Source: an uncultured Gammaproteobacteria bacterium
GTDB taxonomy: Bacteria > Patescibacteriota > Patescibacteriia > UBA1558 > S5-K13
Direction of reading: 5' to 3'
Assembly (NCBI GenBank): GCA_964640635.1
Contig: CAZXFD010000001.1
Coordinates: 177,302 to 241,301, forward strand
Length of the DNA: 64,000 bases
In this document: positions 1 through 64,000 of the stretch, in pieces
Layout of the letters: the number at the start of each line of letters is the position of its first letter
How positions within the stretch are numbered: position 1 is the stretch's first letter
Position numbers and translations under genes: made by a program
The notes under the pieces: generated by a model
Seen by the model: the letters and a program-made list of their open reading frames with translations, nothing else
Databases searched by the model: none
Told to the model about the DNA's origin: nothing

Positions 1-48
1 TCATTTTTTTATTATAATTAAAATATAGAAATTAATCAATCATAAAAA

Positions 49-459
49 ATGGAAAAAGATAGAGGTGAACATAGATCATTGATTCTTAGAATTTTGTCTT
101 CCAAGACGTTTTTGTTTATTTTTTTGATTATTACAATATATGCACTACTTAATGTTTACCACAATATCTCTCAAAGAATAAAAGTACAACAAGAAATAAA
201 GAATCTTCAATTAGAAGTAGAAAACTTTCAAAAAGACAATGATAAGCTAGGTAGTTTGATAAAATATTTTCAATCAGAAGAATATGTAGAATCTTCTTCA
301 AGGGAAAAATTGAGCTACAAAAAACCAGGAGAAACGGTAATCGTTTTTAATCATGAACAAAATAGTCAAATAAATACAGATCAATTAGAAAACGGCAAGA
401 AACAAACCAATATTATTTTGTGGTGGAACTATTTTTTTAATAATAATAATGAAAAATAG
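49..459 (+). CDS. Septum formation initiator FtsB/DivIC-like protein (N-terminal TM helix, coiled coil, C-terminal ...EEYVEsssREKLsYKKPGE motif)
   Basis: ORF translation: single TM helix then coiled coil, with the C-terminal motif resembling the DivIC/FtsB family signature. Sits next to ftsE/ftsX. Confidence 0.5.
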   Translation: MEKDRGEHRSLILRILSSKTFLFIFLIITIYALLNVYHNISQRIKVQQEIKNLQLEVENFQKDNDKLGSLIKYFQSEEYVESSSREKLSYKKPGETVIVFNHEQNSQINTDQLENGKKQTNIILWWNYFFNNNNEK

Positions 460-1306
460 ACTTATAAAAATCATTTTTGTATTTATGATAATTGTTTTGG
501 CATTTACATGTTTAGATGCTTATTTTTTTTATAATAAAACGTTTGTCGCAAGATTAGTTGAGCACGTCTTTCCCATTCCAGTTGTGTATGGTAATGGAGT
601 ATATATTACATTTAATGAGTATAACGGGTTATATGATTTTTATAAAAAAAATATTTATCCAAACGATCCAGAAATAAGAAAAAATTCTTTAGATTATATG
701 GTTAATATTAAGTTAATGCAAAAAGCTATAAAAGATTATAATATCAAACTTGATGGTACAAAATATAAAGAATTTGAACAAAATTTTTATATTAATAATG
801 GTGTAAAAAAAACATCTGATGATTTCGTAGGCTTTGCAAAATATGTTTTAGAGCCAGCATTTATTGAAAATGCTATTAATTTTGAATTGTCTAAGGACTC
901 TTTTAATCAGGCCAAAAAAGAACAAATGATTGGTATTTATGGAGAGCTTTTAAAAGATGCAAGTCTTTTTGATAAATATGCGGGTGAATATTTTGATAAA
1001 AATATGCTCTTTGGAGATGACCAGATATCTTATTTGCCAAAAAAAGATTTGCCAGAAAATATTCAAGAATCTATAGATGATATGAAAATAAATGATTTTA
1101 CAGAAGTCAAAAAAAGTATTTCAGGTTTTCATATATATAAATTAGTTTCAAAATTAGAGGGTAAAGAGGGGGAAGAGTCTTATTATAAAATACAGCAAAT
1201 TTTTATACCACTTATGAATTTTGATGAATATAGTCAGAATTTAATCAGTAAGTCGGAAATAAAATATTTATTGCCTAACTATGCTACAGCTTCTGTTGGT
1301 GAATAG
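449..1306 (+). CDS. Membrane-anchored hypothetical protein, possibly a SurA/PrsA-like chaperone with a degenerate parvulin-like C-terminus
   Basis: N-terminal TM/signal anchor and a long open frame. The C-terminal GFHIYKL segment weakly resembles a parvulin PPIase. The functional call is weak. Confidence 0.35.
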   Translation: MKNRLIKIIFVFMIIVLAFTCLDAYFFYNKTFVARLVEHVFPIPVVYGNGVYITFNEYNGLYDFYKKNIYPNDPEIRKNSLDYMVNIKLMQKAIKDYNIKLDGTKYKEFEQNFYINNGVKKTSDDFVGFAKYVLEPAFIENAINFELSKDSFNQAKKEQMIGIYGELLKDASLFDKYAGEYFDKNMLFGDDQISYLPKKDLPENIQESIDDMKINDFTEVKKSISGFHIYKLVSKLEGKEGEESYYKIQQIFIPLMNFDEYSQNLISKSEIKYLLPNYATASVGE

Positions 1307-1319
1307 TTGGTAATTTCGT

Positions 1320-1395
1320 GCCGGGATAGCTCAGCTGGTAGAGCAGTGGTATCGTAAACCAAAGATCGCAGGTTCGAATCCTGTTCCCGGCTCCA
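1320..1395 (+). tRNA. tRNA-Thr (anticodon CGT)
   Basis: Manual cloverleaf: acceptor stem GCCGGGA/TCCCGGC, D-arm GCTCAGCTGGTAGAGC, anticodon loop ATCGTAA with U33 and anticodon CGT, T-arm GCAGG-TTCGAAT-CCTGT, and an encoded CCA end. Confidence 0.85.
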
Positions 1396-1585
1396 TTATT
1401 ATAAAATTTAGACGTTGAGGTCGTCCTGCTAAGCGGGACAGATGGCTCCACTCGAATATAAAATTTAATAAAATAATTTTAGTCAAAAACTTAAAAATGT
1501 AGTAAAATATAGATAGCTTTTAGTTGTTAGTATTTAGTATTTAGATTTCTCTAAACTCTAACCCCTAAATTCTAAACCCTAGTCC

Positions 1586-2266
1586 ATGATTAAACTCACA
1601 AGTGTTTCAAAATTTTATTCACCAAATGTCTGGGCACTAAGCAAAGTTTCTTTGCAAATACAAGCAGGAGAATTTGTTTCAGTGGTAGGACAATCAGGAA
1701 CCGGCAAAACAACGCTGGCTAAAATTTTGTTTGCAGAAGAGAAGCCTACAGAAGGTGAAATAGTTGTAGGTGGATGGAACATAACCAATATTAAACCAAG
1801 CGAAATTCCATACTTAAGACGTCAAATAGGATTTATATTTCAAGATTTCAAATTACTTCAGCGAAAAAATATTTATGAAAATATTTCTTTTGCAATGGAA
1901 ACTTGTGGCATGGATGCAAAAAAAATAGATTTAATAGTTCCACAAATTTTGAAAATAGTAGGACTTCAAAATAAAAAAGATGCATATCCATATCAATTAT
2001 CAGGTGGAGAGCAACAGAGAGCAGCTATTGCACGCGCACTCGTTCATCAGCCAAAGTTTTTGATAGCAGATGAGCCCACTGGTAATCTAGACTCAATAAA
2101 TACAAGAGAAATCATAGATTTGCTGGTAAGAATAAATAAATTAAATACAACAGTAATGCTCGTTACTCACAATCGCGATGTTGTAAATAGTTTGAATAAA
2201 AGAGTTATAACATTTGAATCAGGAAGAATTATCAGCGATCAAAACAATGGACGCTACATCCTGTAA
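1586..2266 (+). CDS. ftsE: Cell division ABC ATPase FtsE
   Basis: Walker A GQSGTGKTT, ABC signature LSGGEQQRAAIARAL and Walker B LIADEPTGNLD. Immediately upstream of ftsX. Confidence 0.9.
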   Translation: MIKLTSVSKFYSPNVWALSKVSLQIQAGEFVSVVGQSGTGKTTLAKILFAEEKPTEGEIVVGGWNITNIKPSEIPYLRRQIGFIFQDFKLLQRKNIYENISFAMETCGMDAKKIDLIVPQILKIVGLQNKKDAYPYQLSGGEQQRAAIARALVHQPKFLIADEPTGNLDSINTREIIDLLVRINKLNTTVMLVTHNRDVVNSLNKRVITFESGRIISDQNNGRYIL

Positions 2267-2327
2267 TTTATAATTTACAAATAGTAAATCAATTAATAAT
2301 TTCTAAATTGAAAATTGAAAATAATTT

Positions 2328-3248
2328 ATGTTTGTACAATTTACAAGAATACTAAAGTTTGCAATCCAGGGTTTTTTTAGAAACTTCTGGCTTTCTATTG
2401 CAAATGTTACTATTTTGACACTCACTCTTGTTGTTATAAATTTTCTTATAGTATTTAATCTTTTAACAATGAATGCCATTGACCTTGTTAAGGACAAGGT
2501 TGATATAAGCTTATATTTCAAGCAAGATATTAGTACTAACGATATAGAGCAGGTAAAACAAAAAATATCAAAATCTCCGGAAATTAAATCTGTTGAATAT
2601 ATATCATCAGAGAAAGCATTGCAAATTTTTCAAGAAAGACATGATGGAGAAGATATTAATAAAGCTATAGAAGATCTCAAAAAAGAAGATGATCAAATTT
2701 TTGCGGCAAGCATAAAAATAAAAGCAAAAGATGTTGCAATGTATGATCAAATATTAAAAGAGTTAAGAACTAGTCAATACAGCAATCTCTTTGAAATAGA
2801 TGAAAATCAATTTAAAGATTATTCTAGGATTACAGAGAGGCTAAATAGTATTTCATCTAAAGTTGAGCTTGTTGGATATATGGTTTCTTTGATATTTATC
2901 ATAATCACTCTTACGATGGTGTATAATTCTATAAAAATAGCGATATATACACATAGAGATGAAATTTACATAATGAAGCTTGTCGGTGCAAACACTAGTT
3001 TTATAAAAGGACCATTTTTTATAGAAATTTTAATGTCTAATATAATAGCACTTTTGGTGGTAATGGGTATATTTTATGCCTCTGCTGCCATAGCTCAGCC
3101 ATTTATAGATAGATTATTTGAGGGTTATTCGATAAGCTTAATAGGATATTTTAATGAAAATTTTATAGTGATATTTTTAGGGCAACTTATTATAAGCAGT
3201 GTATTTTCTGTATCAAGTAGCTATATTGCAATGAAAAAATACTTATAA
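2328..3248 (+). CDS. ftsX: Cell division permease-like protein FtsX
   Basis: Follows ftsE. Topology is N-terminal TM, a periplasmic domain and 3 C-terminal TM helices, as in the FtsX family. Confidence 0.8.
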   Translation: MFVQFTRILKFAIQGFFRNFWLSIANVTILTLTLVVINFLIVFNLLTMNAIDLVKDKVDISLYFKQDISTNDIEQVKQKISKSPEIKSVEYISSEKALQIFQERHDGEDINKAIEDLKKEDDQIFAASIKIKAKDVAMYDQILKELRTSQYSNLFEIDENQFKDYSRITERLNSISSKVELVGYMVSLIFIIITLTMVYNSIKIAIYTHRDEIYIMKLVGANTSFIKGPFFIEILMSNIIALLVVMGIFYASAAIAQPFIDRLFEGYSISLIGYFNENFIVIFLGQLIISSVFSVSSSYIAMKKYL

Positions 3249-3276
3249 AGATATTTTTGTTTGATATAATACAAAA

Positions 3277-3305
3277 AACATCCCACTAAATGAGATGTTT
3301 TTTTA
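3277..3305. terminator. Bidirectional intrinsic terminator between ftsX (+) and rpmA (-)
   Basis: Hairpin AACATC-cccactaaatga-GATGTT flanked by an A-run upstream and a T-run downstream. Confidence 0.6.
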
Positions 3306-3330
3306 AATAAAGTTATTTGTAGTCCAGATA

Positions 3331-3609
3331 TTATTTTGTTTTTACAGCAACGAAACCACGTTGTTTGATTTTGCCATCAAAGGCTTTTACTTTCTTTTTG
3401 GAAAATTTGATTACCCCAGCTTTTTTTGCATAAAGAGTATCATCAGATCCTCTTGCTACATTTTCTCCGGGATGATATTTTGTACCACGTTGTTTTATGA
3501 TAACTTGACCAGCTCTTGTTGTTTGGCCGTTTTGAAGTTTTACGCCCAGTCTTTTTGCTTTGGAATCTCGTCCCAGCGAGGTGGATCCACCAGCTTTTTT
3601 ATGTGCCAT
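3331..3609 (-). CDS. rpmA: 50S ribosomal protein L27
   Basis: [24 protein letters not shown]... is the canonical L27 N-terminus. Confidence 0.95.
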
Positions 3610-3694
3610 ATGATTAGTTTTTTAGAGTTTAGGCTTTAGTATTTGAAAACACTATAGACCAGCAACCTTTTTAATTTAAATTATTACTTTTCAA

Positions 3695-3722
3695 AGTATA
3701 TCAGAAACTACATAATTGTCAA
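3695..3722 (-). promoter_or_regulatory. Sigma-70-like promoter for rpmA (TTGACA, 17 nt spacer, TATACT, read on the minus strand)
   Basis: Reverse complement reads TTGACAattatgtagtttctgaTATACT. This is followed by a G-free CTAAA-type leader running to the rpmA ATG. Confidence 0.5.
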
Positions 3723-3772
3723 GGATTTTTTGTATATTTGTTGGATAAATAGCTTGTTTTATGGTGTTTTTG

Positions 3773-3801
3773 TTGACTCTAAGTCTTTCAAGTGGTAATA
3801 T
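3773..3801 (+). promoter_or_regulatory. Candidate promoter for the Fe-S cluster operon (TTGACT, 17 nt spacer, TAATAT)
   Basis: ttgactctaagtctttcaagtggtaatat lies upstream of the IscU-like gene. Confidence 0.4.
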
Positions 3802-3896
3802 ATTATATATGATTAGAGTTTAAAAACCTTATTTTTTCATAAAATAATCATATTTTTTTGACCCCAATCATCTAATTTCCTAATCTTACTAATTAT

Positions 3897-4349
3897 ATGT
3901 ATTCCAAACAAGTATTAAAACATTTTCAAAGCCCAAAAAATCAAGGAAAGTTATTAAATCCAGATGCCGTTGGTCAGGTGGGTAATCCTGTTTGTGGAGA
4001 TATAATGAAGTTATATTTGAAAATAGACAAGAACAAGACAGATATAGGAAAAAGTAAAATACAAAGTATTAAATTTGAAACACTCGGTTGTGGAGCAGCA
4101 ATAGCATGTTCATCGGTAGTTACTGAAATTGCAAAGGGAAAAACCTTAGATTATGGACTTAATTTAGATAAAAAATTTGTATTAAAAGAACTTGGTGGTT
4201 TACCAGAAACAAAAGTTCATTGTTCAATGCTTTCTATTGAGGCGCTTAAAAAGGCAATTAATTCATATTTACAAAAAAATGATAGTTCAAAAAAAGATAG
4301 TCAAAAAATTAGTAAAAAATCCATTACTAGACCCAAAGTTAAAAAATAA
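3897..4349 (+). CDS. IscU/SufU-type Fe-S cluster scaffold (NifU N-terminal domain) with an odd Lys-rich tail
   Basis: Conserved Cys-containing motifs GNPVCGD, TLGCGAAIACSS and KVHCSMLSIEALKKAI. The tail NDSSKKDSQKISKKSITRPKVKK overlaps the next reading frame. Confidence 0.8.
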   Translation: MYSKQVLKHFQSPKNQGKLLNPDAVGQVGNPVCGDIMKLYLKIDKNKTDIGKSKIQSIKFETLGCGAAIACSSVVTEIAKGKTLDYGLNLDKKFVLKELGGLPETKVHCSMLSIEALKKAINSYLQKNDSSKKDSQKISKKSITRPKVKK

Positions 4350-4542
4350 AATAAATCAAATAAGAAAAATGCTCCAATTAGATGGAGGAGATTTGAAAGT
4401 AGTTGATTTTACAAAAAATGTTTTGAGTATAGAGTTGTTGGGAGTTTGTTCTCATTGTCCTATGGCGGAGATAACTATATCTGGATTTATTCAAGAAGAG
4501 CTTCAAAAAGTCATTCCAAAAATAAAAATTAAAAGAGTCTAA
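4279..4542 (+). CDS. Nfu/NifU C-terminal domain protein; start uncertain (ATG at 4279 or 4369) and possibly fused to the IscU-like gene by a frameshift
   Basis: ...KINQIRKMLQLDGGDLKVVDF...LLGVCSHCPMAEITI matches the Nfu-type CxxC domain. The domain begins upstream of the only non-overlapping ATG, at 4369. Confidence 0.55.
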   Translation: MIVQKKIVKKLVKNPLLDPKLKNKINQIRKMLQLDGGDLKVVDFTKNVLSIELLGVCSHCPMAEITISGFIQEELQKVIPKIKIKRV

Positions 4543-4554
4543 TTTTATATTATT

Positions 4555-5724
4555 ATGAAATTAAAAAAAATATATTTTGATAATGCGGCTACAACAGAGA
4601 TAGACAAAGATGTTCTTAAGTCAATGATGCCATATTTTTCAAATTATTTTGGAAACCCATCTTCTATACATTCTTTTGGGCAAAGAGCAGAGGGAGCCGT
4701 GCTTAGATCAAGGGACGTAATTGCAAAATTTTTAAATTGTAAGTCCAACGAAATTATTTTTACATCGGGTGCAACAGAAAGCAATAATACTATTTTAAAA
4801 GGTATTTTTTTTGATTTTAAGGGACATCTTATTACGACAGCTTTTGAACACCCATCCGTCTTAGAAACAGCAAAATATTTACAAAAAAATGGTGTAGAGG
4901 TAGATTTTGTTTTCCCTGAAAAAAATGGAATTATAGATTATAAAAAAGTTTTATCATTTATAAAAAGCAATACAAGGCTTATTTCAATAATGTATGTTAA
5001 TAATGAAATAGGAACTATACAGCCCGTTGCAAAAATTGGTAAAAAATTAAGAGAAATAAATCAGAGTAGAAAAGATAGGGTTTTTATGCATACCGATGCT
5101 GTACAGGCTACATATTTCTTGCAAATGAATGTAGAGAGACTATATGTTGACCTTATGTCTATTTCTTCTCACAAAATATATGGACCAAAAGGAGTAGGCG
5201 CTTTTTATGTAAGAAAAGAAGCAAAATTAAAACCCTTTATTCATGGTGGCCATCAAGAATATGGTTTGAGAGCAGGCACCTTGAATGTGCCAGCAATAGT
5301 GGGTTTTGCTAAGGCAATAGAGCTTATATCTAATAAATCTCATAAAGTAAATGTATTAAAAATACAGAAAATAAGAGATTATCTTATAAAGGAGGTACTT
5401 AAAATAGATATGGTTAGTTTGAGTGGAGATAGCGCACTAAGAGTTCCAAATAATGCGAATTTCTTGTTTAAGAATATCGAGGGAGAGAGCTTACTTCTCA
5501 AATTAGATATGGGTGGAATTTCTTGTTCAACTGGATCTGCTTGTGCGTCAGGATCTCTTAGTCCATCACATGTTTTATTGTCAATGGGAATAAAACCAGA
5601 AGATGCCCATGGATCTTTGAGGATTTCTTTGGGTAAATATAATGAAATGGAAGAAGTAAAGTATTTTGTTTCAAATTTAGAAAAGATAGTAAAAGAATTG
5701 AGAGGATATTCACCGCTAAAATAA
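4555..5724 (+). CDS. Cysteine desulfurase (NifS/IscS family, PLP-dependent)
   Basis: FDNAATT start and the PLP lysine motif SISSHKIYGPKG, next to the scaffold genes. Confidence 0.9.
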   Translation: MKLKKIYFDNAATTEIDKDVLKSMMPYFSNYFGNPSSIHSFGQRAEGAVLRSRDVIAKFLNCKSNEIIFTSGATESNNTILKGIFFDFKGHLITTAFEHPSVLETAKYLQKNGVEVDFVFPEKNGIIDYKKVLSFIKSNTRLISIMYVNNEIGTIQPVAKIGKKLREINQSRKDRVFMHTDAVQATYFLQMNVERLYVDLMSISSHKIYGPKGVGAFYVRKEAKLKPFIHGGHQEYGLRAGTLNVPAIVGFAKAIELISNKSHKVNVLKIQKIRDYLIKEVLKIDMVSLSGDSALRVPNNANFLFKNIEGESLLLKLDMGGISCSTGSACASGSLSPSHVLLSMGIKPEDAHGSLRISLGKYNEMEEVKYFVSNLEKIVKELRGYSPLK

Positions 5725-5728
5725 TGGT

Positions 5729-6097
5729 ATGATGTATTTTAAGGATAAATGGAAAATTTTTTTTACAAATAGAATAGTTACTAAATTTTTATTAGCTTTT
5801 TTATTGCTAAATGTTGTAATGGGATTTATGCTATATAGATTTGTAGATTTTTCAAAAGATTCTTATGTGTTGCATTATAATTACTATTTTGGAATAGATC
5901 TTTTGGGCGCCTCAAATAATCTAATTTATGTTGTAGTAGGATCTTTATTTTTGATGATCGTAAATATAATTATTGCTTTTGGAGTTTTTTCTAGAAAAAA
6001 TAATTTTTTTATATCAAATATTATATTATCAGTATCTTTGTTTATTGATTTAGAAATATTATTTTATTTAATTCAAATTATTAAATTAGAATATTAA
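5729..6097 (+). CDS. Small hypothetical membrane protein (3 TM helices)
   Basis: Hydrophobic ORF tightly packed between the desulfurase gene and mraY. Confidence 0.4.
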   Translation: MMYFKDKWKIFFTNRIVTKFLLAFLLLNVVMGFMLYRFVDFSKDSYVLHYNYYFGIDLLGASNNLIYVVVGSLFLMIVNIIIAFGVFSRKNNFFISNIILSVSLFIDLEILFYLIQIIKLEY

Positions 6098-6098
6098 T

Positions 6099-7139
6099 AT
6101 GTTTATTATAAAAATTTTTGTACTCACAACCCTTTCTTTTTTTGTGGCTTTTTTTATTACACCATTTATTACAAATATTTTATATAAATATAAACTTGGA
6201 AAACAGATAAGAGATGAGGGGTCTGCTCCAATTTTTTTTAGTTTACATAAAAAAAAAGCAGGTACTCCAACTATGGGAGGTATTATTATTTGGCTTACGA
6301 TGATTATTGTAATGGTTTTGTGTTATTTTATTTTTATATTTTTCCCAGAGAGCAAATTATCATCACTAAACTTTTTTTCTAGATCTCAAACATTGTTGCC
6401 ACTTGGAGTATTTATTGCATCAGCACTTGTTGGGTTATTAGATGATTATCTTGGTGTTAGAAAAATCGGTGAAAAAGGGGGTGGATTATCTATGAAATAC
6501 AAGCTTATTATTTATTTTGCTATAGCCACTATTGGTGCATTGTGGTTTTATTTTAAACTTGATTGGGATGTGCTTCATATTCCATTTGTTGGAAATTTCA
6601 ATATTGGGTGGTGGATTATTCCTATTTTTACTTTTGTTGTTGCGTCAACATCTTTTTCTGTAAATGAAACAGATGGACTAGATGGTCTTGTTGGAGGTTT
6701 GCTTCTTATCTGTTTTGCGGGGCTCGGGGTCATTTGTTTTTCTCAAGGAAAATATGATTTGGCAGCATTTTGTGGAGTAATAGTTGGATCTCTTATAACA
6801 TTTTTATGGTTTAACATACCACCAGCTCGTTTTTTTATGGGGGATACTGGATCTATGAGTCTTGGAATAACTCTTGGAATTATAGCAATGCTTACAAATA
6901 CACTTATTTATCTCCCAGTTATTGCATTTATTTTTATATTAGAATCATTGTCTGTGATAGTTCAGATGACTTCAAAAAAAATAAGAAAAGGAAAGAAAAT
7001 ATTTCAATCCACTCCAATTCACCATCACCTTGAAGCTATTGGATGGCCAGAGTCAAAAATTGTAATGAGGTCATGGCTCTTGGGAGGGGTTTTGATGGTT
7101 ATAACGCTTATTGTATATATGTTTGATAAGGGCATCTAA
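6099..7139 (+). CDS. mraY: Phospho-N-acetylmuramoyl-pentapeptide transferase MraY
   Basis: Polytopic membrane protein carrying the MraY motifs LDDYLGV, DGLDGL and PIHHHLE. Confidence 0.9.
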   Translation: MFIIKIFVLTTLSFFVAFFITPFITNILYKYKLGKQIRDEGSAPIFFSLHKKKAGTPTMGGIIIWLTMIIVMVLCYFIFIFFPESKLSSLNFFSRSQTLLPLGVFIASALVGLLDDYLGVRKIGEKGGGLSMKYKLIIYFAIATIGALWFYFKLDWDVLHIPFVGNFNIGWWIIPIFTFVVASTSFSVNETDGLDGLVGGLLLICFAGLGVICFSQGKYDLAAFCGVIVGSLITFLWFNIPPARFFMGDTGSMSLGITLGIIAMLTNTLIYLPVIAFIFILESLSVIVQMTSKKIRKGKKIFQSTPIHHHLEAIGWPESKIVMRSWLLGGVLMVITLIVYMFDKGI

Positions 7140-7264
7140 GATATTTATAATTTACTATTTTTAATTTAGCAATTGATTCATTATTTAAATATTGTGTAAT
7201 TGGAATTGAAAATAGTAAATAGAAATTCAATTGAAAATTGTGAATAGTAAATAGAAAATAATTT

Positions 7265-8596
7265 ATGTTGGATTTTAAAGGTAAAAAAGTTTTAATAATG
7301 GGATTAGGAACTATAGGAAAGGGTCTAAAGGATGCTTTATTTTTTCGAGAGCATGGTGCAATAGTTACAGTTTGTGATCTAAAAACAGTAAATGAATTAG
7401 GTGCTTCAATAGATGAATTAAAAAAATATAAAGATATTATATTGCATTTAGGACCACACCTTGAGTCTGATTTTATAGAAAATGATATTATAGTTAGAAA
7501 TCCAGATGTGAGATATGACTCTCCATTTTTGGCAATTGCACGACAAAACAACAAAAAGATTATCATGGACGAATCATATGCAGTCACACTTACAGATGCA
7601 ACTGTTATTGGTATTACAGGCACACGTGGAAAAACTACTACAACAACCCTTATTTATGAAATTTTAAAGAAAGCTGGATACGATGTATACATCTCAGGCA
7701 ATATTAGGGGGACTGCAACACTGCCACTTTTAGATAAATTAACAAAAAATTCTTATCTTGTTTTGGAATTATCTTCTTGGCAATTACAAGGTTTCGGGGA
7801 AGAAAAAACTTCTCCAGATTATTCTATTATCACAAATATTTATGAAGATCATTTAAATCGTGGCGGAGGAATGGATAATTATGTCGCTGATAAAAAGAAT
7901 ATTTATAAATATCAAGTCGAGTCAGATTTTTTATTTTTAAATAATGAAAAACAAGATAAATATCACACAGATTTTAAACAGGAAGCAAAATCTAAAATAA
8001 TATTTTTTTCTAAAAATGATTTAATTAATTATAAAACAAATCTTTTTGGTGATCATAATTTAGAAAATATTGCTGCGGCACGAGCACTTTGTATAGAGCT
8101 TGGAGTTGATGAGGGTATTATAAGAGGTGTTGTAGAGAATTTTATGCCAGTTGAATTTAGGTTAGAGAAAATTAGAGAAATAAATGGAGTTATTTTTATA
8201 AACGATGCAGCAAGTACTGCTCCTATTGCTGGAGTAAAAGCGCTCGAGGCTTTTGGTGATAAAGTACTTTTAATCTGTGGAGGAGCAACAAAGGGCTTGC
8301 CAATTGATGATTTTGCAAAAACAATTTGTGATCATTCAAAGCACGTCGCGCTCCTTAGCGGGACAGAAACAGAGGGTTTAAAAAACAAGATAAAAGAATT
8401 TGGTGGTGAAAATTTGATAATAGGTGTATTTGATAATTTTGAGATGGCTGTAGAGACTTTATATAAAAAAGCAAAGAGTGGTGATATTATTTTACTTTCT
8501 CCTGGATGTGCAAGCTTTGGTATGTTTAAGAATGAATTTGATAGGGGAGAACAGTTTAATAAGATTGTTAATGCGTTAATAGATAATTCAAAATGA
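7265..8596 (+). CDS. murD: UDP-N-acetylmuramoylalanine--D-glutamate ligase MurD
   Basis: Mur ligase P-loop GITGTRGKTTTT. N-terminal Rossmann segment GKKVLIMGLGTIGKG. Confidence 0.9.
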   Translation: MLDFKGKKVLIMGLGTIGKGLKDALFFREHGAIVTVCDLKTVNELGASIDELKKYKDIILHLGPHLESDFIENDIIVRNPDVRYDSPFLAIARQNNKKIIMDESYAVTLTDATVIGITGTRGKTTTTTLIYEILKKAGYDVYISGNIRGTATLPLLDKLTKNSYLVLELSSWQLQGFGEEKTSPDYSIITNIYEDHLNRGGGMDNYVADKKNIYKYQVESDFLFLNNEKQDKYHTDFKQEAKSKIIFFSKNDLINYKTNLFGDHNLENIAAARALCIELGVDEGIIRGVVENFMPVEFRLEKIREINGVIFINDAASTAPIAGVKALEAFGDKVLLICGGATKGLPIDDFAKTICDHSKHVALLSGTETEGLKNKIKEFGGENLIIGVFDNFEMAVETLYKKAKSGDIILLSPGCASFGMFKNEFDRGEQFNKIVNALIDNSK

Positions 8597-9735
8597 GAAG
8601 ATTAAAAAGATTAATAGCTAGCTTGTTTCAATCAGAGAGTAGGGAGCATGAACCTAATTATTCCTTTGTAATTTTGACGGGGATAATATTGATTTTTGGA
8701 CTTTTGATGCTTATGTCTGCTTCATCGGTTTTTTCTTATAGAAAATTTGGAACTTCTTATCATATGTTTTGGCACCAAGTTCTATATGGATTTATTCCTG
8801 GCATAGTGGCTTTTTATATTTTTTCTAGAATTGATTATAGAAAATGGAAAAAATTTTCTTCTTTGTTGTTGTTTTTTTCCTTATTATTATTAATTACAGT
8901 TTTCATTCCAGGCGTTGGAAGAGTTTATAATGGTTCTCGTAGCTGGGTTAATATCTTTGGTTTTCAATTTCAACCAGCTGAAATAGTTAAACTTACATTT
9001 ATTTTGTATTTGGCATCTTGGATTGATAGTAGAGGAGAAAAAATCAAAGAATTTTATGATGGTTTTGTTCCATTTTTATGTGTATTGGGGTCTATAGTGC
9101 TTTTGATATTTTTACAGCCAGATTTTGGGACAATGGCAATAATTATATTTATATCACTTATATGTTTTTTTATTGGAGAAGGAAATTTGAAACATATTTC
9201 ATATTTAATATTTCTTTTTATGGGCTTAGCTCTTGTTGCTGTAAAAATGGCCCCATATAGATTATCTAGATTTTTAGTTTTTTTAAATCCAAATATAGAC
9301 ATGAGAGGAGCGGGATATCATTTGAATCAAGCGCTCATTGCCGTTGGTTCTGGTGGTATATTTGGACTTGGGCTTGGACAATCAAGGCAAAAATATGGAT
9401 ATTTACCAGAAGTATCGGGGGATTCAATATTTGCTATTATGGCTGAAGAAATTGGTTTTATTTTATGTTTGTTGTTTATATTTTTAGTATTCTTATTAGT
9501 TTCTCAGGGCATAAAACTTGCAAGAAGTTGCAATGATAAATATTCTCGAGTTCTTGTTTCTGGAATTATTGTCTGGATTGGATTTCAGAGTTTTATAAAT
9601 ATTGGATCTGTAATAGGACTTATGCCAATGACAGGGGTGCCACTTCCATTTGTGAGTTATGGTGGTACGGCTATGATTATAAATCTTGCTGCGATGGGAA
9701 TATTGTTTAATGTTTCTAAATTTATTAGGATTTAA
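8593..9735 (+). CDS. ftsW: SEDS-family cell division protein FtsW
   Basis: 10-TM SEDS topology. Sits between murD and murG. Confidence 0.85.
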   Translation: MRRLKRLIASLFQSESREHEPNYSFVILTGIILIFGLLMLMSASSVFSYRKFGTSYHMFWHQVLYGFIPGIVAFYIFSRIDYRKWKKFSSLLLFFSLLLLITVFIPGVGRVYNGSRSWVNIFGFQFQPAEIVKLTFILYLASWIDSRGEKIKEFYDGFVPFLCVLGSIVLLIFLQPDFGTMAIIIFISLICFFIGEGNLKHISYLIFLFMGLALVAVKMAPYRLSRFLVFLNPNIDMRGAGYHLNQALIAVGSGGIFGLGLGQSRQKYGYLPEVSGDSIFAIMAEEIGFILCLLFIFLVFLLVSQGIKLARSCNDKYSRVLVSGIIVWIGFQSFINIGSVIGLMPMTGVPLPFVSYGGTAMIINLAAMGILFNVSKFIRI

Positions 9736-9739
9736 AATT

Positions 9740-10816
9740 ATGAATAATAAAAATCAGAATAAAAGATCTAGTGGATTAAGATTGCTTTTTTCGGGGGGTG
9801 GAACTCTTGGTCCAGTCACACCACTTGTAGCAATAATAGAAAAAATACAAAAAAGCAACGCATCAGATGAAATTTTTTGGATTTCAACCAAGGGTGGTAA
9901 AGAAAATATATTTCTCAAAGATTTGGGTATAAAAGTTTATTCAATGAGTGCTGCTAAGCTTAGAAGATACATGAGTTTTGAAAATTTTTTGGATATTTTT
10001 GTATTTATTAAATCTTTGTTTGTAAGTTTTTATTTAATTAAAAAAATACACCCCGATGTTATAATTAGTGCGGGAGGTTATGTGAGTGTCCCGCTTGTTA
10101 TTATCGGAAAATTATTGGGTAAGAAAATTTTTATTCATCAACAAGATATTCAAATAGGACTTGCAAATAAAATAATGAGTTATTTTGCAGATGTTATTAC
10201 AGTAAGTTTTCAGGAACAATTAGAATATTTTAAAAATAAGAATATTTATTTTACAGGTAATCCGTGTAGATTTACAAAGGAACAAATAGATAGTCTTGAT
10301 AAAAATTTTATAATTAAAAAATATAATTTAAAAAGCGAAAAGAGTATAGTATTAGTTTTGGGTGGTAGTTCTGGTGCCAACTCTTTAAATGAGGTAATAT
10401 ATAATTCTATTAATTTACTAGTTGATAAGTGTCAGGTAATACATATTACTGGATTTGACAAAGGAAGCCCACTTGAAAATGACGATTATTTACAAATGGA
10501 ATTTCTCAAAGACGAGGCAATAGAACTTATGTATGTGGCAGATATTGTTATATCTCGCGCAGGACTTGCAACACTTACTGAATTATCAGCACTTCAGAAA
10601 ACATCTATAATAATACCACTTCGTGGGCATCAAGAGTTTAATATGAAATATTTTTATGAAAAGAATGCAGTGGAGTCTGCAGATGAAAATAATTTAGTTG
10701 AAAAAATTTGTTTATTACTTGCAAATGAAAACAAAAGAACTATGTTGTCTGAAAATATAAGTAAAATTTTTCCACACGATAGTACGGAAAAAATAATTAA
10801 ATATATAATAGAATGA
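9740..10816 (+). CDS. murG: Undecaprenyl-PP-MurNAc-pentapeptide GlcNAc transferase MurG
   Basis: G-loop FSGGGTLGPVTP. ATG at 9740 chosen as MNNKNQ...; the longer track ORF overlaps the ftsW 3' end. Confidence 0.85.
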   Translation: MNNKNQNKRSSGLRLLFSGGGTLGPVTPLVAIIEKIQKSNASDEIFWISTKGGKENIFLKDLGIKVYSMSAAKLRRYMSFENFLDIFVFIKSLFVSFYLIKKIHPDVIISAGGYVSVPLVIIGKLLGKKIFIHQQDIQIGLANKIMSYFADVITVSFQEQLEYFKNKNIYFTGNPCRFTKEQIDSLDKNFIIKKYNLKSEKSIVLVLGGSSGANSLNEVIYNSINLLVDKCQVIHITGFDKGSPLENDDYLQMEFLKDEAIELMYVADIVISRAGLATLTELSALQKTSIIIPLRGHQEFNMKYFYEKNAVESADENNLVEKICLLLANENKRTMLSENISKIFPHDSTEKIIKYIIE

Positions 10817-12237
10817 AATTAGATAAATACGAAAAAGTATATTTTATAGGGATAGGTGGTATTGGTGTATCAGCCGTAGCGAACATGATGCTTTCTTTGA
10901 ATAAAGAAGTTTTTGGATCAGATGCATGTAAAAGTGATATAACACAAGATTTAGAAAAATTAACTTGTTCACCCACAGGTAGAAATATTAAAATTTTTTA
11001 TAATCATAATAAAGTAAATATTGATAAGGTTGATTTGGATAAAAAAGATTCTCTTGTTATTTATACTTCAGCAATTCCAGCAACAAATCCAGAGTTAAAA
11101 GAAATTAAAAAACGAAAAATAGATAGTTTTACATATTTTGAATTTTTAGGAGAGTTATCAAAAGATTATAAAACAATAGCGATAACAGGTACTCATGGTA
11201 AATCTACTACAACTACCCTTACTGCTTTATTTATGCTAAACGCAGGACTTGATCCAACTGTTTTTGTTGGGAGTAAAATTTTGTCACTAAACTCAAATTT
11301 TCATCTTGGCAAAACAGATTATCTTCTCGTAGAGGCATGTGAATATAATGCAAATATGTTACACCTTAATCCCTATATGATAGGACTAGTTTCTGTAGAT
11401 AGAGATCATTTAGATTATTATAAAAATCTTACAGATATCAAAAATACATTTCAAAAATTTATTAATAAATTAGAAGACAAATCTCAGCTTGTTTATAACT
11501 TAGATGATATAAATATAGAAAGTTTGGATATCGCTAAATCGGCTTTTTCCATAGGAATTTCAGAAAGTTCAAAATTGTATGTAAAGAATGTAAAAAAAAT
11601 AGAGCAAAAACAATTTTTTGATATTTATATAAAACAAGATAAGATAGATAAGAAAATTTGTAGAACAAGCACAGTATTACCCGGATATTATAATATTTAC
11701 AACATATTAATATCAGTTGGTATCGCTATAAAACTAGGGATAGGTTCAAAAATCATAAAAAATACTATAGAAAATTTTCAGGGACTTTGGAGGCGATTTG
11801 AATTTCTAGGACTATGGAAAACCAATATGATATTTTCTGATTATGCTCATCATCCGACAGCGATAAAAGCGCTTTTATATGGTGCAAGAGGATTTTTCAA
11901 AAATAAAAAAATAATAATAATATTTCAGCCACATCAAGAAGATAGGACTGAAAAATTGTTTGATGAGTTTTTGACTAGCTTTGAACTTGCTGATGAAATT
12001 ATTTTATATCCAACATATAAAGTTTCTGGTCGTAGAAGTAAGTCTAAGAAAAATACATATGAAATGTACAAGCAGATAAAGAAAAATTATTTGAAAGAGG
12101 ATCAAAATATTTATTATTCTAAAGATTTTGAATCTTTAGAAAAAGAATTGAAAAAATATAAAAATTCAGTTGTATTAACGGTGGGGGCTGGGGATATAGA
12201 TAATTTCCCAAGACATTTTTTAAAACTAGACAAATAA
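10813..12237 (+). CDS. murC: UDP-N-acetylmuramate--L-alanine ligase MurC
   Basis: GIGGIGVSAVA plus P-loop ITGTHGKSTTTT. Confidence 0.9.
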   Translation: MKLDKYEKVYFIGIGGIGVSAVANMMLSLNKEVFGSDACKSDITQDLEKLTCSPTGRNIKIFYNHNKVNIDKVDLDKKDSLVIYTSAIPATNPELKEIKKRKIDSFTYFEFLGELSKDYKTIAITGTHGKSTTTTLTALFMLNAGLDPTVFVGSKILSLNSNFHLGKTDYLLVEACEYNANMLHLNPYMIGLVSVDRDHLDYYKNLTDIKNTFQKFINKLEDKSQLVYNLDDINIESLDIAKSAFSIGISESSKLYVKNVKKIEQKQFFDIYIKQDKIDKKICRTSTVLPGYYNIYNILISVGIAIKLGIGSKIIKNTIENFQGLWRRFEFLGLWKTNMIFSDYAHHPTAIKALLYGARGFFKNKKIIIIFQPHQEDRTEKLFDEFLTSFELADEIILYPTYKVSGRRSKSKKNTYEMYKQIKKNYLKEDQNIYYSKDFESLEKELKKYKNSVVLTVGAGDIDNFPRHFLKLDK

Positions 12238-12239
12238 TT

Positions 12240-13184
12240 ATGGATGAATTTATAATAAAATTTCCAAGTATTAAACAAAATATAGGCTTAGTTAATTTTA
12301 CCACTTTTAATATTGGTGGAAATGCAAAATATTTTTTAGAGGCAGGTGATATAGAAGAAATTACAAATGTCATCAAATTTTGCAGTGATAATAATATAAG
12401 ATTTAGAGTTTTGGGTTGGGGCAGTAATGTGCTTGTAGGTGACAATGGTTTTGATGGACTTATTATAAGGCTAAAAAATGATTTAATAGAATTTTCTCGC
12501 GGATATTTAGATGTTGGCGCAGGAGTTAGTTTGGTAAAGTTTTTGAATTTTACATTAAAAAATGGGTTTACTGGGAATGAATTTTTAGCAGGCATTCCAG
12601 GCACAATAGGTGGTGCAATATATGGAAATGCAGGAAGTTACGGTGTAGATATTTCTAGTATAATAGAGTCTGTCAAGGTAATAACTGAAAATGGATCTAT
12701 TGAAGAAGTTTCTAAAATAGGCTGTAATTTTTCATATCGTGATAGTATATTTAAAACGCTCAATGTAATTATTGCTAGTGCTAAGATAAAAATTATTCAA
12801 GGTGATATCGAGGAGTCAAAGAGAATAGTTCAGGCAAGAATATTAGAGAGAGCAGGAAAACATCCAAGTGAATTTGCCAATGCAGGAAGCTATTTTAAAA
12901 ATATTTTTATGACAGAAGAAATAGAAGAAAAGTTGGATCAATTTTTAGATATTTCGCCTTTTTTAGAATCAAAAAAAATTCCAGCAGGATTTTTGATAGA
13001 ATCACTGGGATTAAAAGGATTTTGTGTTGGTGATGCATGTGTATCAGAGCGTCACGGTAATTTTATTGTGAATAAAGGATCTGCTATGGCAAAAGATATT
13101 CTTGAACTTGCAAGTATTATAAAAAAACAGGTTTTGGAGAAATATAGCATAGAATTGGAAGAAGAAGTGCAATACATAAGTTAA
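12240..13184 (+). CDS. murB: UDP-N-acetylenolpyruvoylglucosamine reductase MurB
   Basis: Short MurB-like FAD-binding protein that follows murC. Confidence 0.8.
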   Translation: MDEFIIKFPSIKQNIGLVNFTTFNIGGNAKYFLEAGDIEEITNVIKFCSDNNIRFRVLGWGSNVLVGDNGFDGLIIRLKNDLIEFSRGYLDVGAGVSLVKFLNFTLKNGFTGNEFLAGIPGTIGGAIYGNAGSYGVDISSIIESVKVITENGSIEEVSKIGCNFSYRDSIFKTLNVIIASAKIKIIQGDIEESKRIVQARILERAGKHPSEFANAGSYFKNIFMTEEIEEKLDQFLDISPFLESKKIPAGFLIESLGLKGFCVGDACVSERHGNFIVNKGSAMAKDILELASIIKKQVLEKYSIELEEEVQYIS

Positions 13185-13340
13185 AAATTTTAAAGTATGA
13201 AGTATGAAGTTTGGAATATGAAATTTTAGTTTTTAGAGTATACTCGAATACTGAAATTAATTAGTCTTCGAGTGAAACCATGAGTTCGTCGAATGGTGGA
13301 GTCGAGAAGTTTAAGAATTCACGTTAAGTGGATTTTTTTA

Positions 13341-13372
13341 ATGAAAAAAGGACTCCGAGGAGTCCAAAATTT
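13341..13372 (-). terminator. Intrinsic terminator oriented for the minus strand, about 300 bp beyond the prs terminator
   Basis: Hairpin GGACTCC-ga-GGAGTCC. The minus-strand read is followed by TTTTTTCAT. Confidence 0.5.
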
Positions 13373-13651
13373 ACTTACTAAATATCAACAAACATTATAT
13401 AAAACTTTAACCTTGTTATAAGGCTTTGTTTAATTTGGTTATCAAATATATATTGCCAAAGTTTTAGTACAAGTTCATTGTTAATGTTTTTTTGTTTCTA
13501 AGTCTTCATAATTCTTCCTTTTGACCGATGGTCAATACCCTGTTTTTTTGCATTATTGCATTTGGTATAAATACCTACCATGGGTTGACTAGACTTATTG
13601 CTTCATAATTCCTCCTAAATCGTATTCTATAATTACATTAACTCATTTTTA

Positions 13652-13692
13652 TAAAAAAGGCAAGAAAAAAGGCCTCATTGATTTGGAGGCCT
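13652..13692 (-). terminator. Intrinsic terminator of prs
   Basis: Hairpin AGGCCTC-attgatttg-GAGGCCT. The minus-strand read is followed by TTTTTTCTTGCCTTTTTT. Confidence 0.7.
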
Positions 13693-13708
13693 AGGATTTA
13701 TAGTTTGG

Positions 13709-14752
13709 TTAGAATTTCATAAAAAGCTCACTAAGAGATTTTTCTAAGTGAATTCTTAAGATGCATTCTGCTAAAAATTCTGCTGGATCTAGGACGGTTA
13801 TTTTTTTAGGTAACCTATTTTCAAATGGTATCGTATCAACAAATATAACTTCGTCTGCACAGGATTTTTCAATATTCTGCATTGCTTCTGGCGTTAAGTC
13901 TGGATGTACTGCTGCAATAGTTATTGATTTTGCACCATGCATTTTGAGTATTTCAAGAGCCGCCATGATAGTAGAAAAAGATTGAATCATATCGTCAAAA
14001 ATCCAAACATTTTTATCTTTTACATCTCCAAGTACACGACTTCTTGTGGTATCTATGCATTTTTTTTCATGATCCTGAATCTTTTGGACTAGACATATAT
14101 CTTTAATGCCAGTTATTTTTGATATGGCTTCAATTCTTTTGGCAGATCCAATATCGGGACTACACAACACAACATCGTTAGGGTTCCTTTTTTGTAATTC
14201 TTTGATGAGAAGAGCCATTAAATAAACTCTATCATTGACCTTGAAAAAGTCAGCGGTTGCAGAATTATGGATATCACATAGTAGTACACGACTGGTTCCC
14301 GACTGATTTACTCTATTTGCAGCAACTTTTAGACTTCTGGATTCTCTTGGTATTGTTTTCCTATCTTGTTTAGTAAAACAAAACCAAGGGAAAACACCAG
14401 TGATTCTTTCAGCAGAATCTCTAATACAGTCTACTAGTAATTCATATTCTTCTAGTAGACTATAGTTATTTTTGTAATGCACACTTTGTATGATAAAGAC
14501 ATCACAACCTCTTACATTCTTAAGGGCTCGGGCATAGGGTTCTCCATTTTTAAATCTTTGTATGAATGTTGGTACGAGTTCAACTTTGTAATTAACCTTT
14601 TTAGATAATTCAAGAGCTATTCTTTCCGCAAGGGCAAGATGACCAGTACCACTGATTAGTCTAATTTTTTTACAATATGGTTTTTCTAAGTTAAGAAAAT
14701 CCAATATTTTCATAGCGAGTTTTTTTAGCAAGCTCTTAAAGTGTTTCAGCAT
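13709..14752 (-). CDS. prs: Ribose-phosphate pyrophosphokinase (PRPP synthetase)
   Basis: Motifs KIRLISGTGH..LAERIA and RFKNGEPYARALKNVRGCDVFIIQS. Start set at the ATG preceded by a GGAGGAT Shine-Dalgarno, not at the longer upstream ATG. Confidence 0.85.
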   Translation of the reverse strand: MLKHFKSLLKKLAMKILDFLNLEKPYCKKIRLISGTGHLALAERIALELSKKVNYKVELVPTFIQRFKNGEPYARALKNVRGCDVFIIQSVHYKNNYSLLEEYELLVDCIRDSAERITGVFPWFCFTKQDRKTIPRESRSLKVAANRVNQSGTSRVLLCDIHNSATADFFKVNDRVYLMALLIKELQKRNPNDVVLCSPDIGSAKRIEAISKITGIKDICLVQKIQDHEKKCIDTTRSRVLGDVKDKNVWIFDDMIQSFSTIMAALEILKMHGAKSITIAAVHPDLTPEAMQNIEKSCADEVIFVDTIPFENRLPKKITVLDPAEFLAECILRIHLEKSLSELFMKF

Positions 14753-14934
14753 TTTATCCTCCCAAGATAATGTAGTTTTATACAACTATTCTATCTAATA
14801 GCTTTTATTTGTCAACCGGTTATATAACTGATTTATTAGAGATGGTATGAATAGGTCATATAAATTGGTAACCTTGCCGATAAAGGGTATATTTGATAAG
14901 ATAAAATAAGCAATTAATTAATAACAAAAAACAA

Positions 14935-15228
14935 ATGAACATTCAATTTTATGCCAAAAATGTGGAGTTAACAGAACAAATTAAGGATTATGTCAATGAT
15001 AAAATTGGTGGACTTTCAAAATATGATTCAGGGATAATGGAGGCAAATGTAGATATTTCAAAAGATACTCATCATCAAAAAGGATGTGTATATAGATTTG
15101 AAGTAAATATGAAATCTAATAGAAATAAAAATCTTTTACGAGCCGAAGCTAATGGAGAAACTATTATGGAGGCTGTTGATTTGGTAAAAGATAAATTGCA
15201 TAGACAGATAATTAAGACAAAGAAATAA
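14935..15228 (+). CDS. hpf: Ribosome hibernation promoting factor (short HPF/RaiA/YfiA form)
   Basis: MNIQFYAKNVELTEQIKDYVNDKIGGLSKY... is the typical sigma-54 modulation protein / S30EA fold sequence. Confidence 0.85.
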   Translation: MNIQFYAKNVELTEQIKDYVNDKIGGLSKYDSGIMEANVDISKDTHHQKGCVYRFEVNMKSNRNKNLLRAEANGETIMEAVDLVKDKLHRQIIKTKK

Positions 15229-15399
15229 ATTTAATTTAATAAATAAATTCGAAATAAGAATATCTAAATACTAAACAAATTTGAAATAAGAAATATTAAA
15301 TTAAGCAAACAGTATTTGAGTAATTTGTTTGTGATTTATTGTTTGATGTTTATTATTTGTTTATAATTTAGAATTTAGACTTTAGAATTTTTGAACATT

Positions 15400-18174
15400 A
15401 TGTCGCTATTAACAAAAATATTCGGTGATCCTAACAAAAAATATATAGACTCACTACTTCCTATCATTGAGAAAATAAATTCTCTTGAATCTGAGGTAGA
15501 AAAATTGTCTCAAGAAGAGCTTCGTGCTAAAACAAAGCAGTTTCAAACAGATCTAAAAGACAAAAAAACAACACTAGACGATATACTGCCATATGCATTT
15601 GCTATGACTAGAGAATCAGCAAAAAGAACTCTTAATCAGCGTCATTATGATGTTCAGCTTATTTCAGGAATTGTACTTCATCAAGGAAGAATTGCTGAAA
15701 TGAAAACAGGAGAAGGAAAAACACTTGCTTCAACGTGTCCTATATATCTCAATGCTCTTACGGGTCGTGGAGTTCAACTTATTACTGTAAATGATTATTT
15801 ATCAAAAAGAGATTGTGTTTGGATGGGACAAGTTTATCATTATTTAGGGCTTAGTGTTGCATCTATTGAGCACGAGACTTCATATATATATGATGAAAAT
15901 TTTGTAGATGCAAAAGACAAATCAGAAGATAAAAGTATTAAAGTGGTAGATGATTATCTTCGTCCAGTTACAAGACGTGAGGCATATCAAGCAGATGTTG
16001 TCTATGGAACTAATAATGAATTTGGTTTTGATTATCTACGAGATAATATGCAAACTGACAAAAATGAAATATGTCAGCGAGATTTTTATTATTGTATTAT
16101 TGATGAGGTTGATAGTGTACTTATTGATGAAGCTCGTACCCCACTTATTATAAGCTCTCCAGATGTTGAATCGACTGACAAATATAGAGAATTTTCTTTT
16201 GTTGTAGATGATCTTATAGAAAGTAAGCACTACAATATTGATGAAAAAATGAAATCAGTAACCTTTACAGAAGAAGGTCAAAATTATATAGCACAAAAAT
16301 TAAATGATGATCCATGGGCAAGAGCAGATTTTACAACAGTATTTCATTTGGAAGCGTCTCTTAAGGCAAAATTATTATTTAAGCGAGATAAGGATTATAT
16401 AGTCAAAGATGGTGAAATTTTAATCGTAGATGAGTTTACTGGACGTTTGATGCCTGGTCGTCGTTATTCTGAGGGAATTCACCAGGCGCTTGAGGCAAAA
16501 GAAGGAGTAAAAGTTCAAAGAGAGAGCTTAACCTTAGCAACGGTCACTTTTCAGAATTATTTTAGAATGTATGAAAAATTGTCTGGCATGACAGGAACTG
16601 CTCTTACAGAAGCAGAGGAGTTTGCAAAAATTTATAGTCTTGAAGTTGCCTCTATCCCTACAAACAAGCCCGTAGCTCGTCTTGATCTTAATGATAGAAT
16701 TTACAAAACAGAAATTGCAAAGTTTAATGCTATTGTAAAAGAAGTAAAAGAAAGAAATAAAAAAGGACAGCCAGTTTTGATAGGTACAATTTCAATAGAG
16801 CGAAATGAAATCATAGGAGATTTACTTAAGCGTGAAGGAGTTCCATATAAGCTTCTAAATGCAAAACAACATGAAAAAGAAGCTGAAATTATTTCTCAAG
16901 CAGGAAGACTTGGCGCAGTAACAGTTGCCACAAATATGGCTGGTCGTGGAGTAGATATTATTTTGGGTGGAAATCCATATAACAGTGAAGAAGCAGAAAA
17001 GGTAAAAAAATTAGGAGGTTTGCTAGTGCTTGGTACTGAGCGTCACGAATCTCGTCGTATTGATAATCAGCTTAGAGGTCGTGCAGGAAGACAAGGTGAT
17101 CCAGGAGCATCTCAGTTTTATGTTTCAATGGAAGACGATTTGATGCGTGTATTTGGTTCTGATCGTATGAAATCTATTATGAATACACTTGGTATTCCAG
17201 ATGAAATGCCTATTGAAAATAGAATGATATCAAGTTCAATAGAAAAGGCTCAGGTCAGAGTAGAAGGATATAACTTTGACATTAGAAAACATTTAGTTGA
17301 ATATGATGATGTTATAAACAAACAAAGAGAAATAATTTACAAAAAAAGAAGAGAAATTCTTGATTTATCAACTGGGTTGAAGATGGAAGAATATAAAAAC
17401 TTAGGTGATTATATCAAATCTATGATAAGTGAAGAAATTTCACAAATCATTTCTTTTCACACATCACTTGAGATAAATAATGTTTGGAATATAAATGAAA
17501 TAATAGAAAGCATAAAAACAATATTCCCACTAAGCGATGAAGAAGTAGAAAAAATTAGAAAGATGAATCCATTTGAGAGTCAGGAAAAGTCAAATCATGA
17601 TGAAGCGAGAGTTGCGATGACTAGCTATATTAATAATCTTTTGGAAGAAAAGTATAATTTATTAAGATCAAATATAAATAATTTGAGTAAACAAGAAATT
17701 GAAGATGGTTTTTCTCAAATAGAAAAAGGAATATTACTTCGATCTATTGATAATCTGTGGATAGATCATTTGGATAATATTTCTCATCTTAGAACTGGCA
17801 TTGGTCTTCGTGGATACGCACAAGCTGATCCTTTAGTTGAATACAAAAGAGAGTCCTATGATTTGTTTGTAGAGCTTTTAGCATCCTTAAATAAGCAAGT
17901 TGTCTATAGTATTTTCAAGGTAGGACCAGTAACGGGTATGCTTAGAGAAGAAAAGAAAACCATCAAACTAAATGACCCAAGTGAAAACCTAAACAAACAA
18001 TTTGAGCTTGGTGATGAAAGTAGAAAAGAAATTCACAACAAAACAACACTAAAAAACGAAGAAGTAAAGAAATATGGGACAAAGGTGGGTAGAAATGATG
18101 ATTGCCCATGTGGAGCGAAGAAGGCTGATGGAAGTCCAGTTAAATACAAGAATTGTTGTGGTAAGAATGAGTAA
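15400..18174 (+). CDS. secA: Preprotein translocase ATPase SecA
   Basis: MSLLTKIFGDPNKK N-terminus, DEAD-like motor motifs, and the C-terminal SEC-C zinc motif CPCGAKK...KYKNCCGKNE. Confidence 0.95.
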   Translation: MSLLTKIFGDPNKKYIDSLLPIIEKINSLESEVEKLSQEELRAKTKQFQTDLKDKKTTLDDILPYAFAMTRESAKRTLNQRHYDVQLISGIVLHQGRIAEMKTGEGKTLASTCPIYLNALTGRGVQLITVNDYLSKRDCVWMGQVYHYLGLSVASIEHETSYIYDENFVDAKDKSEDKSIKVVDDYLRPVTRREAYQADVVYGTNNEFGFDYLRDNMQTDKNEICQRDFYYCIIDEVDSVLIDEARTPLIISSPDVESTDKYREFSFVVDDLIESKHYNIDEKMKSVTFTEEGQNYIAQKLNDDPWARADFTTVFHLEASLKAKLLFKRDKDYIVKDGEILIVDEFTGRLMPGRRYSEGIHQALEAKEGVKVQRESLTLATVTFQNYFRMYEKLSGMTGTALTEAEEFAKIYSLEVASIPTNKPVARLDLNDRIYKTEIAKFNAIVKEVKERNKKGQPVLIGTISIERNEIIGDLLKREGVPYKLLNAKQHEKEAEIISQAGRLGAVTVATNMAGRGVDIILGGNPYNSEEAEKVKKLGGLLVLGTERHESRRIDNQLRGRAGRQGDPGASQFYVSMEDDLMRVFGSDRMKSIMNTLGIPDEMPIENRMISSSIEKAQVRVEGYNFDIRKHLVEYDDVINKQREIIYKKRREILDLSTGLKMEEYKNLGDYIKSMISEEISQIISFHTSLEINNVWNINEIIESIKTIFPLSDEEVEKIRKMNPFESQEKSNHDEARVAMTSYINNLLEEKYNLLRSNINNLSKQEIEDGFSQIEKGILLRSIDNLWIDHLDNISHLRTGIGLRGYAQADPLVEYKRESYDLFVELLASLNKQVVYSIFKVGPVTGMLREEKKTIKLNDPSENLNKQFELGDESRKEIHNKTTLKNEEVKKYGTKVGRNDDCPCGAKKADGSPVKYKNCCGKNE

Positions 18175-18283
18175 TAATATTTATAATAATGAGTGACATC
18201 TCGCCAAGGGTGGGTTGGTAAAAGAAATCAGTTATTTTTAAAAGAAATAATTTCAAGAATTTTGTTATTATAATTTAAAATTC

Positions 18284-18490
18284 ATGCTTAAACTAGGAAA
18301 ATACAAACATTATAAGGGTAATGTTTATGAAGTAATTGGTATTGCAAAACATAGTGAAACTCAGGAAGAATTTGTTGTTTATCGCGCGCTTTATGGAAAT
18401 AATGACTTGTGGATTAGGCCACGAGAAATGTTTGAAAGTGATGTTGAGATAAATGGTCAAAAAGTTAAAAGATTTGAAATAATATTATGA
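18284..18490 (+). CDS. DUF1653 domain protein
   Basis: YKHYKGNVYEV...HSETQEEFVVYRALYGNNDLWIRP matches the DUF1653 signature. Confidence 0.6.
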   Translation: MLKLGKYKHYKGNVYEVIGIAKHSETQEEFVVYRALYGNNDLWIRPREMFESDVEINGQKVKRFEIIL

Positions 18491-18939
18491 AACAAAAAGA
18501 TTTATATCAAATATCGCTAAAACTTATCTTAAAAAATGATAAGGGAGAAGTTTTAATACTTAATGCAATTCGCGGCGGTACTTTTGAAGGGTTTTATGAT
18601 TTACCAGGTGGAAGAATAGATGTTGATGAGTTTAGGATTGATTTTGAAGATATTTTAAAAAGAGAAATAAACGAAGAACTCGGGGAAATAAAAGTTGATA
18701 TTTCATCCATTCCTATTTCAATAGGACGTCACTTGATTCCAGCTAGTTTATCAAGTACGGGTAGTGAAATGCATGTGCTTTATCTGTTTTTTGAAGGATG
18801 TTATTTGAGTGGGGATATTAAAATAAGCGAAGAACACCTTGGATATAAATGGGTAAATTTAAAAGAAATTGTGTTGGATGAATATTTTAATTCGGGAATC
18901 TTAGAGGGTATGAAAAGATATGTTAATACAATAAAATAA
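18487..18939 (+). CDS. NUDIX hydrolase
   Basis: Nudix box GGRIDVDEFRIDFEDILKREINEELGEI (G-x5-E-x7-REuxEExGu). Confidence 0.7.
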   Translation: MKQKDLYQISLKLILKNDKGEVLILNAIRGGTFEGFYDLPGGRIDVDEFRIDFEDILKREINEELGEIKVDISSIPISIGRHLIPASLSSTGSEMHVLYLFFEGCYLSGDIKISEEHLGYKWVNLKEIVLDEYFNSGILEGMKRYVNTIK

Positions 18940-18943
18940 TATT

Positions 18944-19756
18944 ATGAGCTTTGAAACCCCAGATATACAACAAGAAGTTAAAAAAAATAGAGAGAATTCA
19001 TCTGAAAAATTTAAATCTATTTATCGTGGTATTTGGGCAGATGAATTAGAAGATAAACAACAATTGCCAATGGGAGGTTCTTTGTTTAGTAAAGAATTGA
19101 CTACAAAATTGGAATTAGATTTTTCAAGTTTTGATTACGAGCTTAGCGGTTTTACAGAAGAAAATCTGAAAAAAATATATAAACAAAGCGAAGATAGTGT
19201 AAAGGAATGGCTTCGCAAAATAAACTCTAACATAGACCCATATTTATTTTTTTTGTTATTTCAGGCTCAGAAAAAGGTTCATAAACTTTTAGAAATAAAC
19301 CTAGAAACTCCAACAAATTCATTTGAAAGAAGAAAAATGTATCAAAATAATAATATTCCAAAATTATCTCAATTAAAGGGCAAGAGTGAATGTGTAGAAA
19401 GAGCTGTTTTGGGTCAATATATACTTCAAAAATCTGGAATAAAATCGTCTTATGTAAGTGGAATTACAATGAACAATCCTAAGGATGATGATGAATATCC
19501 AGAAGATCATAGTTTTATAGTTTTGAGTGATCCAACAAACAAAGCAAAAACTTTGATATTTGATATTGCAAGACCAAAGTCTGGAGCAGAAATTCCAAGA
19601 TTGTTAGAAACAGATGCCCCACTTACTTATGATTTATTAAAAGACAAGGAAGATCTTCTTGTGGGTGCAACAGAGGTTTTACAGAGAGGGAGACTTTGGT
19701 TTGGTGTTGGAGATCCAACAGCGGGATATCATGAAATAATAGAAAAACCAAATTAA
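18944..19756 (+). CDS. Hypothetical protein with a possible transglutaminase-like cysteine-peptidase core (Cys-His-Asp)
   Basis: GKSECVERAVLGQYILQKSGIKSSYVSG, then EDHSFIVL, then LIFDIARP. The order resembles the transglutaminase-like Cys/His/Asp core. Not verified. Confidence 0.35.
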   Translation: MSFETPDIQQEVKKNRENSSEKFKSIYRGIWADELEDKQQLPMGGSLFSKELTTKLELDFSSFDYELSGFTEENLKKIYKQSEDSVKEWLRKINSNIDPYLFFLLFQAQKKVHKLLEINLETPTNSFERRKMYQNNNIPKLSQLKGKSECVERAVLGQYILQKSGIKSSYVSGITMNNPKDDDEYPEDHSFIVLSDPTNKAKTLIFDIARPKSGAEIPRLLETDAPLTYDLLKDKEDLLVGATEVLQRGRLWFGVGDPTAGYHEIIEKPN

Positions 19757-19793
19757 TTTAATAAAGATTCAAAATCAATAAATAGTAAATCAA

Positions 19794-20276
19794 TTGAAAA
19801 TTGAAAATAGTCAAAATTCATCCCGCCAGGGCGGGATAAAAAATGTCTTTATCTGGGGCGCATACGATATTCTCCACGACGGTCATATTAAATTTATAGA
19901 ACATGCTAAGAAATTGGGTGATGTTTATGTTATTCTTGTACCAGATAAAGTAGTAAAAAAATACAAAAAATCTTATTTTAAAGCGAGTATAAGAAAAAAA
20001 CATTTACTAAAAACGGGGTTAGTAAAAAATGTTTTTATAGATGCACTTCCAAATATGAAATGTTTTGATAAAATAGCTCCTGATATATTTGTATTCGGTT
20101 ATGATCAGAACAAAGAATGGAATAACATTTTGAAGAAATATATTTTAGAAAGATTTTCAGATTGTAGGTTTAAAACATTAAAACAATATAGCGAAACACA
20201 TTCAAGTCATCTAAAAAGCAAGATATTATGTTATTGTAGAAGTGGAAAAAAGTTCGTTGATTGTCACGGAAAATAA
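19794..20276 (+). CDS. TagD-like cytidylyltransferase (HxGH nucleotidyltransferase) with a C-terminal SEC-C-like Cys/His motif; start codon ambiguous
   Basis: GAYDILHDGHIKFIEHAKKLGDVYVILV and IFVFGYDQNKEW closely parallel glycerol-3-phosphate cytidylyltransferase. The tail is CYCRSGKKFVDCHG. The only in-frame starts upstream of the KNVFIWG core are TTG 19794 or ATT 19800. Confidence 0.7.
   Translation: MKIENSQNSSRQGGIKNVFIWGAYDILHDGHIKFIEHAKKLGDVYVILVPDKVVKKYKKSYFKASIRKKHLLKTGLVKNVFIDALPNMKCFDKIAPDIFVFGYDQNKEWNNILKKYILERFSDCRFKTLKQYSETHSSHLKSKILCYCRSGKKFVDCHGK
19820..19837. repeat. 18-bp perfect palindrome ATCCCGCCAGGGCGGGAT (copy 1), inside the 5' coding region of the cytidylyltransferase gene
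   Basis: Seen directly. Encodes ...SRQGGI.... GC-rich in an AT-rich context. Confidence 0.8.
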
Positions 20277-20282
20277 TAATTA

Positions 20283-20300
20283 ATCCCGTCATGGCGGGAT
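20283..20300. repeat. 18-bp palindrome ATCCCGTCATGGCGGGAT (copy 2), intergenic, ending 11 nt before the MazG-like ATG
   Basis: Seen directly. Differs from copy 1 by a C-to-T change in the stem and a 1-nt change in the loop (CATGG for CAGGG). Confidence 0.8.
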
Positions 20301-20311
20301 AAGCTAAAAAT

Positions 20312-20671
20312 ATGAAAAAAATTACTACAATTAAAGATGCTCAAAAATTAGTAAAAGAATTTGCAAAGAAAAATAATTGGAAAGATATCCCAAATGTTGA
20401 TAAATTTGACCATATCCACGAAGAACTTATTGAAATGTCACAATACCTAAGATATAAAACGGAGAAGCAGAGAATAAAAGAAATTAAAGTTAATAAACAA
20501 ATTTTTACTGACGGAATAGGGGACTTATTTTTTGCAATTTGTAGGTTAGCAAATCAATTGAATGTTGATATTGAAAGTGCATTTAATATAGTAAGCGGTG
20601 AAATTTTCAAAAAATATGACAACAAAAACAAAGAAATAAACATTTCTTCAAAGAGGAAAAAAATAAAATGA
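20312..20671 (+). CDS. MazG-like nucleotide pyrophosphohydrolase (all-alpha NTP-PPase)
   Basis: HEELIEMSQYL...DGIGDLFFAICRLANQLNVDIESAF matches the MazG/YpjD-type EExxE...D motifs. Confidence 0.65.
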   Translation: MKKITTIKDAQKLVKEFAKKNNWKDIPNVDKFDHIHEELIEMSQYLRYKTEKQRIKEIKVNKQIFTDGIGDLFFAICRLANQLNVDIESAFNIVSGEIFKKYDNKNKEINISSKRKKIK

Positions 20672-21111
20672 TTTCAAGACAGCGACCATGTGCTATTATT
20701 GTTCAAAATGACAAAATATTGCTAATGAAAAGAATTAGAGATAATGAAACTTATTTTACATTTCCAGGTGGTCACGTAGAAGAAAATGAGGACTTGCAAG
20801 CGACTTTAAAAAGAGAAATTAAAGAAGAGTTAAATTTTGATATTAGTAATTTCAAAGAAGTTTTTCGAATTATTCAATTTATCCCGCCAAGGCGGGATGA
20901 ATCAAGAGAAAATATAGAAATTGAAAGTATATTTTATTTAGTATTTGATTTTAAGGGAGAATTACAACTTGGTGGCCCAGAGATTGAAAGAATGAAAACT
21001 GGAAAAAATAATTATTATCCAACGTGGTATAATAAAGTTGAATTTAGTGAACTTGATCCAATTTATCCAGTTGGTATAAAAGAGTTTGTTTTAGATAATC
21101 TACTTAGTTAA
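20668..21111 (+). CDS. NUDIX hydrolase (second copy) carrying an in-frame 6-codon palindromic insert
   Basis: Nudix box PGGHVEENEDLQATLKREIKEELN. Codons IPPRRD are encoded exactly by palindrome copy 3. Confidence 0.7.
   Translation: MISRQRPCAIIVQNDKILLMKRIRDNETYFTFPGGHVEENEDLQATLKREIKEELNFDISNFKEVFRIIQFIPPRRDESRENIEIESIFYLVFDFKGELQLGGPEIERMKTGKNNYYPTWYNKVEFSELDPIYPVGIKEFVLDNLLS
20881..20898. repeat. 18-bp perfect palindrome ATCCCGCCAAGGCGGGAT (copy 3), in-frame inside the Nudix CDS
   Basis: Seen directly. Starts on a codon boundary of the 20668 frame. Confidence 0.8.
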
Positions 21112-21118
21112 AAATTTA

Positions 21119-22327
21119 ATGAGAAAGAATTTTTCTTTGAAAACTATAAAATATATAATTTTATTTACCGCATTGGTAGATGTTCTTGGCATTGGAATCA
21201 TTATTCCAGTTTTACCATTTTATGTTAAATCATTTGGACTCTCTCCAGCTGGAATGACTATTTTATTTTCAGCCTTTTCTTTGTGTTCACTTTTTTCTAC
21301 TCCAATTTTAGGGTCGCTATCAGATAAATATGGAAGAAAAATCATTTTAGCAATAAGTCTTGCTTCAACAAGTCTGGGGTGGTTTGTATTTGCATTTGCG
21401 CCATCTGTTTTGTGGCTTTTTATAGGAAGAGTTATAGATGGACTTGCTGCTGGAAATTTTTCTACAGCGCAGGGAGTTTTATCGGATATTGCAAAAGATG
21501 AAAAACAAAGATCTCAAAATTTTGGACTTATTGGAGCTTTGTTTGGAATGGGGCTTATTATAGGACCAGCACTTGGTGGTCTTCTTATGTCAATATCACA
21601 CAATGCATCATTTATATTTGTTGGAATATTGTCTTTTTTAAATACAATTTTGATGTTGATTTTCTTGCCAGAAACCAATCTAAATAAAAGAAAAGAGGCA
21701 ATAATTAACCTCAATCCATTAAAAGCTATTTTTTATTCTTTCACAAAGTCAAATATAAAGAGTTTGTTTTCTTCATGGTTTGTTTTCCATGTATCAATGG
21801 CAATTTTCCAATCAGTTTTTTCTTTGTATCTATTAGAAATATTTGGATTTAATTCTATAACAATTTCCATGGTTTTGGCAGGGCAAGGAGTAATAATGGT
21901 TATAAATCAAGGATTCTTATTAAAACATTTTTGGCTCAAGAGATTTTCTATTAAAAGCCTGTCTTATTACTTGTATATATTTATAGGATTAGCGACATTA
22001 TGTTTTGCAGTTAAAAATGTATATTTTTTAATTTTAGGAATATTGATTTTGTCGCTTTCTCAGCCAGTTCTAAGAGTGGCCGTTACGAGCGAGGTTATAT
22101 CAAATACAGATGATACAAAAAGAGGAGAGGTGCTTGGAGTTATGGCATCAATTGCAAATTTAGGTATGATTGTTGGACCACTTTTCTCTGGACTTCTATA
22201 TTCAATATCTTTTAGGCTTCCTTTTCTAATTTCCTCGGGGATAATATTTTTGATATTTATTATTATGAGTATTTCTATAGGGAAATACAAAAAGGCAAAT
22301 AAAATATCGGATTGTGTTAATATATAA
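21119..22327 (+). CDS. MFS transporter
   Basis: 12-TM profile with the MFS loop motif GSLSDKYGRKIIL and GRVIDGLAAG. Confidence 0.8.
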   Translation: MRKNFSLKTIKYIILFTALVDVLGIGIIIPVLPFYVKSFGLSPAGMTILFSAFSLCSLFSTPILGSLSDKYGRKIILAISLASTSLGWFVFAFAPSVLWLFIGRVIDGLAAGNFSTAQGVLSDIAKDEKQRSQNFGLIGALFGMGLIIGPALGGLLMSISHNASFIFVGILSFLNTILMLIFLPETNLNKRKEAIINLNPLKAIFYSFTKSNIKSLFSSWFVFHVSMAIFQSVFSLYLLEIFGFNSITISMVLAGQGVIMVINQGFLLKHFWLKRFSIKSLSYYLYIFIGLATLCFAVKNVYFLILGILILSLSQPVLRVAVTSEVISNTDDTKRGEVLGVMASIANLGMIVGPLFSGLLYSISFRLPFLISSGIIFLIFIIMSISIGKYKKANKISDCVNI

Positions 22328-22403
22328 AAGTCTAAGGCATAAAGTCGTAAGGCGTAAGTTTTTTGCCTTTTCACTTTCACCTTTATTTACTAATTTTAAA
22401 ATT

Positions 22404-23024
22404 ATGCAAAAAACAACAAAAAATGTATTATTATTAGCTTTACTATTAATTGGATTAGTAGTTTTGGTGTTTTGTTTACGAAGCTACTTAAAAAAGAGTG
22501 TCACACAACCTCAAAAAATTATTCAAGAAAATCAGGAGTCTGTTGGCATTGCAAATCCTGCGTCAGTATATTGTAAAGATAATGGTGGAAAATCTGAGAT
22601 AAAAAATAATGAAGAGGGACAATATGGTATGTGTGTTTTTCCAGACGGAAGCCAGTGTGATGAATGGAAATTTTTTAGAAAAGAATGTGGCGTTGGAGAT
22701 TCTAACATAAGTCCAGAAAAAGATTTAGAATTAATTACTCAAGCACTAGTTTTAAAGGATGGAATTGATTTAGATCTTGTTGATGTTTCTATAGGTAATA
22801 GAGTAAATAATTTTGTTTCTGGTTCTATTTCGCCAAAAGAAGAGGGTATTGGTGGAGCATATTTTTTCGCAGTAAAAAATAATGGTGTATGGAAAATATT
22901 AGCTAGTGGAAATGGTATTATAAAATGTGAAGACATAAAAGACTATCCAAATTTTCCTATAAACATGATTCCAGCATGCATTTCTAAAAATGGAGAACTA
23001 GAGAGACGAGACTTGCCGTTATAA
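22404..23024 (+). CDS. Secreted/membrane-anchored DUF333-like protein
   Basis: Signal anchor then NPASVYCKDNGG...GMCVFPDGSQCDEWKFFRKEC, the DUF333 putative hemolysin-like Cys pattern. Start set at the internal ATG after a weak hairpin. Confidence 0.5.
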   Translation: MQKTTKNVLLLALLLIGLVVLVFCLRSYLKKSVTQPQKIIQENQESVGIANPASVYCKDNGGKSEIKNNEEGQYGMCVFPDGSQCDEWKFFRKECGVGDSNISPEKDLELITQALVLKDGIDLDLVDVSIGNRVNNFVSGSISPKEEGIGGAYFFAVKNNGVWKILASGNGIIKCEDIKDYPNFPINMIPACISKNGELERRDLPL

Positions 23025-23088
23025 GTTTTTAGGTAAAAAAGAAAAGAGTGATCATAGACCACTCTTTTTAGTTTTCCGTATTTCTTTA

Positions 23089-23472
23089 TTATATGTTTGG
23101 GAACACGGGGGATATATCTTCTTGTAGAAGTTGTCTTATGATAATTCCCGAGATCTCACTATATTCTTTTTTAATTTGTGAAATGGCATCTAATAAGTCG
23201 TATGCCATAATAGTTTTTTCTTCTTTGGTGCCGAGTATTTTGTAAACAAAGGCACGCAGCGGGTTAATTAGACCTTGAACATCTTCTGGAAGGACGCGTT
23301 TGCATCGAACTGCGTCTCTATCCGGTACATTTGAATGTTTGGAATTTTCCAATCCTTCAAAATACTTGTCAATTGCATTTTTCTCGTTTTCTGCTTCGAT
23401 GTATCCGGCACTGGGCTTTGGTCCGTCACAATTAAACCAGCATGCCCATAAAATAAGTTGTTTTTGACACAT
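23089..23472 (-). CDS. Hypothetical cytoplasmic protein (Cys-containing N-terminus CWFNCDG)
   Basis: Strong Shine-Dalgarno GGGAGGAAAA immediately upstream on the minus strand. No family recognised. Confidence 0.5.
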   Translation of the reverse strand: MCQKQLILWACWFNCDGPKPSAGYIEAENEKNAIDKYFEGLENSKHSNVPDRDAVRCKRVLPEDVQGLINPLRAFVYKILGTKEEKTIMAYDLLDAISQIKKEYSEISGIIIRQLLQEDISPVFPNI

Positions 23473-23550
23473 TTTTCCTCCCTTATTTCTCTTTATGAGA
23501 ATTTATATATTAATATATCATATATATTACTATTTGTCAAATATGCCATA

Positions 23551-23579
23551 TTGACACTTTTTATATATCTGCTATACTT
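23551..23579 (+). promoter_or_regulatory. Sigma-70-like promoter of the rplJL operon (TTGACA, 17 nt spacer, TATACT)
   Basis: ttgacactttttatatatctgcTATACT lies about 200 nt upstream of rplJ. Confidence 0.55.
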
Positions 23580-23666
23580 ATTTCGTAATCCACAGACAGC
23601 GAGCGTCGACTGAAAACGGCTTAATTTCTCGCCAAGGATAAAAGATTATTTTTTAGTCTATTATTT

Positions 23667-23693
23667 CTGCGGATAACGCAGTTTTTTTATTTT
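23667..23693 (+). promoter_or_regulatory. L10 leader attenuator-like hairpin plus U-tract
   Basis: CTGCG-gataa-CGCAG followed by TTTTTTTATTTT, inside the long rplJ 5' leader. Confidence 0.45.
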
Positions 23694-23782
23694 AGTATAA
23701 AGTTAAATATCGCGAGATTATAAAGAAAAAACCAACTTTATATACTTTCGACTTTAGACTTTTTAACTTTTAACTTAACATT

Positions 23783-24301
23783 ATGGCTAAGACAAAATTA
23801 CAAAAGCAAGAAGCATTAAGAAATATACAACGTGGATTTGAGAATTCAAAGCTCGTTGTTTTGACATCTTATACAAAGATGCCAGTTTCAGATGTTTCTG
23901 ATTTAAGAAGAAGATTAAACAAGGAAAATGTATCTCTTGCAACTATAAAAAAGACATTATTAAAAAAAGCAATGACAGACATTGTTGATGAAAATGATCT
24001 TGTAGAAGCAGGAAATCTTTCTCTTGCTTATGGAAAAGATGAGACAACTGCTGCAAAAGTTCTTTCAGCTTTCGTGAAGGATCATGAAAATTTGAAGATT
24101 TTGGGTGGTTGGCTTGAAAATCAGTTTTTAACAAAAGAAAAGGTGAGTGCGCTTGCAATGCTTTTAAGCAAAGAAGAGACACTTGCAAAGTTGTGTGGTA
24201 CATTAAATGGTCCTTTAAATGCGTTTGCTCGTGTTTTAAGTGGTAACACAAGGGGACTTGTAAATGTATTAAGTGCTATAAAGGATCAAAAGTCTAATTA
24301 A
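23783..24301 (+). CDS. rplJ: 50S ribosomal protein L10
   Basis: L10 N-terminal sequence MAKTKLQKQEALRNIQRGFENSKLVVLTSYTKM... Confidence 0.9.
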   Translation: MAKTKLQKQEALRNIQRGFENSKLVVLTSYTKMPVSDVSDLRRRLNKENVSLATIKKTLLKKAMTDIVDENDLVEAGNLSLAYGKDETTAAKVLSAFVKDHENLKILGGWLENQFLTKEKVSALAMLLSKEETLAKLCGTLNGPLNAFARVLSGNTRGLVNVLSAIKDQKSN

Positions 24302-24336
24302 TAATAATAGGTATTAGTTGTTAGTAGTTAGTATTT

Positions 24337-24378
24337 AGAAAATAAATACTAAACACTAAAAACTAAACACTAAAAACT
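24337..24378 (+). repeat. Tandem G-free repeat (ACTAAACACTAAAA)x2.5 forming the rplL 5' leader
   Basis: Seen directly. Similar CTAAA-rich leaders precede ftsE, mraZ, dnaJ and rpmA. Confidence 0.7.
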
Positions 24379-24384
24379 AAACAT

Positions 24385-24786
24385 ATGACAGAAAAAAAAG
24401 ACGTAATTGTGCCAGAAAAATTTCAATCAATAGTTTCAGAGATTGAAAAGATGTCCGTATTAGACCTTTCAGAATTGGTTTCAATTTTGGAAGAAAAATT
24501 TGGAGTAAGCGCAGCAGCTCCAATGATGATGGGTGCTATGCCAGCAGCAGCTGGGGCAGCTGAGATTGAAGAAAAATCATCATTCGATGTTGAACTTACT
24601 GATTGTGGCGCAAGCAAAATCAATGTTATTAAGGCAATAAGAGAAATTACTCAACTTGGTCTTAAAGAAGCAAAAGATATTGCTGACGGAGCACCAATGA
24701 TGGTTTTAGAAGCTGCTGACAAAGCAAAGGCAGAAGATGCAAAAAAGAAGATAGAAGAAGCTGGTGGAAAAGTTACATTAAAATAA
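24385..24786 (+). CDS. rplL: 50S ribosomal protein L7/L12
   Basis: Ala-rich hinge and the C-terminal domain [21 protein letters not shown]...KVTLK. Confidence 0.9.
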
Positions 24787-24894
24787 TCCCCCACTCATAA
24801 AAAGAATAGATATATAAAAACACAGCTCTTAACGGAGCTGTGTTTTGTGATATTTAAATTTATTTTTCTAGATGAATTTTTATGAGTGGGGGAT
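24786..24894. repeat. 109-bp element bounded by perfect 18-bp inverted repeats (ATCCCCCACTCATAAAAA and its reverse complement) and enclosing the rplL terminator
   Basis: Seen directly. The right repeat ends on the stop codon of the minus-strand 748-aa gene. Confidence 0.55.
24820..24848. terminator. Bidirectional intrinsic terminator after rplL
   Basis: ACACAGCTC-ttaacg-GAGCTGTGT then TTTGTG, with an A-run upstream. Confidence 0.7.
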
Positions 24895-27140
24895 TATTTT
24901 ACTTCTACAACTTTATTTTCAGACTGCAAATAAATAGTTTTACTTGCACCATCTACAATAAAGTTGTTGAGAGTATTTAATGTTGGAAAATAATATTGTT
25001 TGATGAGTTCTCCTTTTTTGTTTATTATTATGATTCTCTTTGTTTGTGAGTCTAATAAGTATATTTCAGTTATTGTTTTATCTGTATAAATTTTATCAAT
25101 AGATTTTATTATAGGATTAATTGTCTTTAGCTCAAATGCTTTTTGTTTTCCCATATAAAACATTTTTATCGTGCCGTCGTTAAATCCTAGATAAATATTG
25201 CTATCTATTGCAATTGAAAGAGCATTTTTTATATCAGTGCCATCTTGTATCCAAGCTTCTCCTTTATCAAGAGATGAGGTTTTGATGGTGTGTTTGTATA
25301 TTTGATTGCTTTCGGGATCTAATATATATATTTTATCATTATAGCTTACTGCCCCGATAGATTTTTTATAATTTGGATGATAGCTAATGTCAAATTTATT
25401 TATAGTTCCATCCTCTAAATTTATGGCATCGACTTTATTATTCGTGTCTAACCCATAAACAAAATTATTGTATTTTTCAAATATATTTACGTTACTGTAT
25501 ATTGATTCTTTGCCTATTAATTCTTTTTTGTTGTCTTTTATGCTGTATTTTTCTATATCTTTTGATTCTTTTCCAAGTCCTACAATATAATCGTTGAATT
25601 TTATTATTTTTTCAGGATAAAATGCAAATTCTGTTGTAATTTTTGGCTCTTTTATAGAGTTTATGTTCCATACTTTATTTAGTGTATCTGTAAAATTATT
25701 AAGTATTTCGTCATATTTTTTCTTTTGTTCATCTGTTTTTTGAGGAAGTTCATTAATAAGGTCTGATATTTCTTTGAGTTTTTCATTGGCAAGTTTTTCA
25801 TCTTTATAAATAGATAATAAATCATATTCTGTTTTTTTGTCATCTATAGTGCCTAGTATTTTTTCATAAGCTTGTTTTTTCGCAGAGGCTTGTTTTTTGT
25901 AGTTCATTATTAGAACGTTAGCAGTGAATCCCAGAAGTATTATTATTCCACTGATAAGAAGTATTCTTTTTTTGTTTATTTTTTTTCTTGGTTTACCTTC
26001 TATTATTCCATTTGTATGTAGCGATATTGTATTTTCAGATTTTTTGTGTATGAGTATTTTTTTGATTAGTTTTGCTATATATAAAAATGGACTAAAAATA
26101 TTTTTTAATAACTTTTTTTTGTTTATTTTTTTTCTTTTTTCTAGTACATCTTTTTTTTCTATGGTTTTAAAAGGTGTTTCTATTTTGTCATCTAGGGAAC
26201 TTTTTCCTTTTGTAAGAATGTCTTTTGTTTTTTGTTGTATGTTCAAAAGTTCATCAATAGAGTTTTTGGAAGAAGAATAACCATATGTTTCTTTTGTTTT
26301 TATTTCTGCAGTATCAACGTTTTCTTGTATAATCTCTTTTTCTTCTGAATTTTCTTCTTCTGGTTTTTTAATTTTTGCATCATTTTGAGAATTTTCTAGA
26401 TCTTTGTTGGTGTTAGACTCTTCGGTAGCTTCTATTTTTATAGAAGAATCTTCTTCTGTTTTTTGATTTTCTTCGTAGGGGGTTAATTTTATAGAGACGC
26501 TACAGAAACTTCGATTTTCAATTTTAAATAAGATTTCTTTTAATTTTATATTTATTCCAGATGGGTCATTGTCTAAAGCTATTTTTTCAAGAGATTTTTT
26601 TGATACATAATCAAAAATAGAATTACTTGCAAATAGTAGTGTTTGTTTGGTTTCAATGTTTCCGCTTAGAATATTTGTAAAGATTCTATCTACAGAAGGT
26701 TTTTCTATGTCATTGTTTTCTAGATAATCAAAAACATTTATAAGTTCGTTTCCATTAGCAACCCAGGCAGACACATTTCCCACTGGAGAGAAATAAGTTT
26801 CTTGTTTGTAGATAATAGCTATTATGGCATTAAATTTTTTAAGCCAAGCATTGTCTACTTTTGTAAGCAGAGGAAGATTTTCATTACTTTCTTCTAGAAT
26901 ATTTTCAAGTATCGTTTCTTGATCTATTATAGACGATCCATAATAGAGTTGATGAATTTTTTGTATCAAAAGATTGCCAAGCTCCTTTACGTTGTCGGTT
27001 TCTTCTGGAAAATCTAGCATTATAATAAGTTTACCCTTGTCTTTTTGTCCTTTGTTTGGTGAGCCTGTATATATAAAGGCATTGTTCGGTTTTTGTAGAG
27101 AATTGATGAGTAATTTATTTGTTTTAAGTATATACTTCAT
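24894..27140 (-). CDS. Large hypothetical membrane protein
   Basis: Roughly 390-aa cytoplasmic N-terminal part with a Lys/Glu-rich linker, one TM helix, and a C-terminal region with repeated beta-strand-like motifs (YILDPESNQIY, IYLLDSQTKRI) suggestive of a beta-propeller. Long ORF with coherent composition and no recognisable enzyme motifs. Confidence 0.5.
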   Translation of the reverse strand: MKYILKTNKLLINSLQKPNNAFIYTGSPNKGQKDKGKLIIMLDFPEETDNVKELGNLLIQKIHQLYYGSSIIDQETILENILEESNENLPLLTKVDNAWLKKFNAIIAIIYKQETYFSPVGNVSAWVANGNELINVFDYLENNDIEKPSVDRIFTNILSGNIETKQTLLFASNSIFDYVSKKSLEKIALDNDPSGINIKLKEILFKIENRSFCSVSIKLTPYEENQKTEEDSSIKIEATEESNTNKDLENSQNDAKIKKPEEENSEEKEIIQENVDTAEIKTKETYGYSSSKNSIDELLNIQQKTKDILTKGKSSLDDKIETPFKTIEKKDVLEKRKKINKKKLLKNIFSPFLYIAKLIKKILIHKKSENTISLHTNGIIEGKPRKKINKKRILLISGIIILLGFTANVLIMNYKKQASAKKQAYEKILGTIDDKKTEYDLLSIYKDEKLANEKLKEISDLINELPQKTDEQKKKYDEILNNFTDTLNKVWNINSIKEPKITTEFAFYPEKIIKFNDYIVGLGKESKDIEKYSIKDNKKELIGKESIYSNVNIFEKYNNFVYGLDTNNKVDAINLEDGTINKFDISYHPNYKKSIGAVSYNDKIYILDPESNQIYKHTIKTSSLDKGEAWIQDGTDIKNALSIAIDSNIYLGFNDGTIKMFYMGKQKAFELKTINPIIKSIDKIYTDKTITEIYLLDSQTKRIIIINKKGELIKQYYFPTLNTLNNFIVDGASKTIYLQSENKVVEVK

Positions 27141-27234
27141 AATAAAAAATACACTTGTCTGTTAGCTAAAAATATTATACTATAAATATAAGAATTTGGG
27201 AACTATAATTTGATATACACAACAAAAAAAGATT

Positions 27235-27804
27235 ATGTTAGAACAATTATTTGGGTCAAGAACAAGAACAAAAATTTTACGTTTATTTTTTACAAAATCA
27301 AATAGCAGGTTTTTTGTTAGAGAAATTACTAGATTTATCAATGAAAGAATAAATTCAGTAAGAGTAGAGCTTGATAATTTACAAAAAATAGGTTTGATAA
27401 AATCAGAGACAGTGGATAATAAGAGGTATTATTTCTTGAATACAAAATTTGTTTTATTGAACGAATTAAAAGAGTTAATTATTAAATCTCGTTTTCTTAT
27501 TGAGAAAAGCTATATAGAAAAATTCAAAAAGTTATCGGGTATTAAATATTTGGCTTTAACAGGATATTTCATAGATTCTAAAGATGAGACCCTTACAGAT
27601 GTTTTGATTATTGGAAATATATCAAAAGAGAAAATAGAGAAAATAATTATAGAGATGTCTGATGAGTTTATGATTGAATTAAATTATACCATTATGACTA
27701 AGTCAGAGTTTGAGTATAGAAAAAATATGACAGACAAGTTTTTGTATAATATTTTGAAAAATAAGAAAATAGTTGTAATAGATAAGCTTGGTATAGACAT
27801 TTAA
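27235..27804 (+). CDS. Winged-helix transcriptional regulator-like protein
   Basis: N-terminal SRTRTKILRLF...VREITRFI resembles an ArsR/MarR-type HTH. C-terminal domain unassigned. Confidence 0.4.
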   Translation: MLEQLFGSRTRTKILRLFFTKSNSRFFVREITRFINERINSVRVELDNLQKIGLIKSETVDNKRYYFLNTKFVLLNELKELIIKSRFLIEKSYIEKFKKLSGIKYLALTGYFIDSKDETLTDVLIIGNISKEKIEKIIIEMSDEFMIELNYTIMTKSEFEYRKNMTDKFLYNILKNKKIVVIDKLGIDI

Positions 27805-27806
27805 TT

Positions 27807-28208
27807 ATGATTTTATATATCAATACAACAGAAAGAGACTTTATCAAATTCGCTCTTATAGATAATAAGGGTGAAGTTTTTTTATTCTCTAAGAACGTAG
27901 GAAACAAACAATCTGAAAATATGATATTTCTATTAAATAAATTTTTAAAATCTAAAAGAATAAAGTTAAATAATATTTCAAAAATTGTTGTAAATCGTGG
28001 ACCAGGGTCTTTCACCTCCGTTAGAGTTGGTGTTGTTTTGGCAAATACATTGTCATATTCTCTAAAGATCCCAGTTTTGGGAATTGATAATTTTATCCCA
28101 GAGAAAAAAGAGGATTATTTAGAGCTTTTAAAACAGGCTCCAAAAGAAGAATTTATAAAACCATTTTATTATAAAGAAGCGAACATAACCAAGTCAAATG
28201 TCAAATAA
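27807..28208 (+). CDS. tsaB: tRNA t6A biosynthesis protein TsaB (YeaZ), short form
   Basis: Motif VVNRGPGSFTSVRVGVVLANTLS (GPGSFTG-RxG). Confidence 0.7.
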   Translation: MILYINTTERDFIKFALIDNKGEVFLFSKNVGNKQSENMIFLLNKFLKSKRIKLNNISKIVVNRGPGSFTSVRVGVVLANTLSYSLKIPVLGIDNFIPEKKEDYLELLKQAPKEEFIKPFYYKEANITKSNVK

Positions 28209-28283
28209 CAAATTTCAAATATCAAATCAAGTCCAAAATTAAAAGAATAAATATCAAATTGGATATTGCAATTTTGAACCCCA

Positions 28284-28350
28284 ATATTTATTTGTCATTT
28301 GTAATTTAGAATTTGGAATTTATCTGTAATTTGTCATTTGTAATTTAGAA
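28284..28350 (+). repeat. Direct repeats TTTGTCATTTGTAATTTAGAATTT(G/A)G, two copies, in the 5' leader of the flavoprotein gene
   Basis: Seen directly. G-poor TTTAGA-type leader. Confidence 0.5.
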
Positions 28351-28405
28351 TTTAGCAAATTTTGTAATTTCAAATATCAAAAGAATAAAAGAAAGAGTAT
28401 CTATT

Positions 28406-29632
28406 ATGAATAAAAAAAAGATAGCAGTGATCGGGGGTGGTCCCGCAGGAATGATGGCTTCTGTTGTTGCTTCAGAAAATCCAGAAAATGATGTCTATTT
28501 GTTTGAAAAAAATGATATACTTGGCAAGAAATTACTTATCACAGGCTCCGGAAGATGTAATATTACAAATGCAGAGTCAGACGTTCATAAATTTATTGAA
28601 CGATATGGTAAAAATGGAAAATTTTTATTCAGTTCTTTTAGCAGGTTTTTTAATAATGATTTATTGGCCTTTTTTGAAAATTTAGGAGTTAGATTTGTTA
28701 CAGAGCGAGGAGGAAGGGTTTTCCCGGAAAGTAATGATGCAAATGAAGTTACAAATGCTTTGATAAAAAAGTTGAAAGATAATAATGTAAAGATTAATTT
28801 AAATCATGAATTAAAAGACATTAAACTAGTTGACGATAAATTTAAATTAGTATTTAAAAATAGTGAATTTTTAGCTGATAAAGTAATAATAACGTGTGGA
28901 GGAAAATCTTATCCAGGAACTGGTTCAACGGGGGAGATGTTTAAGATTATCCAAAAATTAGGACATAAAATTGTAGAATTAAAGCCATCTCTTGTTCCAC
29001 TTGGCTTGGAAGAGGCTTTCGTAAAAGACTTAGAGGGCTTGTCTTTGAAAAACGTAGAGGCAAATATTTTAAAGAATAATAAAATTATTGTAAAAAGATT
29101 TGGTGAAATGTTGTTTACGGATAGGGGGGTATCAGGGCCTATTATTTTTGAAATAAGTAAATATATTTGTAGAGAAAACCCAAGTAACTTGACTCTTTTA
29201 GTTGATCTCAAACCAGCACTATCGCTAGAACAGTTGAATAATCGCATAAGACGAGAAATGTTAGACAAAAATATTATTTTTAAAAACTTACTTAGATTAT
29301 TGTTGCCAATTAGGTTAGCAGATTTATTTATAGATTTACTTTGTATTGATGAAGATAAAAAGATAAAACATCTAAGCAAAGAGGAAATCAACAGATTATG
29401 TAATCTGCTAAAACATTTTGAATTACATATTACAGATTTGGGGAATTTTTATCACTCAATTGTTACTTCAGGTGGAGTTGATATTAAAAGTATTAATCCG
29501 AAAACAATGGAATCAAAAATAGTTTCAAATCTTTATTTTGCAGGAGAAGTAATAGATATAGATGGCGAAACCGGTGGGTATAATCTTCAAGCAGCATTTT
29601 CAATGGGATTTGTGGCTGGAAAATCTGTGTGA
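28406..29632 (+). CDS. HI0933/BaiN-family FAD-dependent oxidoreductase
   Basis: N-terminal FAD fold IAVIGGGPAGMMAS and the GSGRCNITN motif typical of this family. Confidence 0.8.
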   Translation: MNKKKIAVIGGGPAGMMASVVASENPENDVYLFEKNDILGKKLLITGSGRCNITNAESDVHKFIERYGKNGKFLFSSFSRFFNNDLLAFFENLGVRFVTERGGRVFPESNDANEVTNALIKKLKDNNVKINLNHELKDIKLVDDKFKLVFKNSEFLADKVIITCGGKSYPGTGSTGEMFKIIQKLGHKIVELKPSLVPLGLEEAFVKDLEGLSLKNVEANILKNNKIIVKRFGEMLFTDRGVSGPIIFEISKYICRENPSNLTLLVDLKPALSLEQLNNRIRREMLDKNIIFKNLLRLLLPIRLADLFIDLLCIDEDKKIKHLSKEEINRLCNLLKHFELHITDLGNFYHSIVTSGGVDIKSINPKTMESKIVSNLYFAGEVIDIDGETGGYNLQAAFSMGFVAGKSV

Positions 29633-29679
29633 TTATTGCCAACCTTGGTTTCAGTTGATAGTAAATAAAAAAAGGTGGA

Positions 29680-29895
29680 TTATTCCACCTTTTGTTGTAG
29701 TTCATTAAAATTCTTGATGAAGACTTTGAAATCTTCTTCGTCCTTAATACAAATATAGGCAATGTCATCTGCATCTAGTTTTCCATCTGGAAATTGACTC
29801 TCGAATTTTTTTTCAAATTCGAATTTTTTCTCAGGTGGAATATTCAGAACAAATCTTGCGCAACGACAGGACTCTTCAATTGTGACTTCTTCCAT
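29680..29895 (-). CDS. Small hypothetical protein (71 aa)
   Basis: Shine-Dalgarno AGGGAGA upstream on the minus strand. No homolog recognised. Confidence 0.45.
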   Translation of the reverse strand: MEEVTIEESCRCARFVLNIPPEKKFEFEKKFESQFPDGKLDADDIAYICIKDEEDFKVFIKNFNELQQKVE

Positions 29896-29936
29896 TTATT
29901 CTCCCTTGTTTTATGTTTTCGTGCTATTGAATCTTT

Positions 29937-30355
29937 TCAGAAAATCTTCAAAGGCTTTTGCTCTTTTTCTGCTATTGTAGCAATGTCATTTATAGAAAGT
30001 TTGTCATATGGAAATTTTTTGCCAAAACTTGTTCTAAAGTTTTTGTTGGATGTGACAGAAATGCTTAGATTAAAGCATATGAAGTGTTCTAGTTTTTTGA
30101 TTTTTATTGATTTTGTACCGCGCTCTTCTTTGAACCCATCAACAAAGCTTATGAATAGATCTCTTTTGTCCCAAGGAATTGTTATAGTACAAAACTTTAT
30201 TCCAAAAATAAATTCTCCGCCGGAAAATTTTCCCTTGAAGTCCTTTTCAAATAAATCTTTAAAACCACCGTCTTTAAAGGTCGCATGGAAATAAGCTAAA
30301 TCTTTTTTCCATTGGGCTTTAGTGCTACGTGAGATTGTGTTTCATTAGTTTTCAT
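29937..30355 (-). pseudogene. Frameshifted gene: GGAGGA Shine-Dalgarno plus ATG, 19 codons, then a 135-codon ATG-less continuation in the -1 frame across an A_AAA_AAG heptamer
   Basis: Manual minus-strand translation gives MKTNETQSHVALKPNGKKI*. Slipping -1 at AAAAAAG (plus coordinates 30303-30309) continues as DLAYFHATFKDGGF...KPLKIF. Confidence 0.45.
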
Positions 30356-30460
30356 TTTTCCTCCTACTATAGTTTATTAATAATGAATATTATATATTTT
30401 TTAGTGTTTTGTCAATTTATGAAAGAAAGATGCTATAATAAATGTATTATTAAATAGAGT

Positions 30461-31021
30461 ATGGAAAATGAGTTAATAGAAAAATCTGATGAAGAATTGG
30501 TTGCGATGACCTTGTTCAATAAGGAGTCTTTTGTATTTTTGGTAAAAAAATATGAAAAACAATTATTGCGATATATTCTTAGAATTTCAAATATTTCTCA
30601 CGAAGAGGCAGAGGATGCTTTGCAGGAAGTATTTATAAAGGTTTATAGAAACTTAAATGAATTTGACAAGAGTCTTAAGTTTTCATCTTGGATCTATAGA
30701 ATAGCTCATAATGAAACAATAAATTACTATAGAAAATCAAAGGCAAGGCCAGAAAAAATTGAGCTAAATGAGGATTCGGATTTGATAGAAAATTTAATGT
30801 CAGATTTAAACACAGAACATGAAATAGATAATAAAATATTAAGAGATAAATTATTAAAAATATTAGATTCAGTAGATATAAAATACAAAGAAGTAGTATA
30901 TTTAAAATTTTTTGAAGAAAGAAGCTATGAAGAAATTTCAGATATATTAAAAAAACCCATAGGAAGTGTATCTATTCTTATAAGTCGTGCTAAAAAGAAA
31001 TTAAAAAAATTATTAATATAA
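30461..31021 (+). CDS. ECF-type RNA polymerase sigma factor
   Basis: Region 2 (LQEVFIKVYRNL...WIYRIAHNETINYYRK) and region 4 (SYEEISDILKKPIGSVSILISRAKKKL). Confidence 0.8.
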   Translation: MENELIEKSDEELVAMTLFNKESFVFLVKKYEKQLLRYILRISNISHEEAEDALQEVFIKVYRNLNEFDKSLKFSSWIYRIAHNETINYYRKSKARPEKIELNEDSDLIENLMSDLNTEHEIDNKILRDKLLKILDSVDIKYKEVVYLKFFEERSYEEISDILKKPIGSVSILISRAKKKLKKLLI

Positions 31022-31026
31022 AAATT

Positions 31027-31788
31027 ATGTCATTACAAGATAAATTATTAGAAAAAATCAAGAACATAAAACCAAGATCAAAATCATATTTTATTATAAA
31101 AAATATTTTGTATTGGTTGTTCTTTGTTGTTTTTGTGATTGTTGGTGCAGTTTCTACTTCTATTATTATTTTTATTGCAAAACATAATGATTGGGATATT
31201 CATCGATATGCAAATGATAGTATGTTGTCTTTTTTCTTTTTAACAATTCCATATATTTGGGTTTTTGTATTGCTAGTGTTTGTTGTTCTAGCATATTACA
31301 ACTTGAAACGCACCAAGAGGGCATATAAATATAAACTTTATAGCATTGTTTTATCCAGTATATTTTTAAGTATTGTGCTGGGTTTTATTTTGTATAATAT
31401 TGGTTTTGCGAAAACAATACAAACTTCTCTAGTAAAAAATATTTCAAGTTACAATAAAATGTTTTGCGAAAGAGCATCTCTCTGGCATCGGCCAGAGCGG
31501 GGAGTGATTGTAGGTCAAATAAAGGAGATAAATAATAATGAATTCATATTACAAGATCCTTATATGGAAAATTGGACAGTTATTTATGATAAAAATTTAG
31601 TTGGTATGAGTGATTTAATGATTGACAACAAAATAAAGGCATTAGGTTATCAAAAAGAACAAAGGAGTTTTTTTGCGGCTGAAATAAGAGAGTCTAGTTG
31701 TGGCTGTGGACATATCAATTGTAAATGTGGGCAAAGTGAAACAAAAATAAATAATATGCGTAATAATAAGTGTGGAGCTAATAATTAA
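31027..31788 (+). CDS. Polytopic membrane protein with a C-terminal Cys cluster, candidate anti-sigma partner of the ECF sigma
   Basis: 4 TM helices then a soluble domain ending SSCGCGHINCKCGQSE...NKCG. Separated from the sigma gene by a 5-nt gap. Confidence 0.45.
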   Translation: MSLQDKLLEKIKNIKPRSKSYFIIKNILYWLFFVVFVIVGAVSTSIIIFIAKHNDWDIHRYANDSMLSFFFLTIPYIWVFVLLVFVVLAYYNLKRTKRAYKYKLYSIVLSSIFLSIVLGFILYNIGFAKTIQTSLVKNISSYNKMFCERASLWHRPERGVIVGQIKEINNNEFILQDPYMENWTVIYDKNLVGMSDLMIDNKIKALGYQKEQRSFFAAEIRESSCGCGHINCKCGQSETKINNMRNNKCGANN

Positions 31789-31792
31789 TTTT

Positions 31793-31808
31793 TCTCGCAG
31801 TGGCGGGA
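31793..31808. repeat. GC-rich hairpin TCTCGC-agtg-GCGGGA, ending 8 nt before the ATG of the Cys-rich mini-protein gene
   Basis: Seen directly. Member of the CCGCCA-N-GGCGG hairpin family. Confidence 0.6.
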
Positions 31809-31816
31809 CAAAAAAA

Positions 31817-32111
31817 TATGCAAAATAAACACGTAGTATTTGTATCAGCAGCAGCACTTATTCTAACGATGGGAATAGTCGGCATTACAAATGCCTATTC
31901 ACTTTCAAAGAATAAAACAGTAAGCACAGAAACAGTAGAAAAATGTTCTTGTGGTTGCAACAAAGATAAGAAAGATTGCTCTTGCAATGGAACGGGTTCT
32001 TGTTTAAATAAACAAAATAAGAATAAAGGAGTTGGTGTTACATGTGGATCTAATAATGTTGAAAGTGGTGCTGGAGGTGCCAAAAAAAGTTGTGGATGCA
32101 AAACCCAATAA
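31817..32111 (+). CDS. Small secreted/membrane-anchored Cys-rich protein
   Basis: N-terminal hydrophobic segment then CSCGCNKDKKDCSCNGTGSC...CGSNN...CGCK. Confidence 0.5.
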
Positions 32112-32160
32112 TAAATTTTATAACGTTTTTAAAACCCAGTTTCTTGTAAGGGGCTGGGTT

Positions 32161-32850
32161 TTATAATATATCTATTTTTTGTATCGTTTTGTATTTGCCT
32201 ATTTTGATATCTCCTAGGTCTAGTTTTCCTATTTTTATTCTTACAAGACTCATTACCTCACATTCAATAGCTTGCATCATGAGTCTTATTTGTCTTTTTC
32301 TTCCTTCGTAAATAGTGATATGTAGTAGTGCTGTGTTTTTGTTTTGTTTTATAATTTTTACAATTGCAGGGAGTGTTTTTTTGCGCTCTATGATTATGCC
32401 GTTTTGTAATTGAGAAATTTTATTTCTATCAATAAATCCTTTAACAAAGACTTCATATGTTTTTGCAAGTTTATATTTTGGATGTGTCAGTTCATTTGCA
32501 AAATCTCCATCACTAGTAAGAATTAATAATCCTTCGGAATCATAGTCTAGTCGGCCAATATATTTTAGATCTTGAAGTTTTTCTGGTAATAATTCATATA
32601 TTGTTTTTCTACCAAATTCATCTATGCGACTGACGATATAATTTTTTGGTTTATTAAGTGCTATATAAATATTGGAAGTTGTGTTTTTCAAAATTTTACC
32701 ACCATATTTTACATAGTCATTTTCATTTATTTGAGTAGATAGATCTTGGCAAACTTTTCCATTTACAATAATTTCGCCATTTTTGATGAGCTCCTCAACG
32801 TTTCGGCGTGAACCAAGATTACATTTAGCTAAAAATTTATTTATTCTCAT
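32161..32850 (-). CDS. RsuA/RluB-family pseudouridine synthase (S4 domain plus catalytic domain)
   Basis: S4 N-terminus MRINKFLAKCNLGSRRNVEELI. Catalytic motif GRLDYDSEGLLILTSDG. Confidence 0.85.
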   Translation of the reverse strand: MRINKFLAKCNLGSRRNVEELIKNGEIIVNGKVCQDLSTQINENDYVKYGGKILKNTTSNIYIALNKPKNYIVSRIDEFGRKTIYELLPEKLQDLKYIGRLDYDSEGLLILTSDGDFANELTHPKYKLAKTYEVFVKGFIDRNKISQLQNGIIIERKKTLPAIVKIIKQNKNTALLHITIYEGRKRQIRLMMQAIECEVMSLVRIKIGKLDLGDIKIGKYKTIQKIDIL

Positions 32851-32916
32851 ATTTAGAATGATAGCATTTAATTGGGAAAAGAAAAACCGCCAAATCGAAT
32901 GCTTTGGCGGTATATA

Positions 32917-34065
32917 TTATTGAAACATTGGTTTTGTGCTTAAATCGGCACTAAACGGAGATGGACCTTTTTCTAGTAAAATAGCATTACTTGGATTGTC
33001 TGGATTGAAGTAGCTATTATGCCAGAAAATATATTTGAGCCAATTTTCTCCGCTTCCAAGGTCCATGAGGGCTTTTGCATAGTTTGCTTGCCCCACGTAA
33101 TTAGTAACTTTGCCTGAGAGCGTATTTGCATCCCATGCCCAGCCAACGTATCCATTTGTAAGAGGATATTTGACGCTAGGGCAGGATGTCTCTGCAATTA
33201 CAAATGGAACACCCGTTTGATTGTAAATCTGCTTGCAAAATCCAAATATTGGACTAAGAGCGGTTTTTAGGGAACTTAGGCTAGGGATTTCTTCATCTGA
33301 TAATCCTGGATACATTGTCATGCCAAGGATATCAAAGTTTGAGCAAAAGTTATTACTTACTTGATAGAATTCACAATCTGGGAATTGTTGTGAAGATCTA
33401 TTATATGCTCCACCATTAAAGTAATAACTCACTGATCCACTGTAAATAGTTTTTATGGAATCAACTAGTGCGTGCCAATAGGCATCTTTATCTGGTGTTG
33501 TGAGTAAGATGTTCTCTTGTCCAATATTGAGAATATCAATTTCCTGAAATTCACAAAATTGGGCATCGATTCTTATCTTATTCCAGAAGTTTGTGAAGAA
33601 ATATTGAGTATTTGATGGGTTAAAATTTCCCCTCCAAATTTCTCCATATCCATTATACCATCCAGACCCACGTCCAATAGGACATATTTCAATAGCATAT
33701 TGGACTTTCATCCCATAGCTTTTTGCCCTGGTAGTCATTTGGGCAAGCTCAATATATGAATAATTGCTCCATCCAGGATCTTCAGCGGGAAATTCTTCGT
33801 GAGGGTAATATGAGTTAATCCCGTCGAAATAGTAAACTTTGTAAAAAGTTACTTGTCCAATGCCACGACTAGCAAGTGAGTCTATTCTTGCTAAAATGTT
33901 TGGTAAGGCACCATTTTGATAGTAATCACCGTAGTATTTTCTATCAAAGTTTACTCCAAACTTATTTCTTCCATCTTGTGGATCAATATTTACGTCTACC
34001 GGATTTTTTGATGTGCATGACGTAAAAAATAGCAACAGTAATATGGCACAAAATATATTTCTCAT
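32917..34065 (-). CDS. Lipoprotein, putative TIM-barrel glycoside hydrolase-like
   Basis: Shine-Dalgarno GGGAGGAAAAA plus signal peptide with lipobox LLFFTSC. Aromatic-rich catalytic-domain-like sequence; family not resolved. Confidence 0.45.
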   Translation of the reverse strand: MRNIFCAILLLLFFTSCTSKNPVDVNIDPQDGRNKFGVNFDRKYYGDYYQNGALPNILARIDSLASRGIGQVTFYKVYYFDGINSYYPHEEFPAEDPGWSNYSYIELAQMTTRAKSYGMKVQYAIEICPIGRGSGWYNGYGEIWRGNFNPSNTQYFFTNFWNKIRIDAQFCEFQEIDILNIGQENILLTTPDKDAYWHALVDSIKTIYSGSVSYYFNGGAYNRSSQQFPDCEFYQVSNNFCSNFDILGMTMYPGLSDEEIPSLSSLKTALSPIFGFCKQIYNQTGVPFVIAETSCPSVKYPLTNGYVGWAWDANTLSGKVTNYVGQANYAKALMDLGSGENWLKYIFWHNSYFNPDNPSNAILLEKGPSPFSADLSTKPMFQ

Positions 34066-34362
34066 TTTTTCCTCCCAAATTGATTTTATTGTGAACATTG
34101 TATACTACAATATATTTGTAAAAAAAGCAAGTGATGTGATTATGTAGATAAATGGTTTATTTTTAGTTTTATTTTATTGGGTTTAGAGATTTTAGGCGTC
34201 AATAAAACATGTTTTTTACTTAACTTATCCACAGATAACGAGTGTTGAAAAAAGGTCTTTAGTGGTGTATAATATAAGTAAGGTGGTGAGAAGTGGAGAA
34301 TGTTGGGGATAACTATTTTCTCTCTACTAAACGTTAAACACTAAAAACTAAACTCTAATTCA

Positions 34363-34794
34363 ATGTTTATAGGTGAATACAATCACATAATAGATGAAAA
34401 AGGAAGATTGGCATTGCCAATTAAGTTTAGAACTGAATTTAAATCTGGGGCAGTTGTAACACGAGGACTCGACAACTGTCTTTTTGTTTTCACAAAAAAA
34501 TCATGGAACGAACTTGCTGATAAATTATCAAAGTTACCAATATCACAATCAAAGTCTCGTGCTTTTGCAAGACTTATGCTTGCTGGTGCAATGGACGTGA
34601 GGCTCGATAGTCAAGGAAGAATTATATTACCAGAATATTTAAGAGTTTTTTCAAAATTAAATAAAAAAGCAATTGTTGCGGGCGTCTTCAATAGACTAGA
34701 GATTTGGGATGAGAATTTGTGGAATATATATAAAACAGACGTTGAAAATAAATCAATTGAAATAGCAAATGAATTAGGTGATTTAGGAATCTAA
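34363..34794 (+). CDS. mraZ: Transcriptional regulator MraZ
   Basis: MFIGEYNHIIDEKGRLALPIKFR... with a duplicated MraZ half-domain. Confidence 0.9.
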   Translation: MFIGEYNHIIDEKGRLALPIKFRTEFKSGAVVTRGLDNCLFVFTKKSWNELADKLSKLPISQSKSRAFARLMLAGAMDVRLDSQGRIILPEYLRVFSKLNKKAIVAGVFNRLEIWDENLWNIYKTDVENKSIEIANELGDLGI

Positions 34795-34798
34795 AAAA

Positions 34799-35734
34799 AT
34801 GAAACCACATATACCAGTATTATTAAATGAAGTAATTGAAGGATTAAATTTAAAATCAAATCAGAATGTTATTGACGCAACTTTAGGAGGTGGGGGGCAT
34901 AGCGAGGTGATACTAGAGAAGATTGCACCGAGTGGCATAGTAATAGGATTTGATTTAGATAGCTCTGCAATTGAAATAGCAAAAAAAAGATTAGAGAAAT
35001 TTGGAGATAGAGTCATTTATATTAACGATAATTATCAAAATCTAAAAAAATATGAATCACAATTTGATTTTGGAATTAATGCAGTATTACTTGACCTTGG
35101 TCTCTCATTGTATCAATTGCAAGATAAAAGTAGAGGATTTTCTTTTTTAGATGAATCTGGTCTTGATATGAAATACAATAAAGACGAAGATGGCCCCGAT
35201 GCAAAGCATATTATTAATAATTATAAAGAAGAGGATCTTGTAAAAATTTTTATAGATTTTGGGGAAGAAAAGTTAGCAAAACAAATTACAAGAGAAATAA
35301 TTGCTTTTAGGAAAACAACAGAAATAAGTACTGGATCACAATTGTCAGAAATTATTACAAGAGTTTATAGAAGATTTTATAAGAAACATTCTAGAACCAA
35401 TCCAGCTACAAAAGTATTCCAGGCACTTAGAATTTATATAAATAAGGAATTTGAAAATATAGAAAATTTTTTACCAGATGCAATTAATATTTTAGAGCCA
35501 GGAGGAAGGTTCGTGGTTATTAGTTATCACTCTTTAGAGGATAGAATTATTAAAAATTATTTTAGAACAGAATCTAGAGATTGCATATGCCCTCTTGAAC
35601 TTCCAGAATGTCGTTGTAATCATAAAGCAAGTATAAAAATCATAAATAAAGGTGTTATTGTTCCGACAAGTGATGAAACAAAAGCTAATTCAGCATCAGA
35701 GAGTGCAAAAATGAGAATAGTAGAAAAAATTTAG
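34799..35734 (+). CDS. rsmH: 16S rRNA m4C1402 methyltransferase RsmH
   Basis: HIPVLLNEV...DATLGGGGHS SAM motif. Confidence 0.9.
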   Translation: MKPHIPVLLNEVIEGLNLKSNQNVIDATLGGGGHSEVILEKIAPSGIVIGFDLDSSAIEIAKKRLEKFGDRVIYINDNYQNLKKYESQFDFGINAVLLDLGLSLYQLQDKSRGFSFLDESGLDMKYNKDEDGPDAKHIINNYKEEDLVKIFIDFGEEKLAKQITREIIAFRKTTEISTGSQLSEIITRVYRRFYKKHSRTNPATKVFQALRIYINKEFENIENFLPDAINILEPGGRFVVISYHSLEDRIIKNYFRTESRDCICPLELPECRCNHKASIKIINKGVIVPTSDETKANSASESAKMRIVEKI

Positions 35735-35857
35735 TTATTTGCTGTCAGTTTATATAAAAAACAAAAGTTAAATGATTTGGGGAAAGGGGAAAAGGAAGTT
35801 TCAAAAAAAGCTTTATCCTTATCCCCACGTCATTTGGCAACAATAATTTAAATAATT

Positions 35858-36184
35858 ATGAAAACAAAAACAAAAAATAGAATGAAGTTTAATAAGAAAT
35901 TTATATTTATAAGTAATATTTGCTTGGTGTTTGTATTTTTTCTCTCCTTGTTTGTAAATTTGATAGCCTCAACTCAAGCAGCAACAGAAGGATTTGTAAT
36001 TAAGAATCTAAATTCAAAATTGGCAGATTTAAAAAATGATAATAAGGAATTAAATATTGTATCTGCTCAATTGCAATCAATCGCGAGAATTCAAGAAGTT
36101 TCAGCAAAGGAATTAGGTATGGTAGGAGATAAAGACATTAATTATTTTGTAACAAAACAAGAAGAAACGATTGCAGTAAGATAA
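35858..36184 (+). CDS. FtsL-like cell division protein
   Basis: Single TM helix plus coiled coil, in the mraZ-rsmH-[ftsL]-ftsI position. Confidence 0.5.
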   Translation: MKTKTKNRMKFNKKFIFISNICLVFVFFLSLFVNLIASTQAATEGFVIKNLNSKLADLKNDNKELNIVSAQLQSIARIQEVSAKELGMVGDKDINYFVTKQEETIAVR

Positions 36185-36197
36185 AATATAACTATAT

Positions 36198-37919
36198 ATG
36201 ATTGGTAGACATAATAAACAAAAATTTGATAGACCATATCTTGTTTTTGTTTTTATGTCTATTTTTATTTTGCTTATAATAGCTAGATTATTTTTTTTAC
36301 AAGTTATAAATAGAGAAGAATATGTAGTAAGAGCACAAAATCAGTATTTTATAAAAGCAGTAGAGAGTCCAAAAAGAGGTGATATCTATTTTTCTATGGG
36401 AAAAGAAAATCAAAAATATCCAATAGCAACTAGTAAAATTTATTATCAGCTTTATGCAGTGCCACGAGATATAGTAGATCCAGAAAAAGTAAGTCAAGAT
36501 TTAGCAAATATTTTGAATCTAGATAAAGAAACTATTTTTGATAGATTATCAAAGCCAAATGATCTTTATGAGCCTATTAAAAATAAAATAACAGAAAGCG
36601 ATGCTCAAAAAATTAAAGATTTAAAATATGAAGGGCTTAATTTTGTAAAAGAAAGTTTTAGATATTATCCGAGTGGTGATTTGGCAAGTCAGGTATTGGG
36701 ATTTGTGAGTTATAAAGACAACACAACTATAGGAACTTATGGACTTGAAGGATATTGGGATAATGTACTTAGAGGATTAGAAGCGGAAAATAATTCTGAA
36801 AAAGATGCTTATGGAAATTTGATAACAATAGGGGATAGAGAAGTAAAGCAGGCCATAAATGGTTCTGATTTATATCTTACTATAGATCAAGCAATAGAGA
36901 GCTTTGTTTGTTCGGAATTAAAACTTGGAGTTGAAGAGTATGGGGCAAAAAGTGGTTCTGCTATTGTTGTTGATCCTCAAAATGGAGATATACTGGCAAT
37001 GTGCAATTATCCATCATATGATCCAAATAATTATTCAAAAGTCGAGGACTCAAATATTTATAATAATAATGCAATTTTTACAGCTTATGAACCAGGATCT
37101 GTTTTCAAACCGATTACGATGGCGATGGGACTTGATTTGTCTTTGGTTGAGCCAAGTACAACCTATACCGACACAGGAAAGTTGACATTAGATGGATATA
37201 CTATTCAAAACTCAGATTATAAAGCAAATGGAGTGCAAACAATGGTCAATGTTTTAGAAAAATCATTGAACACTGGTGCAAGTTTTGTTGGTGAAAAAGT
37301 TGGAAGAGAAAGATTTTTAGATTATGCCAAAAAGTTTGGTTTTGCTAAATTAACTGATATTGAGCTAAAAACAGAATCTGAGGGAGATTTGAGAAATTTG
37401 AATAAAAAAGGTAAGATATTTTTAGCAACAGCTTCTTTTGGCCAAGGTATTACAGCAACGCCAATTCAGCTTGTAATGGCATACGCTAGTTTGACAAACG
37501 GGGGTTATTTGTATAAACCTAGAATAGTGGAAAAAATAGTAAATCCAGATGGTAAAGAAGTTGAAATAGCCCCAAAAATAATAAGAAGAGTCATATCAGA
37601 GAAGACTTCAAAAGAAATAAGAGCTATGCTTATATCAGTTATTGAAAATGGTCATACAAAATCAGCCCAATCAAAGCATTATTATGTTGGGGGAAAAACG
37701 GGAACAGCTCAAGCAACAGATTATGGTTCAAGGGGATATGTTGAAGGAAAAACAAATCAAACCTTTATTGGCTTTGGACCATCTAGAAATCCAAAATTTG
37801 TAATTCTTACAAAGTTTGAGTCTCCTCAAAGAGAGTGGGCCGAATCAACAGCGGGAAGATTGTTTGTTAAGATATCTGAATTTTTATTTGATTATTATAA
37901 ATTATCGCCAGAAAAATAA
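36198..37919 (+). CDS. ftsI: Penicillin-binding protein 2/FtsI transpeptidase
   Basis: N-terminal TM helix, then the active-site serine in the GSVFKP SxxK motif, then SLNTG (SxN) and KTGTA (KTG). Confidence 0.85.
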   Translation: MIGRHNKQKFDRPYLVFVFMSIFILLIIARLFFLQVINREEYVVRAQNQYFIKAVESPKRGDIYFSMGKENQKYPIATSKIYYQLYAVPRDIVDPEKVSQDLANILNLDKETIFDRLSKPNDLYEPIKNKITESDAQKIKDLKYEGLNFVKESFRYYPSGDLASQVLGFVSYKDNTTIGTYGLEGYWDNVLRGLEAENNSEKDAYGNLITIGDREVKQAINGSDLYLTIDQAIESFVCSELKLGVEEYGAKSGSAIVVDPQNGDILAMCNYPSYDPNNYSKVEDSNIYNNNAIFTAYEPGSVFKPITMAMGLDLSLVEPSTTYTDTGKLTLDGYTIQNSDYKANGVQTMVNVLEKSLNTGASFVGEKVGRERFLDYAKKFGFAKLTDIELKTESEGDLRNLNKKGKIFLATASFGQGITATPIQLVMAYASLTNGGYLYKPRIVEKIVNPDGKEVEIAPKIIRRVISEKTSKEIRAMLISVIENGHTKSAQSKHYYVGGKTGTAQATDYGSRGYVEGKTNQTFIGFGPSRNPKFVILTKFESPQREWAESTAGRLFVKISEFLFDYYKLSPEK

Positions 37920-39214
37920 TGGAAAAAATTATAACAAAAATTTTAAAATTCTTTAGTAAGTTGGTTTTAAAGAAATATAAACCAGAGATTATTGCTATTA
38001 CCGGATCACTGGGTAAAACATCAGCAAAAGAAGCTATTTCTCAGATGCTAGGCAGTAAATATAGAATTTGGCAAACAAAAGGAAACTTTAATAATCAAAT
38101 AGGTGTTCCTTTTACAATTCTGGGAATTGATAAATCTCCAAAAAAATCTATTGTAGGTTGGATTATTGTGTTTATAAAATCTTTTATGCTTGTTATCAAA
38201 ACAGATAAAAATTATCCAAAGAAAATAGTGGTAGAAATGGGAGCAGATCATGTTGGAGATATAGAGTATCTAGTTGATTTTATAGATGTGAGTATTGGCG
38301 TGCTTACCAAAATAGCCAGTGTTCATTTGGAGTTTTTTAAGAGTATTGATAATATTTTGAAAGAAAAAACCAAAATATTCAAAAATATAAAAAAAGATGG
38401 CTGGGCAGTTATAAATATAGATGATGACAAATTAAGAGATTATAGACCACGCATTACTCATTGTAATGTAATGACCTATGGTATAGATATTGAAGCAGAT
38501 GTTTGGGCAACAGATTTACAGATTATAAGAAAAGAACATTTTGTGGGCATGAATTTCAAAATTAGGTATAAGGGCAATGTAATACCAATATTTTTGCCAC
38601 GTGCACTTGGTAAAACACAGGTTTATGCTTTTTTGGCAGGGGCATCTGTTGCGCTTATTCATGGAATAAATTTAGTAGAAATTTCAATTTTAGCAGATAA
38701 ATATTTTTCACCTCGTGGAAGGACAAATTTATTAAAAGCAATTAATAATTCCAATGTAATTGATGATACCTATAATTCATCTCCTCAAGCAGTAAAAATG
38801 GCCCTTAATTTATTATATGAAATAAAAGAAAAAGAAATCATAAAAGGGAAAATCACAGTTGTTTTAAGTGATATGCTTGAGATAGGTGCTTCCAGTGAGG
38901 ATCGTCATAGAGAAATAGGTAGATATATTGCAGAAAAAGGTCTTAATAGTATAAATTATTTACTCACAACGGGTAATATGGCAAAATATATTAAAGAATC
39001 AGCTATTTCTTCTGGATTTGATCAAAAATTTGCTATGTATTTTGAAAGCAAAAAAGAACTTACAGAATATTTAAAAACAATTATAGAAAATGATGACCTT
39101 ATCCTTGTAAAAGGATCTCGTGGAACAAAAATGGAGCGCGTTGTTTATGAAATAATGGCCGACAAACATTTAGCAGATAATTTATTGGTTTCTGACTGGA
39201 AAGATGCAATATAG
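37919..39214 (+). CDS. murF: UDP-MurNAc-tripeptide--D-Ala-D-Ala ligase MurF
   Basis: Mur ligase P-loop ITGSLGKTSAKE, downstream of ftsI. Confidence 0.8.
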   Translation: MEKIITKILKFFSKLVLKKYKPEIIAITGSLGKTSAKEAISQMLGSKYRIWQTKGNFNNQIGVPFTILGIDKSPKKSIVGWIIVFIKSFMLVIKTDKNYPKKIVVEMGADHVGDIEYLVDFIDVSIGVLTKIASVHLEFFKSIDNILKEKTKIFKNIKKDGWAVINIDDDKLRDYRPRITHCNVMTYGIDIEADVWATDLQIIRKEHFVGMNFKIRYKGNVIPIFLPRALGKTQVYAFLAGASVALIHGINLVEISILADKYFSPRGRTNLLKAINNSNVIDDTYNSSPQAVKMALNLLYEIKEKEIIKGKITVVLSDMLEIGASSEDRHREIGRYIAEKGLNSINYLLTTGNMAKYIKESAISSGFDQKFAMYFESKKELTEYLKTIIENDDLILVKGSRGTKMERVVYEIMADKHLADNLLVSDWKDAI

Positions 39215-39346
39215 ATTATTTAAAACTTATTATTGATATTATTAAAATTGGTTTTGCCAGTTTTTTATTTTTAGTGTAATATTATATAGTGATTATATTA
39301 ATAATTAATTAAAATCTTAAACCTTAAAAGGAGTAAATAAAAAAAT

Positions 39347-40306
39347 ATGAAAAAGAAAATTTTGTTCGTCGTTGCGTTTTTGGTTTTTGCAGTTGTCATA
39401 TCAGGATGCTCTGTAAATCTCAAAAAAGCAAAAACTTTGAACCCAGAACAAGCTAAGACAAGAATTACTGAATTTATAAACAAGAACTTAATGAGTAATG
39501 GAGAGACTGTAGAAGTAAAAGATTTTGTATTGGAAAATGGTTTATACAAAATGTCAGTTGCCCTACCAAATAATCAAACAATAGATGCTTATATGACAAA
39601 AGATGGTAGCAAGTTTTTTCCACAAGTAATGGATTTGGCAAAAATTGAATCAGAAGCAGCTGGTGGAAGTACTGCTCAAGCACCTGTTGCAGAAGCTCCA
39701 AAAAGTGATAAACCAGTTGTAGAGGTTTTTGTTATGAGTCATTGTCCTTATGGAACTCAAATTGAAAAGGGTGTTATACCAGTTGCTGAAACACTAAAGA
39801 ATAAAATTGATTTTAGTATCAAATTTTGTGACTATGCAATGCACGGCGAAAAAGAATTGCAAGAACAATTGAAACAATATTGTATTTCAAAAGAACAGCC
39901 AGGAAAATATTTTGCATATCTTAAATGTTTCTTAAAGGCTGGGGACTCAGCTACATGTAGCAAAACAGCGGGTCTCGCATCAGTTGATTCATGTATTGCA
40001 AAATCAGATAAAGAGTTTTCTATCACAAAGAATTTCAATGATAAATCAACTTGGAAAGGTGATTATCCACCATTTTCCATTTTCGCAGCAGATAATACAA
40101 AATATGGAGTTCAAGGTTCCCCAACCCTTGTTATAAATGGTGCTCAAGTTGAGTCAGGTAGAGATTCGAAGAGTTTACTAGCAACTATCTGTACCGCTTT
40201 CAATAATGCTCCAGAAGAATGTTCTACAGAGTTATCAGGTGCTGCTCCATCAGCAGGATTTGGAGAAGGAACAACAAGTGGATCTACAGATGCTAGTTGT
40301 GAATAA
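39347..40306 (+). CDS. Lipoprotein with a thioredoxin/DsbA-like fold and a degenerate CPYG active site
   Basis: Lipobox VISGCS and VEVFVMSHCPYGTQ. Weak assignment. Confidence 0.4.
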   Translation: MKKKILFVVAFLVFAVVISGCSVNLKKAKTLNPEQAKTRITEFINKNLMSNGETVEVKDFVLENGLYKMSVALPNNQTIDAYMTKDGSKFFPQVMDLAKIESEAAGGSTAQAPVAEAPKSDKPVVEVFVMSHCPYGTQIEKGVIPVAETLKNKIDFSIKFCDYAMHGEKELQEQLKQYCISKEQPGKYFAYLKCFLKAGDSATCSKTAGLASVDSCIAKSDKEFSITKNFNDKSTWKGDYPPFSIFAADNTKYGVQGSPTLVINGAQVESGRDSKSLLATICTAFNNAPEECSTELSGAAPSAGFGEGTTSGSTDASCE

Positions 40307-40423
40307 TATTTATTGATTTTTTATAAAAAGCCGTTCTTTATTGGGCGGTTTTTTCTTTTACTTTATATGTGCTAAAATTTAAATAGGATTAGTATGTTCT
40401 AACCCTACTAACCAACTAATTTA

Positions 40424-40439
40424 CCCCGCCATGGCGGGG
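40424..40439. repeat. Perfect GC palindrome CCCCGCC-at-GGCGGGG, ending 12 nt before the desulforedoxin ATG
   Basis: Seen directly. The hairpin loop contains an ATG. Confidence 0.7.
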
Positions 40440-40451
40440 CAAGCTAACCAT

Positions 40452-40586
40452 ATGAACGTACAAAAAGAAGGAGAAAAGTATTATTGTGAAATTTGTGGAA
40501 ATGAAGTAACTGTAACAAAAGCTGGTGGAGGAGAGCTTATTTGTTGCGGAAAGCCCATGGAATTATTGAAGGAAGTGACTGAATAG
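40452..40586 (+). CDS. Desulforedoxin-like small metal-binding protein (44 aa), absent from the ORF track
   Basis: [39 protein letters not shown] has the CxxC...CC spacing and flanks of desulforedoxin and the Dfx N-domain. Confidence 0.65.
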
Positions 40587-40605
40587 AATTTAGTTGTTAG
40601 TGTTT

Positions 40606-40634
40606 TCCGCCAGAGGCGGATCAGCCTTCGGCTG
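40606..40634. repeat. Two adjacent GC hairpins (TCCGCC-aga-GGCGGA and CAGCC-ttcg-GCTG) downstream of the desulforedoxin gene
   Basis: Seen directly. Confidence 0.55.
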
Positions 40635-40647
40635 AAGAATTTAGAAA

Positions 40648-40680
40648 AAGAGTTGTTTTAAACGGCAACTCTTTTTTTCT
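40648..40680 (+). terminator. Intrinsic terminator
   Basis: AAGAGTTG-ttttaaacgg-CAACTCTT followed by TTTTTTTC. Confidence 0.7.
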
Positions 40681-40795
40681 TAATTTTTCTCGCGAAGCGG
40701 GATCCTGCAATAATTATAAAATATATGGAGACGTGGCCAGTTTCCTAATTTTCTAACCCTACTAACTTTCTAACCTCACTAACCCTCTAACCTCC

Positions 40796-40824
40796 TTGAC
40801 ACTATTTATTATTTTGCTATACTA
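40796..40824 (+). promoter_or_regulatory. Sigma-70-like promoter of the hrcA heat-shock operon (TTGACA, 16-17 nt spacer, TATACT)
   Basis: ttgacactatttattattttgcTATACT lies directly upstream of CIRCE. Confidence 0.55.
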
Positions 40825-40827
40825 AAT

Positions 40828-40854
40828 TTAGCACTCGTCTCTTATGAGTGCTAA
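40828..40854 (+). promoter_or_regulatory. CIRCE operator TTAGCACTC-N9-GAGTGCTAA overlapping the hrcA start codon
   Basis: Perfect match to the CIRCE consensus. The hrcA ATG lies inside the element. Confidence 0.9.
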
Positions 40855-41557
40855 GATACAAAAAAGTATGGAATTAAAAGACAAAGAATTACTTTTCAAA
40901 ATAATAGAAGAATATATTAGCTCTGCAAATCCTATTGGCTCTGCTTTTTTGGTTAAGAAAAAGAAAATGGATTGTTGCCCTGCAACAGTAAGAAATTCCA
41001 TGATGGACTTGGAAAAATTAGGATATTTGTATCAGCCTCATACATCAGCAGGAAGAATCCCAACCGAAAATGCTTATAAGCTTTATACACAAGAGCTAAA
41101 CAAAGACGAGAAGTTAAATTCAAAAATAGAAAAAAAGATAGAAAGCTTTTTAAACGAATTAAAAATAAAAGATAGAGTTACAAAATCAAAGGTTCTTGCA
41201 AAGATTATTGCAGAGGTAGCAAAGAATTCAGTTTTATTAGCTTTTTCAAAACACAATTATTATATTACTGGTTTTTCAAATATTTTGTCTCAAGTTGAGT
41301 TTGAAGATCCAGAAAAGTTAAGAGATTTAAGTCTTGTTTTTGATGAGCTTGAAAATATAGTTGAAAGAATGTTTAAGGGCGTTTCTGATAATGACGTTTT
41401 AATTGGCTCTGAGAATGAATTTTCTAAACATTTGTCTGTAATTGCGTCTCGAGCAAATTTAGTTCAAAATGAGGGCTTTTTGGCGATTCTAGGGCCTATG
41501 AGAATGAACTACAAGCAAAATTTAGGATTAATCAACTACTTTAAAAAAGCTTTATAA
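40844..41557 (+). CDS. hrcA: Heat-inducible transcription repressor HrcA (short form)
   Basis: N-terminal wHTH KELLFKIIEEYISSANPIGSAFL. Context is CIRCE plus grpE downstream. Confidence 0.75.
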   Translation: MSAKIQKSMELKDKELLFKIIEEYISSANPIGSAFLVKKKKMDCCPATVRNSMMDLEKLGYLYQPHTSAGRIPTENAYKLYTQELNKDEKLNSKIEKKIESFLNELKIKDRVTKSKVLAKIIAEVAKNSVLLAFSKHNYYITGFSNILSQVEFEDPEKLRDLSLVFDELENIVERMFKGVSDNDVLIGSENEFSKHLSVIASRANLVQNEGFLAILGPMRMNYKQNLGLINYFKKAL

Positions 41558-41584
41558 TTTTATAAACAATTTAATATAAAAATA

Positions 41585-42133
41585 ATGACAGAAGAAAAAG
41601 ATATACAAGAAGAAGATACTCAAGTAGAAGAGGCCGAAGAAGAAACATTAGACAAAGAATTCGGAGATGAAGTATTTTGCGCTAACTGTAAAAAATTAAA
41701 GGCACAATCAGATGAATATTTAAATAATTGGAAAAGATCCCAAGCTGATTATGAAAATTTGAAAAAACAAACAGAAAAAAGAATAAAAGATATTATAGAA
41801 TTTGGTAATGCTGAAATGATATTGGAATTTTTACCACTTTACAATTATTATTCTGTTGCGCTAAATCACATTCCTGAAAGTAGTAAAAAAGAATCTTGGT
41901 TTGAGGGTCTAAGTCATATTGACACTCTTTGGCAAGGATTTTTTGAAAAGTTTGGTATAAAGAAAATAAGCACAGTAGGAAATCAATTTGATCACAATAT
42001 TCATGACGCTGTTGATTTTGAAAGTGATAAGGATAAAAAAGATCATGAAGTGCTCAAGGAATTGCAAGCGGGTTATGAGCTTTCGGGGAAAGTAATCCAA
42101 CCAGCAAAAGTAATTGTTAATAAACTAGATTAA
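41585..42133 (+). CDS. grpE: Nucleotide exchange factor GrpE
   Basis: Acidic N-terminus, coiled coil and the GrpE C-terminal beta domain ...GYELSGKVIQPAKVIV. Confidence 0.85.
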   Translation: MTEEKDIQEEDTQVEEAEEETLDKEFGDEVFCANCKKLKAQSDEYLNNWKRSQADYENLKKQTEKRIKDIIEFGNAEMILEFLPLYNYYSVALNHIPESSKKESWFEGLSHIDTLWQGFFEKFGIKKISTVGNQFDHNIHDAVDFESDKDKKDHEVLKELQAGYELSGKVIQPAKVIVNKLD

Positions 42134-42141
42134 TATAATTA

Positions 42142-42190
42142 ACCCCGCCTTTGGCCCGCTTCGCAGTAGCGACAGCGAGGCAAGTCGGAA
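42142..42190 (+). promoter_or_regulatory. GC-rich structured leader upstream of hsp20, including its AAAGGAGA Shine-Dalgarno; candidate RNA thermometer or processing element
   Basis: ccccgcctttggcccgcttcgcagtagcgacagcgaggcaagtcgg includes the hairpin CGC-agta-GCG and a GCGAAGCGGG-family motif. Confidence 0.3.
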
Positions 42191-42206
42191 AAAGGAGATC
42201 AAAATT

Positions 42207-42617
42207 ATGAAATTAGTAAGATGGAATCCTTTTCTTGATGAGGGTGGTGACTGGGGAATGCTAAGTCCTTTTACAGGGGCAAATGCATTTGTGCCATCAC
42301 TTGATATTTATCAAGACAAAGACAACGTTATTGCAAAGGCAGCTTTGCCTGGAATTGACCCAGAAAATGTCAATATTTCTATTGAAAATGATATTTTGAC
42401 AATTGAAGGAACAATGAAAAAAGAATCAGAAGTTGATGAAAAAGATTATTACAGAAAAGAAATAAGTTCAGGATCATTTCACAGAAGTATGATTTTGCCA
42501 ACTAGCGTAAATGGTGATAAGGCAAAAGCAGAGTTTGCAAATGGAATACTAGAGATAACAATGCCAAAGAAAGAAGAAGTAAAACCAAAAACAGTTAAAA
42601 TTGAAATTAAGAAATAA
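42207..42617 (+). CDS. Hsp20/alpha-crystallin small heat shock protein
   Basis: Alpha-crystallin domain ...DNVIAKAALPGIDPENVNISIENDILTIEG...AEFANGILEITMPK. Confidence 0.9.
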   Translation: MKLVRWNPFLDEGGDWGMLSPFTGANAFVPSLDIYQDKDNVIAKAALPGIDPENVNISIENDILTIEGTMKKESEVDEKDYYRKEISSGSFHRSMILPTSVNGDKAKAEFANGILEITMPKKEEVKPKTVKIEIKK

Positions 42618-42624
42618 ACAAACC

Positions 42625-42656
42625 CGACCTCGTAGGTCCAAGGACCTTCGAGGTCG
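42625..42656 (+). repeat. Long near-perfect hairpin CGACCTCG-t-AGGTCC-aa-GGACCT-t-CGAGGTCG between hsp20 and the next gene
   Basis: Seen directly. About 14 bp of GC-rich stem with no U-tract. Confidence 0.6.
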
Positions 42657-42671
42657 TAAAGCTAAAACAAA

Positions 42672-42998
42672 ATGGACGGATCACTGATTTTCCCAAAAAA
42701 AATATTACAAAAATGCCCTGTCTGCGACGCAGATTATGATGCAAAAAAAGTGCAACTTTTAGATGCACAGGATTTGGATATATTATCTTATTTTAAGTGT
42801 GATAATTGCAAAAGTGGAATAGCTCTAAAGATTATGATTATGCCTCATGGCGTAGTAGGTCAGGCTATTGTCACGGATTTAGAACCGAGTGAAATATTAA
42901 ATTTCAAAAGCAAAAAGATACTAGTCAATAGCACAGATGTGTTGTATGTATATGATTTTTTTAAGAAAAAGAAGGATTTATTACGTGAAATTAAATAA
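42672..42998 (+). CDS. Hypothetical zinc-ribbon protein (CPVC...CDNC)
   Basis: Two CxxC pairs. No family recognised. Embedded in the heat-shock operon. Confidence 0.5.
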   Translation: MDGSLIFPKKILQKCPVCDADYDAKKVQLLDAQDLDILSYFKCDNCKSGIALKIMIMPHGVVGQAIVTDLEPSEILNFKSKKILVNSTDVLYVYDFFKKKKDLLREIK

Positions 42999-43008
42999 TT
43001 TAAAAATA

Positions 43009-43494
43009 ATGAAGAAAGATATTTATATAAAATTGATTGAATTTGGAAGAAAGAATTATTCGGGATTCAATTATGAAGATTTAAATAAATCTCAAGAATT
43101 AGATGATGATATTAAAGAAGTGGGGAATATTATGTTAAAAAATGCTTACAGTAATACATTTAAATCTATACATGGCGGTTATTCTAATTTAGAAACTATG
43201 TTTCTTGTTAAATCAAATAATGGCGGTTATATTGAAAATTATATTGATCCAAAAATTAAATATGTACTAAATTTAGATGCTGATTTTAAATATATAGATT
43301 ATCAAGAATTGAAACATGCAAGAAGAATGTCTAGAGAAGCAAAGAAAACTTCTGAGAAGTCTATAAAAATAGCTATTATTGCAATGATGTTATCTGTAAT
43401 TATTCCTATAATAGTTGCGCTTTTGTTTACACAAACCATAAAGGTAAACAGAAATCAGTTTAATGAAATAAAAACATTGATAAACAATAAATAA
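43009..43494 (+). CDS. Hypothetical protein with a C-terminal TM anchor
   Basis: Start set at MKKDIY. The longer track ORF overlaps the previous gene. Confidence 0.45.
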   Translation: MKKDIYIKLIEFGRKNYSGFNYEDLNKSQELDDDIKEVGNIMLKNAYSNTFKSIHGGYSNLETMFLVKSNNGGYIENYIDPKIKYVLNLDADFKYIDYQELKHARRMSREAKKTSEKSIKIAIIAMMLSVIIPIIVALLFTQTIKVNRNQFNEIKTLINNK

Positions 43495-43512
43495 TATAAT
43501 TTATAAAAGTAT

Positions 43513-44355
43513 ATGCCAAACAAAGAATTTTTAGAAGAATATCCTCTTTATAAAAGTTTTGAAACAGGAATCGTTCACGATAAAAGATACACTAGTGATA
43601 TTATAGATTTTACTAAAATTCCAAAACCAGCAATTCATATGTATTGCTCAACTTGTGGTTCTGGACAGACGTTTAATATGATAAATGATTATCATGAAAA
43701 TGAAAGTAATCAGGGCGTTATTGTTTTTGATAAGGTTGTTAGAGCGCTATATCTATGTTCGGCATGTGAGGATAACAAAAGATTTTTTATTATAAGATTT
43801 TTGTCAGAAAAGGTGAATGATTATCAATATAAAGTTATTGTTATGAAGGTTGGACAATATCCAGCGTGGGAAATTAAGATGAATAAAAATTTAAAGAAAA
43901 CTTTAGGAGAGCACTCTGGTTATTATAATAAGGGATTAATATGTGAATCTCAGAATTATGGCATAGGTGCTTATGCTTATTTTAGAAGAATAACAGAAGA
44001 TATAATTGATGAATTATTAGAATCAATACATGGTTTAATTGATGGAGAAGAGAAACAAGAAGAATATAAAAAAGCATTAGAGAATATACGCCAAGAAAAA
44101 AGAACATCTGAAAAAATTGATGTTGTAAAAGACTTATTACCAAATAGTTTAATAATAGATGGTATTAATCCATTAAAAGTTTTGCACGACGCTTTAAGTG
44201 TTGGACTGCATGGTAAAACAGACGAGGATTGTATGGAGCTTTCAGTAACTATTAGAGATAGTTTAGTTTATTTAATCAATCAAATTCTATCAAATAAACA
44301 AGGAAAAGAGCAATATAAAAAAAGCTTAGCTAAGCTTTCTAAAAAAATTAAATAA
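43513..44355 (+). CDS. Hypothetical protein with an N-terminal Cys4 zinc-finger (CSTCGSG...CSACEDN) and an alpha-helical C-terminal domain
   Basis: No confident family. The C-terminus is loosely reminiscent of DUF4145-type helical domains. Confidence 0.45.
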   Translation: MPNKEFLEEYPLYKSFETGIVHDKRYTSDIIDFTKIPKPAIHMYCSTCGSGQTFNMINDYHENESNQGVIVFDKVVRALYLCSACEDNKRFFIIRFLSEKVNDYQYKVIVMKVGQYPAWEIKMNKNLKKTLGEHSGYYNKGLICESQNYGIGAYAYFRRITEDIIDELLESIHGLIDGEEKQEEYKKALENIRQEKRTSEKIDVVKDLLPNSLIIDGINPLKVLHDALSVGLHGKTDEDCMELSVTIRDSLVYLINQILSNKQGKEQYKKSLAKLSKKIK

Positions 44356-44391
44356 TTTAAATATAAATTAAAATAATAATTCAGAAAGGAA

Positions 44392-44409
44392 CCCACGCCT
44401 GTGGCGGGG
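44392..44409. repeat. GC hairpin CCCACGCC-tgt-GGCGGGG, ending 11 nt before the dnaK ATG
   Basis: Seen directly. One mismatch in the stem. Confidence 0.6.
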
Positions 44410-44420
44410 TAAATAAAATT

Positions 44421-46352
44421 ATGAGCAAAATATTAGGAATTGACTTAGGAACAACAAACAGTGCAATGAGTATTATTGAGGGTGGAAAGCCAGTTATCTT
44501 GGAAAACAAAGAAGGCGCAAGAACTACTCCATCAATAATCGCAGTTGCAAAATCAGGTGAACGTCTTGTAGGACTTCTTGCAAAACGTCAAGCAGTTATT
44601 AACCCTGACAACACTTTATTTTCTATCAAACGTCTTATTGGTAGAAGATTTGATGACAAAGAAGTTCAAAGCGATATTAAGACATTGCCTTATAAAATCA
44701 AACAAGCTGGTGAGGGTGTAAAAATTACTCTTGGAGACAAGGATTATTCACCTCAGGAAATCTCAGCAATGATTTTACAAAAATTAAAAGCAGATGCAGA
44801 AGAAAAACTAGGTGAAAAGATAGAAGAAGCTGTTATTACGGTTCCAGCATACTTTGATGACGCACAACGTCAAGCAACAAAAGATGCAGGAGAAATCGCA
44901 GGACTAAAGGTCCGAAGAATTATCAATGAACCTACTGCAGCAGCTTTTGCATATGGTTTTGACAAGAACAAAGACCAAAAAATCGTTGTATACGATTTAG
45001 GCGGTGGAACATTTGATATTTCAGTACTTGATATTGGTTATGACGCAGAAACAAAGCAATCTACCGTAGAAGTAAAGTCCACTAATGGTGATACTCACTT
45101 AGGTGGAGATGACTTTGACCAAAAGATTATTCACTTTATTATTGATGAATTCAAAAAAGACCAAGGAATTGATCTTGCAAATGACAAAACCGCTTTACAA
45201 CGCTTGAAGGAGTCTGCAGAAAAGGCAAAGATAGAGCTTTCTACTTCAATGGAAACTGAAATTAATCAACCATTTATTACAACAGACGCTAGTGGTCCAA
45301 AGCACTTGGTCATGAAAATGACAAGAGCAAAATTAGAAGAACTTGTTGGAGAATTAGTTGATAAAACAATGATTCCTTGCCAAAAGGCATTAGACGATGC
45401 AGGACTTAAAAAAGAAGATATAAATGAAGTAGTGCTTGTCGGTGGTATGACTCGTATGCCATATGTCCAAAAGAAGGTAGAAGAATTCTTTGGTAAAAAG
45501 CCAAATATTACAGTAAATCCAGATGAAGTTGTAGCAATGGGTGCAGCAATTCAAGCAGGACAATTTGAAGGGTCTATGGGTAGTAAAGAAGTATTGCTTC
45601 TTGATATCACTCCACTTACTCTTGGAATTGAAACTCTTGGGGGTGTTATGACTCCACTTATTGAAAAAAATACAACTATCCCTACAGCAAAGAGCCAAAT
45701 TTTCTCAACCGCAGCAGATAGTCAGACTTCTGTAGAAATTCATATTCTTCAAGGTGAAAGACAATTAGCGCAGGATAATAAGACACTTGGCAGATTTATC
45801 TTATCAGGTATTCCACCAGCACCTCGTGGTATTCCTCAAGTTGAAGTTAGCTTTGATATTGATGCAAACGGAATTTTGAATGTAAAAGCAGTAGACAAGG
45901 CAACAGGAACTGAGCAGAAAATTACCATCACAGCATCAAGTGGTCTTTCAAAAGAAGAAATAGAAAAAATGAAGCAAGAAGCAGAAGCTCATGCTGAAGA
46001 AGATAAGAAAAAGAAAGAAGAAATAGAAGTAAACAATAATGCAGAAAGTATCATTTATAATACTGAAAAAATGCTAAAAGACGCTAGCGGAAAAGTTGGT
46101 GCTGACGTAATTACAAAAGTAGAAGACAAACTTAAGGAATTAAAAGATGCAAAAACTGCAAACAATGTTGAAGATATGAAAAAGAAAATGGAAGAAATGA
46201 ATGAAGTTGTTCAAGAAATTGGAAAAGCAATGTATGCTCAGCAACAACAGGCTCAACCAAATGGAGATGCGCAAGCAAACCCAGAAACTTCAGAAGAGCC
46301 AAAAAAAGACGAGCCAGTTGAAGCAGAATTTGAAGATGTTAAAAAGGAATAA
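44421..46352 (+). CDS. dnaK: Chaperone DnaK (Hsp70)
   Basis: [17 protein letters not shown] and the Glu/Lys/Ala-rich C-terminal lid. Confidence 0.95.
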
Positions 46353-46444
46353 GTTAAAAGTCAAAAAGTCATAAAGTTAAAAAGCAATAACCAAAACTTT
46401 ATAACTTTATGACTTAGTACTTTATAAACTTTATAACTAAATCT

Positions 46445-46741
46445 ATGACAGAACAAAATCAACAAGTGGAATTAAAAATCTCAGACAATATTCCTGGTGG
46501 TGAATATGCAAATGCAATGCAAATTTCTCATAATCAAGATGAATTTCATATGATATTTATGAATTTATTGCCACCTACTGGAAAAGTAGTATCAAAGGTT
46601 ATTACAAGTCCAGGACATATGAAAAGAATCATCGGTGCTATGCAAGAAAATCTCAAAAAATATGAAGATCAATTTGGGGAGATAAAAGAATCTTCAAGCC
46701 CAGAAAAAACAATCGGTTTTGCAGATAGAAAAGAATCTTAA
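46445..46741 (+). CDS. DUF3467 domain protein
   Basis: GEYANAMQISHNQDEFHMIFMNLLPP...VVSKVITSPGHMKRIIGAMQENLKKYEDQFGEI. Confidence 0.6.
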   Translation: MTEQNQQVELKISDNIPGGEYANAMQISHNQDEFHMIFMNLLPPTGKVVSKVITSPGHMKRIIGAMQENLKKYEDQFGEIKESSSPEKTIGFADRKES

Positions 46742-46786
46742 ATCAAAATCGCTAAATACTAAAAACTAAACTCTAAACACTAATAA

Positions 46787-47875
46787 ATGTCCAAAGACTA
46801 CTATAAAACCCTGGGTCTTGATAAAAATGCCACAGAGGATCAAATAAAAAAAGCCTTTAGAAAACTTGCCCACGAACATCATCCAGATAAAGCAAATGGA
46901 AAAGATGAAAAATTCAAAGAAATAAACGAAGCTTATCAAGTTTTAGGCAACAAAGACAAAAGAGCTAAGTATGACCAATTTGGTAGTGCTGATTTTGGTT
47001 CTGGCTCAGGATTTGGTGGAGGAGGCTATAGTGGAAACTGGCAAGATTTTTCTGGAGGGTTTAGTGGTGGAAATTCAGATTTTGGATTCGGTGATTTAGG
47101 TGATATTTTTGGGGATATTTTTGGTGCAGGCGGACGAACTACAAAAAAAGGGTCAAGTAGAGGACGAGATGTTGAAATATCTATTGAAATATCATTTGAA
47201 GAAGCGGTTTTTGGGGTAGAAAAAATAGTAAATCTTAAGAAAAATGTTCAATGTGAAAAATGTAATGGTGCCGGTGGTCATGGAAGCAAAACTTGCTCAA
47301 GGTGTAATGGTACAGGACGTATTCATATTCAACAAAATACTATTTTTGGATCTTTTGCTTCAGCGGCACAATGCCCAGAGTGTGATGGTTCAGGGCAGTT
47401 ATTGAAAGAAGTCTGTGGTCATTGTAGTGGCAATGGTTACTATAGTGGTAGTGAAGAAATCAAAATAAAAATTCCAGCAGGAATTGACAATGGTCAATCA
47501 CTCAGACTTCAAGGAAAAGGTGAGCCAGGTAAAAAATCAAAATCAGTGGGGGATTTGTATGTAAGAATAAAAGCACAACCTAGTCGTGAGTTTCAAAGGG
47601 ATGGGTATGATATAAAAAGTTCTGTAAAAGTAAAATATTCCCAACTTATTTTGGGAGATAAAATAAATGTAAAAACACTAGATGGAGATGTGAAGCTCAA
47701 AATTCCTAGCTCTACATCGAGTGGAAAAGTTTTTATATTAAAAGATAAAGGCGTACCAAAATTAAATAGTCGTGGTCGTGGAGATCACTTTGTAAAGGTT
47801 ATATTAGATATGCCAAGTTCTTTAAGTCATGAACAAAAAAAGTTAATAGATGAATTAGCAAAGAGAGGGTTGTAG
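46787..47875 (+). CDS. dnaJ: Chaperone DnaJ
   Basis: J-domain HPD, Gly/Phe-rich linker and four CxxCxGxG zinc-finger repeats. Confidence 0.9.
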   Translation: MSKDYYKTLGLDKNATEDQIKKAFRKLAHEHHPDKANGKDEKFKEINEAYQVLGNKDKRAKYDQFGSADFGSGSGFGGGGYSGNWQDFSGGFSGGNSDFGFGDLGDIFGDIFGAGGRTTKKGSSRGRDVEISIEISFEEAVFGVEKIVNLKKNVQCEKCNGAGGHGSKTCSRCNGTGRIHIQQNTIFGSFASAAQCPECDGSGQLLKEVCGHCSGNGYYSGSEEIKIKIPAGIDNGQSLRLQGKGEPGKKSKSVGDLYVRIKAQPSREFQRDGYDIKSSVKVKYSQLILGDKINVKTLDGDVKLKIPSSTSSGKVFILKDKGVPKLNSRGRGDHFVKVILDMPSSLSHEQKKLIDELAKRGL

Positions 47876-47908
47876 TTATTAGCAGGTCAGTAGTTTAGTT
47901 GCGTATCT

Positions 47909-47926
47909 ACGTAGCTAAGAAGCTAC
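47909..47926 (+). repeat. Hairpin CGTAGCT-aaga-AGCTACG downstream of dnaJ
   Basis: Seen directly. The GTAGCTAAG motif recurs 25 nt later. No clear U-tract. Confidence 0.4.
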
Positions 47927-47995
47927 GAAACTCAATCTATGTAGCTAAGTAACTAATTTTTTGTTATAATATATTTGTTAAATAAAATAGACTTT

Positions 47996-48325
47996 ATGAA
48001 CTTAGATAAATGGAAAGACGTGAAAGCCAATATACTCAGTAATTTTGAAATTACAAATCAATACGAAGAAAAAGATGAGGATTCTCACGGAATAAAAGAA
48101 ACAATAGAATTCAACGGACCTCTTGGAAAAACAAGATTGGTATTTTCTAGCAGAGATTTAATATTAGATAAACATACAAATTATTCAAATAGAATTGGAT
48201 CTGGAGTGTCAGTAGAATATCATTATTCTGATACAGAAAAAACGAATTCTCTTAAAGCATTTAAATTCGTTGATGGAGATTGGCAAGAAATTGAAATGCA
48301 ATTCCAACCATTTATTCAAGATTAG
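47996..48325 (+). CDS. Hypothetical protein
   Basis: ORF preceded by an extended -10 TGTTATAAT. No homolog recognised. Confidence 0.4.
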   Translation: MNLDKWKDVKANILSNFEITNQYEEKDEDSHGIKETIEFNGPLGKTRLVFSSRDLILDKHTNYSNRIGSGVSVEYHYSDTEKTNSLKAFKFVDGDWQEIEMQFQPFIQD

Positions 48326-48374
48326 CCCCATCAATTATATTATTATTCAATTAATCAATTAGGCTATTAATTTT

Positions 48375-48728
48375 ATGAGCTTTATAAGCAGAATTTTTAA
48401 AAAAGAATACTCCCATTTTTTCATTTATAAGTGGAGTATTTTTGCAAGCTTTGTCGAAGTTTTACTCATTGTCCTAGCAACATTTTCGATGACAAATTTA
48501 TATACAATTTTGTCTTCATCTGGGTCTATGAGTAATTCTATATACACAATGGTTTTTTCTTTCTATTTAGTATTGTTTGTTATTCTTACCTGTTTCATCG
48601 TTTTTGGAATGCCATTATATTTAATTATCAAAAAAAGAGCATTTTCTACAGCATTTTTAATGTTGCTTATGACTATGGCTTTTATTTTTGTGTTTTTTAC
48701 AGCACTGCTTTTAGTATATTTGATGTAA
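48375..48728 (+). CDS. Hypothetical membrane protein (3-4 TM helices)
   Basis: Hydrophobic ORF. Confidence 0.4.
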   Translation: MSFISRIFKKEYSHFFIYKWSIFASFVEVLLIVLATFSMTNLYTILSSSGSMSNSIYTMVFSFYLVLFVILTCFIVFGMPLYLIIKKRAFSTAFLMLLMTMAFIFVFFTALLLVYLM

Positions 48729-48805
48729 TTTTTTAATGAATTATTGTGTGTTTTGTATGTAGTGTGAAAAATTAAAAAAATAAATAATAAATTTAAAACA
48801 AAAAA

Positions 48806-49285
48806 ATGCCAAATAATTCATTTTTTTTAAAGGTTTTTCATCCCCAAGAAGATGAAAAAGCATTTTCGCTGATTATTAAGATAGTAATGATTTGTATTAT
48901 TTTAAGTATTCTGCTTTTAGCTATAATTTTGTATTCAAAGAATTTAGAAGAAGAAAGTCAAATTAATGTTTCAAAAGATACAAAACCCGTTGCGGAAGCA
49001 CAACAAGTAGTAACTATAACTCATGACGAACTCGTGTCTAATTATAAAGAAGGTATGATAAAAGTACTAGATGATTTCGATGGAGATTTTTCAAAGCTTA
49101 AAGATAAAATTCTAAACCTTGATGTTCCAATGGAATTTCAAAAATTGCATTTTACTCTTGCAACATCACTAGATAAGGTTATTTATGAAAACGACAAACA
49201 ATCTGCAAAATCAGAAATAACGGATCTTATTAAAGATAATTCATGGCTTGAGCAAGGACTTAGCAAACTCGCAAACAATTTATAA
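48806..49285 (+). CDS. Hypothetical membrane-anchored protein
   Basis: N-terminal TM helix and a soluble helical domain. Confidence 0.4.
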   Translation: MPNNSFFLKVFHPQEDEKAFSLIIKIVMICIILSILLLAIILYSKNLEEESQINVSKDTKPVAEAQQVVTITHDELVSNYKEGMIKVLDDFDGDFSKLKDKILNLDVPMEFQKLHFTLATSLDKVIYENDKQSAKSEITDLIKDNSWLEQGLSKLANNL

Positions 49286-49303
49286 TTTTCAAATACAAAA
49301 AGT

Positions 49304-50050
49304 ATGATAATTTACAAAAAGATACTCGGTTTTTTGCTTAGCTTTTTGTCTGGATTTTTTCTTATTTTAATAAATTACAAACCAACTTGGACTTTTTACA
49401 TAATAATTGTTTATGTGTTATTTTTAGCTTTGTATTTTTGGAGAATAAAAAATAGATTTATTAAATATTCAGAATTGTTGGCTTATTTTTTAATGTTTTT
49501 TGTTTTTATTTTTTCAGTGTTTTTATTTTTTATAACTCTAGATAGTCTTTTCATAAAAATTGTTATATCTATTTTTGTTGCTATTTATTCATTTTTTATA
49601 TTTGAGAGTATATTTAAAAGGATTTATGAGAATATAGAAATCAAGCTTCAATTATTTTTGTATGTTGATTTGTTCTGTTTTTTGTTTTTTATATATTTTT
49701 TATTCTATTCTTATACCATAGTAAAGACTAATTTATTTGCTCTAATATCTTATTTGTTAATTTTTTCTTTTATATTGACAAATATGCGTTTTTATTGGAA
49801 TAAAATAAGTATTAAAAGAAATCTTTTGGGAGCCTTGATTATATGTATGGTTCTGATAGAGTTATATTTGGCTACCTTATTTCTCCCATTTAACTTTTAT
49901 TTATCAGGGTTCATAGTGTGGATATGGTATTATTGTCTAGTAGATTTCATTGTTTTAAAGATAAAAGATGAGTTTATCTGGAGAAAAAAGAAGAAAATGG
50001 TATTTCTTGCCATTATTTTATTTATTTTATCAATAATAAGCATAAGATAA
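49304..50050 (+). CDS. Hypothetical polytopic membrane protein
   Basis: Multiple TM helices. Stop overlaps the next start (ATAATGA). Confidence 0.45.
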   Translation: MIIYKKILGFLLSFLSGFFLILINYKPTWTFYIIIVYVLFLALYFWRIKNRFIKYSELLAYFLMFFVFIFSVFLFFITLDSLFIKIVISIFVAIYSFFIFESIFKRIYENIEIKLQLFLYVDLFCFLFFIYFLFYSYTIVKTNLFALISYLLIFSFILTNMRFYWNKISIKRNLLGALIICMVLIELYLATLFLPFNFYLSGFIVWIWYYCLVDFIVLKIKDEFIWRKKKKMVFLAIILFILSIISIR

Positions 50051-51141
50051 TGAAACAAAATCTCAAAAATATAACAATAATAGTCCTTATCGTTTGTTCA
50101 GCTATTTTTGTCATAGTTAGTATTTTCTATGGAATTCAGATGAGAAAAATTTTATCCCAATATCAAGAATCTGTTGATGCAAAAAGAATCAATTTTGTAA
50201 ATGAAGAGAATAAAAATCAAAATCCAAAGAACATAAATGCAAAGTTGTTAGATAGTCTAAATAATCAAATCTGGACACTTGCAAGAGCCAAAACTAGTAA
50301 ATCAAAAGAAGTATTAGATCAAGCATATTTTAATGAAAATTTTATAGGTTGGGTTGTCGTTGCAACAAATGATGGTTGGTTTATGACAAATAGTCCACTT
50401 AGTGATTATAAGAATTTAGTTGTAATAAGTAATAAAAATGAAATTATAAATATTGAAAGTGTTTATAAAGATCCAATTTTAAATATTTATTATTTGAAAG
50501 CGAATAAAAATGGATTGGAGCCAATTGCATTTGCAGATCCAGATGATATAAATGTGGGTCAAGACGCATATCTCATTAAACCTAATTTATACAATTATCA
50601 AAACGAGACGTTGTTTAATTCAGTGAGAAATCTTCATTCAAGATTCATAAATAACAAACTAGATCTAGTCCACAAACCAGACGATTTTATCTTATATGGA
50701 CTTCTAAATAGTTATAATGATGAAAATTTGCCTATTGTAAATAGTGAGGCACAGCTTATGGGCTTTTCTATAAATAAGAACAATCAAAGCTATTTTGTTC
50801 CAAGTAGATACATAAGGTATTCAATAAAGAGCTTTTTTGCAAACAACAACAAGGTTATTTATCCAAGCACAGGAATTTCTTATATAGATTTGAGCGAAGT
50901 TGTTCTAAGGGATCAAAATTTACCAAAGAAAGGTGCTTATGTTTATTCAGTCACCAAACCTAGCGAATTTCAAAAAGGGGATGTTATTACTTATATTGGC
51001 GGAGATGAAATCAATGAAATAAGGCAGTTAAATACAATTTTACTTGATTATGGTCCAGGATCTAAGGTTTCTGCTACATTTATCAGAGATGGCAAGGAAC
51101 AAAAAGTAGACATAACATTAGGACAATCGCTTATTAAATAA
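50050..51141 (+). CDS. Membrane-anchored PDZ-domain protein (HtrA-like architecture, catalytic motifs not evident)
   Basis: N-terminal TM helix. C-terminal PDZ-like segment GAYVYSVTKPSEFQKGDVITYIGGDEINEIRQL...ATFIRDGKEQKVDITLG. No GNSGG serine motif found. Confidence 0.55.
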   Translation: MKQNLKNITIIVLIVCSAIFVIVSIFYGIQMRKILSQYQESVDAKRINFVNEENKNQNPKNINAKLLDSLNNQIWTLARAKTSKSKEVLDQAYFNENFIGWVVVATNDGWFMTNSPLSDYKNLVVISNKNEIINIESVYKDPILNIYYLKANKNGLEPIAFADPDDINVGQDAYLIKPNLYNYQNETLFNSVRNLHSRFINNKLDLVHKPDDFILYGLLNSYNDENLPIVNSEAQLMGFSINKNNQSYFVPSRYIRYSIKSFFANNNKVIYPSTGISYIDLSEVVLRDQNLPKKGAYVYSVTKPSEFQKGDVITYIGGDEINEIRQLNTILLDYGPGSKVSATFIRDGKEQKVDITLGQSLIK

Positions 51142-51147
51142 AAATTA

Positions 51148-51720
51148 ATGAATAGATTAAAAATAGAAAAATTAGCACTCTATAAGATTAAGGCTGGGCA
51201 ACTAGATGCTTTCGCAGATCTTTATGATTTATATTATAAGCAAATTTATAGATATATTTATTTCAAAGTTCCCACAAAAGAAAAGGCAGAAGATCTTACA
51301 AGTGATACTTTTTTAAAATGTTGGGAATATATCAACAAGCACGAAAACGCTATAAAGAATTTTCAAGCCTTTATCTATCAGGTAGCTAGAAATCTTATAG
51401 CAGATTTTTACAAAAAGCCCAAGGAAAACCAGCTTCCTATTTTTGATGAAAAAGACGAAGCAATACAAATAGAGGACACAGATTTTACCCAAAACCTAGA
51501 ATTATTGTCAGATTGGCAAATTTTAGAAAAATCACTGCGAGTATTAGGCAAAATCAATGGAAAATGGCAAGAAGTAGTACTTCTTAAACATATTGAAGGA
51601 TTTTCAATAAATGAAATTGCCAACTTATTAAATGAATCAAAGTCAAATGTGAAAGTCTTAATTCATAGAGGTATGGAAAAACTCAAAGAAATAGCCAATA
51701 AAGACATCAAAGAAGATTAA
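51148..51720 (+). CDS. Sigma-70 family (ECF-like) RNA polymerase sigma factor
   Basis: Region 2 FLKCWEYI...FIYQVARNLIADFYKK. Region 4 SINEIANLLNESKSNVKVLIHRGMEKLK. Confidence 0.8.
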   Translation: MNRLKIEKLALYKIKAGQLDAFADLYDLYYKQIYRYIYFKVPTKEKAEDLTSDTFLKCWEYINKHENAIKNFQAFIYQVARNLIADFYKKPKENQLPIFDEKDEAIQIEDTDFTQNLELLSDWQILEKSLRVLGKINGKWQEVVLLKHIEGFSINEIANLLNESKSNVKVLIHRGMEKLKEIANKDIKED

Positions 51721-51750
51721 AACCGCCAATACAGATTGACGGTTTTTTGT
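51719..51750 (+). terminator. Intrinsic terminator after the sigma gene
   Basis: AAAACCG-ccaatacagattga-CGGTTTTTTG. Confidence 0.5.
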
Positions 51751-51765
51751 TTAATAAAAAAAATC

Positions 51766-51795
51766 AGGGGCGATCGCTTTTGCGCAACTGCCCCT
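51766..51795 (-). terminator. Terminator of the minus-strand lipoprotein gene
   Basis: AGGGGC-gatcgcttttgcgcaactg-GCCCCT, with a T-run on the minus strand. Confidence 0.5.
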
Positions 51796-51803
51796 ATTTG
51801 TGT

Positions 51804-52157
51804 TTATAGTTTCTTTATCCGACTCCAACGGGTGTCGGAACCAGAAGTTTTCGTGTTATAAGTTACAACGTTTTCTCCCGAAGATGATAACATTGCTTCA
51901 GTAAGATTGATCTTTGTCACAATGGCATCTGTGGGTATTTCTACCCTATAGCTATCACCTTCATAGCTGAAAGTAATAACCGCAGCGCCGGTTTGGATTT
52001 CTCGGCCGGAGCCTATTGATACTGAGAAAAGCCCTTCTACAAAGGTGTAATCACCATTTACAGATGAACCATCTATTATAACACTTGTTTCTTGCTTGCC
52101 ACAGGCAGATATGCACAGTAGCGCTGCTAATGAGATTATTATTAATATACCTTTCAT
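51804..52157 (-). CDS. Small lipoprotein
   Basis: Shine-Dalgarno AGGAGGA plus signal peptide with lipobox LLCISAC. Start placed at MKGIL rather than the longer ORF. Confidence 0.55.
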   Translation of the reverse strand: MKGILIIISLAALLCISACGKQETSVIIDGSSVNGDYTFVEGLFSVSIGSGREIQTGAAVITFSYEGDSYRVEIPTDAIVTKINLTEAMLSSSGENVVTYNTKTSGSDTRWSRIKKL

Positions 52158-52221
52158 TTTATCCTCCTTATTGGATATATTTATACTATAGCATATCTTA
52201 ATATAAATGTCAAATAATATA

Positions 52222-52258
52222 CCAACCCGGGGTTGACTATTCGGCAACCCCGGGTTGG
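52222..52258. repeat. Perfect 14-bp inverted repeat (CCAACCCGGGGTTG, 9-nt spacer, CAACCCCGGGTTGG), each arm itself palindromic, in the divergent intergenic region
   Basis: Seen directly. Strongly GC-rich. Can fold as one long hairpin or two small ones. Confidence 0.6.
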
Positions 52259-52361
52259 GGTTTCAAGGTGTAACCTTTTCCCATTAAACCCGTCTTACTA
52301 TATAGAGAAACATATCTCTACAAAACAAAAACAAAAAAATAAGCCTAAAAACAACAATATT

Positions 52362-53435
52362 ATGAAAGACACTGACATATTAAAAAATTTAAAAGACTTC
52401 AAAGACATAGAGCCGGATGAAAAGTGGTACCACGTCAACCGCTCTATTTTGTTAAACATTATAGATCGTGATTCTGTAACAAAGGAATCGTTTAGCCTAA
52501 AGAGAGTATTTTTTGGGTTTTTGCTTGTATTTAGAAACATGATGCCAAACTGGAAAGTAGCTCTATCAAGCTTTGTAGCAATAGTAATGGTCGGTGGTAG
52601 CGTATTTGGAGCAAGCGCATCTATTCCAGGACAAGCACTTTACCCAGTAAAGCTTGCTACAGAAAAAATTGAAATCAGTCTTGCAAAGGACGAAGTATCA
52701 GAAACCAATATTAGACTCAAGCATATTGATAATAGAATAGCAGAAATTAACAAACTTTCTTCAGATGAGGCTCAAAAGCACATAGAAAGCATTACAGCAA
52801 ATATTACCGAAAATCTAAACAATGTTCAAAACTCACTCAAAACAATAGAAAAAAGTGATTCTGTCAACAATAAAGACATTGTTAAGCTAGCTCAACTAGT
52901 CGACGAGAAAACAATCAATGCTACAAAAGCAATAAAAGGAATTAGTTCTGACTCTGTTTCAGCTACCGAAATTGCAACGCTAGGAAATCAAGTTAGCCAA
53001 AAAGCTCTTGAAGTCATCATAGATAAGACTGGTGAGGAATCAAAAGAAGTCATTGAAAACAGTCTAAACAACAAAATTCAATTACAAGAAGAAAGAGCAA
53101 CTGCTGTTACAGCAAAGATAAATGAAGTTACAAAAGCAGATGATTCTAAGGTAATTGTTAAATCTACAAGTACAGACCCAAATATTGAATTTAATATAGA
53201 TCAATTAAAGAAAATAGATCCAACGGAAATTGACAAATATTTGAAATCAGCAAAAGAGCTTATATCCCTCGGTAATTACAAAGGAGCTCTTATAGAACTA
53301 GAAAAAGCACAATTTTCTCTAGACTTATCAGATAAAGCACTAGATTCTGTTATAAAAGATGGATATAAAAAAGATATTGAAAATATAGAAAAAAATATAA
53401 AAGAAATAGAAAACAAAGACACCTTGAAAAATTAA
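52362..53435 (+). CDS. Membrane protein with a DUF5667-like coiled-coil ectodomain (anti-sigma-factor-like)
   Basis: Cytoplasmic N-terminus, TM helix, then LYPVKLATEKIEISLAKDEV...IRLKHIDNRIAEI. Located beside an ECF sigma gene. Start set at MKDTDIL. Confidence 0.5.
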   Translation: MKDTDILKNLKDFKDIEPDEKWYHVNRSILLNIIDRDSVTKESFSLKRVFFGFLLVFRNMMPNWKVALSSFVAIVMVGGSVFGASASIPGQALYPVKLATEKIEISLAKDEVSETNIRLKHIDNRIAEINKLSSDEAQKHIESITANITENLNNVQNSLKTIEKSDSVNNKDIVKLAQLVDEKTINATKAIKGISSDSVSATEIATLGNQVSQKALEVIIDKTGEESKEVIENSLNNKIQLQEERATAVTAKINEVTKADDSKVIVKSTSTDPNIEFNIDQLKKIDPTEIDKYLKSAKELISLGNYKGALIELEKAQFSLDLSDKALDSVIKDGYKKDIENIEKNIKEIENKDTLKN

Positions 53436-53487
53436 TTTAATTTAAATAAGATATCAAAATTTATCTTGATTTGTGGAAGCTTTATTA

Positions 53488-53755
53488 TTGTAGATTGTGT
53501 TAAGGGCCTATAATATAGACATTTAGCACAATCTATAATGACATTGCGCGAGCAAGTCAGGATGGATTTCTCTCGCACCTTATTAAGAGGTGGGGGGATA
53601 AGTTCTCTATTACGGGTTGTGTTTTATCTTATTGGCCCATTGGTCCTGGTTGATAGCAAGATCGATGCCGCAAGGCAATCACCTCGAGTCAATGAATAAA
53701 GGTAATAAGACAAAGGCAATTTAAGTAATATTGAATTATAAAAAGGAAAAAAAAT
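53488..53755 (+). promoter_or_regulatory. Candidate promoter (TTGTAG...TATAAT) plus a roughly 230-nt GC-rich structured 5' leader of the giant surface-protein gene
   Basis: 9-bp stem TAGATTGTG/CACAATCTA around the -10 region. Stems GCGAG/CTCGC and CACCT/AGGTG. GNRA hairpin TGCC-gcaa-GGCA. The GC content is atypical for intergenic DNA here. Confidence 0.35.
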
Positions 53756-56700
53756 ATGAATTTAATTAAAAAATTATTTGTTTATGCCGTTGTATTTTCA
53801 ATGGTATTGACAATGGCTTTGCCAGCAGGTATCGCTGTTGCTTCTACAAGTTTAGTAGCAGGCGATTTGATTAAGGCAAACAATTCTGCTGCTGTATATT
53901 ATTACAACGGTTCAGAAAGATTTGCTTTTCCAAACGCAACAACATACTTTAGTTGGTATCAAGACTTCAGCACTGTAAAAACAATTACACCTGAAGAACT
54001 ATCTGCCGTTACATATAATGGTAAGTTAGTAACAGTAAGACCTGGAACACAATTGGTAAAGATTCAATCTGATCCAAAAGTTTATGCAGTAGAACCAGGT
54101 GGAAAATTAAGATCAATTCCTTCAGAGGCTGTAGCAGCATCTTTGTTTGGAATTAATTGGGGTAGATTGGTAGTAGATGTATCAGACGCTTTTTGGTTCT
54201 GGTATGATAGAACAAACACAACTCCACTATCAACAGTTCATCCAACAGGATCTTTAGTAAAATATGCAAATTCAAACAATGTTTATTATATTGATGGAAC
54301 ATCAAAGAGATTAGTAACAACAGCAGGATTTACAGCAAACAAATTCGACAATGATTTTGTACTTGTAATCCCTGATACAGTTACTTATACAGATGGAACA
54401 CAAGTTACAGGAGCAGAAGCTGGTTTATTCCCTATTACTAGCGGAACAACAACAGCTCCAGCAACATTAGGAGCTTTGACTTTCGCTATGTCTGCATCAA
54501 ATCCAGTTTCAGCAACAATTATTTCTGATGATGCAAGTTCAGCTCAAGCAATGATTCCATTTATTGCTGTAAATCTTACAGCTTCATCAGCAGGTAGTGT
54601 AAAAGTTTCAAAGATGATGTTTGAAAGAACTGGTATCTCTTCAGATACAGATCTTGCAAATCTTTATTTATTTGATGGAGTAACAAAACTTACAGATTCT
54701 GGATCAATATCAAACAAGATAGTAACTTTCAATGATAATGATACAGAGGGAATTATTACAATTCCTGCAGGAACAACAAAAACAATCATGCTAAAAGGTG
54801 ATTTAACCGTTCCTACATCTGCTTCAAAGCAAATTGGATTTAATTTGACAAATGTTACATCAAACGCAGCTTCAACAGCTGGATCATATCCAGTAGTTGG
54901 AAATCTTATGGTAACAGCTCAAGCAACAGATTTGGGTTATGCTACTATTGAATCATTACCTATTCCAACTGCAGCTTCAACAGATGTAAATTCAAATGAA
55001 AAAGATTTCGAAGCATTCAAAGTAACATTCCAAACAGTTAATCAAGACATGCAACTCGAAGGTTTGAGACTTACTCAAGTTGGTAGCGTTTCAAATGGAG
55101 ATCTTGCAAACTTTAGATTAATGGTTGGTGGAACAACTCTTGCAACTGCAGAGTTGAATGGTAACAATGAATTGTATTTTGATCTTTCAGCAAATCCTTA
55201 TGTTATTACAAAAGGAAATTCAAAGACGTTCTCATTGTTAGTTGACGTTGTAAAAGGTTCTACAAGAACATTTTATTTCGCAATTCAAAATGCATCTGAT
55301 ATTTTGATGAAAGATAAAGGATATAATGTTTATACTCAAACATTTGACACCGGTACAACATGGACAGCATATAAAGATGCTGACGGTTATTATGAAGTAT
55401 TAGCAGGTACCCTTTCAACAACAAAAGATAACACATCTCCATCAGGAACAGCTGTAGTAAATGCAACTAATGTTAAATTAGGAACATTTAAATTCGAAGC
55501 ATCTGGAGAAGATGTAAAAGTAAAGAGCTTGGATCTTAAAATTGCTTCAACAGGAGCAACAGCAGATTCTGGTATTCAAAATGTAAAGATTTATTATGAT
55601 GGTGTACAAGTTGGTAATACAAAAAATCTTACAACAAGTACAACAGCAGTAAATTTCTCATTTGGATCAAGTATGGTATTGCCAGCTGGAACACCAAAAT
55701 TAGTTGATATCTATGCTGATACAAAGAAAGCAGACGGTACAACTCTTACAGATGGTGGAAACATTCAAATTAAGATTATTGCAGGATCAGATGCTCAAGG
55801 AGTAGTTTCCCTTTCAACTGTTAGCGTAGGCGCAGTAGATGGAAATTCTTTAACATTGTCAACATCTGCTCTATCAATGGCAAAATATGCTTCATTCGGT
55901 GATAACTACCTAACATCTCCTGCATCAGCTGCTAAAATTGGTTCTTTCACAATGACAGCTGGAGCAACAGAAGGTATTACCATTGACAATATTTATGTTA
56001 GTGGTGTTACTTCAGGAGTATTATCAAATTTGACATTGAAAAATGGAACAACAATTTTAGCTACAAAAGCAACTCTTCCATCAAGTGGTACAACTACTAT
56101 TGGAATGGGAGCAAATTTGTCTCTAAATGCTGGTGAAAGTAAAGTTATTGATATTTATGCTGATGTAAAATCAGGTATAACTTCATATAGCCTTACCTCA
56201 GTAGTAGCAGCTGATGGAACAACAAAGGTTACAAATACATCAGCAGTTTCAACAGGTGCAACACTTCAAACAATGGGTATTGCAGCTGGTTCTATTTCAG
56301 TAGCAAATGGTTCAGCAAAACCAGATGCTGATATAGTAATTGGTGGAATGACAACTCTTGTAAACTCAGTTGAGTTCACTGCTCTTAACGAAGCAATGAG
56401 AGTTACAAACTTGCAAATTACTTCAGCTGGAACAGCTGGATCTGTTGCAGCAGTAATACTTGAATATCCAAAAGAAGATGGTACAACAGGTACTGCTACT
56501 GGATATATTAGTGGAACTACAGCAACATTTAATAATTTAGCAATGTATGTTCCAAAGAATGGAACAGCAGTGTTAAGTATTAAAGCTCAGGTTTCATCAG
56601 TAACACAATCTGCAGCAAATATATCAGGGTATGGAGTTAAATTAAGTATTGCAAGCTTGACATCAAACACAGATCCATCATTATTCAGTGCAGTTGGTCT

Positions 56701-57322
56701 TACATCAGGAACAACTCTTTATGCATTGGGTGGTGGTGCTATGACAGGAAACACAATGATCTTAAGAGCTACAAGACCTACAATTACTCTACTTGCTCTT
56801 CCTACAACAACTCTTACAAATGGAACTCAAGTAATATCTAAATTCAAGATTGCAGCTGATGCCACAAATGATATATCATGGGGTAGAATTGAATTTACTT
56901 ATGTAACTTCAACAAATACTTCAATTGATAATACCACAATCAATTTGTATAGAGATGGTAGTGCAACAGGAATATTATCTACTGCAACTAGCTTAGATAA
57001 AGTAAACAAGAGAATTGTAATTACCGCTCCAACTGAACAAACAATTACTAAGGGAACATATGCAACATATGAACTTAAGGGTGATATTTCAGGAACAGGA
57101 ACAGGAGAATCATTCTCAACAAGAATTGGCGGAGGTACTGTAACAGCAGCATCAACACCTACAACTGGTACTTATGCAAACATAGCTACAGCTGAATTGA
57201 GATTTGTATGGTCTGATAGATCAGCAGCTCCTCATACAGCACTTACATCATCTGACTGGTGTGATTCAAACTATGTTAAATCATTACCAACAGATTCTCA
57301 AACATTAAGCACAACATACTAA
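53756..57322 (+). CDS. Giant secreted Thr/Ser/Ala/Gly-rich surface protein (S-layer/adhesin-like, 1188 aa)
   Basis: Signal peptide MNLIKKLFVYAVVFSMVLTMALPAGIAVA. Three N-terminal repeats built around (A)VYYxNGxxKR. Then a long beta-rich, low-Cys body. Strong terminator downstream. Confidence 0.8.
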   Translation: MNLIKKLFVYAVVFSMVLTMALPAGIAVASTSLVAGDLIKANNSAAVYYYNGSERFAFPNATTYFSWYQDFSTVKTITPEELSAVTYNGKLVTVRPGTQLVKIQSDPKVYAVEPGGKLRSIPSEAVAASLFGINWGRLVVDVSDAFWFWYDRTNTTPLSTVHPTGSLVKYANSNNVYYIDGTSKRLVTTAGFTANKFDNDFVLVIPDTVTYTDGTQVTGAEAGLFPITSGTTTAPATLGALTFAMSASNPVSATIISDDASSAQAMIPFIAVNLTASSAGSVKVSKMMFERTGISSDTDLANLYLFDGVTKLTDSGSISNKIVTFNDNDTEGIITIPAGTTKTIMLKGDLTVPTSASKQIGFNLTNVTSNAASTAGSYPVVGNLMVTAQATDLGYATIESLPIPTAASTDVNSNEKDFEAFKVTFQTVNQDMQLEGLRLTQVGSVSNGDLANFRLMVGGTTLATAELNGNNELYFDLSANPYVITKGNSKTFSLLVDVVKGSTRTFYFAIQNASDILMKDKGYNVYTQTFDTGTTWTAYKDADGYYEVLAGTLSTTKDNTSPSGTAVVNATNVKLGTFKFEASGEDVKVKSLDLKIASTGATADSGIQNVKIYYDGVQVGNTKNLTTSTTAVNFSFGSSMVLPAGTPKLVDIYADTKKADGTTLTDGGNIQIKIIAGSDAQGVVSLSTVSVGAVDGNSLTLSTSALSMAKYASFGDNYLTSPASAAKIGSFTMTAGATEGITIDNIYVSGVTSGVLSNLTLKNGTTILATKATLPSSGTTTIGMGANLSLNAGESKVIDIYADVKSGITSYSLTSVVAADGTTKVTNTSAVSTGATLQTMGIAAGSISVANGSAKPDADIVIGGMTTLVNSVEFTALNEAMRVTNLQITSAGTAGSVAAVILEYPKEDGTTGTATGYISGTTATFNNLAMYVPKNGTAVLSIKAQVSSVTQSAANISGYGVKLSIASLTSNTDPSLFSAVGLTSGTTLYALGGGAMTGNTMILRATRPTITLLALPTTTLTNGTQVISKFKIAADATNDISWGRIEFTYVTSTNTSIDNTTINLYRDGSATGILSTATSLDKVNKRIVITAPTEQTITKGTYATYELKGDISGTGTGESFSTRIGGGTVTAASTPTTGTYANIATAELRFVWSDRSAAPHTALTSSDWCDSNYVKSLPTDSQTLSTTY

Positions 57323-57365
57323 TTAATTAGTTATTGACTTAGTGAAAAAGATTTAGTTCTTTTTA

Positions 57366-57397
57366 CCCCCCACCTTATTGGTGGGGGGTTTTGATTT
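57366..57397 (+). terminator. Strong intrinsic terminator
   Basis: CCCCCCACC-ttatt-GGTGGGGGG followed by TTTTGATTT. Confidence 0.85.
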
Positions 57398-57448
57398 AAG
57401 CTTAAAAATTTGCTATATTTATACTTATTAATATATAAAATAAGACTT

Positions 57449-58210
57449 ATGAAATTAAAACAATCAATCAAAGGAGTTATTACAATTTTAGTTTGCATTA
57501 TAATTATTGTAGGAGCTATATTTTTCTACAATGTTTATAAAAACAAGAAAACACAAAATGCGCAACAACCAAGTATATCAATGTCTGAAAAGGATTTTTC
57601 AAATGATTTTGAAAACATACTCAGAAAAGAGATTTCTGAAACTATTCCACCACAAGAAATAAAAGATAGGTTTAATAAGGAAATTGAAATATCAAAGAAG
57701 GCTATAGAAAACAATAAGCCATCTCAAGAAAAATTTAAAGATTTGAGCGAAGATTATGTAATAGTGGGTTTTAATTATCAAATTTTAGGTCAATATAAAG
57801 AAGCAGAAGATTGGTATAAAAAGACTATTGAGAAATGGCCAGATAATTACAAAGCTATTGTAAACTTAGGAGATTTGTATATTTTGATGGGTCAGTATAG
57901 AGAATCTGCAAGTTATTTTTATACTGCTATAAAGGCATATCCAGAAACAGATATTGCATATATGAAATTAGCAGATTTATATAATAAATATGCTAAAAAT
58001 AATAAGGATAATGCAAGTATTATATACGAAGAAGGTGCTAGGGTAGCAAATTATAAGAGAGCTTTATTAAAGGCGTATGCTGGATATTTAGAATTATATA
58101 AAAAAGATTATGAAAAAGCCGTTTCAATATGGAGAGAATATGAGAAGGTGTCTGGAGATAAAGTTGAACAAGAAATTTTAAGACTTCAAGAGGCAATAGA
58201 GTTAAAATAA
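57449..58210 (+). CDS. Membrane-anchored TPR-repeat protein
   Basis: N-terminal TM helix, then TPR-like helices with W/Y/A periodicity (EAEDWYKKTIEKWPDNYKAIVNLGDLY...). Confidence 0.55.
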   Translation: MKLKQSIKGVITILVCIIIIVGAIFFYNVYKNKKTQNAQQPSISMSEKDFSNDFENILRKEISETIPPQEIKDRFNKEIEISKKAIENNKPSQEKFKDLSEDYVIVGFNYQILGQYKEAEDWYKKTIEKWPDNYKAIVNLGDLYILMGQYRESASYFYTAIKAYPETDIAYMKLADLYNKYAKNNKDNASIIYEEGARVANYKRALLKAYAGYLELYKKDYEKAVSIWREYEKVSGDKVEQEILRLQEAIELK

Positions 58211-58211
58211 T

Positions 58212-60401
58212 ATGCTAGAAAATACATTAAAGAAAATAAATTTTTGGGGAATAATTTTAATAATATTTTTGCCATTATTTACAAGTACAGCATTTATATT
58301 CCCATTTATGGCACTCAAGAATCTTCTTTTTAGATTTATTGTTTTACTTATTTCTATTTTTTTTGTTTGGTATTCTATAGGTATAAAAAAAATTAGGTTT
58401 GGTTGGATTTTTTTGAGTTTTATTATATTTTTTATTATTCAAACATTCTCATCTATTTTTGGTGTTAATTTTTATTATAGTTTGTTTGGTAATTTAGAAA
58501 GAATGGATGGATTATTTCATATTTTTTTATTACTTATATTTTTATTAATTCTTATTAATATATTGAAAACGAAGCAAGATTGGCTAAAAGTATTTAGATC
58601 TCTATCTATTTCTACGATATTAATGAGTTTATTTTATTTCCTGGGTTATTATGGAATCAGATTTTCTATTATATCTCTAGATAATTCAGGAACAATTGGA
58701 AACACTGCATTTCTTGGTGTGTATATGGTTTTAGTATTGTTTTTTCTTGCAATAGCTTATGTATATGATGACAGCAAGAAATGGAAGTATTTTTATATTA
58801 TTAATATAATCTTAGGTTTAATAATAGTTTTCATGAATGCTTCAAGAGGATCTATTTTGGGATTAATATTTGGAATATTTATTTTCTTATTATTTTTAAG
58901 TTTTAAATCAAAAAAAATAATAAAGCACATAACGATTATTTTTTTATCTGCAGTTATTTTGTTTGGGGTATTGGTTTTTAGCAATAGAGATAAATCTTGG
59001 GTACAGAATACAAAATTTTTAAATAGATTCGCAAGTATCGCTTCAAAAGATTATAGTTCTCAAGGAAGGTTATTGATTTGGGAAGTTGGATATAAGGCAT
59101 TTTTAGATAGACCAGTTTTTGGATATGGGCCTGAAAATATTTTGTATGGTGTTAATAAATATTTTAATCCACAAATTACAGAAAACTGGTTTGATAGAAT
59201 GCATAATTTTGTATTTGATTATTTAGATTCGTCTGGAATTTTGGGATTGCTGAGTTATTTATTTATGATTTTAGTAACATCTATATATATATTAAAGTAT
59301 TATAAAAAAGATTATTTGTTGGGCTCAGCTTTGTTTGGATTTTTAGCATCTTATTTGGTAATGAATTTTTTTGTTTTTGATACACTTAATTCTTGGATTC
59401 TTGTAATAATGTTTTTAGCCCTTGTTAGTTTTCTATATAAAAATAATAGTAAAATAGATCAGGAAAAAATAATTCCTAAATTGTTAGTTTCAAATGTGAA
59501 TATGGTATTGGGTTTTTCAACAATAGCATCAATATTGTTTATGTATATTTTTGTATTTTTACCAGCACAGGCAAACTCATGTGCTTTATTATCTCTTAAA
59601 GAACTTGGTAAAAATCCAGAAAAAAGCTTAGAATATATAGAAAAAGGAATTGCTTTAAATACCTTTGGAAATCGTGAATTATCAATGCAGTTATCAAAGG
59701 CTTATGTAGAAAATTTGGCCGACAGAAGTGATGTAACTCTTGACATACAAAAACGATTCTTTGAAAGTGCTGAAAAAAATTTACTAGAAATTATTAAAAA
59801 AGACCCAGAGGATGTTAGAACTAGAATGATTTTAGCAGAGCTTTATTTGAAATATTCAGCGCGTAATTCTTTTTATATTGACGAGGCCATTAAGTTAATT
59901 GAAACAACTATTCAATATTCTCCAACAAGAGTTGAGTCATATCCTATGTTGGCAGAGGCCTATCTTATGAAAAGTGACCCCAATAAAGCAATAGATTATT
60001 TAGAAAAAGCATTAGAGATAAATAATACAAGAAGTCAAGATTATCTAAATATAATTAATGTTGCATCGCAACTTAAAAGAAAAGATATAATGGATAAATA
60101 TGTTAATAAATTTTATGAAGGTTTTTATAATATTGATTCAGAGAGTTATAGAAAAATAGGTCAATATTATTTTATGGCAGGATATTTGAGTGATGCAGAG
60201 AGAATTTTAATAGAAAAAGCAATTCCATCAGATCCTGATAATATGAAAAGTTATGTATCACTTGCATCTATTTATGAATATGCAAAACAGTATGATAAAG
60301 CGATTAGCTATTTGGAGGGTGTTATAATAGATCATCCAGACTGGTCTATCACGCTACAAGATTATATTAAGTATTTACAAGACTTAAAAAATAAAAAATA
60401 A
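58212..60401 (+). CDS. O-antigen ligase/Wzy_C-like polytopic membrane protein with a C-terminal TPR domain
   Basis: About 10 TM helices, a large loop with NASRGSILG, then TPR repeats. Paralog of the protein at 60629. Confidence 0.65.
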   Translation: MLENTLKKINFWGIILIIFLPLFTSTAFIFPFMALKNLLFRFIVLLISIFFVWYSIGIKKIRFGWIFLSFIIFFIIQTFSSIFGVNFYYSLFGNLERMDGLFHIFLLLIFLLILINILKTKQDWLKVFRSLSISTILMSLFYFLGYYGIRFSIISLDNSGTIGNTAFLGVYMVLVLFFLAIAYVYDDSKKWKYFYIINIILGLIIVFMNASRGSILGLIFGIFIFLLFLSFKSKKIIKHITIIFLSAVILFGVLVFSNRDKSWVQNTKFLNRFASIASKDYSSQGRLLIWEVGYKAFLDRPVFGYGPENILYGVNKYFNPQITENWFDRMHNFVFDYLDSSGILGLLSYLFMILVTSIYILKYYKKDYLLGSALFGFLASYLVMNFFVFDTLNSWILVIMFLALVSFLYKNNSKIDQEKIIPKLLVSNVNMVLGFSTIASILFMYIFVFLPAQANSCALLSLKELGKNPEKSLEYIEKGIALNTFGNRELSMQLSKAYVENLADRSDVTLDIQKRFFESAEKNLLEIIKKDPEDVRTRMILAELYLKYSARNSFYIDEAIKLIETTIQYSPTRVESYPMLAEAYLMKSDPNKAIDYLEKALEINNTRSQDYLNIINVASQLKRKDIMDKYVNKFYEGFYNIDSESYRKIGQYYFMAGYLSDAERILIEKAIPSDPDNMKSYVSLASIYEYAKQYDKAISYLEGVIIDHPDWSITLQDYIKYLQDLKNKK

Positions 60402-60404
60402 TTT

Positions 60405-60596
60405 ATGTTAGACTCAAATGATATATATAATATAACAGAATCTATTGATAGAAAAATAGAGCAAAGACTTGAAGATTTCCAAGAAAAAGTTATTTCAAAA
60501 GATGATTTATATAAATTAAAAGAAGATATAATGTATAGCGTAAAAGAGGAGTTGAATAATTTTTATGATAAGGTAAAAGAACTTTTAAATAAATAA
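60405..60596 (+). CDS. Small coiled-coil protein (63 aa)
   Basis: Amphipathic helix. N-terminal theme (MLDSNDIYNI..IDRKIEQRL) is shared with the small proteins at 62741 and 63235. Confidence 0.4.
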   Translation: MLDSNDIYNITESIDRKIEQRLEDFQEKVISKDDLYKLKEDIMYSVKEELNNFYDKVKELLNK

Positions 60597-60600
60597 AATA

Positions 60601-60617
60601 ATCTCGTCAGACGAGAT
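60601..60617. repeat. Perfect palindrome ATCTCGTC-a-GACGAGAT, ending 11 nt before the ATG at 60629
   Basis: Seen directly. Confidence 0.7.
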
Positions 60618-60628
60618 AAAATAAAAAA

Positions 60629-62647
60629 ATGTTAGATAAAAATATTAAAAAGTATTTGCAAATATCAATATATTTTCTTATTGTATTTGCTTTTGCATCA
60701 AGTCTTGTGATTTTCAAGACTTGGATTTTTCCATTTATTACATCAAAAGCAATTCCTTTTAGAATTTGTGTTGAATTATTGGGATTTGCTTATGTGATTT
60801 TGATGTTAAATTGTGAAGAATATAGACCAAAAAAGTCTTGGATCACTTATAGTGTTGGTATATTTACTCTTATCGCAATAATCACATCTATATTTGGTAT
60901 TAATCCATATTTGTCTTTTGTCGGGGATTTAGAGCGAATGTGGGGAATAAATAATTGGTTACACTTAATTCTTTTCTTTTTTGTAGTTACGAATTTCTTG
61001 AAAACAAAAAAAGAATGGTTTGTATTTTTTAATTTTATATTAATTTTTGCAACTATAGTTGCAAGTGTTGCATATTTACAAATATGGAAAGTGTTTTCTA
61101 TCATATCTGTAAATCAAGGACTTGAAAGCTTACTAGGTAATATTGCCTATGTTGCTGGATTACTCCTTCTAGGCGTGCTTATATCCCTATACTACTTTAT
61201 AGAAAAAAAAGAATGGTGGTGGAGACTTCTTTATTCTATTCATATCATTATTCAGCTTCCAATATTAATAAAGACTCAAATTAGAGGAGCTCACGTTGCG
61301 CTATATTTATCTATTCTTACATTGTCTTTAATTTTTATTTTTAAGTCTCGTGCAAAAAAAGTAAAAATAGGATTATTAGTCTTTGTATTATTTTTTATTT
61401 CTATTTTTGGAGCAGCCTTTGCAAATAAAGATAAAGATTGGGTTAAGACAAGCCCAATTTTTGGTAAAATGGCAAGCATTTCAGCAAGCACTGGTACGGT
61501 AAGAACAAGACTTATTTCTTGGAATAGTGGTTGGCACGCATTTTTATTAAACCCCGTTCTGGGATATGGAATGGAGAATTATTATTATGCTTTCGATAAA
61601 TTCTTTCCAGGCTCTTATTACAGTGTTTCAGCTGGTGAAACTTGGTTTGATAGAGCACATAATATGGTTGTAGAAACTCTTGTTGCTCACGGAATATTTG
61701 GACTTGTTTCGTATTTGTTGATTTTTGTAATAACACTATTATGTTTATATAAAACATATAAAATAAATAAAGAAAAAAACTTTTTATACTATTTGTTTTT
61801 TTCCTGCATTGTAATAGCATATTTTATACAGAACTTTTTTGTATTTGATTCACTAGCCGTTACATCTGTATTTTTCTTTATCCTAGCTTATATAAATTTT
61901 AGATACACCGAAGAAACAAAACAAGAATATATTTGGAAAAGTGATTTATCAAATATTTTTAAGTGGACGATAGGAATTTTATCGGGAATTGTTTTGTTGT
62001 ATTTTGTTTTTGCTATAAATTTTGTAGAAATGAGTGTTGCAAAACAAAATTATGCAGTCCAGAGATCTATTTATCAAGACAATGATTTTAATAAATCACT
62101 TATAGAAATAAAAAAACTTTATGAGATAAATAGCTATCTAAATAAAGATTCAACTACAATGCTTACAGACACCATTACCACGGCATACACAAGAGCCCAA
62201 GGACAAGAACAAATTCAATCTGTTTTTAATATTATTAATTATCTTATAGATCAATATGATTATTATTTAGGTATCAATAACAAAGAAGCTTACATGCAAA
62301 TGAATTTATCTCGTCTTTATATTGTAAAGTCTAATTTTTTTGCCCCAGGTAGCAAGGATAGTGTCGACGCCTTGCAAATGGCAAAATTAGTAATTCAAAA
62401 ATCAATAGATCTATCTCCAGAGAGACTTCATAACTATTATTTTATGGCAAATATTGAGATGGCGCTTGGTAATACAAACTTAGCAACTGAAAATCTTGAA
62501 AAAGCTATAAAATACAATGATAAATATGGTGAGTCATATTTATTCTTGGGTAATATTTATAAGCAACTTAAAGATTCTAGAGCTGACGAATATATTAAAA
62601 AAGCTATAGAATTAGATCCAGCATTAGCAGCTCGAGTACAAAATTAA
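60629..62647 (+). CDS. O-antigen ligase/Wzy_C-like polytopic membrane protein with a C-terminal TPR domain (paralog)
   Basis: N-terminal region aligns by eye with the protein at 58212 (FPF(I/M)..KA/NL.FR..V.L, G(I/V)N.Y.S..G.LERM.G). C-terminal TPR repeats. Confidence 0.65.
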   Translation: MLDKNIKKYLQISIYFLIVFAFASSLVIFKTWIFPFITSKAIPFRICVELLGFAYVILMLNCEEYRPKKSWITYSVGIFTLIAIITSIFGINPYLSFVGDLERMWGINNWLHLILFFFVVTNFLKTKKEWFVFFNFILIFATIVASVAYLQIWKVFSIISVNQGLESLLGNIAYVAGLLLLGVLISLYYFIEKKEWWWRLLYSIHIIIQLPILIKTQIRGAHVALYLSILTLSLIFIFKSRAKKVKIGLLVFVLFFISIFGAAFANKDKDWVKTSPIFGKMASISASTGTVRTRLISWNSGWHAFLLNPVLGYGMENYYYAFDKFFPGSYYSVSAGETWFDRAHNMVVETLVAHGIFGLVSYLLIFVITLLCLYKTYKINKEKNFLYYLFFSCIVIAYFIQNFFVFDSLAVTSVFFFILAYINFRYTEETKQEYIWKSDLSNIFKWTIGILSGIVLLYFVFAINFVEMSVAKQNYAVQRSIYQDNDFNKSLIEIKKLYEINSYLNKDSTTMLTDTITTAYTRAQGQEQIQSVFNIINYLIDQYDYYLGINNKEAYMQMNLSRLYIVKSNFFAPGSKDSVDALQMAKLVIQKSIDLSPERLHNYYFMANIEMALGNTNLATENLEKAIKYNDKYGESYLFLGNIYKQLKDSRADEYIKKAIELDPALAARVQN

Positions 62648-62710
62648 TTTGACGGCTAAATAATGGTTAATAAGTCGTTTGACGAAATATTTTTGTGATT
62701 ATAAAATAAC
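62641..62710 (+). repeat. Roughly 70-bp promoter-containing repeat, copy A (TTGACG...TTGACGaaatatttttgtgatTATAA)
   Basis: Near-identical to copy B at 63124-63193, with about 5 mismatches. Confidence 0.7.
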
Positions 62711-62740
62711 AATAAATTATTTTTAATAATAAAAATATTT

Positions 62741-63037
62741 ATGAAAAAGAGTGACTTAAATCAAATTGCAGATTTGTTAGATAAAAAGCTAATCAACTTT
62801 GTAGCAAAAAAGGATTTAAAACAGTTTTCTATGAAAAATGATCTGATTGCCGCTGACAATAGGGTTGTTGTATGTGTTAATAGGAATTTTATAAAAAATG
62901 ATAAAGCTCAGAGAGTTATATTTAAAAAATTAGATTGTGCAGAGACTAGATTAGATGGTATTGATATAAAATTAGATAGAATAGATGCGATTTTAGAAGA
63001 TGTGAGCGATGTTCTATTACCAAAGTCTGTTTCATAA
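62741..63037 (+). CDS. Small alpha-helical protein (98 aa), paralog of the protein at 63235
   Basis: MKKSDLNQIADLLDKKL... versus MRKSDLKQFSDLIDERL.... Confidence 0.5.
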   Translation: MKKSDLNQIADLLDKKLINFVAKKDLKQFSMKNDLIAADNRVVVCVNRNFIKNDKAQRVIFKKLDCAETRLDGIDIKLDRIDAILEDVSDVLLPKSVS

Positions 63038-63123
63038 GGTGATTTACTCTATTAGATAAATAAGAAATCAATACTGTGAAGAATAGCTATTAAATTATAT
63101 TCAGTATTAATAGTTTGAATGCA

Positions 63124-63193
63124 AAATTAATTTGACGGCTAAATAATTGTTAATAAACTATTTGACGAAATATTTTTGTGATTATAATATATA
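63124..63193 (+). repeat. Roughly 70-bp promoter-containing repeat, copy B
   Basis: See copy A. Confidence 0.7.
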
Positions 63194-63234
63194 TATATTA
63201 ATAAATTCTAATTAAGGTTTTAAAATAATGTATT

Positions 63235-63696
63235 ATGAGAAAAAGCGATTTAAAACAATTTTCAGATTTAATAGATGAGAGATTGGATTTGAAATTAGAC
63301 CAAAAGCTAGATGAAAAGCTAGCTAATTTTGCTACAAAGGATGATTTTAATGGCGCAAGAGAAGATCTCAAGGGTTTTGCTACAAAAGAGGATTTGAAGC
63401 GGTTTGTCACAAAAGACGATTTAAATGAATCAGAAGAAAAAATAGCACGGTCTATTAATAGCGGCATTAATATTAGTTTAAAAGAATTTGAAGGAAAGAT
63501 GAATATTAAATTTGATGAGATTAATAAGGAATTAATGAAAAGACCTACGAAAGATGAAATTTTTCAAAAATGGGATAACAACATAGATCAAATAAAGTGT
63601 GATGTCGATGGATTGAAATACATGCATAGAGATCAGTGGAAGCAGCTACCAAATAGAGCCACTATAAAAAGCGCTCTCGGCACAAGAAATGCATAA
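63235..63696 (+). CDS. Small alpha-helical protein (153 aa) with internal KDDL/KEDL repeats
   Basis: Repeats of FATKDDFNGAREDLKGFATKEDLKRFVTKDDL. Confidence 0.5.
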   Translation: MRKSDLKQFSDLIDERLDLKLDQKLDEKLANFATKDDFNGAREDLKGFATKEDLKRFVTKDDLNESEEKIARSINSGINISLKEFEGKMNIKFDEINKELMKRPTKDEIFQKWDNNIDQIKCDVDGLKYMHRDQWKQLPNRATIKSALGTRNA

Positions 63697-63717
63697 TATA
63701 TATTTATATAAAAAGAG

Positions 63718-64000
63718 CTATTCTAAATAGTTCTTTTTTATTTTGTCTATGAAGTTCGAAAAGTTAAATTTTTCAAGGCTATTTGGACCATTTTTGATGA
63801 GCTTTGAAGCTAGTTCTTGGTCTGTGAGTAGTAGTTCAATTTTACTGGCTAAATCATTGGAATTTTTGGCTTCAAAAATGACTCCATTTACGTTATTTTC
63901 AACAACTTCGGTCAATGATTCAAGATTGCTAGAAACTATCAAATTTGAGGCATTTAGAGCTTCTAAAAGGGTATATGGTAAGCCTTCTTTAATGGATGAT
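63718..64000 (-). CDS. GT4-family glycosyltransferase, C-terminal part (5' end lies beyond the window)
   Basis: Minus-strand translation ...EGLPYTLLEALNASNLIVSSNLESLTEVVENNVNGVIFEAKNS... shows the GT4 E-x7-E region. The ORF runs off the window edge. Confidence 0.6.
   Translation of the reverse strand, partial: SSIKEGLPYTLLEALNASNLIVSSNLESLTEVVENNVNGVIFEAKNSNDLASKIELLLTDQELASKLIKNGPNSLEKFNFSNFIDKIKKNYLE

Follow-up and report, generated by a model that had tools for sequence, protein, structure and literature searches.

The CTAAA leaders that precede a set of genes in the window (the whole 64-kb stretch of DNA analysed here, from an uncultivated Patescibacteria (CPR) bacterium) have, in our judgement, about an even chance of being in-phase 7-nt tandem reiterations of an mRNA element that is not of the Shine-Dalgarno (SD) type, is lineage-specific and is locked in position. 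In 7 of the 70 window genes CTAA begins exactly at -8, and in none at -9 to -12 (Poisson p = 2e-4; 0.008 after multiplication by 37 positions). Among close relatives (RplL identity 76-97%), 13 of 99 genes share this register (p = 6e-9), a count inflated by orthologous rplL and rplJ leaders and based on gene starts from an automatic caller. When the window, itself a small part of its genome, is pooled with the relatives, 20 of the 169 genes have CTAA at -8 where 2.6 would be expected (p = 3e-12). Leader motif statistics at genome scale had been proposed as a check by an earlier sequence-only reading of the repeats, and those for the pooled genes rank CTAA at -8 highest among position-specific 4-mers, above GGAG at -9. 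TAA at -7 occurs in 48 of the 169 genes compared with 12.7 at other positions; of the 17 cases in the window, just 3 are true upstream stop codons. On the mRNA the consensus is R-CUAA-W-N-A-U-AUG, with CUAA at -8 to -5; about one gene in ten (10-13%) has CTAA at -8, among them ribosomal-protein, chaperone and cell-division genes, and about 10 distinct gene families are represented. Leader CTAAs fall in phase with -8 modulo 7 in 19 of 43 cases (p = 1.4e-5), with further copies at -15 and -22, and single copies with no array occur at gene 20312, in rplL of the relatives L208, L209 and L215, and at L212-4978 and L214-15496. Across 80 broader Patescibacteria loci the -8 peak was not found (11 of 1192, flat), and arrays there adjoin stops as often as starts; both results count against this reading.

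The arrays, boxes and SD sequences of the window are listed below; the identities of ftsE, rplL, rplJ, mraZ, dnaJ, secA, hsp20, prs and rpmA come from NCBIfam and Pfam, with alignments that begin at residue 1-4.

1519-1548, plus: TTTAGTA x4.4 array (TRF), C-free, forms the 5' arm of the hairpin in the ftsE leader; 1505-1600 folds at -13.6 kcal/mol, z -2.1
1549-1581, plus: CTCTAAA x4.7 array (TRF), G-free 3' arm, 4 nt before ftsE ATG 1586; FtsE TIGR02673 aligned 1-214
3614-3639, minus: CTAAA-type array, 5 nt before rpmA ATG 3609 (Pfam Ribosomal_L27), CTAA at -8; promoter 3722-3695
3861-3896, plus: nifU leader (NifU TIGR03419), G-free, CTAAT-type, ATG 3897, CTAA at -8
7204-7260, plus: AAATAGT-type period-7 array (TRF), C-free, 4 nt before murD ATG 7265; promoter 7123-7151
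14759-14763, minus: SD GGGAG(G) of prs, ATG 14752; promoter 14815-14788
15360-15390, plus: TTTAGAA x4.4 array (TRF), reverse CTAAA-family orientation, 9 nt before the probable secA ATG 15400
20304-20307, plus: single-copy CTAA box at -8 of gene 20312-20671, GC hairpin upstream
23478-23482, minus: SD GGGAGG of the 127-aa gene, ATG 23472; kept in L208
23744-23776, plus: ACTTTAG/TTTAACTT arrays (TRF), 6 nt before rplJ ATG 23783, TTAA at -8; fold -1.7 kcal/mol
24314-24338, plus: TTAGTAG x3.6 array (TRF), C-free 5' arm of the rplJ-rplL hairpin; -19.8 kcal/mol, z -4.45
24339-24383, plus: AAACTAA x6.1 array (TRF), G-free, rplL ATG 24385, CTAA at -8/-15/-22
28286-28354, plus: ATTTGTA/ATTTAGA arrays (TRF), reverse orientation, 52 nt before gene 28406; length highly variable among relatives
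29901-29905, minus: SD GGGAG of the 71-aa gene, ATG 29895; orthologues compared
30360-30365, minus: SD AGGAGG of the frameshifted gene, ATG 30355
34072-34076, minus: SD GGGAGG of the GH113-like gene, ATG 34065; orthologues compared
34326-34358, plus: ACTAAAC x4.7 array (TRF) in the mraZ 5'UTR, 4 nt before ATG 34363, CTAA at -8; promoter 34245-34273
40397-40419, plus: CTAAC-type array, 11 nt before the 51-aa Desulfoferrodoxin_N gene (40431)
40745-40792, plus: CTAAC-type period-8 array (TRF), upstream of hrcA promoter 40796-40823 and outside the leader
42193-42197, plus: SD AGGAG of hsp20, ATG 42207
46351-46384, plus: AAAAGTCA x3.6 array (TRF), 5' arm of the dnaK-DUF3467 hairpin; -22 kcal/mol, z -4.7
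46395-46438, plus: AACTTTAT x5.5 array (TRF), 3' arm, 6 nt before DUF3467 ATG 46445, CTAA at -8
46752-46783, plus: CTAAACA x4.6 array (TRF), fills the DUF3467-dnaJ spacer, 3 nt before dnaJ ATG 46787, CTAA at -7; -1.2 kcal/mol
52163-52168, minus: SD AGGAGG of the 117-aa gene, ATG 52157; promoter 52213-52185

CTAAA-type 7-nt arrays lead the ATGs of ftsE, rpmA, nifU, rplL, mraZ, dnaJ and the 51-aa gene. The sequence-only reading had described C/T/A-only repeat leaders at ftsE, rplL, mraZ and dnaJ, which is borne out both by the period-7 TRF calls and by G-free stretches reaching the ATG (ftsE 1545-1581, 37 nt; rplL 24339-24386, 48 nt; mraZ 34334-34364, 31 nt; dnaJ 46752-46788, 37 nt), and the repeat leader it placed on the minus strand before rpmA is there as well. 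The rplJ leader, also described as G-free, contains G, and at secA the claimed repeat exists but runs opposite to CTAAA, with the start probably at ATG 15400 and not TTG 15391. Seven plus-strand clusters hold at least three CTAA, every one within the 6.3 kb of non-coding DNA in the window, and six of them end 4-11 nt upstream of a start codon; on the minus strand there is one cluster, which stops 5 nt short of rpmA. The three-unit pattern CTAAANNCTAAANNCTAA, allowing up to 2 mismatches, occurs 28 times, whereas shuffled sequence gives 2.9 ± 1.6. CTAA arrays next to a start run forward in seven cases and in reverse in one, the array of rpmA being on the minus strand as its gene is. An array lies between the best promoter and the ATG at rpmA, nifU, murD, rplJ and mraZ, and in an intercistronic spacer at rplL, dnaJ and DUF3467. 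TRF reports many further 7/8-nt arrays with other units in window intergenic regions. Some arrays fit poorly with a leader element: that of hrcA (upstream of the promoter), those of secA and 28286-28354 (reverse orientation), and 13193-13243, which sits in a convergent spacer.

The canonical GGAGG-type SDs that had been read at seven genes were all located (prs, hsp20 and those starting at 23472, 29895, 30355, 34065 and 52157). GGAG at -9 occurs in 11 of the 169 genes against 0.57 expected and is confined to -9/-10, and the SDs of these genes are conserved in orthologues. No gene among the 169 combines CTAA at -8 with GGAG, and the two motifs share a 3' limit, both ending at -5. As in canonical SD initiation, this minority carries GGAGG at -9/-10 with 4-6 nt spacing; unlike it, the CTAA leaders are not complementary to CCUCC. 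The proposal that two initiation modes coexist is upheld to the extent that there are two exclusive, sharply positioned signals, but some two-thirds of genes have neither. Likewise, CTAA at -8 never shares a gene with GGAG, but to say that the arrays replace the SD is too simple a description, with most genes signal-free and SD use low throughout the clade (12-19% across the 80 Patescibacteria loci vs 7% in the internal control).

In 9 distinct relatives the rplJ-rplL spacer is 30-105 nt long and holds units of AAACTAA, CCTAAAA or GCTGAAA, or a GC hairpin with a single unit; CTAA at -8 is retained in 8 of the 9 while repeat unit, length and hairpin turn over. Arrays grow, shrink or get replaced among relatives with 91-97% RplL identity, and the dnaJ array is missing in L002. 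At ftsE, rplL and the dnaK-DUF3467 spacer, a complementary C-free arm precedes the G-free arm and yields a hairpin; at rplL the 3' arm and a 12-nt single-stranded tail extend to the ATG.

It had also been suggested that the repeats may act as unstructured S1-dependent enhancers. The tobacco mosaic virus omega leader is G-free, repeat-containing and unstructured, acts as an S1-dependent enhancer and supports initiation without an SD; we know of no position-locked box in it. Unlike omega, array leaders here are no more open than others: the opening energy of -18 to +12 is not lower in array-led genes (median 6.0 vs 5.6 kcal/mol, p = 0.88), and three arrays are hairpin halves; an unstructured-enhancer role gains no specific support. 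Start codons are depleted in leaders (NTG 34 vs 45.9 ± 5.4; ATG 12 vs 22.1 ± 4.1), and 21 of 45 leaders lack any NTG, compared with 7 of 45 on the antisense strand, a depletion that parallels SD-less Bacteroidetes (PMC6847099).

We propose that the CUAA element takes the slot (-8 to -5) that GGAGG (-9 to -5) takes in a separate, conserved minority of genes. The functional part would be the start-proximal unit, which may act in SD-independent translation initiation as a signal that contacts or positions the 30S subunit. Its fixed register makes some direct contact with the ribosome plausible, and the element would be read by a ribosomal protein, by the end of the rRNA tail or by some other factor. 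Upstream copies would be gained and lost through replication slippage, and may be tolerated or mildly favoured because they make a leader without AUG, GUG or UUG and without SD-like G runs, with UAA in all three frames.

It is unlikely, in our view, that the arrays are nothing but neutral slippage products of weakly constrained AT-rich spacers, functionless, with position and orientation as by-products. No long simple-sequence repeat is commoner in prokaryotes than the heptamer, and slippage has been proposed as the origin of heptamers (Mrazek 2007, as cited in PMC4679880); period 7 dominates in the window and 80 loci (164 arrays vs 36 of period 6 and 42 of period 8), with 124 of the 164 intergenic; and period-7 arrays are found throughout the clade, with units that are genome-specific and vary between loci. 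The turnover among relatives, the absence of the dnaJ array in L002, the unimproved accessibility of start regions and the arrays in convergent spacers (0.38 per kb) all suit such an origin. Slippage alone, however, would not account for the fixed -8 register with phase-locked copies, its retention in 8 of 9 divergent rplL spacers, boxes without any array, a forward bias that tracks the gene strand and not the replication strand, or the 8 G-free against 1 C-free start-proximal arrays at homology-verified starts. We give a similarly small chance to the idea that the repeats are multivalent binding sites of a trans-acting factor particular to the genome, with proteins that have a cold-shock, S1 or KH domain or resemble CsrA, and small RNAs, as candidates; the factor would co-regulate a post-transcriptional regulon, a hypothesis put forward together with candidate proteins for the TAACTGA repeats of Beggiatoaceae (PMC4679880). 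Within a genome, several loci draw on a unit family particular to it (22.5% of unit pairs within one mismatch within a locus vs 9.1% between loci), the mraZ and dnaJ leaders have an identical 19-mer in common, as 40397 and 40751 have a 16-mer, the CTAAC array type found at dfx/hrcA in the window recurs at mraZ in L209, and the genes downstream are growth and stress housekeeping genes. Yet the same gene carries widely differing units among relatives, arrays run in either orientation and also form hairpin arms, and a single copy is enough at several genes.

Pairing of CUAA with the extreme 3' end of 16S rRNA as a second, weak mini-SD, for instance with a tail ...CCUCCUUA(G), an idea that the sequence-only reading had also raised, is a shade less probable still. 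CUAA and GGAGG end at -5 and exclude each other as if they occupied one platform slot, the motif is specific in sequence and position, TAAGGAGG or TAAGGGAGG read at some SD genes fits a tail ending in UUA, and usage of the anti-SD flank varies between lineages (PMC10783764). Against this, the 16S of L059, another Patescibacteria outside this lineage, ends in CACCUCCUUUCU, with no UUAG in its last 90 nt and no UUGG near the tail, an A-U helix of 3-4 bp is very weak, and relatives have YUAA or AUAA at -8 and also place units with a G, GCTGAAA for example, at this site. We regard it as improbable that the hairpin is the functional unit, an AU-rich stem-loop serving as processing site, stabiliser, thermosensor or attenuator between cistrons, with single arms as decayed hairpins. 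The folds at rplL, dnaK-DUF3467 and ftsE are significant, in 7 of 9 relatives a hairpin stops 11-13 nt short of the rplL AUG, with unrelated stems (one a short GC hairpin), one A-U to G-U change in L211 preserves the stem, and downstream of dnaK, L009 and L048 also carry a AACTTTAT-type hairpin; but in most CTAA leaders the partner arm is missing and the fold reaches about 0 to -2 kcal/mol, z falls below -2 in 43 of 72 array spacers vs 130 of 250 others, sense and antisense strands fold equally well, and the hairpin-to-AUG distance has no genome-wide peak. An intrinsic-terminator role of the stems is ruled out, as no U-tract follows them. Least credible, and very improbable, is action as DNA, through phased -10-like hexamers, UP-like elements or sites for nucleoid or transcription proteins. 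The -35 of a near-consensus promoter directly adjoins the hrcA array, TAGAAT or TAGTAT lies within reverse-orientation TTTAGxx arrays, both orientations are found, and Nostoc heptamer repeats affect promoter use (bioRxiv 10.1101/2022.06.06.494920); the orientation bias and register are nevertheless tied to the ATG and not to promoters, the dnaJ and rplL arrays lie in short intercistronic spacers, and promoter-like matches occur at chance frequency overall.

Among the closest known counterparts of the position-locked CTAA leaders are the direct heptamer repeats (TAACTGA) found in marine Beggiatoaceae and in some Cyanobacteria and Bacteroidetes (MacGregor 2015, PMC4679880), for which S1, Csp and CsrA have been proposed and whose host genome is SD-poor yet has a canonical anti-SD. 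Both are 7-nt tandem, mostly intergenic, forward repeats that end a few nucleotides before starts, mostly without an SD, precede ribosomal-protein genes, contain stop codons and favour one unit per genome in an SD-poor setting. They differ in unit (CTAAAxx here), in register (CTAA at -8 vs a TAACTGA repeat ending at -2) and in host, a Patescibacteria with many unrelated units side by side, and here we find single-copy position-locked boxes and frequent complementary-arm hairpins, compared with only one inverted case in BOGUAY. The non-SD ribosome-binding motifs of Bacteroidetes stand equally among the closest: Bacteroides has an A-rich non-SD motif about 9 nt from the start (GeneMarkS-2 'group B', PMC6028130) and Flavobacterium has Kozak-like contexts with AUG depletion (PMC6847099), in surveys whose coverage leaves out the CPR lineage of the present window. 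These share position-specificity near the start, rare SDs, depleted leader starts and A-richness at -2 to -6, but not the invariant C-U, the occurrence in 10-13% of genes, the in-phase tandem copies or the coexisting, functional-looking conserved SDs. The Nostoc STRR, TTTTGAA/TTCAAAA heptamers near start codons (same preprint), are also genome-specific non-coding families near promoters or starts, in both orientations and with a suspected regulatory role; they belong to another phylum, have other units, and are not known to keep a fixed ATG register. The position lock of CTAA, its in-phase copies, its exclusivity with GGAG, its retention in the rplL spacer and the conservation of SDs in orthologues are new here. 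The CTAA leaders represent, on the reading that we prefer, a variant, specific to this lineage, of a leader type that is known from sulfur bacteria and cyanobacteria but little understood.

Across 169 genes (70 from the window, 99 from its close relatives), the two most significant position-specific 4-mers ahead of start codons were CTAA at -8, covering -8 to -5 before the ATG (found in 20 genes, where 2.6 would be expected; P = 3e-12), and GGAG at -9 (11 genes, 0.57 expected). Within the window, CTAA begins at -8 in 7/70 genes (rpmA, nifU, the gene at 20312, rplL, mraZ, rsmH and DUF3467) and at none of the positions from -9 to -12; dnaJ alone has it at -7, where ftsE has CTAG (Poisson P = 2e-4 for CTAA at -8; 0.008 corrected for 37 positions). 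Moreover, 19 of 43 leader CTAAs are in phase with -8 modulo 7 (P = 1.4e-5). The close relatives have CTAA at -8 in 13/99 genes (P = 6e-9), a count in which orthologues are non-independent, the box being known from about ten distinct gene families. GGAG occurs solely at -9 or -10, so that both motifs end at -5, and the two are never found together: in all 20 genes with CTAA at -8, the interval from -18 to -3 lacks both GGAG and GAGG. The core of the box is UAA at -7, with TAA there in 48/169 genes against a mean of 12.7 elsewhere, 3 of the 17 cases in the window being true stop codons of the upstream gene. In terms of gene share, CTAA at -8 accounts for 10-13% and TAA at -7 for 24-28%, and the 169 starts as a whole favour T at -1 (59%), A at -5 (67%) and A at -3 (59%). 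The -8 peak is lineage-specific, because it is missing from the broader Patescibacteria loci (11/1192).

These counts draw on 64 kb of genome, with curated starts, and about 100 kb of close relatives, with automatic gene starts. The close relatives (loci L207-L216) were found through RplL homologues, 76-97% identical, and the broader set comprises the window and 1.28 Mb of Patescibacteria loci. Nearly all of the best 80 DnaK loci from the species collection belong to Patescibacteria MAGs, at 62-80% identity, and the window's DnaK is present on Logan contigs of run SRR10083293. The window, which derives from an uncultivated member of the Patescibacteria (CPR), has a G+C content of 30% and a non-coding share of 10%. 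NCBIfam and Pfam profiles confirm ftsE, ftsX, nifU, murD, secA, rplJ, rplL, mraZ, hrcA, dnaJ, hsp20, prs and rpmA, as the sequence-only reading had named them, and the profile alignments of the named genes begin at ORF residues 1-4. The secA start is probably the ATG at 15400. Rfam placed no rRNA within the window and no RNA family over the arrays.

That reading had described G-free CTAAA-repeat leaders in place of a Shine-Dalgarno (SD) sequence on many genes, and such leaders are borne out ahead of ftsE, rplL, mraZ and dnaJ by the sequence itself, by run statistics (G-free runs up to the ATG of 37, 48, 31 and 37 nt, respectively) and by Tandem Repeats Finder, which returned period 7 at all four with 4.6-6.1 copies (lowest array count 3.6) and, for the leader arrays, the units CTAAACA, ACTAAAA and CTCTAAA. 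Two of the leaders named with them differ: that of rplJ contains G, and the secA array is TTTAGAA, in reverse orientation. CTAA clusters are not spread evenly: all seven plus-strand clusters with at least three CTAA are non-coding, six of them end 4-11 nt short of a start codon, and the three-unit pattern has 28 matches in the window against 2.9 ± 1.6 in shuffles. A minus-strand cluster lies 5 nt ahead of rpmA, on that gene's own strand. The G-free arrays of ftsE, rplL and the dnaK-DUF3467 spacer each form the 3' arm of a predicted hairpin, with a complementary C-free array as its 5' arm and folds of -13.6 (z -2.1), -19.8 (z -4.45) and -22 kcal/mol (z -4.7), respectively. Another array, CTAAC at 40745-40792, stands upstream of a near-consensus hrcA promoter. 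Two longer repeats were also seen.

34340-34358 and 46758-46776: an identical 19-mer, ACTAAAAACTAAACTCTAA, shared by two unrelated leaders, those of mraZ and dnaJ
40397-40412 and 40751-40766: a 16-mer, TTCTAACCCTACTAAC, on both sides of a 51-aa Desulfoferrodoxin_N gene (40431-40586)

In the close relative L209, mraZ is preceded by the array type found around the window's Desulfoferrodoxin_N gene, which shows that array families occupy different loci in related genomes.

Among close relatives the arrays turn over rapidly. The rplJ-rplL spacer of nine distinct relatives ranges from 30 to 105 nt, and its heptamer arms belong to different unit families.

Arms of the rplJ-rplL spacer in the window and its close relatives
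AAACTAA: the window, L207, L211
CCTAAAA: L212
GCTGAAA: L213, L214, L216
Short GC hairpin, then a single unit aaaaaactaaacatATG: L208-L210
No hairpin: L215

Nevertheless, the rplL CTAA at -8 is retained in 8/9 relatives, and with this turnover around a kept box the arrays behave like simple-sequence repeats that evolve fast on top of a conserved unit next to the start. The TsaD-HI0933-like spacer and the mraZ leader likewise expand, contract or are replaced. Considered as candidate phase-variable contingency repeats, the arrays were identical in copy number at loci recovered in three runs or assemblies of one study. At 91-97% RplL identity, relatives vary in whether an array is there and in how long it is. 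Unlike the array spacers, the SDs of the GGAGG-led genes are retained in orthologues. We also observed that the divergent spacer at 27141-27234, between a 748-aa gene (minus) and a 189-aa gene (plus), is almost invariant in L207-L214 (it contains tatttatagtataatatttttagctaacagacaagtgta), while neighbouring spacers turn over.

Seven-nucleotide arrays are common in the broader set, where arrays of at least three copies number 164 for period 7, 36 for period 6 and 42 for period 8. Intergenic DNA, about 14% of the total, holds 124 of the 164, and array density per kb is 1.22 in co-directional, 0.80 in divergent and 0.38 in convergent spacers, compared with 0.09 in coding DNA. The unit family is genome-specific (pairs within one mismatch: 22.5% within a locus, 9.1% between loci). 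Of 182 homology-verified starts, 17 have an array within 20 nt, eight of these G-free and one C-free; G-freeness is not the rule, since relatives carry G-containing GCTGAAA arrays ahead of rplL. Repeats of a AACTTTAT type, either arrays with an 8-nt unit or hairpins, resemble the window's dnaK-DUF3467 spacer and come back in several of the distant Patescibacteria (L009 12753-12825, L048 10128-10182, L014, L019, L026 and L038), on two occasions once more in the dnaK-dnaJ region. A metagenome scan for (CTAAANN)4 was dominated by eukaryotic telomere-type CCCTAAA repeats; among the matches listed, 45 were non-telomeric and from mixed organisms, and those adjacent to an ORF start (seven forward, six reverse) are uninformative. 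A few low-GC metagenome contigs show a window-like architecture (L173 12572-12618; L114 4265-4297), and in one example (CTAAAAA)7 ends 4 nt from the ATG of a 370-aa ORF.

The GGAGG-type SDs that had been reported on a minority of genes are present: seven genes have a stretch of AGGAGG, 4 nt or longer, whose end lies 4-13 nt from the start. Strong GGAGG occurs on 6/10 minus-strand genes (those starting at 14752, 23472, 29895, 30355, 34065 and 52157), whereas of about 60 genes on the plus strand a single one has it (Fisher P = 1e-5); the 80 relatives show a weak tendency in this direction (24% vs 17%, P = 0.057), and relatives have a plus-strand SD gene too. Across the set, 12-19% of genes use an SD, compared with 7% at an internal control position. 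The minus-strand gene 29915-30355, with a perfect AGGAGG, stops after 19 codons beside an A-run and is intact in L208, L209 and L211 (146-155 aa); the break reflects either a frameshift or a mistake in the assembly.

Because sigma-70 promoter matches in total were at chance level, only 11/12 matches in spacers were used. These near-consensus promoters place the rpmA, nifU, murD, rplJ and mraZ arrays inside 5'UTRs of 80-200 nt, and the rplL, dnaJ and DUF3467 arrays are intercistronic. Near-consensus promoters likewise precede the SD-led prs, 23472, 30355 and 52157 genes, in some cases with a -10 extended by TG, and the leaders there measure 20-35 nt. Several other features were noted.

23572-23696 (+): upstream of rplJ, a match to Rfam L10_leader (43.1 bits, gathering score 44, E 0.0013), following the best rplJ promoter (23551-23578) and including a terminator-like hairpin and T-run at 23667-23681
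34262-34308 (+): direct repeats GTGGTG, GTGGTG, GTGGAG and TTGGGG over and after the mraZ promoter, spaced 21, 10 and 10 nt
40828-40854 (+): a perfect CIRCE operator, TTAGCACTC-N9-GAGTGCTAA, overlapping the hrcA start codon (40844) and downstream of the hrcA promoter TTGACA-16-TATACT (40796-40823)
13185-13708: a convergent spacer of 524 nt, with a bidirectional terminator at 13350-13365 and AAGTATG/TTTAG arrays at 13193-13243
about 13590-13620 (-): a perfect AGGAGG 4 nt before the mini-ORF ATG AAG CAA TAA, then a 27-aa ORF

The element upstream of rplJ is a probable CPR example of an L10/L12 autoregulatory attenuator, and the mraZ direct repeats, a stretch that is kept in L209 where the remaining leader differs, look like a MraZ operator.

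Start codons are depleted in the leaders beyond what composition predicts (NTG 34 vs 45.9 ± 5.4; ATG 12 vs 22.1 ± 4.1), and 21/45 leaders lack any NTG compared with 7/45 on the antisense strand. The CTAA arrays are the extreme, with zero start codons, zero G runs and UAA in all three frames. Such depletion is also reported for Bacteroidetes that lack SDs (PMC6847099). The position of the CUAA box, its exclusivity with the SD, its conservation and its orientation all argue for a role in initiation. The best-supported reading, to which we would give an even chance, is that CUAA at -8 to -5 may be a lineage-specific non-SD initiation element filling the slot of the SD. Slippage would then repeat the element upstream in phase, and it would operate alongside the conserved SD-led minority and a majority of genes whose leaders are merely A/U-rich and AUG-poor. 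Some arrays fit poorly with a pure translation signal: the one that lies upstream of the hrcA promoter, those at secA and 28286-28354, which run in reverse, and the convergent-spacer array at 13193-13243.

Other readings of the same arrays were weighed against this one. The proposal that they serve as unstructured, S1-dependent enhancers has no specific support: leaders with a single arm are G-poor and barely fold (dnaJ -1.2, rplJ -1.7 kcal/mol), but the start sites are no more accessible, the opening energy from -18 to +12 having a median of 6.0 kcal/mol for array-led genes vs 5.6 for the others (P = 0.88). Array spacers were as strongly structured as other spacers, folding did not differ between sense and antisense, and rpsA (S1) was not seen within the 64-kb window. 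Functions centred on the hairpins are very unlikely; the rplL hairpin does end 11-13 nt from the AUG in 7/9 relatives, and as a genome-wide rule this spacing gave no peak, being restricted to rplL orthologues. Intrinsic terminators were rejected for the array hairpins, which are AU-rich, have no T-run and are absent from terminator-like lists, GC terminators occurring elsewhere in the window; so was a -10 box of leaderless mRNAs, as the motif directly abuts the ATG.

That CUAA pairs with the end of the rRNA, an idea also raised by the sequence-only reading, is quite unlikely: the sole 16S captured, from the distant relative L059, has the canonical tail CACCUCCUUUCU, which offers no complement, and the helix would comprise just 3-4 A-U pairs. 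A tail in this lineage with 3'-GAUU-5' or UUA would favour pairing, while CCUCCUUUCU without a complement would favour protein-mediated or indirect recognition. That the arrays are neutral slippage products is unlikely in our estimate; it accords with their turnover and sits less easily with the box retained at -8. In the 80 Patescibacteria loci, arrays do not favour starts over stops (41 vs 54). Binding sites for the regulon of a trans-acting factor are likewise an unlikely account, and a role at the level of DNA is extremely improbable; the array beside the hrcA promoter speaks for the latter, and the register fixed to the ATG against it. Returning to the CUAA initiation element, a bolder version is conceivable, if doubtful: the box could be a true second ribosome-binding signal in the SD platform slot, read by the 16S 3' end or by some ribosomal feature specific to CPR. 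The heptamer arrays, in phase with the box, would be its evolvable multi-copy forms, a slippage-driven rheostat tuning initiation, and Beggiatoaceae and cyanobacteria would show the same thing in their own heptamer leaders, built on different boxes.

The closest parallel is the TAACTGA heptamers of Beggiatoaceae, which run forward, end just before starts mostly without an SD and precede ribosomal-protein genes among others; their genome has a canonical anti-SD, and no function is known for them (MacGregor, PMC4679880). Like these long simple-sequence repeats, the window arrays have a 7-nt unit in at least three copies and are intergenic, forward and start-proximal in mostly SD-less leaders; their units make them the same kind of repeat but a different sequence family. 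Heptamers near cyanobacterial start codons also resemble them. Bacteroidetes are known to have non-SD motifs at specific positions (PMC6028130), and the motif of GeneMarkS-2 group B similarly keeps a consistent short distance from the start; however, it serves a majority of genes, first and internal in operons, whereas the window CTAA serves a minority. Among the papers searched, none dealt with repeats of this sort, or with the use of SDs, in Patescibacteria. What is new here is the host clade, the fixed CUAA register, the in-phase amplification, the hairpin arrangement and the equally sharp SD class side by side with the box.

How ribosomes pick a start codon when there is no Shine-Dalgarno sequence is a general question, and Patescibacteria, for which it arises here, account for much of bacterial diversity. 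The window gives a position-locked candidate signal, close relatives supply natural single- and multi-copy variants of the box, and the conserved GGAGG genes of the same genome form an internal comparison class; together, these make the question of start choice directly testable. The finding links to the heptamer repeats that precede start codons in Beggiatoaceae and cyanobacteria, and gene callers that presume SD or A-rich motifs could place CPR starts by means of lineage-specific boxes.

Follow-up and report, generated by a model that had tools for sequence, protein, structure and literature searches.

A RibL-like nucleotidyltransferase with a SEC-C-type tail lies among pyrophosphohydrolase genes in a Komeilibacteria-like Patescibacterium

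Introduction

Do small genes that lie closely packed on one strand of a streamlined genome act together, or do they merely adjoin? This question is raised by six plus-strand genes (18284-21111) from a Komeilibacteria-like Patescibacterium, located within a 64-kb stretch of DNA that was analysed as a whole (the window). An earlier note on this DNA had regarded them as a coordinated nucleotide module including a TagD-like cytidylyltransferase with a SEC-C-like tail. If the genes merely adjoin, the locus would represent ordinary gene packing in a streamlined genome. If, in turn, the nucleotidyltransferase (NTase) encoded here were an FAD synthase, it would help to account for the supply of an essential cofactor in ultra-small, salvage-dependent bacteria, which earlier genome surveys left unexplained, and the reuse of the SecA metal-binding module on a metabolic enzyme would be documented as well. 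Parcubacteria have been reported to lack ribK, ribL and ribF, yet they retain the flavoenzymes MurB and TrxB (PMC4508563).

Results and Discussion

All six open reading frames of the cluster were confirmed at their coordinates on the plus strand. The six genes encode, in this order, a DUF1653 protein (68 aa; 18284..18490, +), Nudix hydrolase 1 (150 aa; 18487..18939, +), a 270-aa protein with a Cys-His-Asp triad on a predicted transglutaminase fold (18944..19756, +), the HIGH-motif NTase (160 aa, TTG start; 19794..20276, +), a MazG-like protein (119 aa; 20312..20671, +) and Nudix hydrolase 2 (147 aa; 20668..21111, +). The spacers within the run measure -4, 4, 37, 35 and -4 nt. Another 7 nt separate Nudix-2 from the gene of an MFS transporter (402 aa; 21119..22327, +), which had also been noted before and was verified by its match to MFS_1 (1e-49). 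The last gene of the co-directional run encodes a DUF333 protein (22314..23024, +; Pfam DUF333, 1.1e-22) that has a TM segment at its N-terminus. It is followed by a terminator-like hairpin (inverted repeat at 23030..23080, with a terminator-like site at 23068-23042) that also serves the convergent gene at 23089-23472. This hairpin is the probable end of the transcription unit, and the stretch from 18284 to ~23024 is probably transcribed as a single unit. Operon-like spacing is, however, weak evidence here, because in this genome nearly every gene points the same way and lies close to the next; within the window, genes lie on the plus strand almost throughout. This arrangement is compatible with synteny without function, i.e. 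with unrelated small housekeeping genes that adjoin by tight one-strand packing in an interval that gathers small paralogues, with no metabolic coupling between them.

Profile searches bore out the domain identities that had been assigned to the neighbours of the NTase, the MazG-like protein remaining below curated cut-offs. The DUF1653 protein matches PF07866 (2.2e-29) and, in the PDB, the uncharacterised protein 3be3 (7e-6); a literature search on DUF1653 returned one proteomics mention. Both Nudix proteins passed the Pfam cut-off (NUDIX, 1.2e-9 for Nudix-1 and 2.8e-15 for Nudix-2), and theirs are the only Nudix genes detected in the window, as the NTase gene is the only one of its kind. The box of Nudix-1 (GX5EX10REUXEEXG) is non-canonical in having an X10 instead of an X7 spacer and retains REUXEE; its PDB matches are 3grn (6.6e-13) and NudI (1.7e-8). 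The box of Nudix-2, starting at residue 35, is canonical (GX5EX7REUXEEXGU) except for a G to N exchange at the last glycine. The MazG-like protein had no Pfam match and passed no Pfam or NCBIfam model (NCBIfam mazG, 27 bits, 3e-6, under threshold). Its family profile matches the MazG-like structures 5ie9 (1.4e-6) and 2gta (2.1e-6), suggesting a YpjD-type, all-alpha NTP pyrophosphohydrolase. Among 286 homologues from CPR bacteria and DPANN archaea with 65-77% identity, the acidic residues of the expected metal-binding pattern (EExxE ... D/ExxD) are conserved, with E37, E38, D67 and D71 invariant and E41 near-invariant.

The NTase matches the Pfam model CTP_transf_like (7.9e-14). Its HxGH motif reads HDGH (residues 28-31), with H28, G30 and H31 invariant in 16 homologues, and is followed by GYDQ (102-105) and HSS (136-138). 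In a search of the PDB with the family profile, 3glv matched over the full length (profile positions 9-138; 3.5e-20, 75.7 bits), whereas TagD matched at positions 7-101 only (59 bits) and ECT, likewise, aligned with the N-terminal ~100 residues alone. In an hhalign comparison, the NTase family aligned to a sequence taken as M. jannaschii RibL (MJ1179) with a probability of 98.8 and 31% identity, and the GxDQ and HSS motifs coincided; the sole check on this RibL sequence was its 3e-27 match to 3glv. The C-terminal RTxGISTT motif of TagD is absent from the NTase, in which ETHSSHLK stands at this position. Judged by sequence, the NTase appears closer to archaeal RibL (FAD synthase) and to 3glv than to TagD. 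What had been called a TagD-like cytidylyltransferase is thus more aptly described as an adenylyl/cytidylyltransferase of the RibL/3glv-like, FAD-synthase-like kind, given the full-length match to 3glv as opposed to the partial one to TagD.

Some of the comparisons would also suit an envelope-precursor transferase that makes CDP-glycerol (as TagD), ADP-heptose (as HldC) or CDP-ethanolamine, with the Nudix enzymes trimming the matching NDP-alcohols or NDP-sugars. NCBIfam gave partial matches to rfaE domain II (42 bits) and to the TagD equivalog TIGR01518 (37.4 bits), and Nudix-1 is weakly similar to GDP-mannose mannosyl hydrolase. With an AF2 model of the NTase (pLDDT 82), Foldseek matched TagD, Fom1 (CyTase), 3glv and HldC; TagD, Fom1 and HldC were among the best matches, and the search did not separate the RibL-like from the TagD/Fom1/HldC assignment. 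However, the NCBIfam scores lie far under the curated cut-offs (165-181 bits; 165.4 for TIGR01518), the TagD and ECT alignments lack the full length, GYDQ and HSS that 3glv and RibL share with the NTase, and glycosyl- and teichoic-acid genes are absent from the neighbourhood. We therefore regard an envelope-precursor transferase as quite improbable. Curated models name no substrate; all NCBIfam equivalogs stayed far under cut-off, and a RibL model was not among the NCBIfam matches.

The RibL-like reading is consistent with further shared features. RibL (M. jannaschii MJ1179, the T. volcanium structure 3glv and Entamoeba EhFADS) and the NTase have in common a small size of ~140-160 aa, the HxGH, GxDQ and C-terminal HSS/SSS motifs, an alignment over the full length and cysteines close to the C-terminus. 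They differ in that identity reaches only ~31%, that the NTase belongs to a bacterial (patescibacterial) host and that its activity is a predicted one. As to genomic context, a GYDQ-family gene overlaps that of GTP cyclohydrolase II, a riboflavin gene, in one distant nanoarchaeal locus (L058), which is the sole locus with such a link; neither an FMN riboswitch nor a riboflavin kinase was seen in the region, and the window as a whole has no FMN riboswitch. A Methanothermococcus protein (L091) had been considered as RibL reference and was dropped when it turned out to be an archaeal phosphopantetheine adenylyltransferase. Literature searches on 3GLV returned only unrelated papers.

A further difference from RibL lies at the C-terminus. 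The two C-terminal cysteines of RibL (C126/C143 in M. jannaschii) have been proposed as metal ligands and as the cause of its air sensitivity (PMC11423594). While RibL has two isolated cysteines, the NTase ends in a complete SecA-type CXCX8CH domain (CYCRSGKKFVDCH, residues 146-158; 20229..20267, +), which contains CYCRSGKKF and offers the predicted ligands C146-Y-C148-X8-C157-H158. In the alignment to the RibL sequence, the first cysteine of this tail coincides with one RibL cysteine, and the other RibL cysteine is left without counterpart. Outside the tail, the NTase family has two near-invariant cysteines of its own (C90 and C124). SEC-C domains are characterised by CXCX8C[H/C], a conserved serine (E. 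coli S889) and an aromatic residue (Y893) (bioRxiv 10.1101/613315). The tail shows all these sequence features; its second cysteine is followed by Ser two and by Phe six residues further on, and SGK.F is kept in relatives. Its Pfam score for SEC-C (PF02810) is slightly under the cut-off (18.5 vs 20.4 bits), and one homologue (P0009) has a precomputed match to this model. The tail is present in homologues P0001-P0009, in L015 and in P0099 and P0100, and degenerate in P0010. Most of the close relatives have it, as do three that are more distant; others lack it. The SEC-C-like tail noted before thus proved to be real and conserved.

Besides SecA, such domains are known from YecA, from YchJ and from certain methionine aminopeptidases. 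The tail resembles that of SecA in spacing, in the serine, in the aromatic residue that corresponds to Tyr-893 and in its location at the extreme C-terminus; it differs in sitting on a nucleotidyltransferase, for which SecB, the ribosome or the membrane are candidate types of partner. It would bind Zn or Fe by three cysteines and one histidine, and may link the NTase to the metal or redox state of the cell or to ribosomes. SecA of the same lineage has a remodelled SEC-C domain with a 6-residue insertion. A complementary distribution, in which the NTase carries SEC-C only if SecA has lost it, is ruled out by L015, where both proteins have canonical domains.

We also asked which of the genes stay together in other genomes. 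The locus lies between secA and the rplJ leader, in a slot whose gene content varies by lineage and differs in each relative; up to six Nudix genes are found there, together with Ham1, HIT, CYTH, Fic and hemerythrin genes, and relatives also carry a C5 DNA methylase and ASCH. Because of this variation, the six genes do not form a fixed conserved module. The order secA-(DUF1653/Nudix)-NTase(-Nudix) is held at 47-48% NTase identity, with adjacency of NTase and Nudix in L007/L008 and L015 as well as in unrelated CPR/DPANN loci. L007/L008, L011 and L012 likewise have a DUF1653 gene upstream of the NTase; orthologues of Nudix-1 occur in L005, L011, L012 and L015, and those of Nudix-2 in L001, L002, L005, L011, L012 and L013. 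In addition, NTase-Nudix (P0126) and NTase-Ham1 (P0179) fusion proteins exist, and a fused Ham1+Nudix ORF directly follows the NTase in L045, L046 and L070. Among the immediate neighbours of GYDQ NTases (43 loci), NUDIX accounted for 8/81, Ham1 for 2/81 and MazG for 2/81, compared to 2/109 for NUDIX in a control five to six genes away. The excess (Fisher p = 0.02 for Nudix alone, 0.005 for Nudix, Ham1 and MazG together) overstates independence, since 5 of the 8 Nudix neighbours belong to closely related loci.

The part that endures is an NTase next to a Nudix, Ham1 or MazG gene, a pairing found repeatedly in both CPR bacteria and DPANN archaea. Of the proposed co-conservation, the pairing of NTase and pyrophosphohydrolase genes holds through adjacency and fusions, and a fixed six-gene set does not. 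In four distant genomes, the 270-aa protein is surrounded by unrelated genes. The earlier interpretation is supported in part, the sanitising function being a putative one. That protein's changing context, the unlike secA-rplJ content of each relative and the fact that most of the conserved synteny comes from close relatives speak for mere adjacency as outlined above. The fusions, the reappearance of the adjacency in distant CPR/DPANN loci and the excess at the immediate over the control positions argue against it, and we consider synteny without function somewhat unlikely.

A variable slot flanked by conserved genes, the Fic, C5 DNA methylase, ASCH and CYTH genes of relatives and a match of both Nudix proteins to the PADLOC candidate PDC-S07 could also point to a nucleotide-centred conflict or defence island, in which a changing set of genes (Nudix, MazG, HIT, CYTH, Fic and methylase) makes or degrades nucleotide signals or depletes pools under phage attack. 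This is very improbable: sensor, effector and nucleotide-cyclase components were not found, the core genes have stayed at a single chromosomal site by vertical descent, and both the MazG-like and the 270-aa family are found almost throughout CPR at high identity, as is usual for housekeeping genes. As primary reading, a defence system was set aside since PADLOC matched generic Nudix only, with no further system or signature. Rfam gave neither a riboswitch nor any further RNA element within the cluster; its one match, a near-threshold L10 leader, lies outside.

Taken together, the locus is most likely a cofactor and nucleotide salvage/sanitation neighbourhood, with all substrates being putative. 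That it comprises independent enzymes acting on nucleotides or nucleotide-linked cofactors, with the RibL-like NTase and the pyrophosphohydrolases as evolutionary core and no fixed pathway, is a reading to which we give an even chance. The NTase would couple an NMP with a phosphorylated acceptor, most probably in the reaction FMN + ATP -> FAD + PPi. The Nudix neighbours would cleave nucleoside-diphosphate-X compounds or (d)NTPs and the MazG-like protein would clear aberrant NTPs, as suggested by their families; jointly, these enzymes would adjust the pools of cofactors and nucleotides in a salvage-dependent organism. House-cleaning NTP pyrophosphatases (MutT-type Nudix, MazG/YpjD, Ham1/RdgB) have the folds and catalytic acidic residues found here, and relatives also have Ham1; in contrast, several such genes around one nucleotidyltransferase at a single locus are unusual. 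NadM-Nudix (NMN adenylyltransferase/ADP-ribose pyrophosphatase) likewise couples a HIGH-motif nucleotidyltransferase to Nudix, comparable to the adjacent genes of this locus and to P0126, a fusion from the GYDQ family, but belongs to another transferase subfamily; the NCBIfam NadM-Nudix models match at the level of the Nudix box only (E 3e-4 to 3e-3), and no evidence for NAD chemistry was found at the locus. The pairing or fusion of the NTase with Nudix, Ham1 and MazG hydrolases provides a testable hypothesis for abundant uncharacterised CPR/DPANN proteins. In a farther-reaching and unlikely version, the GYDQ RibL-like transferases, which are widespread in Patescibacteria and DPANN, would be the 'missing' FAD synthases of these reduced organisms, the SecA-type Fe/Zn tail of the Komeilibacteria type would couple FAD synthesis to iron/redox state or to the ribosome, and the adjacent Nudix enzymes would be FAD/NDP-X pyrophosphatases, forming a synthase/hydrolase homeostat.

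The remaining genes may be co-transcribed passengers, namely those of the 270-aa protein, the MFS transporter and the DUF333 protein, whose linkage is lost in distant genomes. The 270-aa protein, which has no Pfam model, represents a Patescibacteria-wide family with an invariant Cys150-His189-Asp207 triad, and its variable context in distant genomes ruled it out as an integral module member. In predicted fold and triad order it matches transglutaminase-like and papain-like enzymes (TglA 9crn, TG2/TG3, PNGase, LapG); literature searches on S. pyogenes TglA yielded nothing useful. Both this family and the MazG-like one of 119 aa, whose conservation is very high, are widespread and unnamed and should be easy to express. 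The MFS transporter is a generic DHA1/Tet-like one (NCBIfam Tet(A/B/C), 199 bits vs a cut-off of 475) with orthologues in L005 and L013, and the DUF333 gene is syntenic in L002, L012 and L013.

Finally, the exact palindrome ATCCCGCCnnGGCGGGAT occurs three times in the window, always inside 19820-20898, with 0 copies expected by chance. Copy 1 (19820..19837) belongs to an in-frame insertion of 21 nt that encodes NSSRQGG within the N-terminal tail of the NTase; this insertion is shared with L012 and missing in L011, L013 and P0002-P0004. Copy 2 (ATCCCGTCATGGCGGGAT; 20283..20300) lies between genes and ends 11 nt before the start codon of the MazG-like gene, in a spacer that differs in L011, L012 and L013. 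Copy 3 (20881..20898) is an 18-nt in-frame insertion that adds six residues (PPRRDE) to Nudix-2 and is missing in all six orthologues, including that of L012, whose NTase is 91% identical. Two of the three copies are thus recent in-frame insertions within coding sequence and do not lie between genes; the palindromes, earlier noted as decorating the cluster, do not punctuate it in a regulatory manner. Nor do they constitute a lineage-private repeat family that marks the cluster, as the same hairpin occurs once in each of 68 diverse stretches of metagenome DNA.

Organization of the gene cluster between secA and rplJ

The window has a G+C content of about 30% and carries nearly all of its genes on the + strand. 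Six + strand genes lie downstream of secA (15391-18174) and upstream of an L10 leader (RF00557; 23572-23696; 43.1 bits against a gathering score of 44), which directly precedes rplJ. They encode a DUF1653 protein (18284-18490), a first Nudix protein (Nudix-1; 18487-18939), a 270-aa Cys-His-Asp protein (18944-19756), a 160-aa HIGH-motif nucleotidyltransferase (NTase; 19794-20276), a 119-aa MazG-like protein (20312-20671) and a second Nudix protein (Nudix-2; 20668-21111). The gaps between these ORFs are, in order, -4, 4, 37, 35 and -4 nt. Nudix-2 is followed at a distance of 7 nt by an MFS gene, which overlaps a DUF333 gene by 14 nt; a terminator-like hairpin at about 23030-23080 ends the run. 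Gene calling reproduced exactly the six ORFs proposed in the earlier note, and Pfam and profile evidence bore out its domain list, with DUF1653, both Nudix domains and CTP_transf_like in the NTase passing their Pfam thresholds. All cluster components belong to known superfamilies.

The Nudix box of Nudix-2 is canonical, while in Nudix-1 (18487-18939) 10 residues rather than 7 separate the first Glu from the RE pair (GRIDVDE-FRIDFEDILK-REINEELG). None of the curated Pfam and NCBIfam models searched passed its threshold for the MazG-like protein. Its family, which spans CPR bacteria and DPANN archaea, numbers at least 286 proteins that are 65-77% identical, to some of which the name MazG-like is applied by some sources; the family profile matches the MazG-like structures 5ie9 and YpjD (2gta) at ~1e-6. 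Invariant acidic residues are E37, E38, D67 and D71, with E41 nearly invariant. Conservation is unusually strong overall, with 48 invariant columns in the window protein (20312-20671) and its homologues P0248-P0367. This family and that of the 270-aa Cys-His-Asp protein are both widespread, unnamed and new.

A RibL-like nucleotidyltransferase with a SEC-C-like tail

An indexed search returned 16 homologues of the NTase. As only 7 of 1.84 billion cluster representatives reached 1e-30 in an HMM scan (12,421 reached 1e-3), the subfamily is narrow. HxGH, FGYDQ and HSS are invariant motifs of the family. Against the PDB, the family profile aligned over its whole length with 3glv, a RibL-like structure from T. 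volcanium (3.5e-20); TagD, ECT and HldC aligned over the N-terminal ~100 residues only. All NCBIfam equivalogs were far from their cut-offs for the NTase. A sequence that we take to be that of M. jannaschii RibL (MJ1179), used as a lead rather than as a database record, matched 3glv at 3e-27 and aligned with the NTase family (probability 98.8; 31% identity); GxDQ and HSS are part of this alignment. The closest characterized relative of the NTase is thus RibL, and it is from this sequence relationship that we infer the substrate. RibL, the archaeal FAD synthase, accepts CTP as well, and two of its cysteines have been linked to metal binding and to sensitivity to air (PMC11423594). That the NTase is specifically an FAD synthase is possible, and we propose it tentatively. 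The predicted structure (pLDDT 82) shows the expected nucleotidyltransferase fold, which does not separate the substrates. A role as cytidylyl- or adenylyl-transferase for an envelope precursor seems unlikely to us. A scan of the cluster region for riboswitches found none.

An earlier survey of Parcubacteria detected none of ribK, ribL and ribF, although the FAD-dependent enzymes MurB and TrxB are present (PMC4508563). A patescibacterial enzyme of the RibL type, if functional, would be relevant to this gap. Our literature search found no earlier link between the two, which may have been proposed elsewhere.

The last 15 residues of the NTase read CYCRSGKKFVDCHGK. The SecA-type metal-binding domain, as published, combines the spacing CXCX8C[H/C] with a conserved Ser and an aromatic residue (bioRxiv 10.1101/613315). 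All three features occur in the NTase tail, which scores 18.5 bits against Pfam SEC-C (cut-off 20.4). The earlier note would have given up its reading had the tail not been conserved; it is retained in the homologues P0001-P0009, in the related locus L015 and in the cluster representatives P0099 and P0100. P0010 has a degenerate version with Tyr in place of the first Cys, and P0011-P0016, L007/L008 and L016 lack the tail. This scattered distribution shows that gain or loss of the tail happened more than once. The presence of a SEC-C (predicted metal-binding) tail on a RibL-like NTase is new and rare, with only a handful of 50% clusters showing this architecture.

The window lineage's own SecA C-terminus, CPCGAKKADGSPVKYKNCC, has a 6-residue insertion and Ala replacing Ser, a form common to L001, L002 and L012. 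At the end of the window SecA (CPCGAKKADGSPVKYKNCCGKNE; 18103-18174), the metal-binding domain accordingly has X14, not X8, and Ala for the conserved Ser. The SecA proteins of L007 and L015 are canonical (CxCGSGKK[YF]KKCHGK). A complementary distribution of the tail between NTase and SecA was considered and rejected, since none was seen: L015 combines a canonical SecA with a tailed NTase.

The secA-rplJ interval in related genomes

The species representative closest to the window is a Candidatus Komeilibacteria MAG (L012; NTase 91% identical), in which secA is followed by two Nudix genes, Fic, DUF1653, Nudix-1, a homologue of the 270-aa protein, NTase, MazG-like, hemerythrin, Nudix-2 and DUF333. 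The order is methylase, ASCH, DUF1653, Nudix-1, NTase, MazG-like, hemerythrin, Nudix and Nudix-2 in L011 (81%), and Ham1, a homologue of the 270-aa protein, NTase, Nudix, MFS, Nudix-2 and DUF333 in L002 (73%). L005 (74%) has HIT, Ham1, CYTH, NTase, MazG-like and MFS besides six Nudix genes, of which a pair of short neighbouring ORFs could be a single split gene; in L001 (72%), four Nudix genes surround the NTase. More distantly, L015 (48%) has secA, Nudix-1, the tailed NTase and then YceG and Nudix, and L007/L008 (47%) have secA, DUF1653, a tailless NTase and Nudix. These differing gene orders mark the interval as a variable slot, whose constant elements are the NTase and at least one Nudix gene.

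The 270-aa protein is a passenger in the cluster; in four distant genomes, members of its family have unrelated neighbours (Nudix/SHMT, sugar transferase, phosphoketolase and arginase). Its transglutaminase-fold homologue in L012 (4556-5992) is 478 aa long, with an uncharacterized C-terminal extension of ~200 residues. Between NTase and MazG-like, L011 (3547-3728) and L013 (695-880) share a conserved ~180-nt spacer with strong hairpins (AAAACCGCAAGAG...CTCTTGCGGT), which may represent a terminator or a small RNA; its window counterpart is 35 nt with a palindrome.

Pairing of GYDQ nucleotidyltransferases with hydrolases

We surveyed 43 loci with GYDQ-motif NTases, drawn from GTDB species representatives and the related contigs, calling genes and comparing the neighbours with Pfam. 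The 81 genes scanned at positions ±1 included 8 NUDIX, 2 Ham1 and 2 MazG matches; NUDIX was found 3 times at ±2 (79 genes) and twice at the ±5/6 control positions (109 genes). For Nudix alone, ±1 differed from the control with Fisher p = 0.02. For Nudix, Ham1 and MazG together, p was 0.005, with one Ham1 gene (L005) counted in the control set. This testing is generous, as 5 of the 8 Nudix neighbours come from the close clade. Distant loci supply independent cases: in L021 the NTase and a Nudix gene overlap, L045, L046 and L070 have a fused Ham1+Nudix ORF immediately 3' of the NTase, and in L019 a MazG gene abuts the NTase.

Such proximity might reflect synteny alone, with functional coupling absent. 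We consider this a less probable but serious explanation, against which stand two cluster representatives that are themselves fusions, NTase-Nudix (P0126) and NTase-Ham1 (P0179). Nothing argues more strongly for functional coupling of NTase and hydrolase than these proteins, and this recurring pairing and fusion in CPR/DPANN is likewise new. A nucleotide-centred defence island is very improbable, as the PADLOC matches were to generic Nudix only. With about an even chance of being right, we favour a loosely coupled neighbourhood for cofactor and nucleotide salvage and sanitation, which would be built around the RibL-like NTase and its pyrophosphohydrolase partners. The observations of the earlier note stand, and its interpretation, a coordinated nucleotide-sanitizing or small-molecule module, holds in part.

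The only direct riboflavin link found among the surveyed loci is in L058, a Nanoarchaeota MAG (1676-2766), where a gene for GTP cyclohydrolase II, a riboflavin-pathway enzyme, overlaps the start of the GYDQ NTase gene by 4 nt. In L021, L036, L042, L045, L052, L070, L082 and L087, a 'KSS-type' GYDQ NTase directly follows a class II tRNA synthetase gene (Lys/Asp/Asn-type, ~490 aa), itself often located after greA. This arrangement occurs in many CPR genomes and is a conserved housekeeping synteny unlike that of the window.

Palindromic elements

Three copies of the palindrome ATCCCGCCnnGGCGGGAT are present in the 64 kb, all within 19820-20898; by chance, 0 copies would be expected. Copy 1 is part of a 21-nt in-frame insertion that extends the NTase by NSSRQGG in its N-terminal tail, common to the window and L012 and not present in L011 and L013. 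Copy 2 is intergenic. Copy 3, also in frame, inserts 18 nt into Nudix-2 and lengthens a loop by six residues (PPRRDE); all six Nudix-2 orthologues lack it. We rejected the palindrome as a module marker; a hairpin motif of a generic kind, it has recently been copied into the locus. With AATT flanks, the hairpin AATTNATCCCGYCNNGGCGGGAT is widespread in metagenome DNA: 68 stretches (L096-L163; 29-67% G+C) carry it, almost always as one copy and often before a T-run or before an A-rich stretch and ATG.

A related palindrome, CCCGCCATGGCGGG (40425-40438), lies 13 nt 5' of a 44-aa desulforedoxin gene (40452-40586; Pfam Desulfoferrod_N, 1.8e-16). Both this palindrome and copy 2, which lies upstream of the MazG-like gene, are followed by the string AAGCTAA..ATATGAA, and the two may represent a common 5' element. 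Just 3' of the desulforedoxin gene is a GC-rich palindrome with the same core, TCCGCCAGAGGCGGA (40607-40621).

Follow-up and report, generated by a model that had tools for sequence, protein, structure and literature searches.

REP-like 18-nt palindromes in a Patescibacteria-like lineage: a probable young, low-copy family of miniature repeats

Most descriptions of small palindromic repeats and RAYT transposases come from Proteobacteria and a few other phyla, and no paper linking such repeats or RAYT to the Candidate Phyla Radiation was found in the literature searched. Repetitive extragenic palindromes (REPs) usually measure 20–40 bp (PMC3733652), and REPs down to 10 paired nt with a 4-nt loop have been reported, as have REPs that cluster near their own transposase gene; for the TnpA-REP and IS200/IS605 enzymes, a tetranucleotide 5′ of the hairpin guides cleavage (PMC8266576). 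According to PMC3733652, CGTC-type REPs have stems of 8–9 bp starting with AT, loops of 4–5 nt, and no dedicated transposase; Neisseria dRS3 and the Rickettsia RPE-4 and RPE-6 cores are counted among these CGTC-tagged REPs (Di Nocera et al. 2013), and intragenic REPs are documented, some copies of which are translated. In yeast mitochondria, GC clusters are polymorphic and mostly intergenic, occur also in frame in var1, and undergo gene conversion and deletion (PMC8811140).

In the window (i.e., the whole stretch of 64,000 nucleotides that was analysed), the sequence-only reading had pointed out three near-identical 18-mers within 1.1 kb, and re-reading the window returned the same coordinates and sequences. 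They are interpreted here, at a probability of about 0.58, as members of a young, low-copy, REP-like miniature palindrome family that has been copied into new sites in a Patescibacteria-like lineage.

The focal palindromes and their likeness to described repeats

All three copies are read on the + strand: copy 1 (ATCCCGCCAGGGCGGGAT, 19820..19837) is preceded by AAATTC, copy 2 (ATCCCGTCATGGCGGGAT, 20283..20300) contains one T.G wobble on that strand, and copy 3 (ATCCCGCCAAGGCGGGAT, 20881..20898) lies within a Nudix hydrolase gene. Their start-to-start spacing is 463 and 598 bp, and they occur as singletons without doublets. The family core is ATCCCGCC-NN-GGCGGGAT, i.e., a G+C stem of 7–8 bp that opens with A-T and T-A pairs and closes on a 4-nt loop. 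Directly 5′ of the stem there is usually AATTY (conserved in six copies), with the tetranucleotides ATTC, ATTA, ATTT, and, for a copy on L203, ATTC; the 3′ flanks are AAAAA, AAGCT, or GAATC, and no target-site duplication was evident at the 18-mer sites. For 15 of the 16 centre dinucleotides the 18-mer is free of stop codons in six frames. At a window GC of 30%, the pattern (≤ 3 mismatches) gave eight strand-matches in 64 kb against a mean expectation of 0.01 from 100 dinucleotide-preserving shuffles, and GGCGGG occurs six times in the window, always as the right arm of a hairpin. In post hoc tests, the clustering of three copies in 1,079 bp of the 64 kb had a P of ~0.0008 under random placement, and of ~0.006 when five canonical copies in 76.6 kb of genome were considered. 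The copies were unchanged in three other Logan assemblies from different sequencing runs (two with all three sites; the third begins within the cluster and has sites 2 and 3) and are therefore not assembly artefacts.

Several ordinary identities were discarded. An intrinsic terminator was ruled out, as the hairpins are followed on the + (coding) strand by A-rich sequence without a T-run; canonical terminators with T-runs are found elsewhere in the window (24817, 29670, 40327, 57365). A Shine–Dalgarno mimic was ruled out, as GGCGGG differs from GGAGG and is paired within the stem, and so was a restriction or methylation site, the centres being unlike one another (CCAGGG, TCATGG, CCAAGG). Rfam 15 returned only tRNA-Thr at gathering score and nothing relevant at E ≤ 10 in 19700–21000; the sole tRNA in the window is unrelated to the 18-mers.

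Closest in shape are the CGTC-type REPs and dRS3. As in CGTC-type REPs, the stem (AT-CCCGC(C)...(G)GCGGG-AT, loop CANG) agrees in length and loop size and has A-T and T-A as its first pairs, a tetranucleotide lies directly 5′ of it, no transposase gene is flanked, and some copies are intragenic. The dRS3 consensus ATTCCC-N8-GGGAAT is about one base pair per arm apart from ATCCCGC-N4-GCGGGAT. Unlike in CGTC-type REPs, however, the tetranucleotide is ATTC, ATTT, or ATTA instead of CGTC, TGTC, or CCTC, the CCA tail is missing, the copies are singletons instead of predominantly head-to-head dimers, five canonical copies are seen in ~77 kb, and the Patescibacteria-like host belongs to a phylum outside those reported. 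With the GTAG REP/REPIN-RAYT system the locus has in common that small palindromes differ between close lineages, that a RAYT-like gene is present in the genome, that a conserved tetranucleotide borders the stem where the GTAG guide would be, and that copies cluster near a source copy, as reported for some REPtrons (PMC8266576). It differs in that GTAG flanks the palindromes on neither strand, that the hairpin, though stable, measures 18 nt against the usual 20–40, that the 18-mers do not form inverted doublets (REPINs), that the RAYT-like gene is flanked by GACCT-N3-AGGTC doublets and not by ATCCCGCC copies, and that intragenic positions account for one or two of the three focal copies. Copy number in that system is often > 100; the 76.6 kb of genome covered here contain five canonical plus two to four diverged copies.

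Rickettsia palindromic elements resemble the 18-mers in that they insert in frame into unrelated housekeeping genes, likewise in a reduced genome, and are structurally tolerated (PMC10969869), and the insert in the Nudix model described below likewise lies in a surface loop. They are, however, ~100–150 bp long and specify a conserved peptide with tens of residues (PMC10969869), against 18 bp and six amino acids here, and the copies in the window are mostly intergenic. The GC clusters of yeast mitochondria and the palindromes of Neurospora mitochondria are likewise short and G+C-rich and spread in a very A+T-rich genome; they differ in belonging to an organelle, in their unrelated sequences, in their usual length of 30–60 bp, and in their AG/TAG terminal repeats.

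Gains at the focal sites and further copies

Copy 1 lies in a cytidylyltransferase-like gene (19794..20276, + strand; 160 aa as called; Pfam CTP_transf_like, E = 7.9e-14, domain from residue 20), where it reads SSRQGG in an N-terminal extension. Its placement inside the 5′ end of this gene, as first proposed, holds for the ORF as called from TTG 19794, and its coding status hangs on that unverified start: the TTG and the frame are conserved in five relatives, and an ATA codon at 19836, opposite a TTG of L126 in the alignment, may be the true start, which would place copy 1 in the 5′ leader and not in the coding sequence. The copy is present and identical in L130 (the closest relative found; SecA 91% identical) and absent in L123, L125, and L126; these orthologs, whose comparison had been suggested, are 21 nt (7 codons) shorter at this point. 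A-runs matching the empty site flank copy 1, and its RNA hairpin has a predicted energy of −11.6 kcal/mol (z = −3.1). An origin by in situ quasi-palindrome correction was rejected because the empty site 1 contains zero C or G.

Copy 2 is intercistronic, 6 nt past the cytidylyltransferase stop codon and, as originally described, 11 nt ahead of an ATG (20312); the sequence directly after it is AAGCTAAAAAT. The downstream gene (20312..20671, + strand, 119 aa) had been called MazG-like, a label that Pfam does not back, returning no significant family. In L130 and L123, copy 2 is absent by direct reading and an unrelated 113-nt spacer stands in its place; in L125 and L126 the spacer between the CTP-transferase and the next gene is even longer than 113 nt by their gene calls, and a search for a GC hairpin of the 18-mer family in L125, L126, and L127 found none. 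Copy 2 is thus not a clean 18-nt insert, as the 113-nt spacer was replaced by 35 nt. These 35 nt also carry the leader motif AAGCTAA...ATATG, common to the 40423 leader of a desulforedoxin-like gene, with which site 2 shares 28 of 34 nt and the same spacing from the first base of the palindrome to two bases past the ATG.

Copy 3 lies in the Nudix hydrolase gene (20668..21111, + strand; 147 aa; Pfam NUDIX, E = 2.8e-15). Coordinates and translation agree with the claim that it makes up exactly six in-frame codons (ATC CCG CCA AGG CGG GAT, IPPRRD), namely residues 72–77. It is a clean 18-nt in-frame insertion, removal of which restores the ortholog length; it is absent in all five orthologous DNAs (L130, L123, L125, L126, L127), and in an alignment of 15 proteins IPPRRD is found in none of the 14 Nudix homologues, so the orthologs do not share these residues, a result that would have counted against the selfish reading. 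In the predicted structure (mean pLDDT 91), IPPRRD falls into the block of lowest pLDDT (64), at a beta-hairpin loop between strands 58–72 and 83–96, which agrees with the proposed surface loop at the level of a model. The flanks of copy 3 lengthen the stem to 11 bp, and its RNA hairpin has a predicted energy of −17.1 kcal/mol (z = −5.2); neither an evident co-transferred flank nor more than little target homology was seen at this site.

Sites 2 and 3 are hence absent from every relative examined, and site 1 is found only in L130. This comparison of orthologous sequences shows each focal copy to be a lineage-specific gain, with site 1 gained first (the oldest) and sites 2 and 3 later, within ~1 kb of site 1.

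Further hairpins were found in the window, all on the + strand. A diverged relative, ACCCCGCCATGGCGGGGC (40423..40440), stands between TAATTT and the AAGCTAACCAT-ATG of the 44-aa desulforedoxin-like gene; it is present in L131 (DnaK 96% identical) and absent in L132 (92%), where the leader without hairpin reads ...CCAGCTAACCATATG. A second diverged relative, ACCCACGCCTGTGGCGGGGT (44391..44410), lies 10 nt ahead of the dnaK ATG as a 19-nt insertion directly after GAAAGGA; it is absent upstream of dnaK in L131, L133, L132, and L205, being unique to the window. The Hsp20 gene of L205 is preceded by the same hairpin as dnaK with the same left flank, GGAAAGGA, and in L132 a hairpin similar to that of dnaK stands ahead of Hsp20. 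Two more hairpins, judged on resemblance, are possible family members: ATCTCGTCAGACGAGAT (60601..60617), 4 nt past a stop codon and 11 nt ahead of an ATG (60629), differs from the core by two compensatory C>T/G>A pairs (z = −4.8), and TCTCGCAGTGGCGGGA (31793..31808), with a T.G wobble and AATTTT before it, lies between a stop codon and ATG 31818 with a 9-nt spacer. Two of the four diverged sites had checkable orthologous sites (desulforedoxin and dnaK), and both gains are recent. The diverged members retain base pairing, not sequence.

A fifth canonical copy with an AATTC flank is located ~2.1 kb past the window end (L203:12898-12915), so that the 76.6 kb of genome covered contain five canonical and two to four diverged copies. 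In the related MAG GCA_964636855.1 (DnaK 97% identical), the Nudix cluster (L126) is without palindromes, and ATCCCGCCGTGGCGGGAT occurs in a MiaB-like gene, in the same reading frame (IPPWRD); compared with solved structures, this copy falls into a variable linker, and a distant homologue differs by only 2 residues in length. The motif therefore extends beyond the cluster, with copies elsewhere in the same genome and in relatives. Within the window the copies are mainly intergenic; in other CPR genomes, too, the same 18-mer almost always occurs between genes.

An exact-pattern scan covered 185,579 species genomes; the matches listed are part of the total and gave the lead to L117. Among the matches listed, the 18-mer is a generic stable hairpin, forming a terminator stem, the variable arm of a tRNA (L049, L056, L112), or the core of an unrelated Desulfobacterales repeat. 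Since the same 18-mer occurs in many unrelated phyla in other roles, common descent is unproven by sequence identity alone. A metagenome scan with the AATTN flank returned 68 loci, mainly in unrelated contexts and in a handful of cases as stop–hairpin–ATG; these loci had neither a shared downstream gene nor a linked transposase.

Mode of spread and candidate functions

A gene for a RAYT-like HUH (Y1) transposase is present in the same organism (L202:54-641), ~29 kb from the cluster. It is flanked by doublets of the palindrome GACCT-N3-AGGTC, one of which lies in frame within its own coding sequence, and no ATCCCGCC copies were seen adjoining it; its orthologue in L132 shows the same arrangement with a different palindrome. 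Because both genes are flanked by or carry palindromes, REP/RAYT biology, in-frame intragenic palindromes included, is operating in this clade. A further RAYT gene may be present elsewhere in the genome. The proximity of a RAYT-like gene to the 18-mer in L030 was judged coincidental, as a different repeat of its own flanks that gene and 860 nt separate it from the palindrome; L044 and L033 also have RAYT-like genes near the 18-mer.

The route thought likeliest is that the hairpin would be copied as single-stranded DNA by an HUH/Y1 enzyme (RAYT or IS200-type) acting in trans, which would account for the tetranucleotide 5′ of the stem and for the left flank shared by donor and target. The main alternative would be copying guided by homology between A/T-rich leaders, through gene conversion or template switching, and spread by such means or by microhomology-mediated repair, without a transposase, from nearby or similar leaders and with a variable flank, is a doubtful but serious candidate. 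At dnaK, GAAAGGA is ancestral and also directly precedes the near-identical Hsp20 hairpin of the relatives, and the insertion adjoins an 8-nt match to this donor-like leader; site 2 has 7 nt of 3′ flank and its spacing in common with the desulforedoxin leader and arose by replacement of a spacer instead of clean insertion. For these two sites, homology-guided copying fits at least as well as transposition. The A-runs around site 1 that match the empty site, the position of the young copies ~1 kb or less from an older one, the loss of a hemerythrin gene from the same region, and the gene conversion of yeast mitochondrial GC clusters (PMC8811140) point the same way. Site 3, however, is a clean 18-nt insertion with no evident flank transfer and little target homology, AATTY is found 5′ of the stem in six copies, as would be expected if an HUH enzyme used a tetranucleotide there as guide or target, and unlinked loci as well as another gene in a related genome also carry copies.

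Whatever the route, the elements are best regarded as selfish or neutral passengers and not as required parts of genes. Survivors would be those in tolerant places, such as the surface beta-hairpin loop of the Nudix protein and an N-terminal extension; intragenic copies presumably persist because 18 nt keep the frame, bring no stop codon, and landed in such places, and intergenic copies would fall between one gene's stop codon and the following start codon, the genome being compact and its spacers very short. Transcription of the latter copies into stable RNA hairpins is probable, and mRNA stability may be altered as a side effect. The suggested selfish, RPE-like behaviour thus fits through the lineage-specific gains, the loop insert, and the copies elsewhere; the in-frame insertion is real but less novel than had been implied, as intragenic in-frame REPs are already described (PMC3733652).

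Against the passenger reading, four to five hairpins stand at a nearly fixed 9–11 nt from a start codon, some of them ahead of stress genes, and could have a selected function. They might be functional mRNA parts between stop and start codons (stabilisers, processing sites, or modulators of translation), with the intragenic copies as by-products; we consider this unlikely. The hairpins at 20283, 40423, 44391, 60601, and 31793 end 9–11 nt ahead of the start codon, DnaK, Hsp20, and desulforedoxin are among the downstream genes, the T.G at site 2 and 31793 still pairs in the + strand RNA, and the Hsp20 leader hairpin is retained in two lineages (L205, L132). A Shine–Dalgarno sequence is missing from most genes here, unrelated AT-rich metagenome contigs have similar layouts of stop–hairpin–6 to 10 nt–ATG, and REPs between co-directional genes are thought to be RNA elements (PMC3733652). 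Yet the genes are conserved while none of the three focal copies is kept beyond the closest relative, the dnaK hairpin is missing in four relatives with DnaK 92–97% identical, and the downstream genes also encode an O-antigen-ligase-like protein, an epimerase, and an unknown protein. At 90% coding density any intergenic insertion falls near a start codon, the copies in mid-Nudix and MiaB have no obvious RNA role, and no Rfam family matched. Possibly the unit is a portable leader cassette, as hairpin–(C)AAGC(T/A)AA..AT–ATG recurs with identical 11-nt spacing before the 20312 gene, the desulforedoxin gene, and Hsp20 of L205. That a hairpin, an A-rich spacer of 9–11 nt (often AAGC(T)AA..AT), and a start codon form a module of post-transcriptional control (hairpin + AAGC(T)AA..AT + ATG, for stress genes) is improbable in our estimate; such a module would have been copied ahead of genes, notably Hsp20, DnaK, desulforedoxin, and 20312, and would act as stabiliser, processing site, or thermosensor, propositions to which we give equally little credence. 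Least of all do we expect the palindromes to be operators of one dimeric regulator of the nucleotide house-cleaning cluster, the alternative that had been offered alongside the selfish one. The perfect 8+8 bp dyad symmetry with a variable centre, three sites in one cluster, and related palindromes ahead of the stress-related dnaK and desulforedoxin would suit such a role, but the same conserved cluster has no site or only one in five relatives, one site lies mid-gene at a cost of six codons, the same 18-mer stands in frame in a relative's MiaB-like gene, diverged members conserve pairing through double changes instead of a protein-readable base sequence, and Pfam identified no regulator gene in the cluster.

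Meaning for streamlined genomes

With the 18-mers read as a young REP-like family, the locus provides an element of minimal length (18 nt) whose gains form a dated series, in which empty and filled sites can be compared between relatives 91–97% identical in core proteins, and the same tiny genome has a RAYT-like gene. The locus lends itself to the question, left open for CGTC-type REPs, of how repeats spread without a flanking cognate transposase. Were the leader-cassette explanation true, it would mean a mobile palindrome family that rewires gene expression in Patescibacteria. The Nudix copy gives a clean example of a palindrome turned into six residues of an enzyme loop and is a case in which to study how repeats add small indels to the proteins of streamlined genomes. 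In annotation, inserts of this kind account for lineage-specific loops of six residues and for unusual N-terminal extensions.

Position, fold, and setting of the palindromes

The three 18-nt palindromes lie at 19820-19837 (copy 1, ATCCCGCCAGGGCGGGAT), 20283-20300 (copy 2, ATCCCGTCATGGCGGGAT), and 20881-20898 (copy 3, ATCCCGCCAAGGCGGGAT), as a direct check of the coordinates given by the sequence-only reading bore out. The G+C content of the window is 30%, and a pattern search of it (up to 3 mismatches) returned 8 strand-matches versus 0.01 expected from shuffles, the fourth place matched, at 40423, being a close variant. GGCGGG occurs six times in the 64 kb, each time as the right arm of a hairpin. 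The predicted fold of each copy is a hairpin with a 7-bp stem and a 4-nt loop (-10 to -12 kcal/mol), and at site 3 the flanks lengthen the predicted stem to 11 bp (-17 kcal/mol). A search of Rfam gave no match to the palindromes, and a terminator role was ruled out, as no T-run follows the hairpins. Three other assemblies of this organism, made from separate sequencing runs, show the copies unchanged, two holding all three copies and the third, which begins within the cluster, holding sites 2 and 3; they are therefore not assembly artefacts.

SecA, DnaK, and Nudix proteins had their nearest relatives in Patescibacteria (CPR) metagenome-assembled genomes. By Pfam, the local gene order is DUF1653, first Nudix, an uncharacterised 270-aa protein, a cytidylyltransferase-like protein, a 119-aa protein, second Nudix, and an MFS transporter; the 119-aa protein, labelled "MazG-like" in the sequence-only reading, had no significant Pfam match. 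The cytidylyltransferase carries a C-terminal SEC-C-like Cys motif (20230-20276; Pfam E = 0.0019, below threshold). A Shine-Dalgarno sequence is missing from most window genes. Repeated CTAAA/ACTAAA units (e.g., aaactaaacactaaaaactaaacat) make up several gene leaders (1546-1585, 15351-15390, 23743-23782, 24345-24384, 34323-34362, and 46747-46786), some of them of ribosomal protein genes (23783 and 24385 match L10 and L12 genes called in locus L120), and a similar AGCTAA-type repeat lies 5' of the desulforedoxin gene in L132, a relative's dnaK-region locus. The AAGCT(T)AAAAAT motif abuts a start codon in a third place, 57365-57412, where a strong hairpin (ACCCCCCACC-TTATT-GGTGGGGGGT) leads into tttgatttAAGCTTAAAAAT and a start codon, TTG. 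A CIRCE-like inverted repeat at 40829-40853 (TAGCACTC-N9-GAGTGCTA) overlaps the hrcA start and would be expected to be the HrcA operator of the hrcA-grpE-hsp20-dnaK region.

Occupied and empty sites in related genomes

Relatives' loci with an orthologous Nudix cluster were compared, i.e., L130 (GCA_019248485.1; SecA 91% identical), L123, L125, and L126 (Nudix 73-74%), and L127 (Nudix about 65%). In an alignment of 15 Nudix proteins, six extra residues at site 3 (IPPRRD) occurred only in the window protein and in none of the other 14, so the insert proved lineage-specific. It occupies residues 72-77, in the loop joining strands 58-72 and 83-96 of the AlphaFold model (mean pLDDT 91), and this loop is the model's sole low-confidence block (pLDDT 64). 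The window DNA reads TTT-[ATC CCG CCA AGG CGG GAT]-GAA TCA AGA GAA AAT, and the empty site TTT AAT CCC AGA GAA AAT in L125 and TTT AGT CCC CGA GAT AAT in L130 and L123; in the DNA comparison, deleting the 18 nt restored the exact orthologous length.

The site 1 palindrome is base-for-base identical in L130 and absent from L123, L125, and L126, where the ORFs lack 7 codons (21 nt) here. TTG 19794 and the frame are kept in five relatives, the pipeline gene calls use the same start, and L127 has an even longer, ATG-initiated N-terminal extension. The cytidylyltransferase Pfam domain starts no earlier than residue 20, and the alternative start ATA 19836, which aligns with the TTG of L126, would yield a typical N-terminus (MKNVFIWG). 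Site 1 is in frame within the called ORF; its translation is putative. The sequence-only reading had placed two copies in-frame in coding sequence, which was confirmed for the Nudix copy and holds at site 1 for the called ORF only, given the ambiguous start (TTG 19794 vs ATA 19836).

At site 2, a 113-nt unrelated spacer is found in L130 and L123, and the corresponding spacer is longer still in L125 and L126 (by their gene calls), in which no GC hairpin of the palindromes' family (henceforth the ATCCCGCC family, after its core) was found. The window spacer is 35 nt long and consists of the palindrome and AAGCTAAAAAT, followed by the ATG. Because site 1 is present in L130, where sites 2 and 3 are missing, it is the older copy; sites 2 and 3 were gained later and in the window lineage only. 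These later gains lie within 0.5 kb (site 2) and 1.1 kb (site 3) of site 1. The same stretch has lost a hemerythrin gene, which in four relatives separates the 119-aa gene from the Nudix gene (L123:4547-4948, L130:19010-19411); in the window, these two genes overlap by ATGA (20668-20671).

Further family members and a RAYT-like gene

The fifth copy of canonical form (AATTC-ATCCCGCAATGGCGGGAT) is found 2.1 kb past the 3' end of the window (L203:12898-12915, window coordinate about 66132) between two epimerase genes, 3 nt after the first stop codon and 16 nt before the next start codon. The Nudix cluster of GCA_964636855.1 (L126) is free of palindromes; ATCCCGCCGTGGCGGGAT stands in frame in a MiaB-like gene of this assembly, encoding IPPWRD in the same reading frame as IPPRRD, in a variable linker, where its standing as an insertion is putative. 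This assembly (L117, L126, L205) is syntenic with the window, has a G+C content of about 31%, and encodes a DnaK sharing 97% identity with the window protein, for which reasons its label "uncultured Gammaproteobacteria bacterium" looks wrong.

Diverged relatives lie just 5' of the start codons of a desulforedoxin-like gene (40423, ACCCCGCCATGGCGGGGC), of dnaK (44391, ACCCACGCCTGTGGCGGGGT), and of two other genes (60601, ATCTCGTCAGACGAGAT; 31793, TCTCGCAGTGGCGGGA). The hairpin at 40423 is common to the window and L131 (DnaK 96%) and missing in L132 (92%), and that at dnaK is a 19-nt insertion directly 3' of GAAAGGA, missing in L131, L133, L132, and L205 (all dnaK-region loci); both relatives that could be checked are thus recent gains too. 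In L205, the Hsp20 leader has a nearly identical hairpin, its left flank again being GGAAAGGA, and a similar hairpin precedes Hsp20 in L132. AATTY abuts the 5' side of the stem in six copies. The unit, 18 nt long and stop-free in every one of the six frames for 15 of 16 possible centre dinucleotides, would let intragenic copies survive. Elsewhere among CPR genomes, this 18-mer is intergenic in nearly every case; coding insertions are therefore the exception and presumably last only where they are tolerated.

Upstream extension of the window revealed a candidate mobiliser, a RAYT-like Y1/HUH transposase gene (195 aa; L202:54-641, minus strand) in the same organism, at the contig end about 8.8-9.4 kb upstream of window base 1 and about 29 kb from the palindrome cluster. 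Its product matched Pfam Y1_Tnp above threshold and the NCBIfam REP-associated tyrosine transposase below threshold, and HFH and AYINLNP were taken, by inspection, to be its HUH and catalytic-tyrosine motifs. Doublets of a 13-nt palindrome (GACCT-N3-AGGTC) flank the gene (L202:21-49 and 727-765), and one lies in frame within it (L202:409-438, ...LLLEE-PTSQVERPARSD-TAISKF...). A single such doublet is present in the window (GACCTCGTAGGTC-caag-GACCTTCGAGGTC, 42626-42655), just 3' of the Hsp20 gene; equivalents occur in L131 and L132. The RAYT orthologue of L132 (51% identical; L132:18355-19145) is flanked by a different palindrome, CTGCCCTTGTCAAGGGCAG (18361, 19114), and the gene itself carries a third copy in frame (18777). 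Since both genes are flanked by, and internally carry, palindromes, REP/RAYT biology including in-frame palindromes is active in this clade. Each lineage has its own palindrome family, and the ATCCCGCC family is not cognate to the RAYT-like gene seen. Between the ECF sigma region and the DUF5667 gene, the window has a palindrome pair (CAACCCGGGGTTG and CAACCCCGGGTTG, 52223-52257) at a position that holds the RAYT gene in L132 and three CCCTCTCC...GGAGAGGG hairpins in L131; the position resembles a G+C palindrome hot spot.

Nature and spread of the family

The copies are most simply accounted for as a REP-like family of miniature palindromes that is young and low in copy number. The lineage-specific gains and the in-frame Nudix insert support in kind the earlier comparison with selfish Rickettsia palindromic elements (RPEs), which share the in-frame behaviour and are about 100-150 bp long (PMC10969869). 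The other earlier suggestion, operators of a dimeric regulator, fails for three reasons: the poor conservation of the sites, the copy in mid-gene, and the copy in the MiaB-like gene. Spread by a HUH single-strand transposase, which would move the hairpins, fits the constant tetranucleotide beside the stem and the left flank common to donor-like and target sites, features consistent with the action of such enzymes (PMC8266576). Homology-guided copying fits equally well, given the leader motif that accompanies the palindrome at site 2 and the 8 nt of homology at the dnaK junction. A recruited RNA role of the hairpins is conceivable from their recurrent spacing of 9-11 nt to start codons, the AAGC(T)AA spacer in common, and the stress genes nearby, although the short spacers of a compact genome alone would put any intergenic insertion there.

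In architecture, the palindromes come nearest, among described elements, to the CGTC-tagged REPs of Di Nocera et al. (PMC3733652), which have 8-9 bp stems starting with AT, loops of 4-5 nt, no dedicated transposase, and some intragenic, translated copies, and which include Neisseria dRS3 and the RPE-4/-6 cores; their tag, tail, and dimer organisation are not seen in the window palindromes. Unlike GTAG REPs/REPINs, the latter have no GTAG tag, form no doublets, and do not flank the RAYT-like gene seen. A functional analogue is provided by yeast mitochondrial GC clusters, which are G+C palindromes of an A+T-rich genome and have inserted in frame in var1 (PMC8811140). The literature searched contained no report of REP/RAYT systems from CPR bacteria. 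The elements are a new, unusually small, low-copy variant within the known class of bacterial palindromic repeats, and the value of the case lies mainly in gains that can be ordered in time and in a RAYT-like gene at hand for testing.
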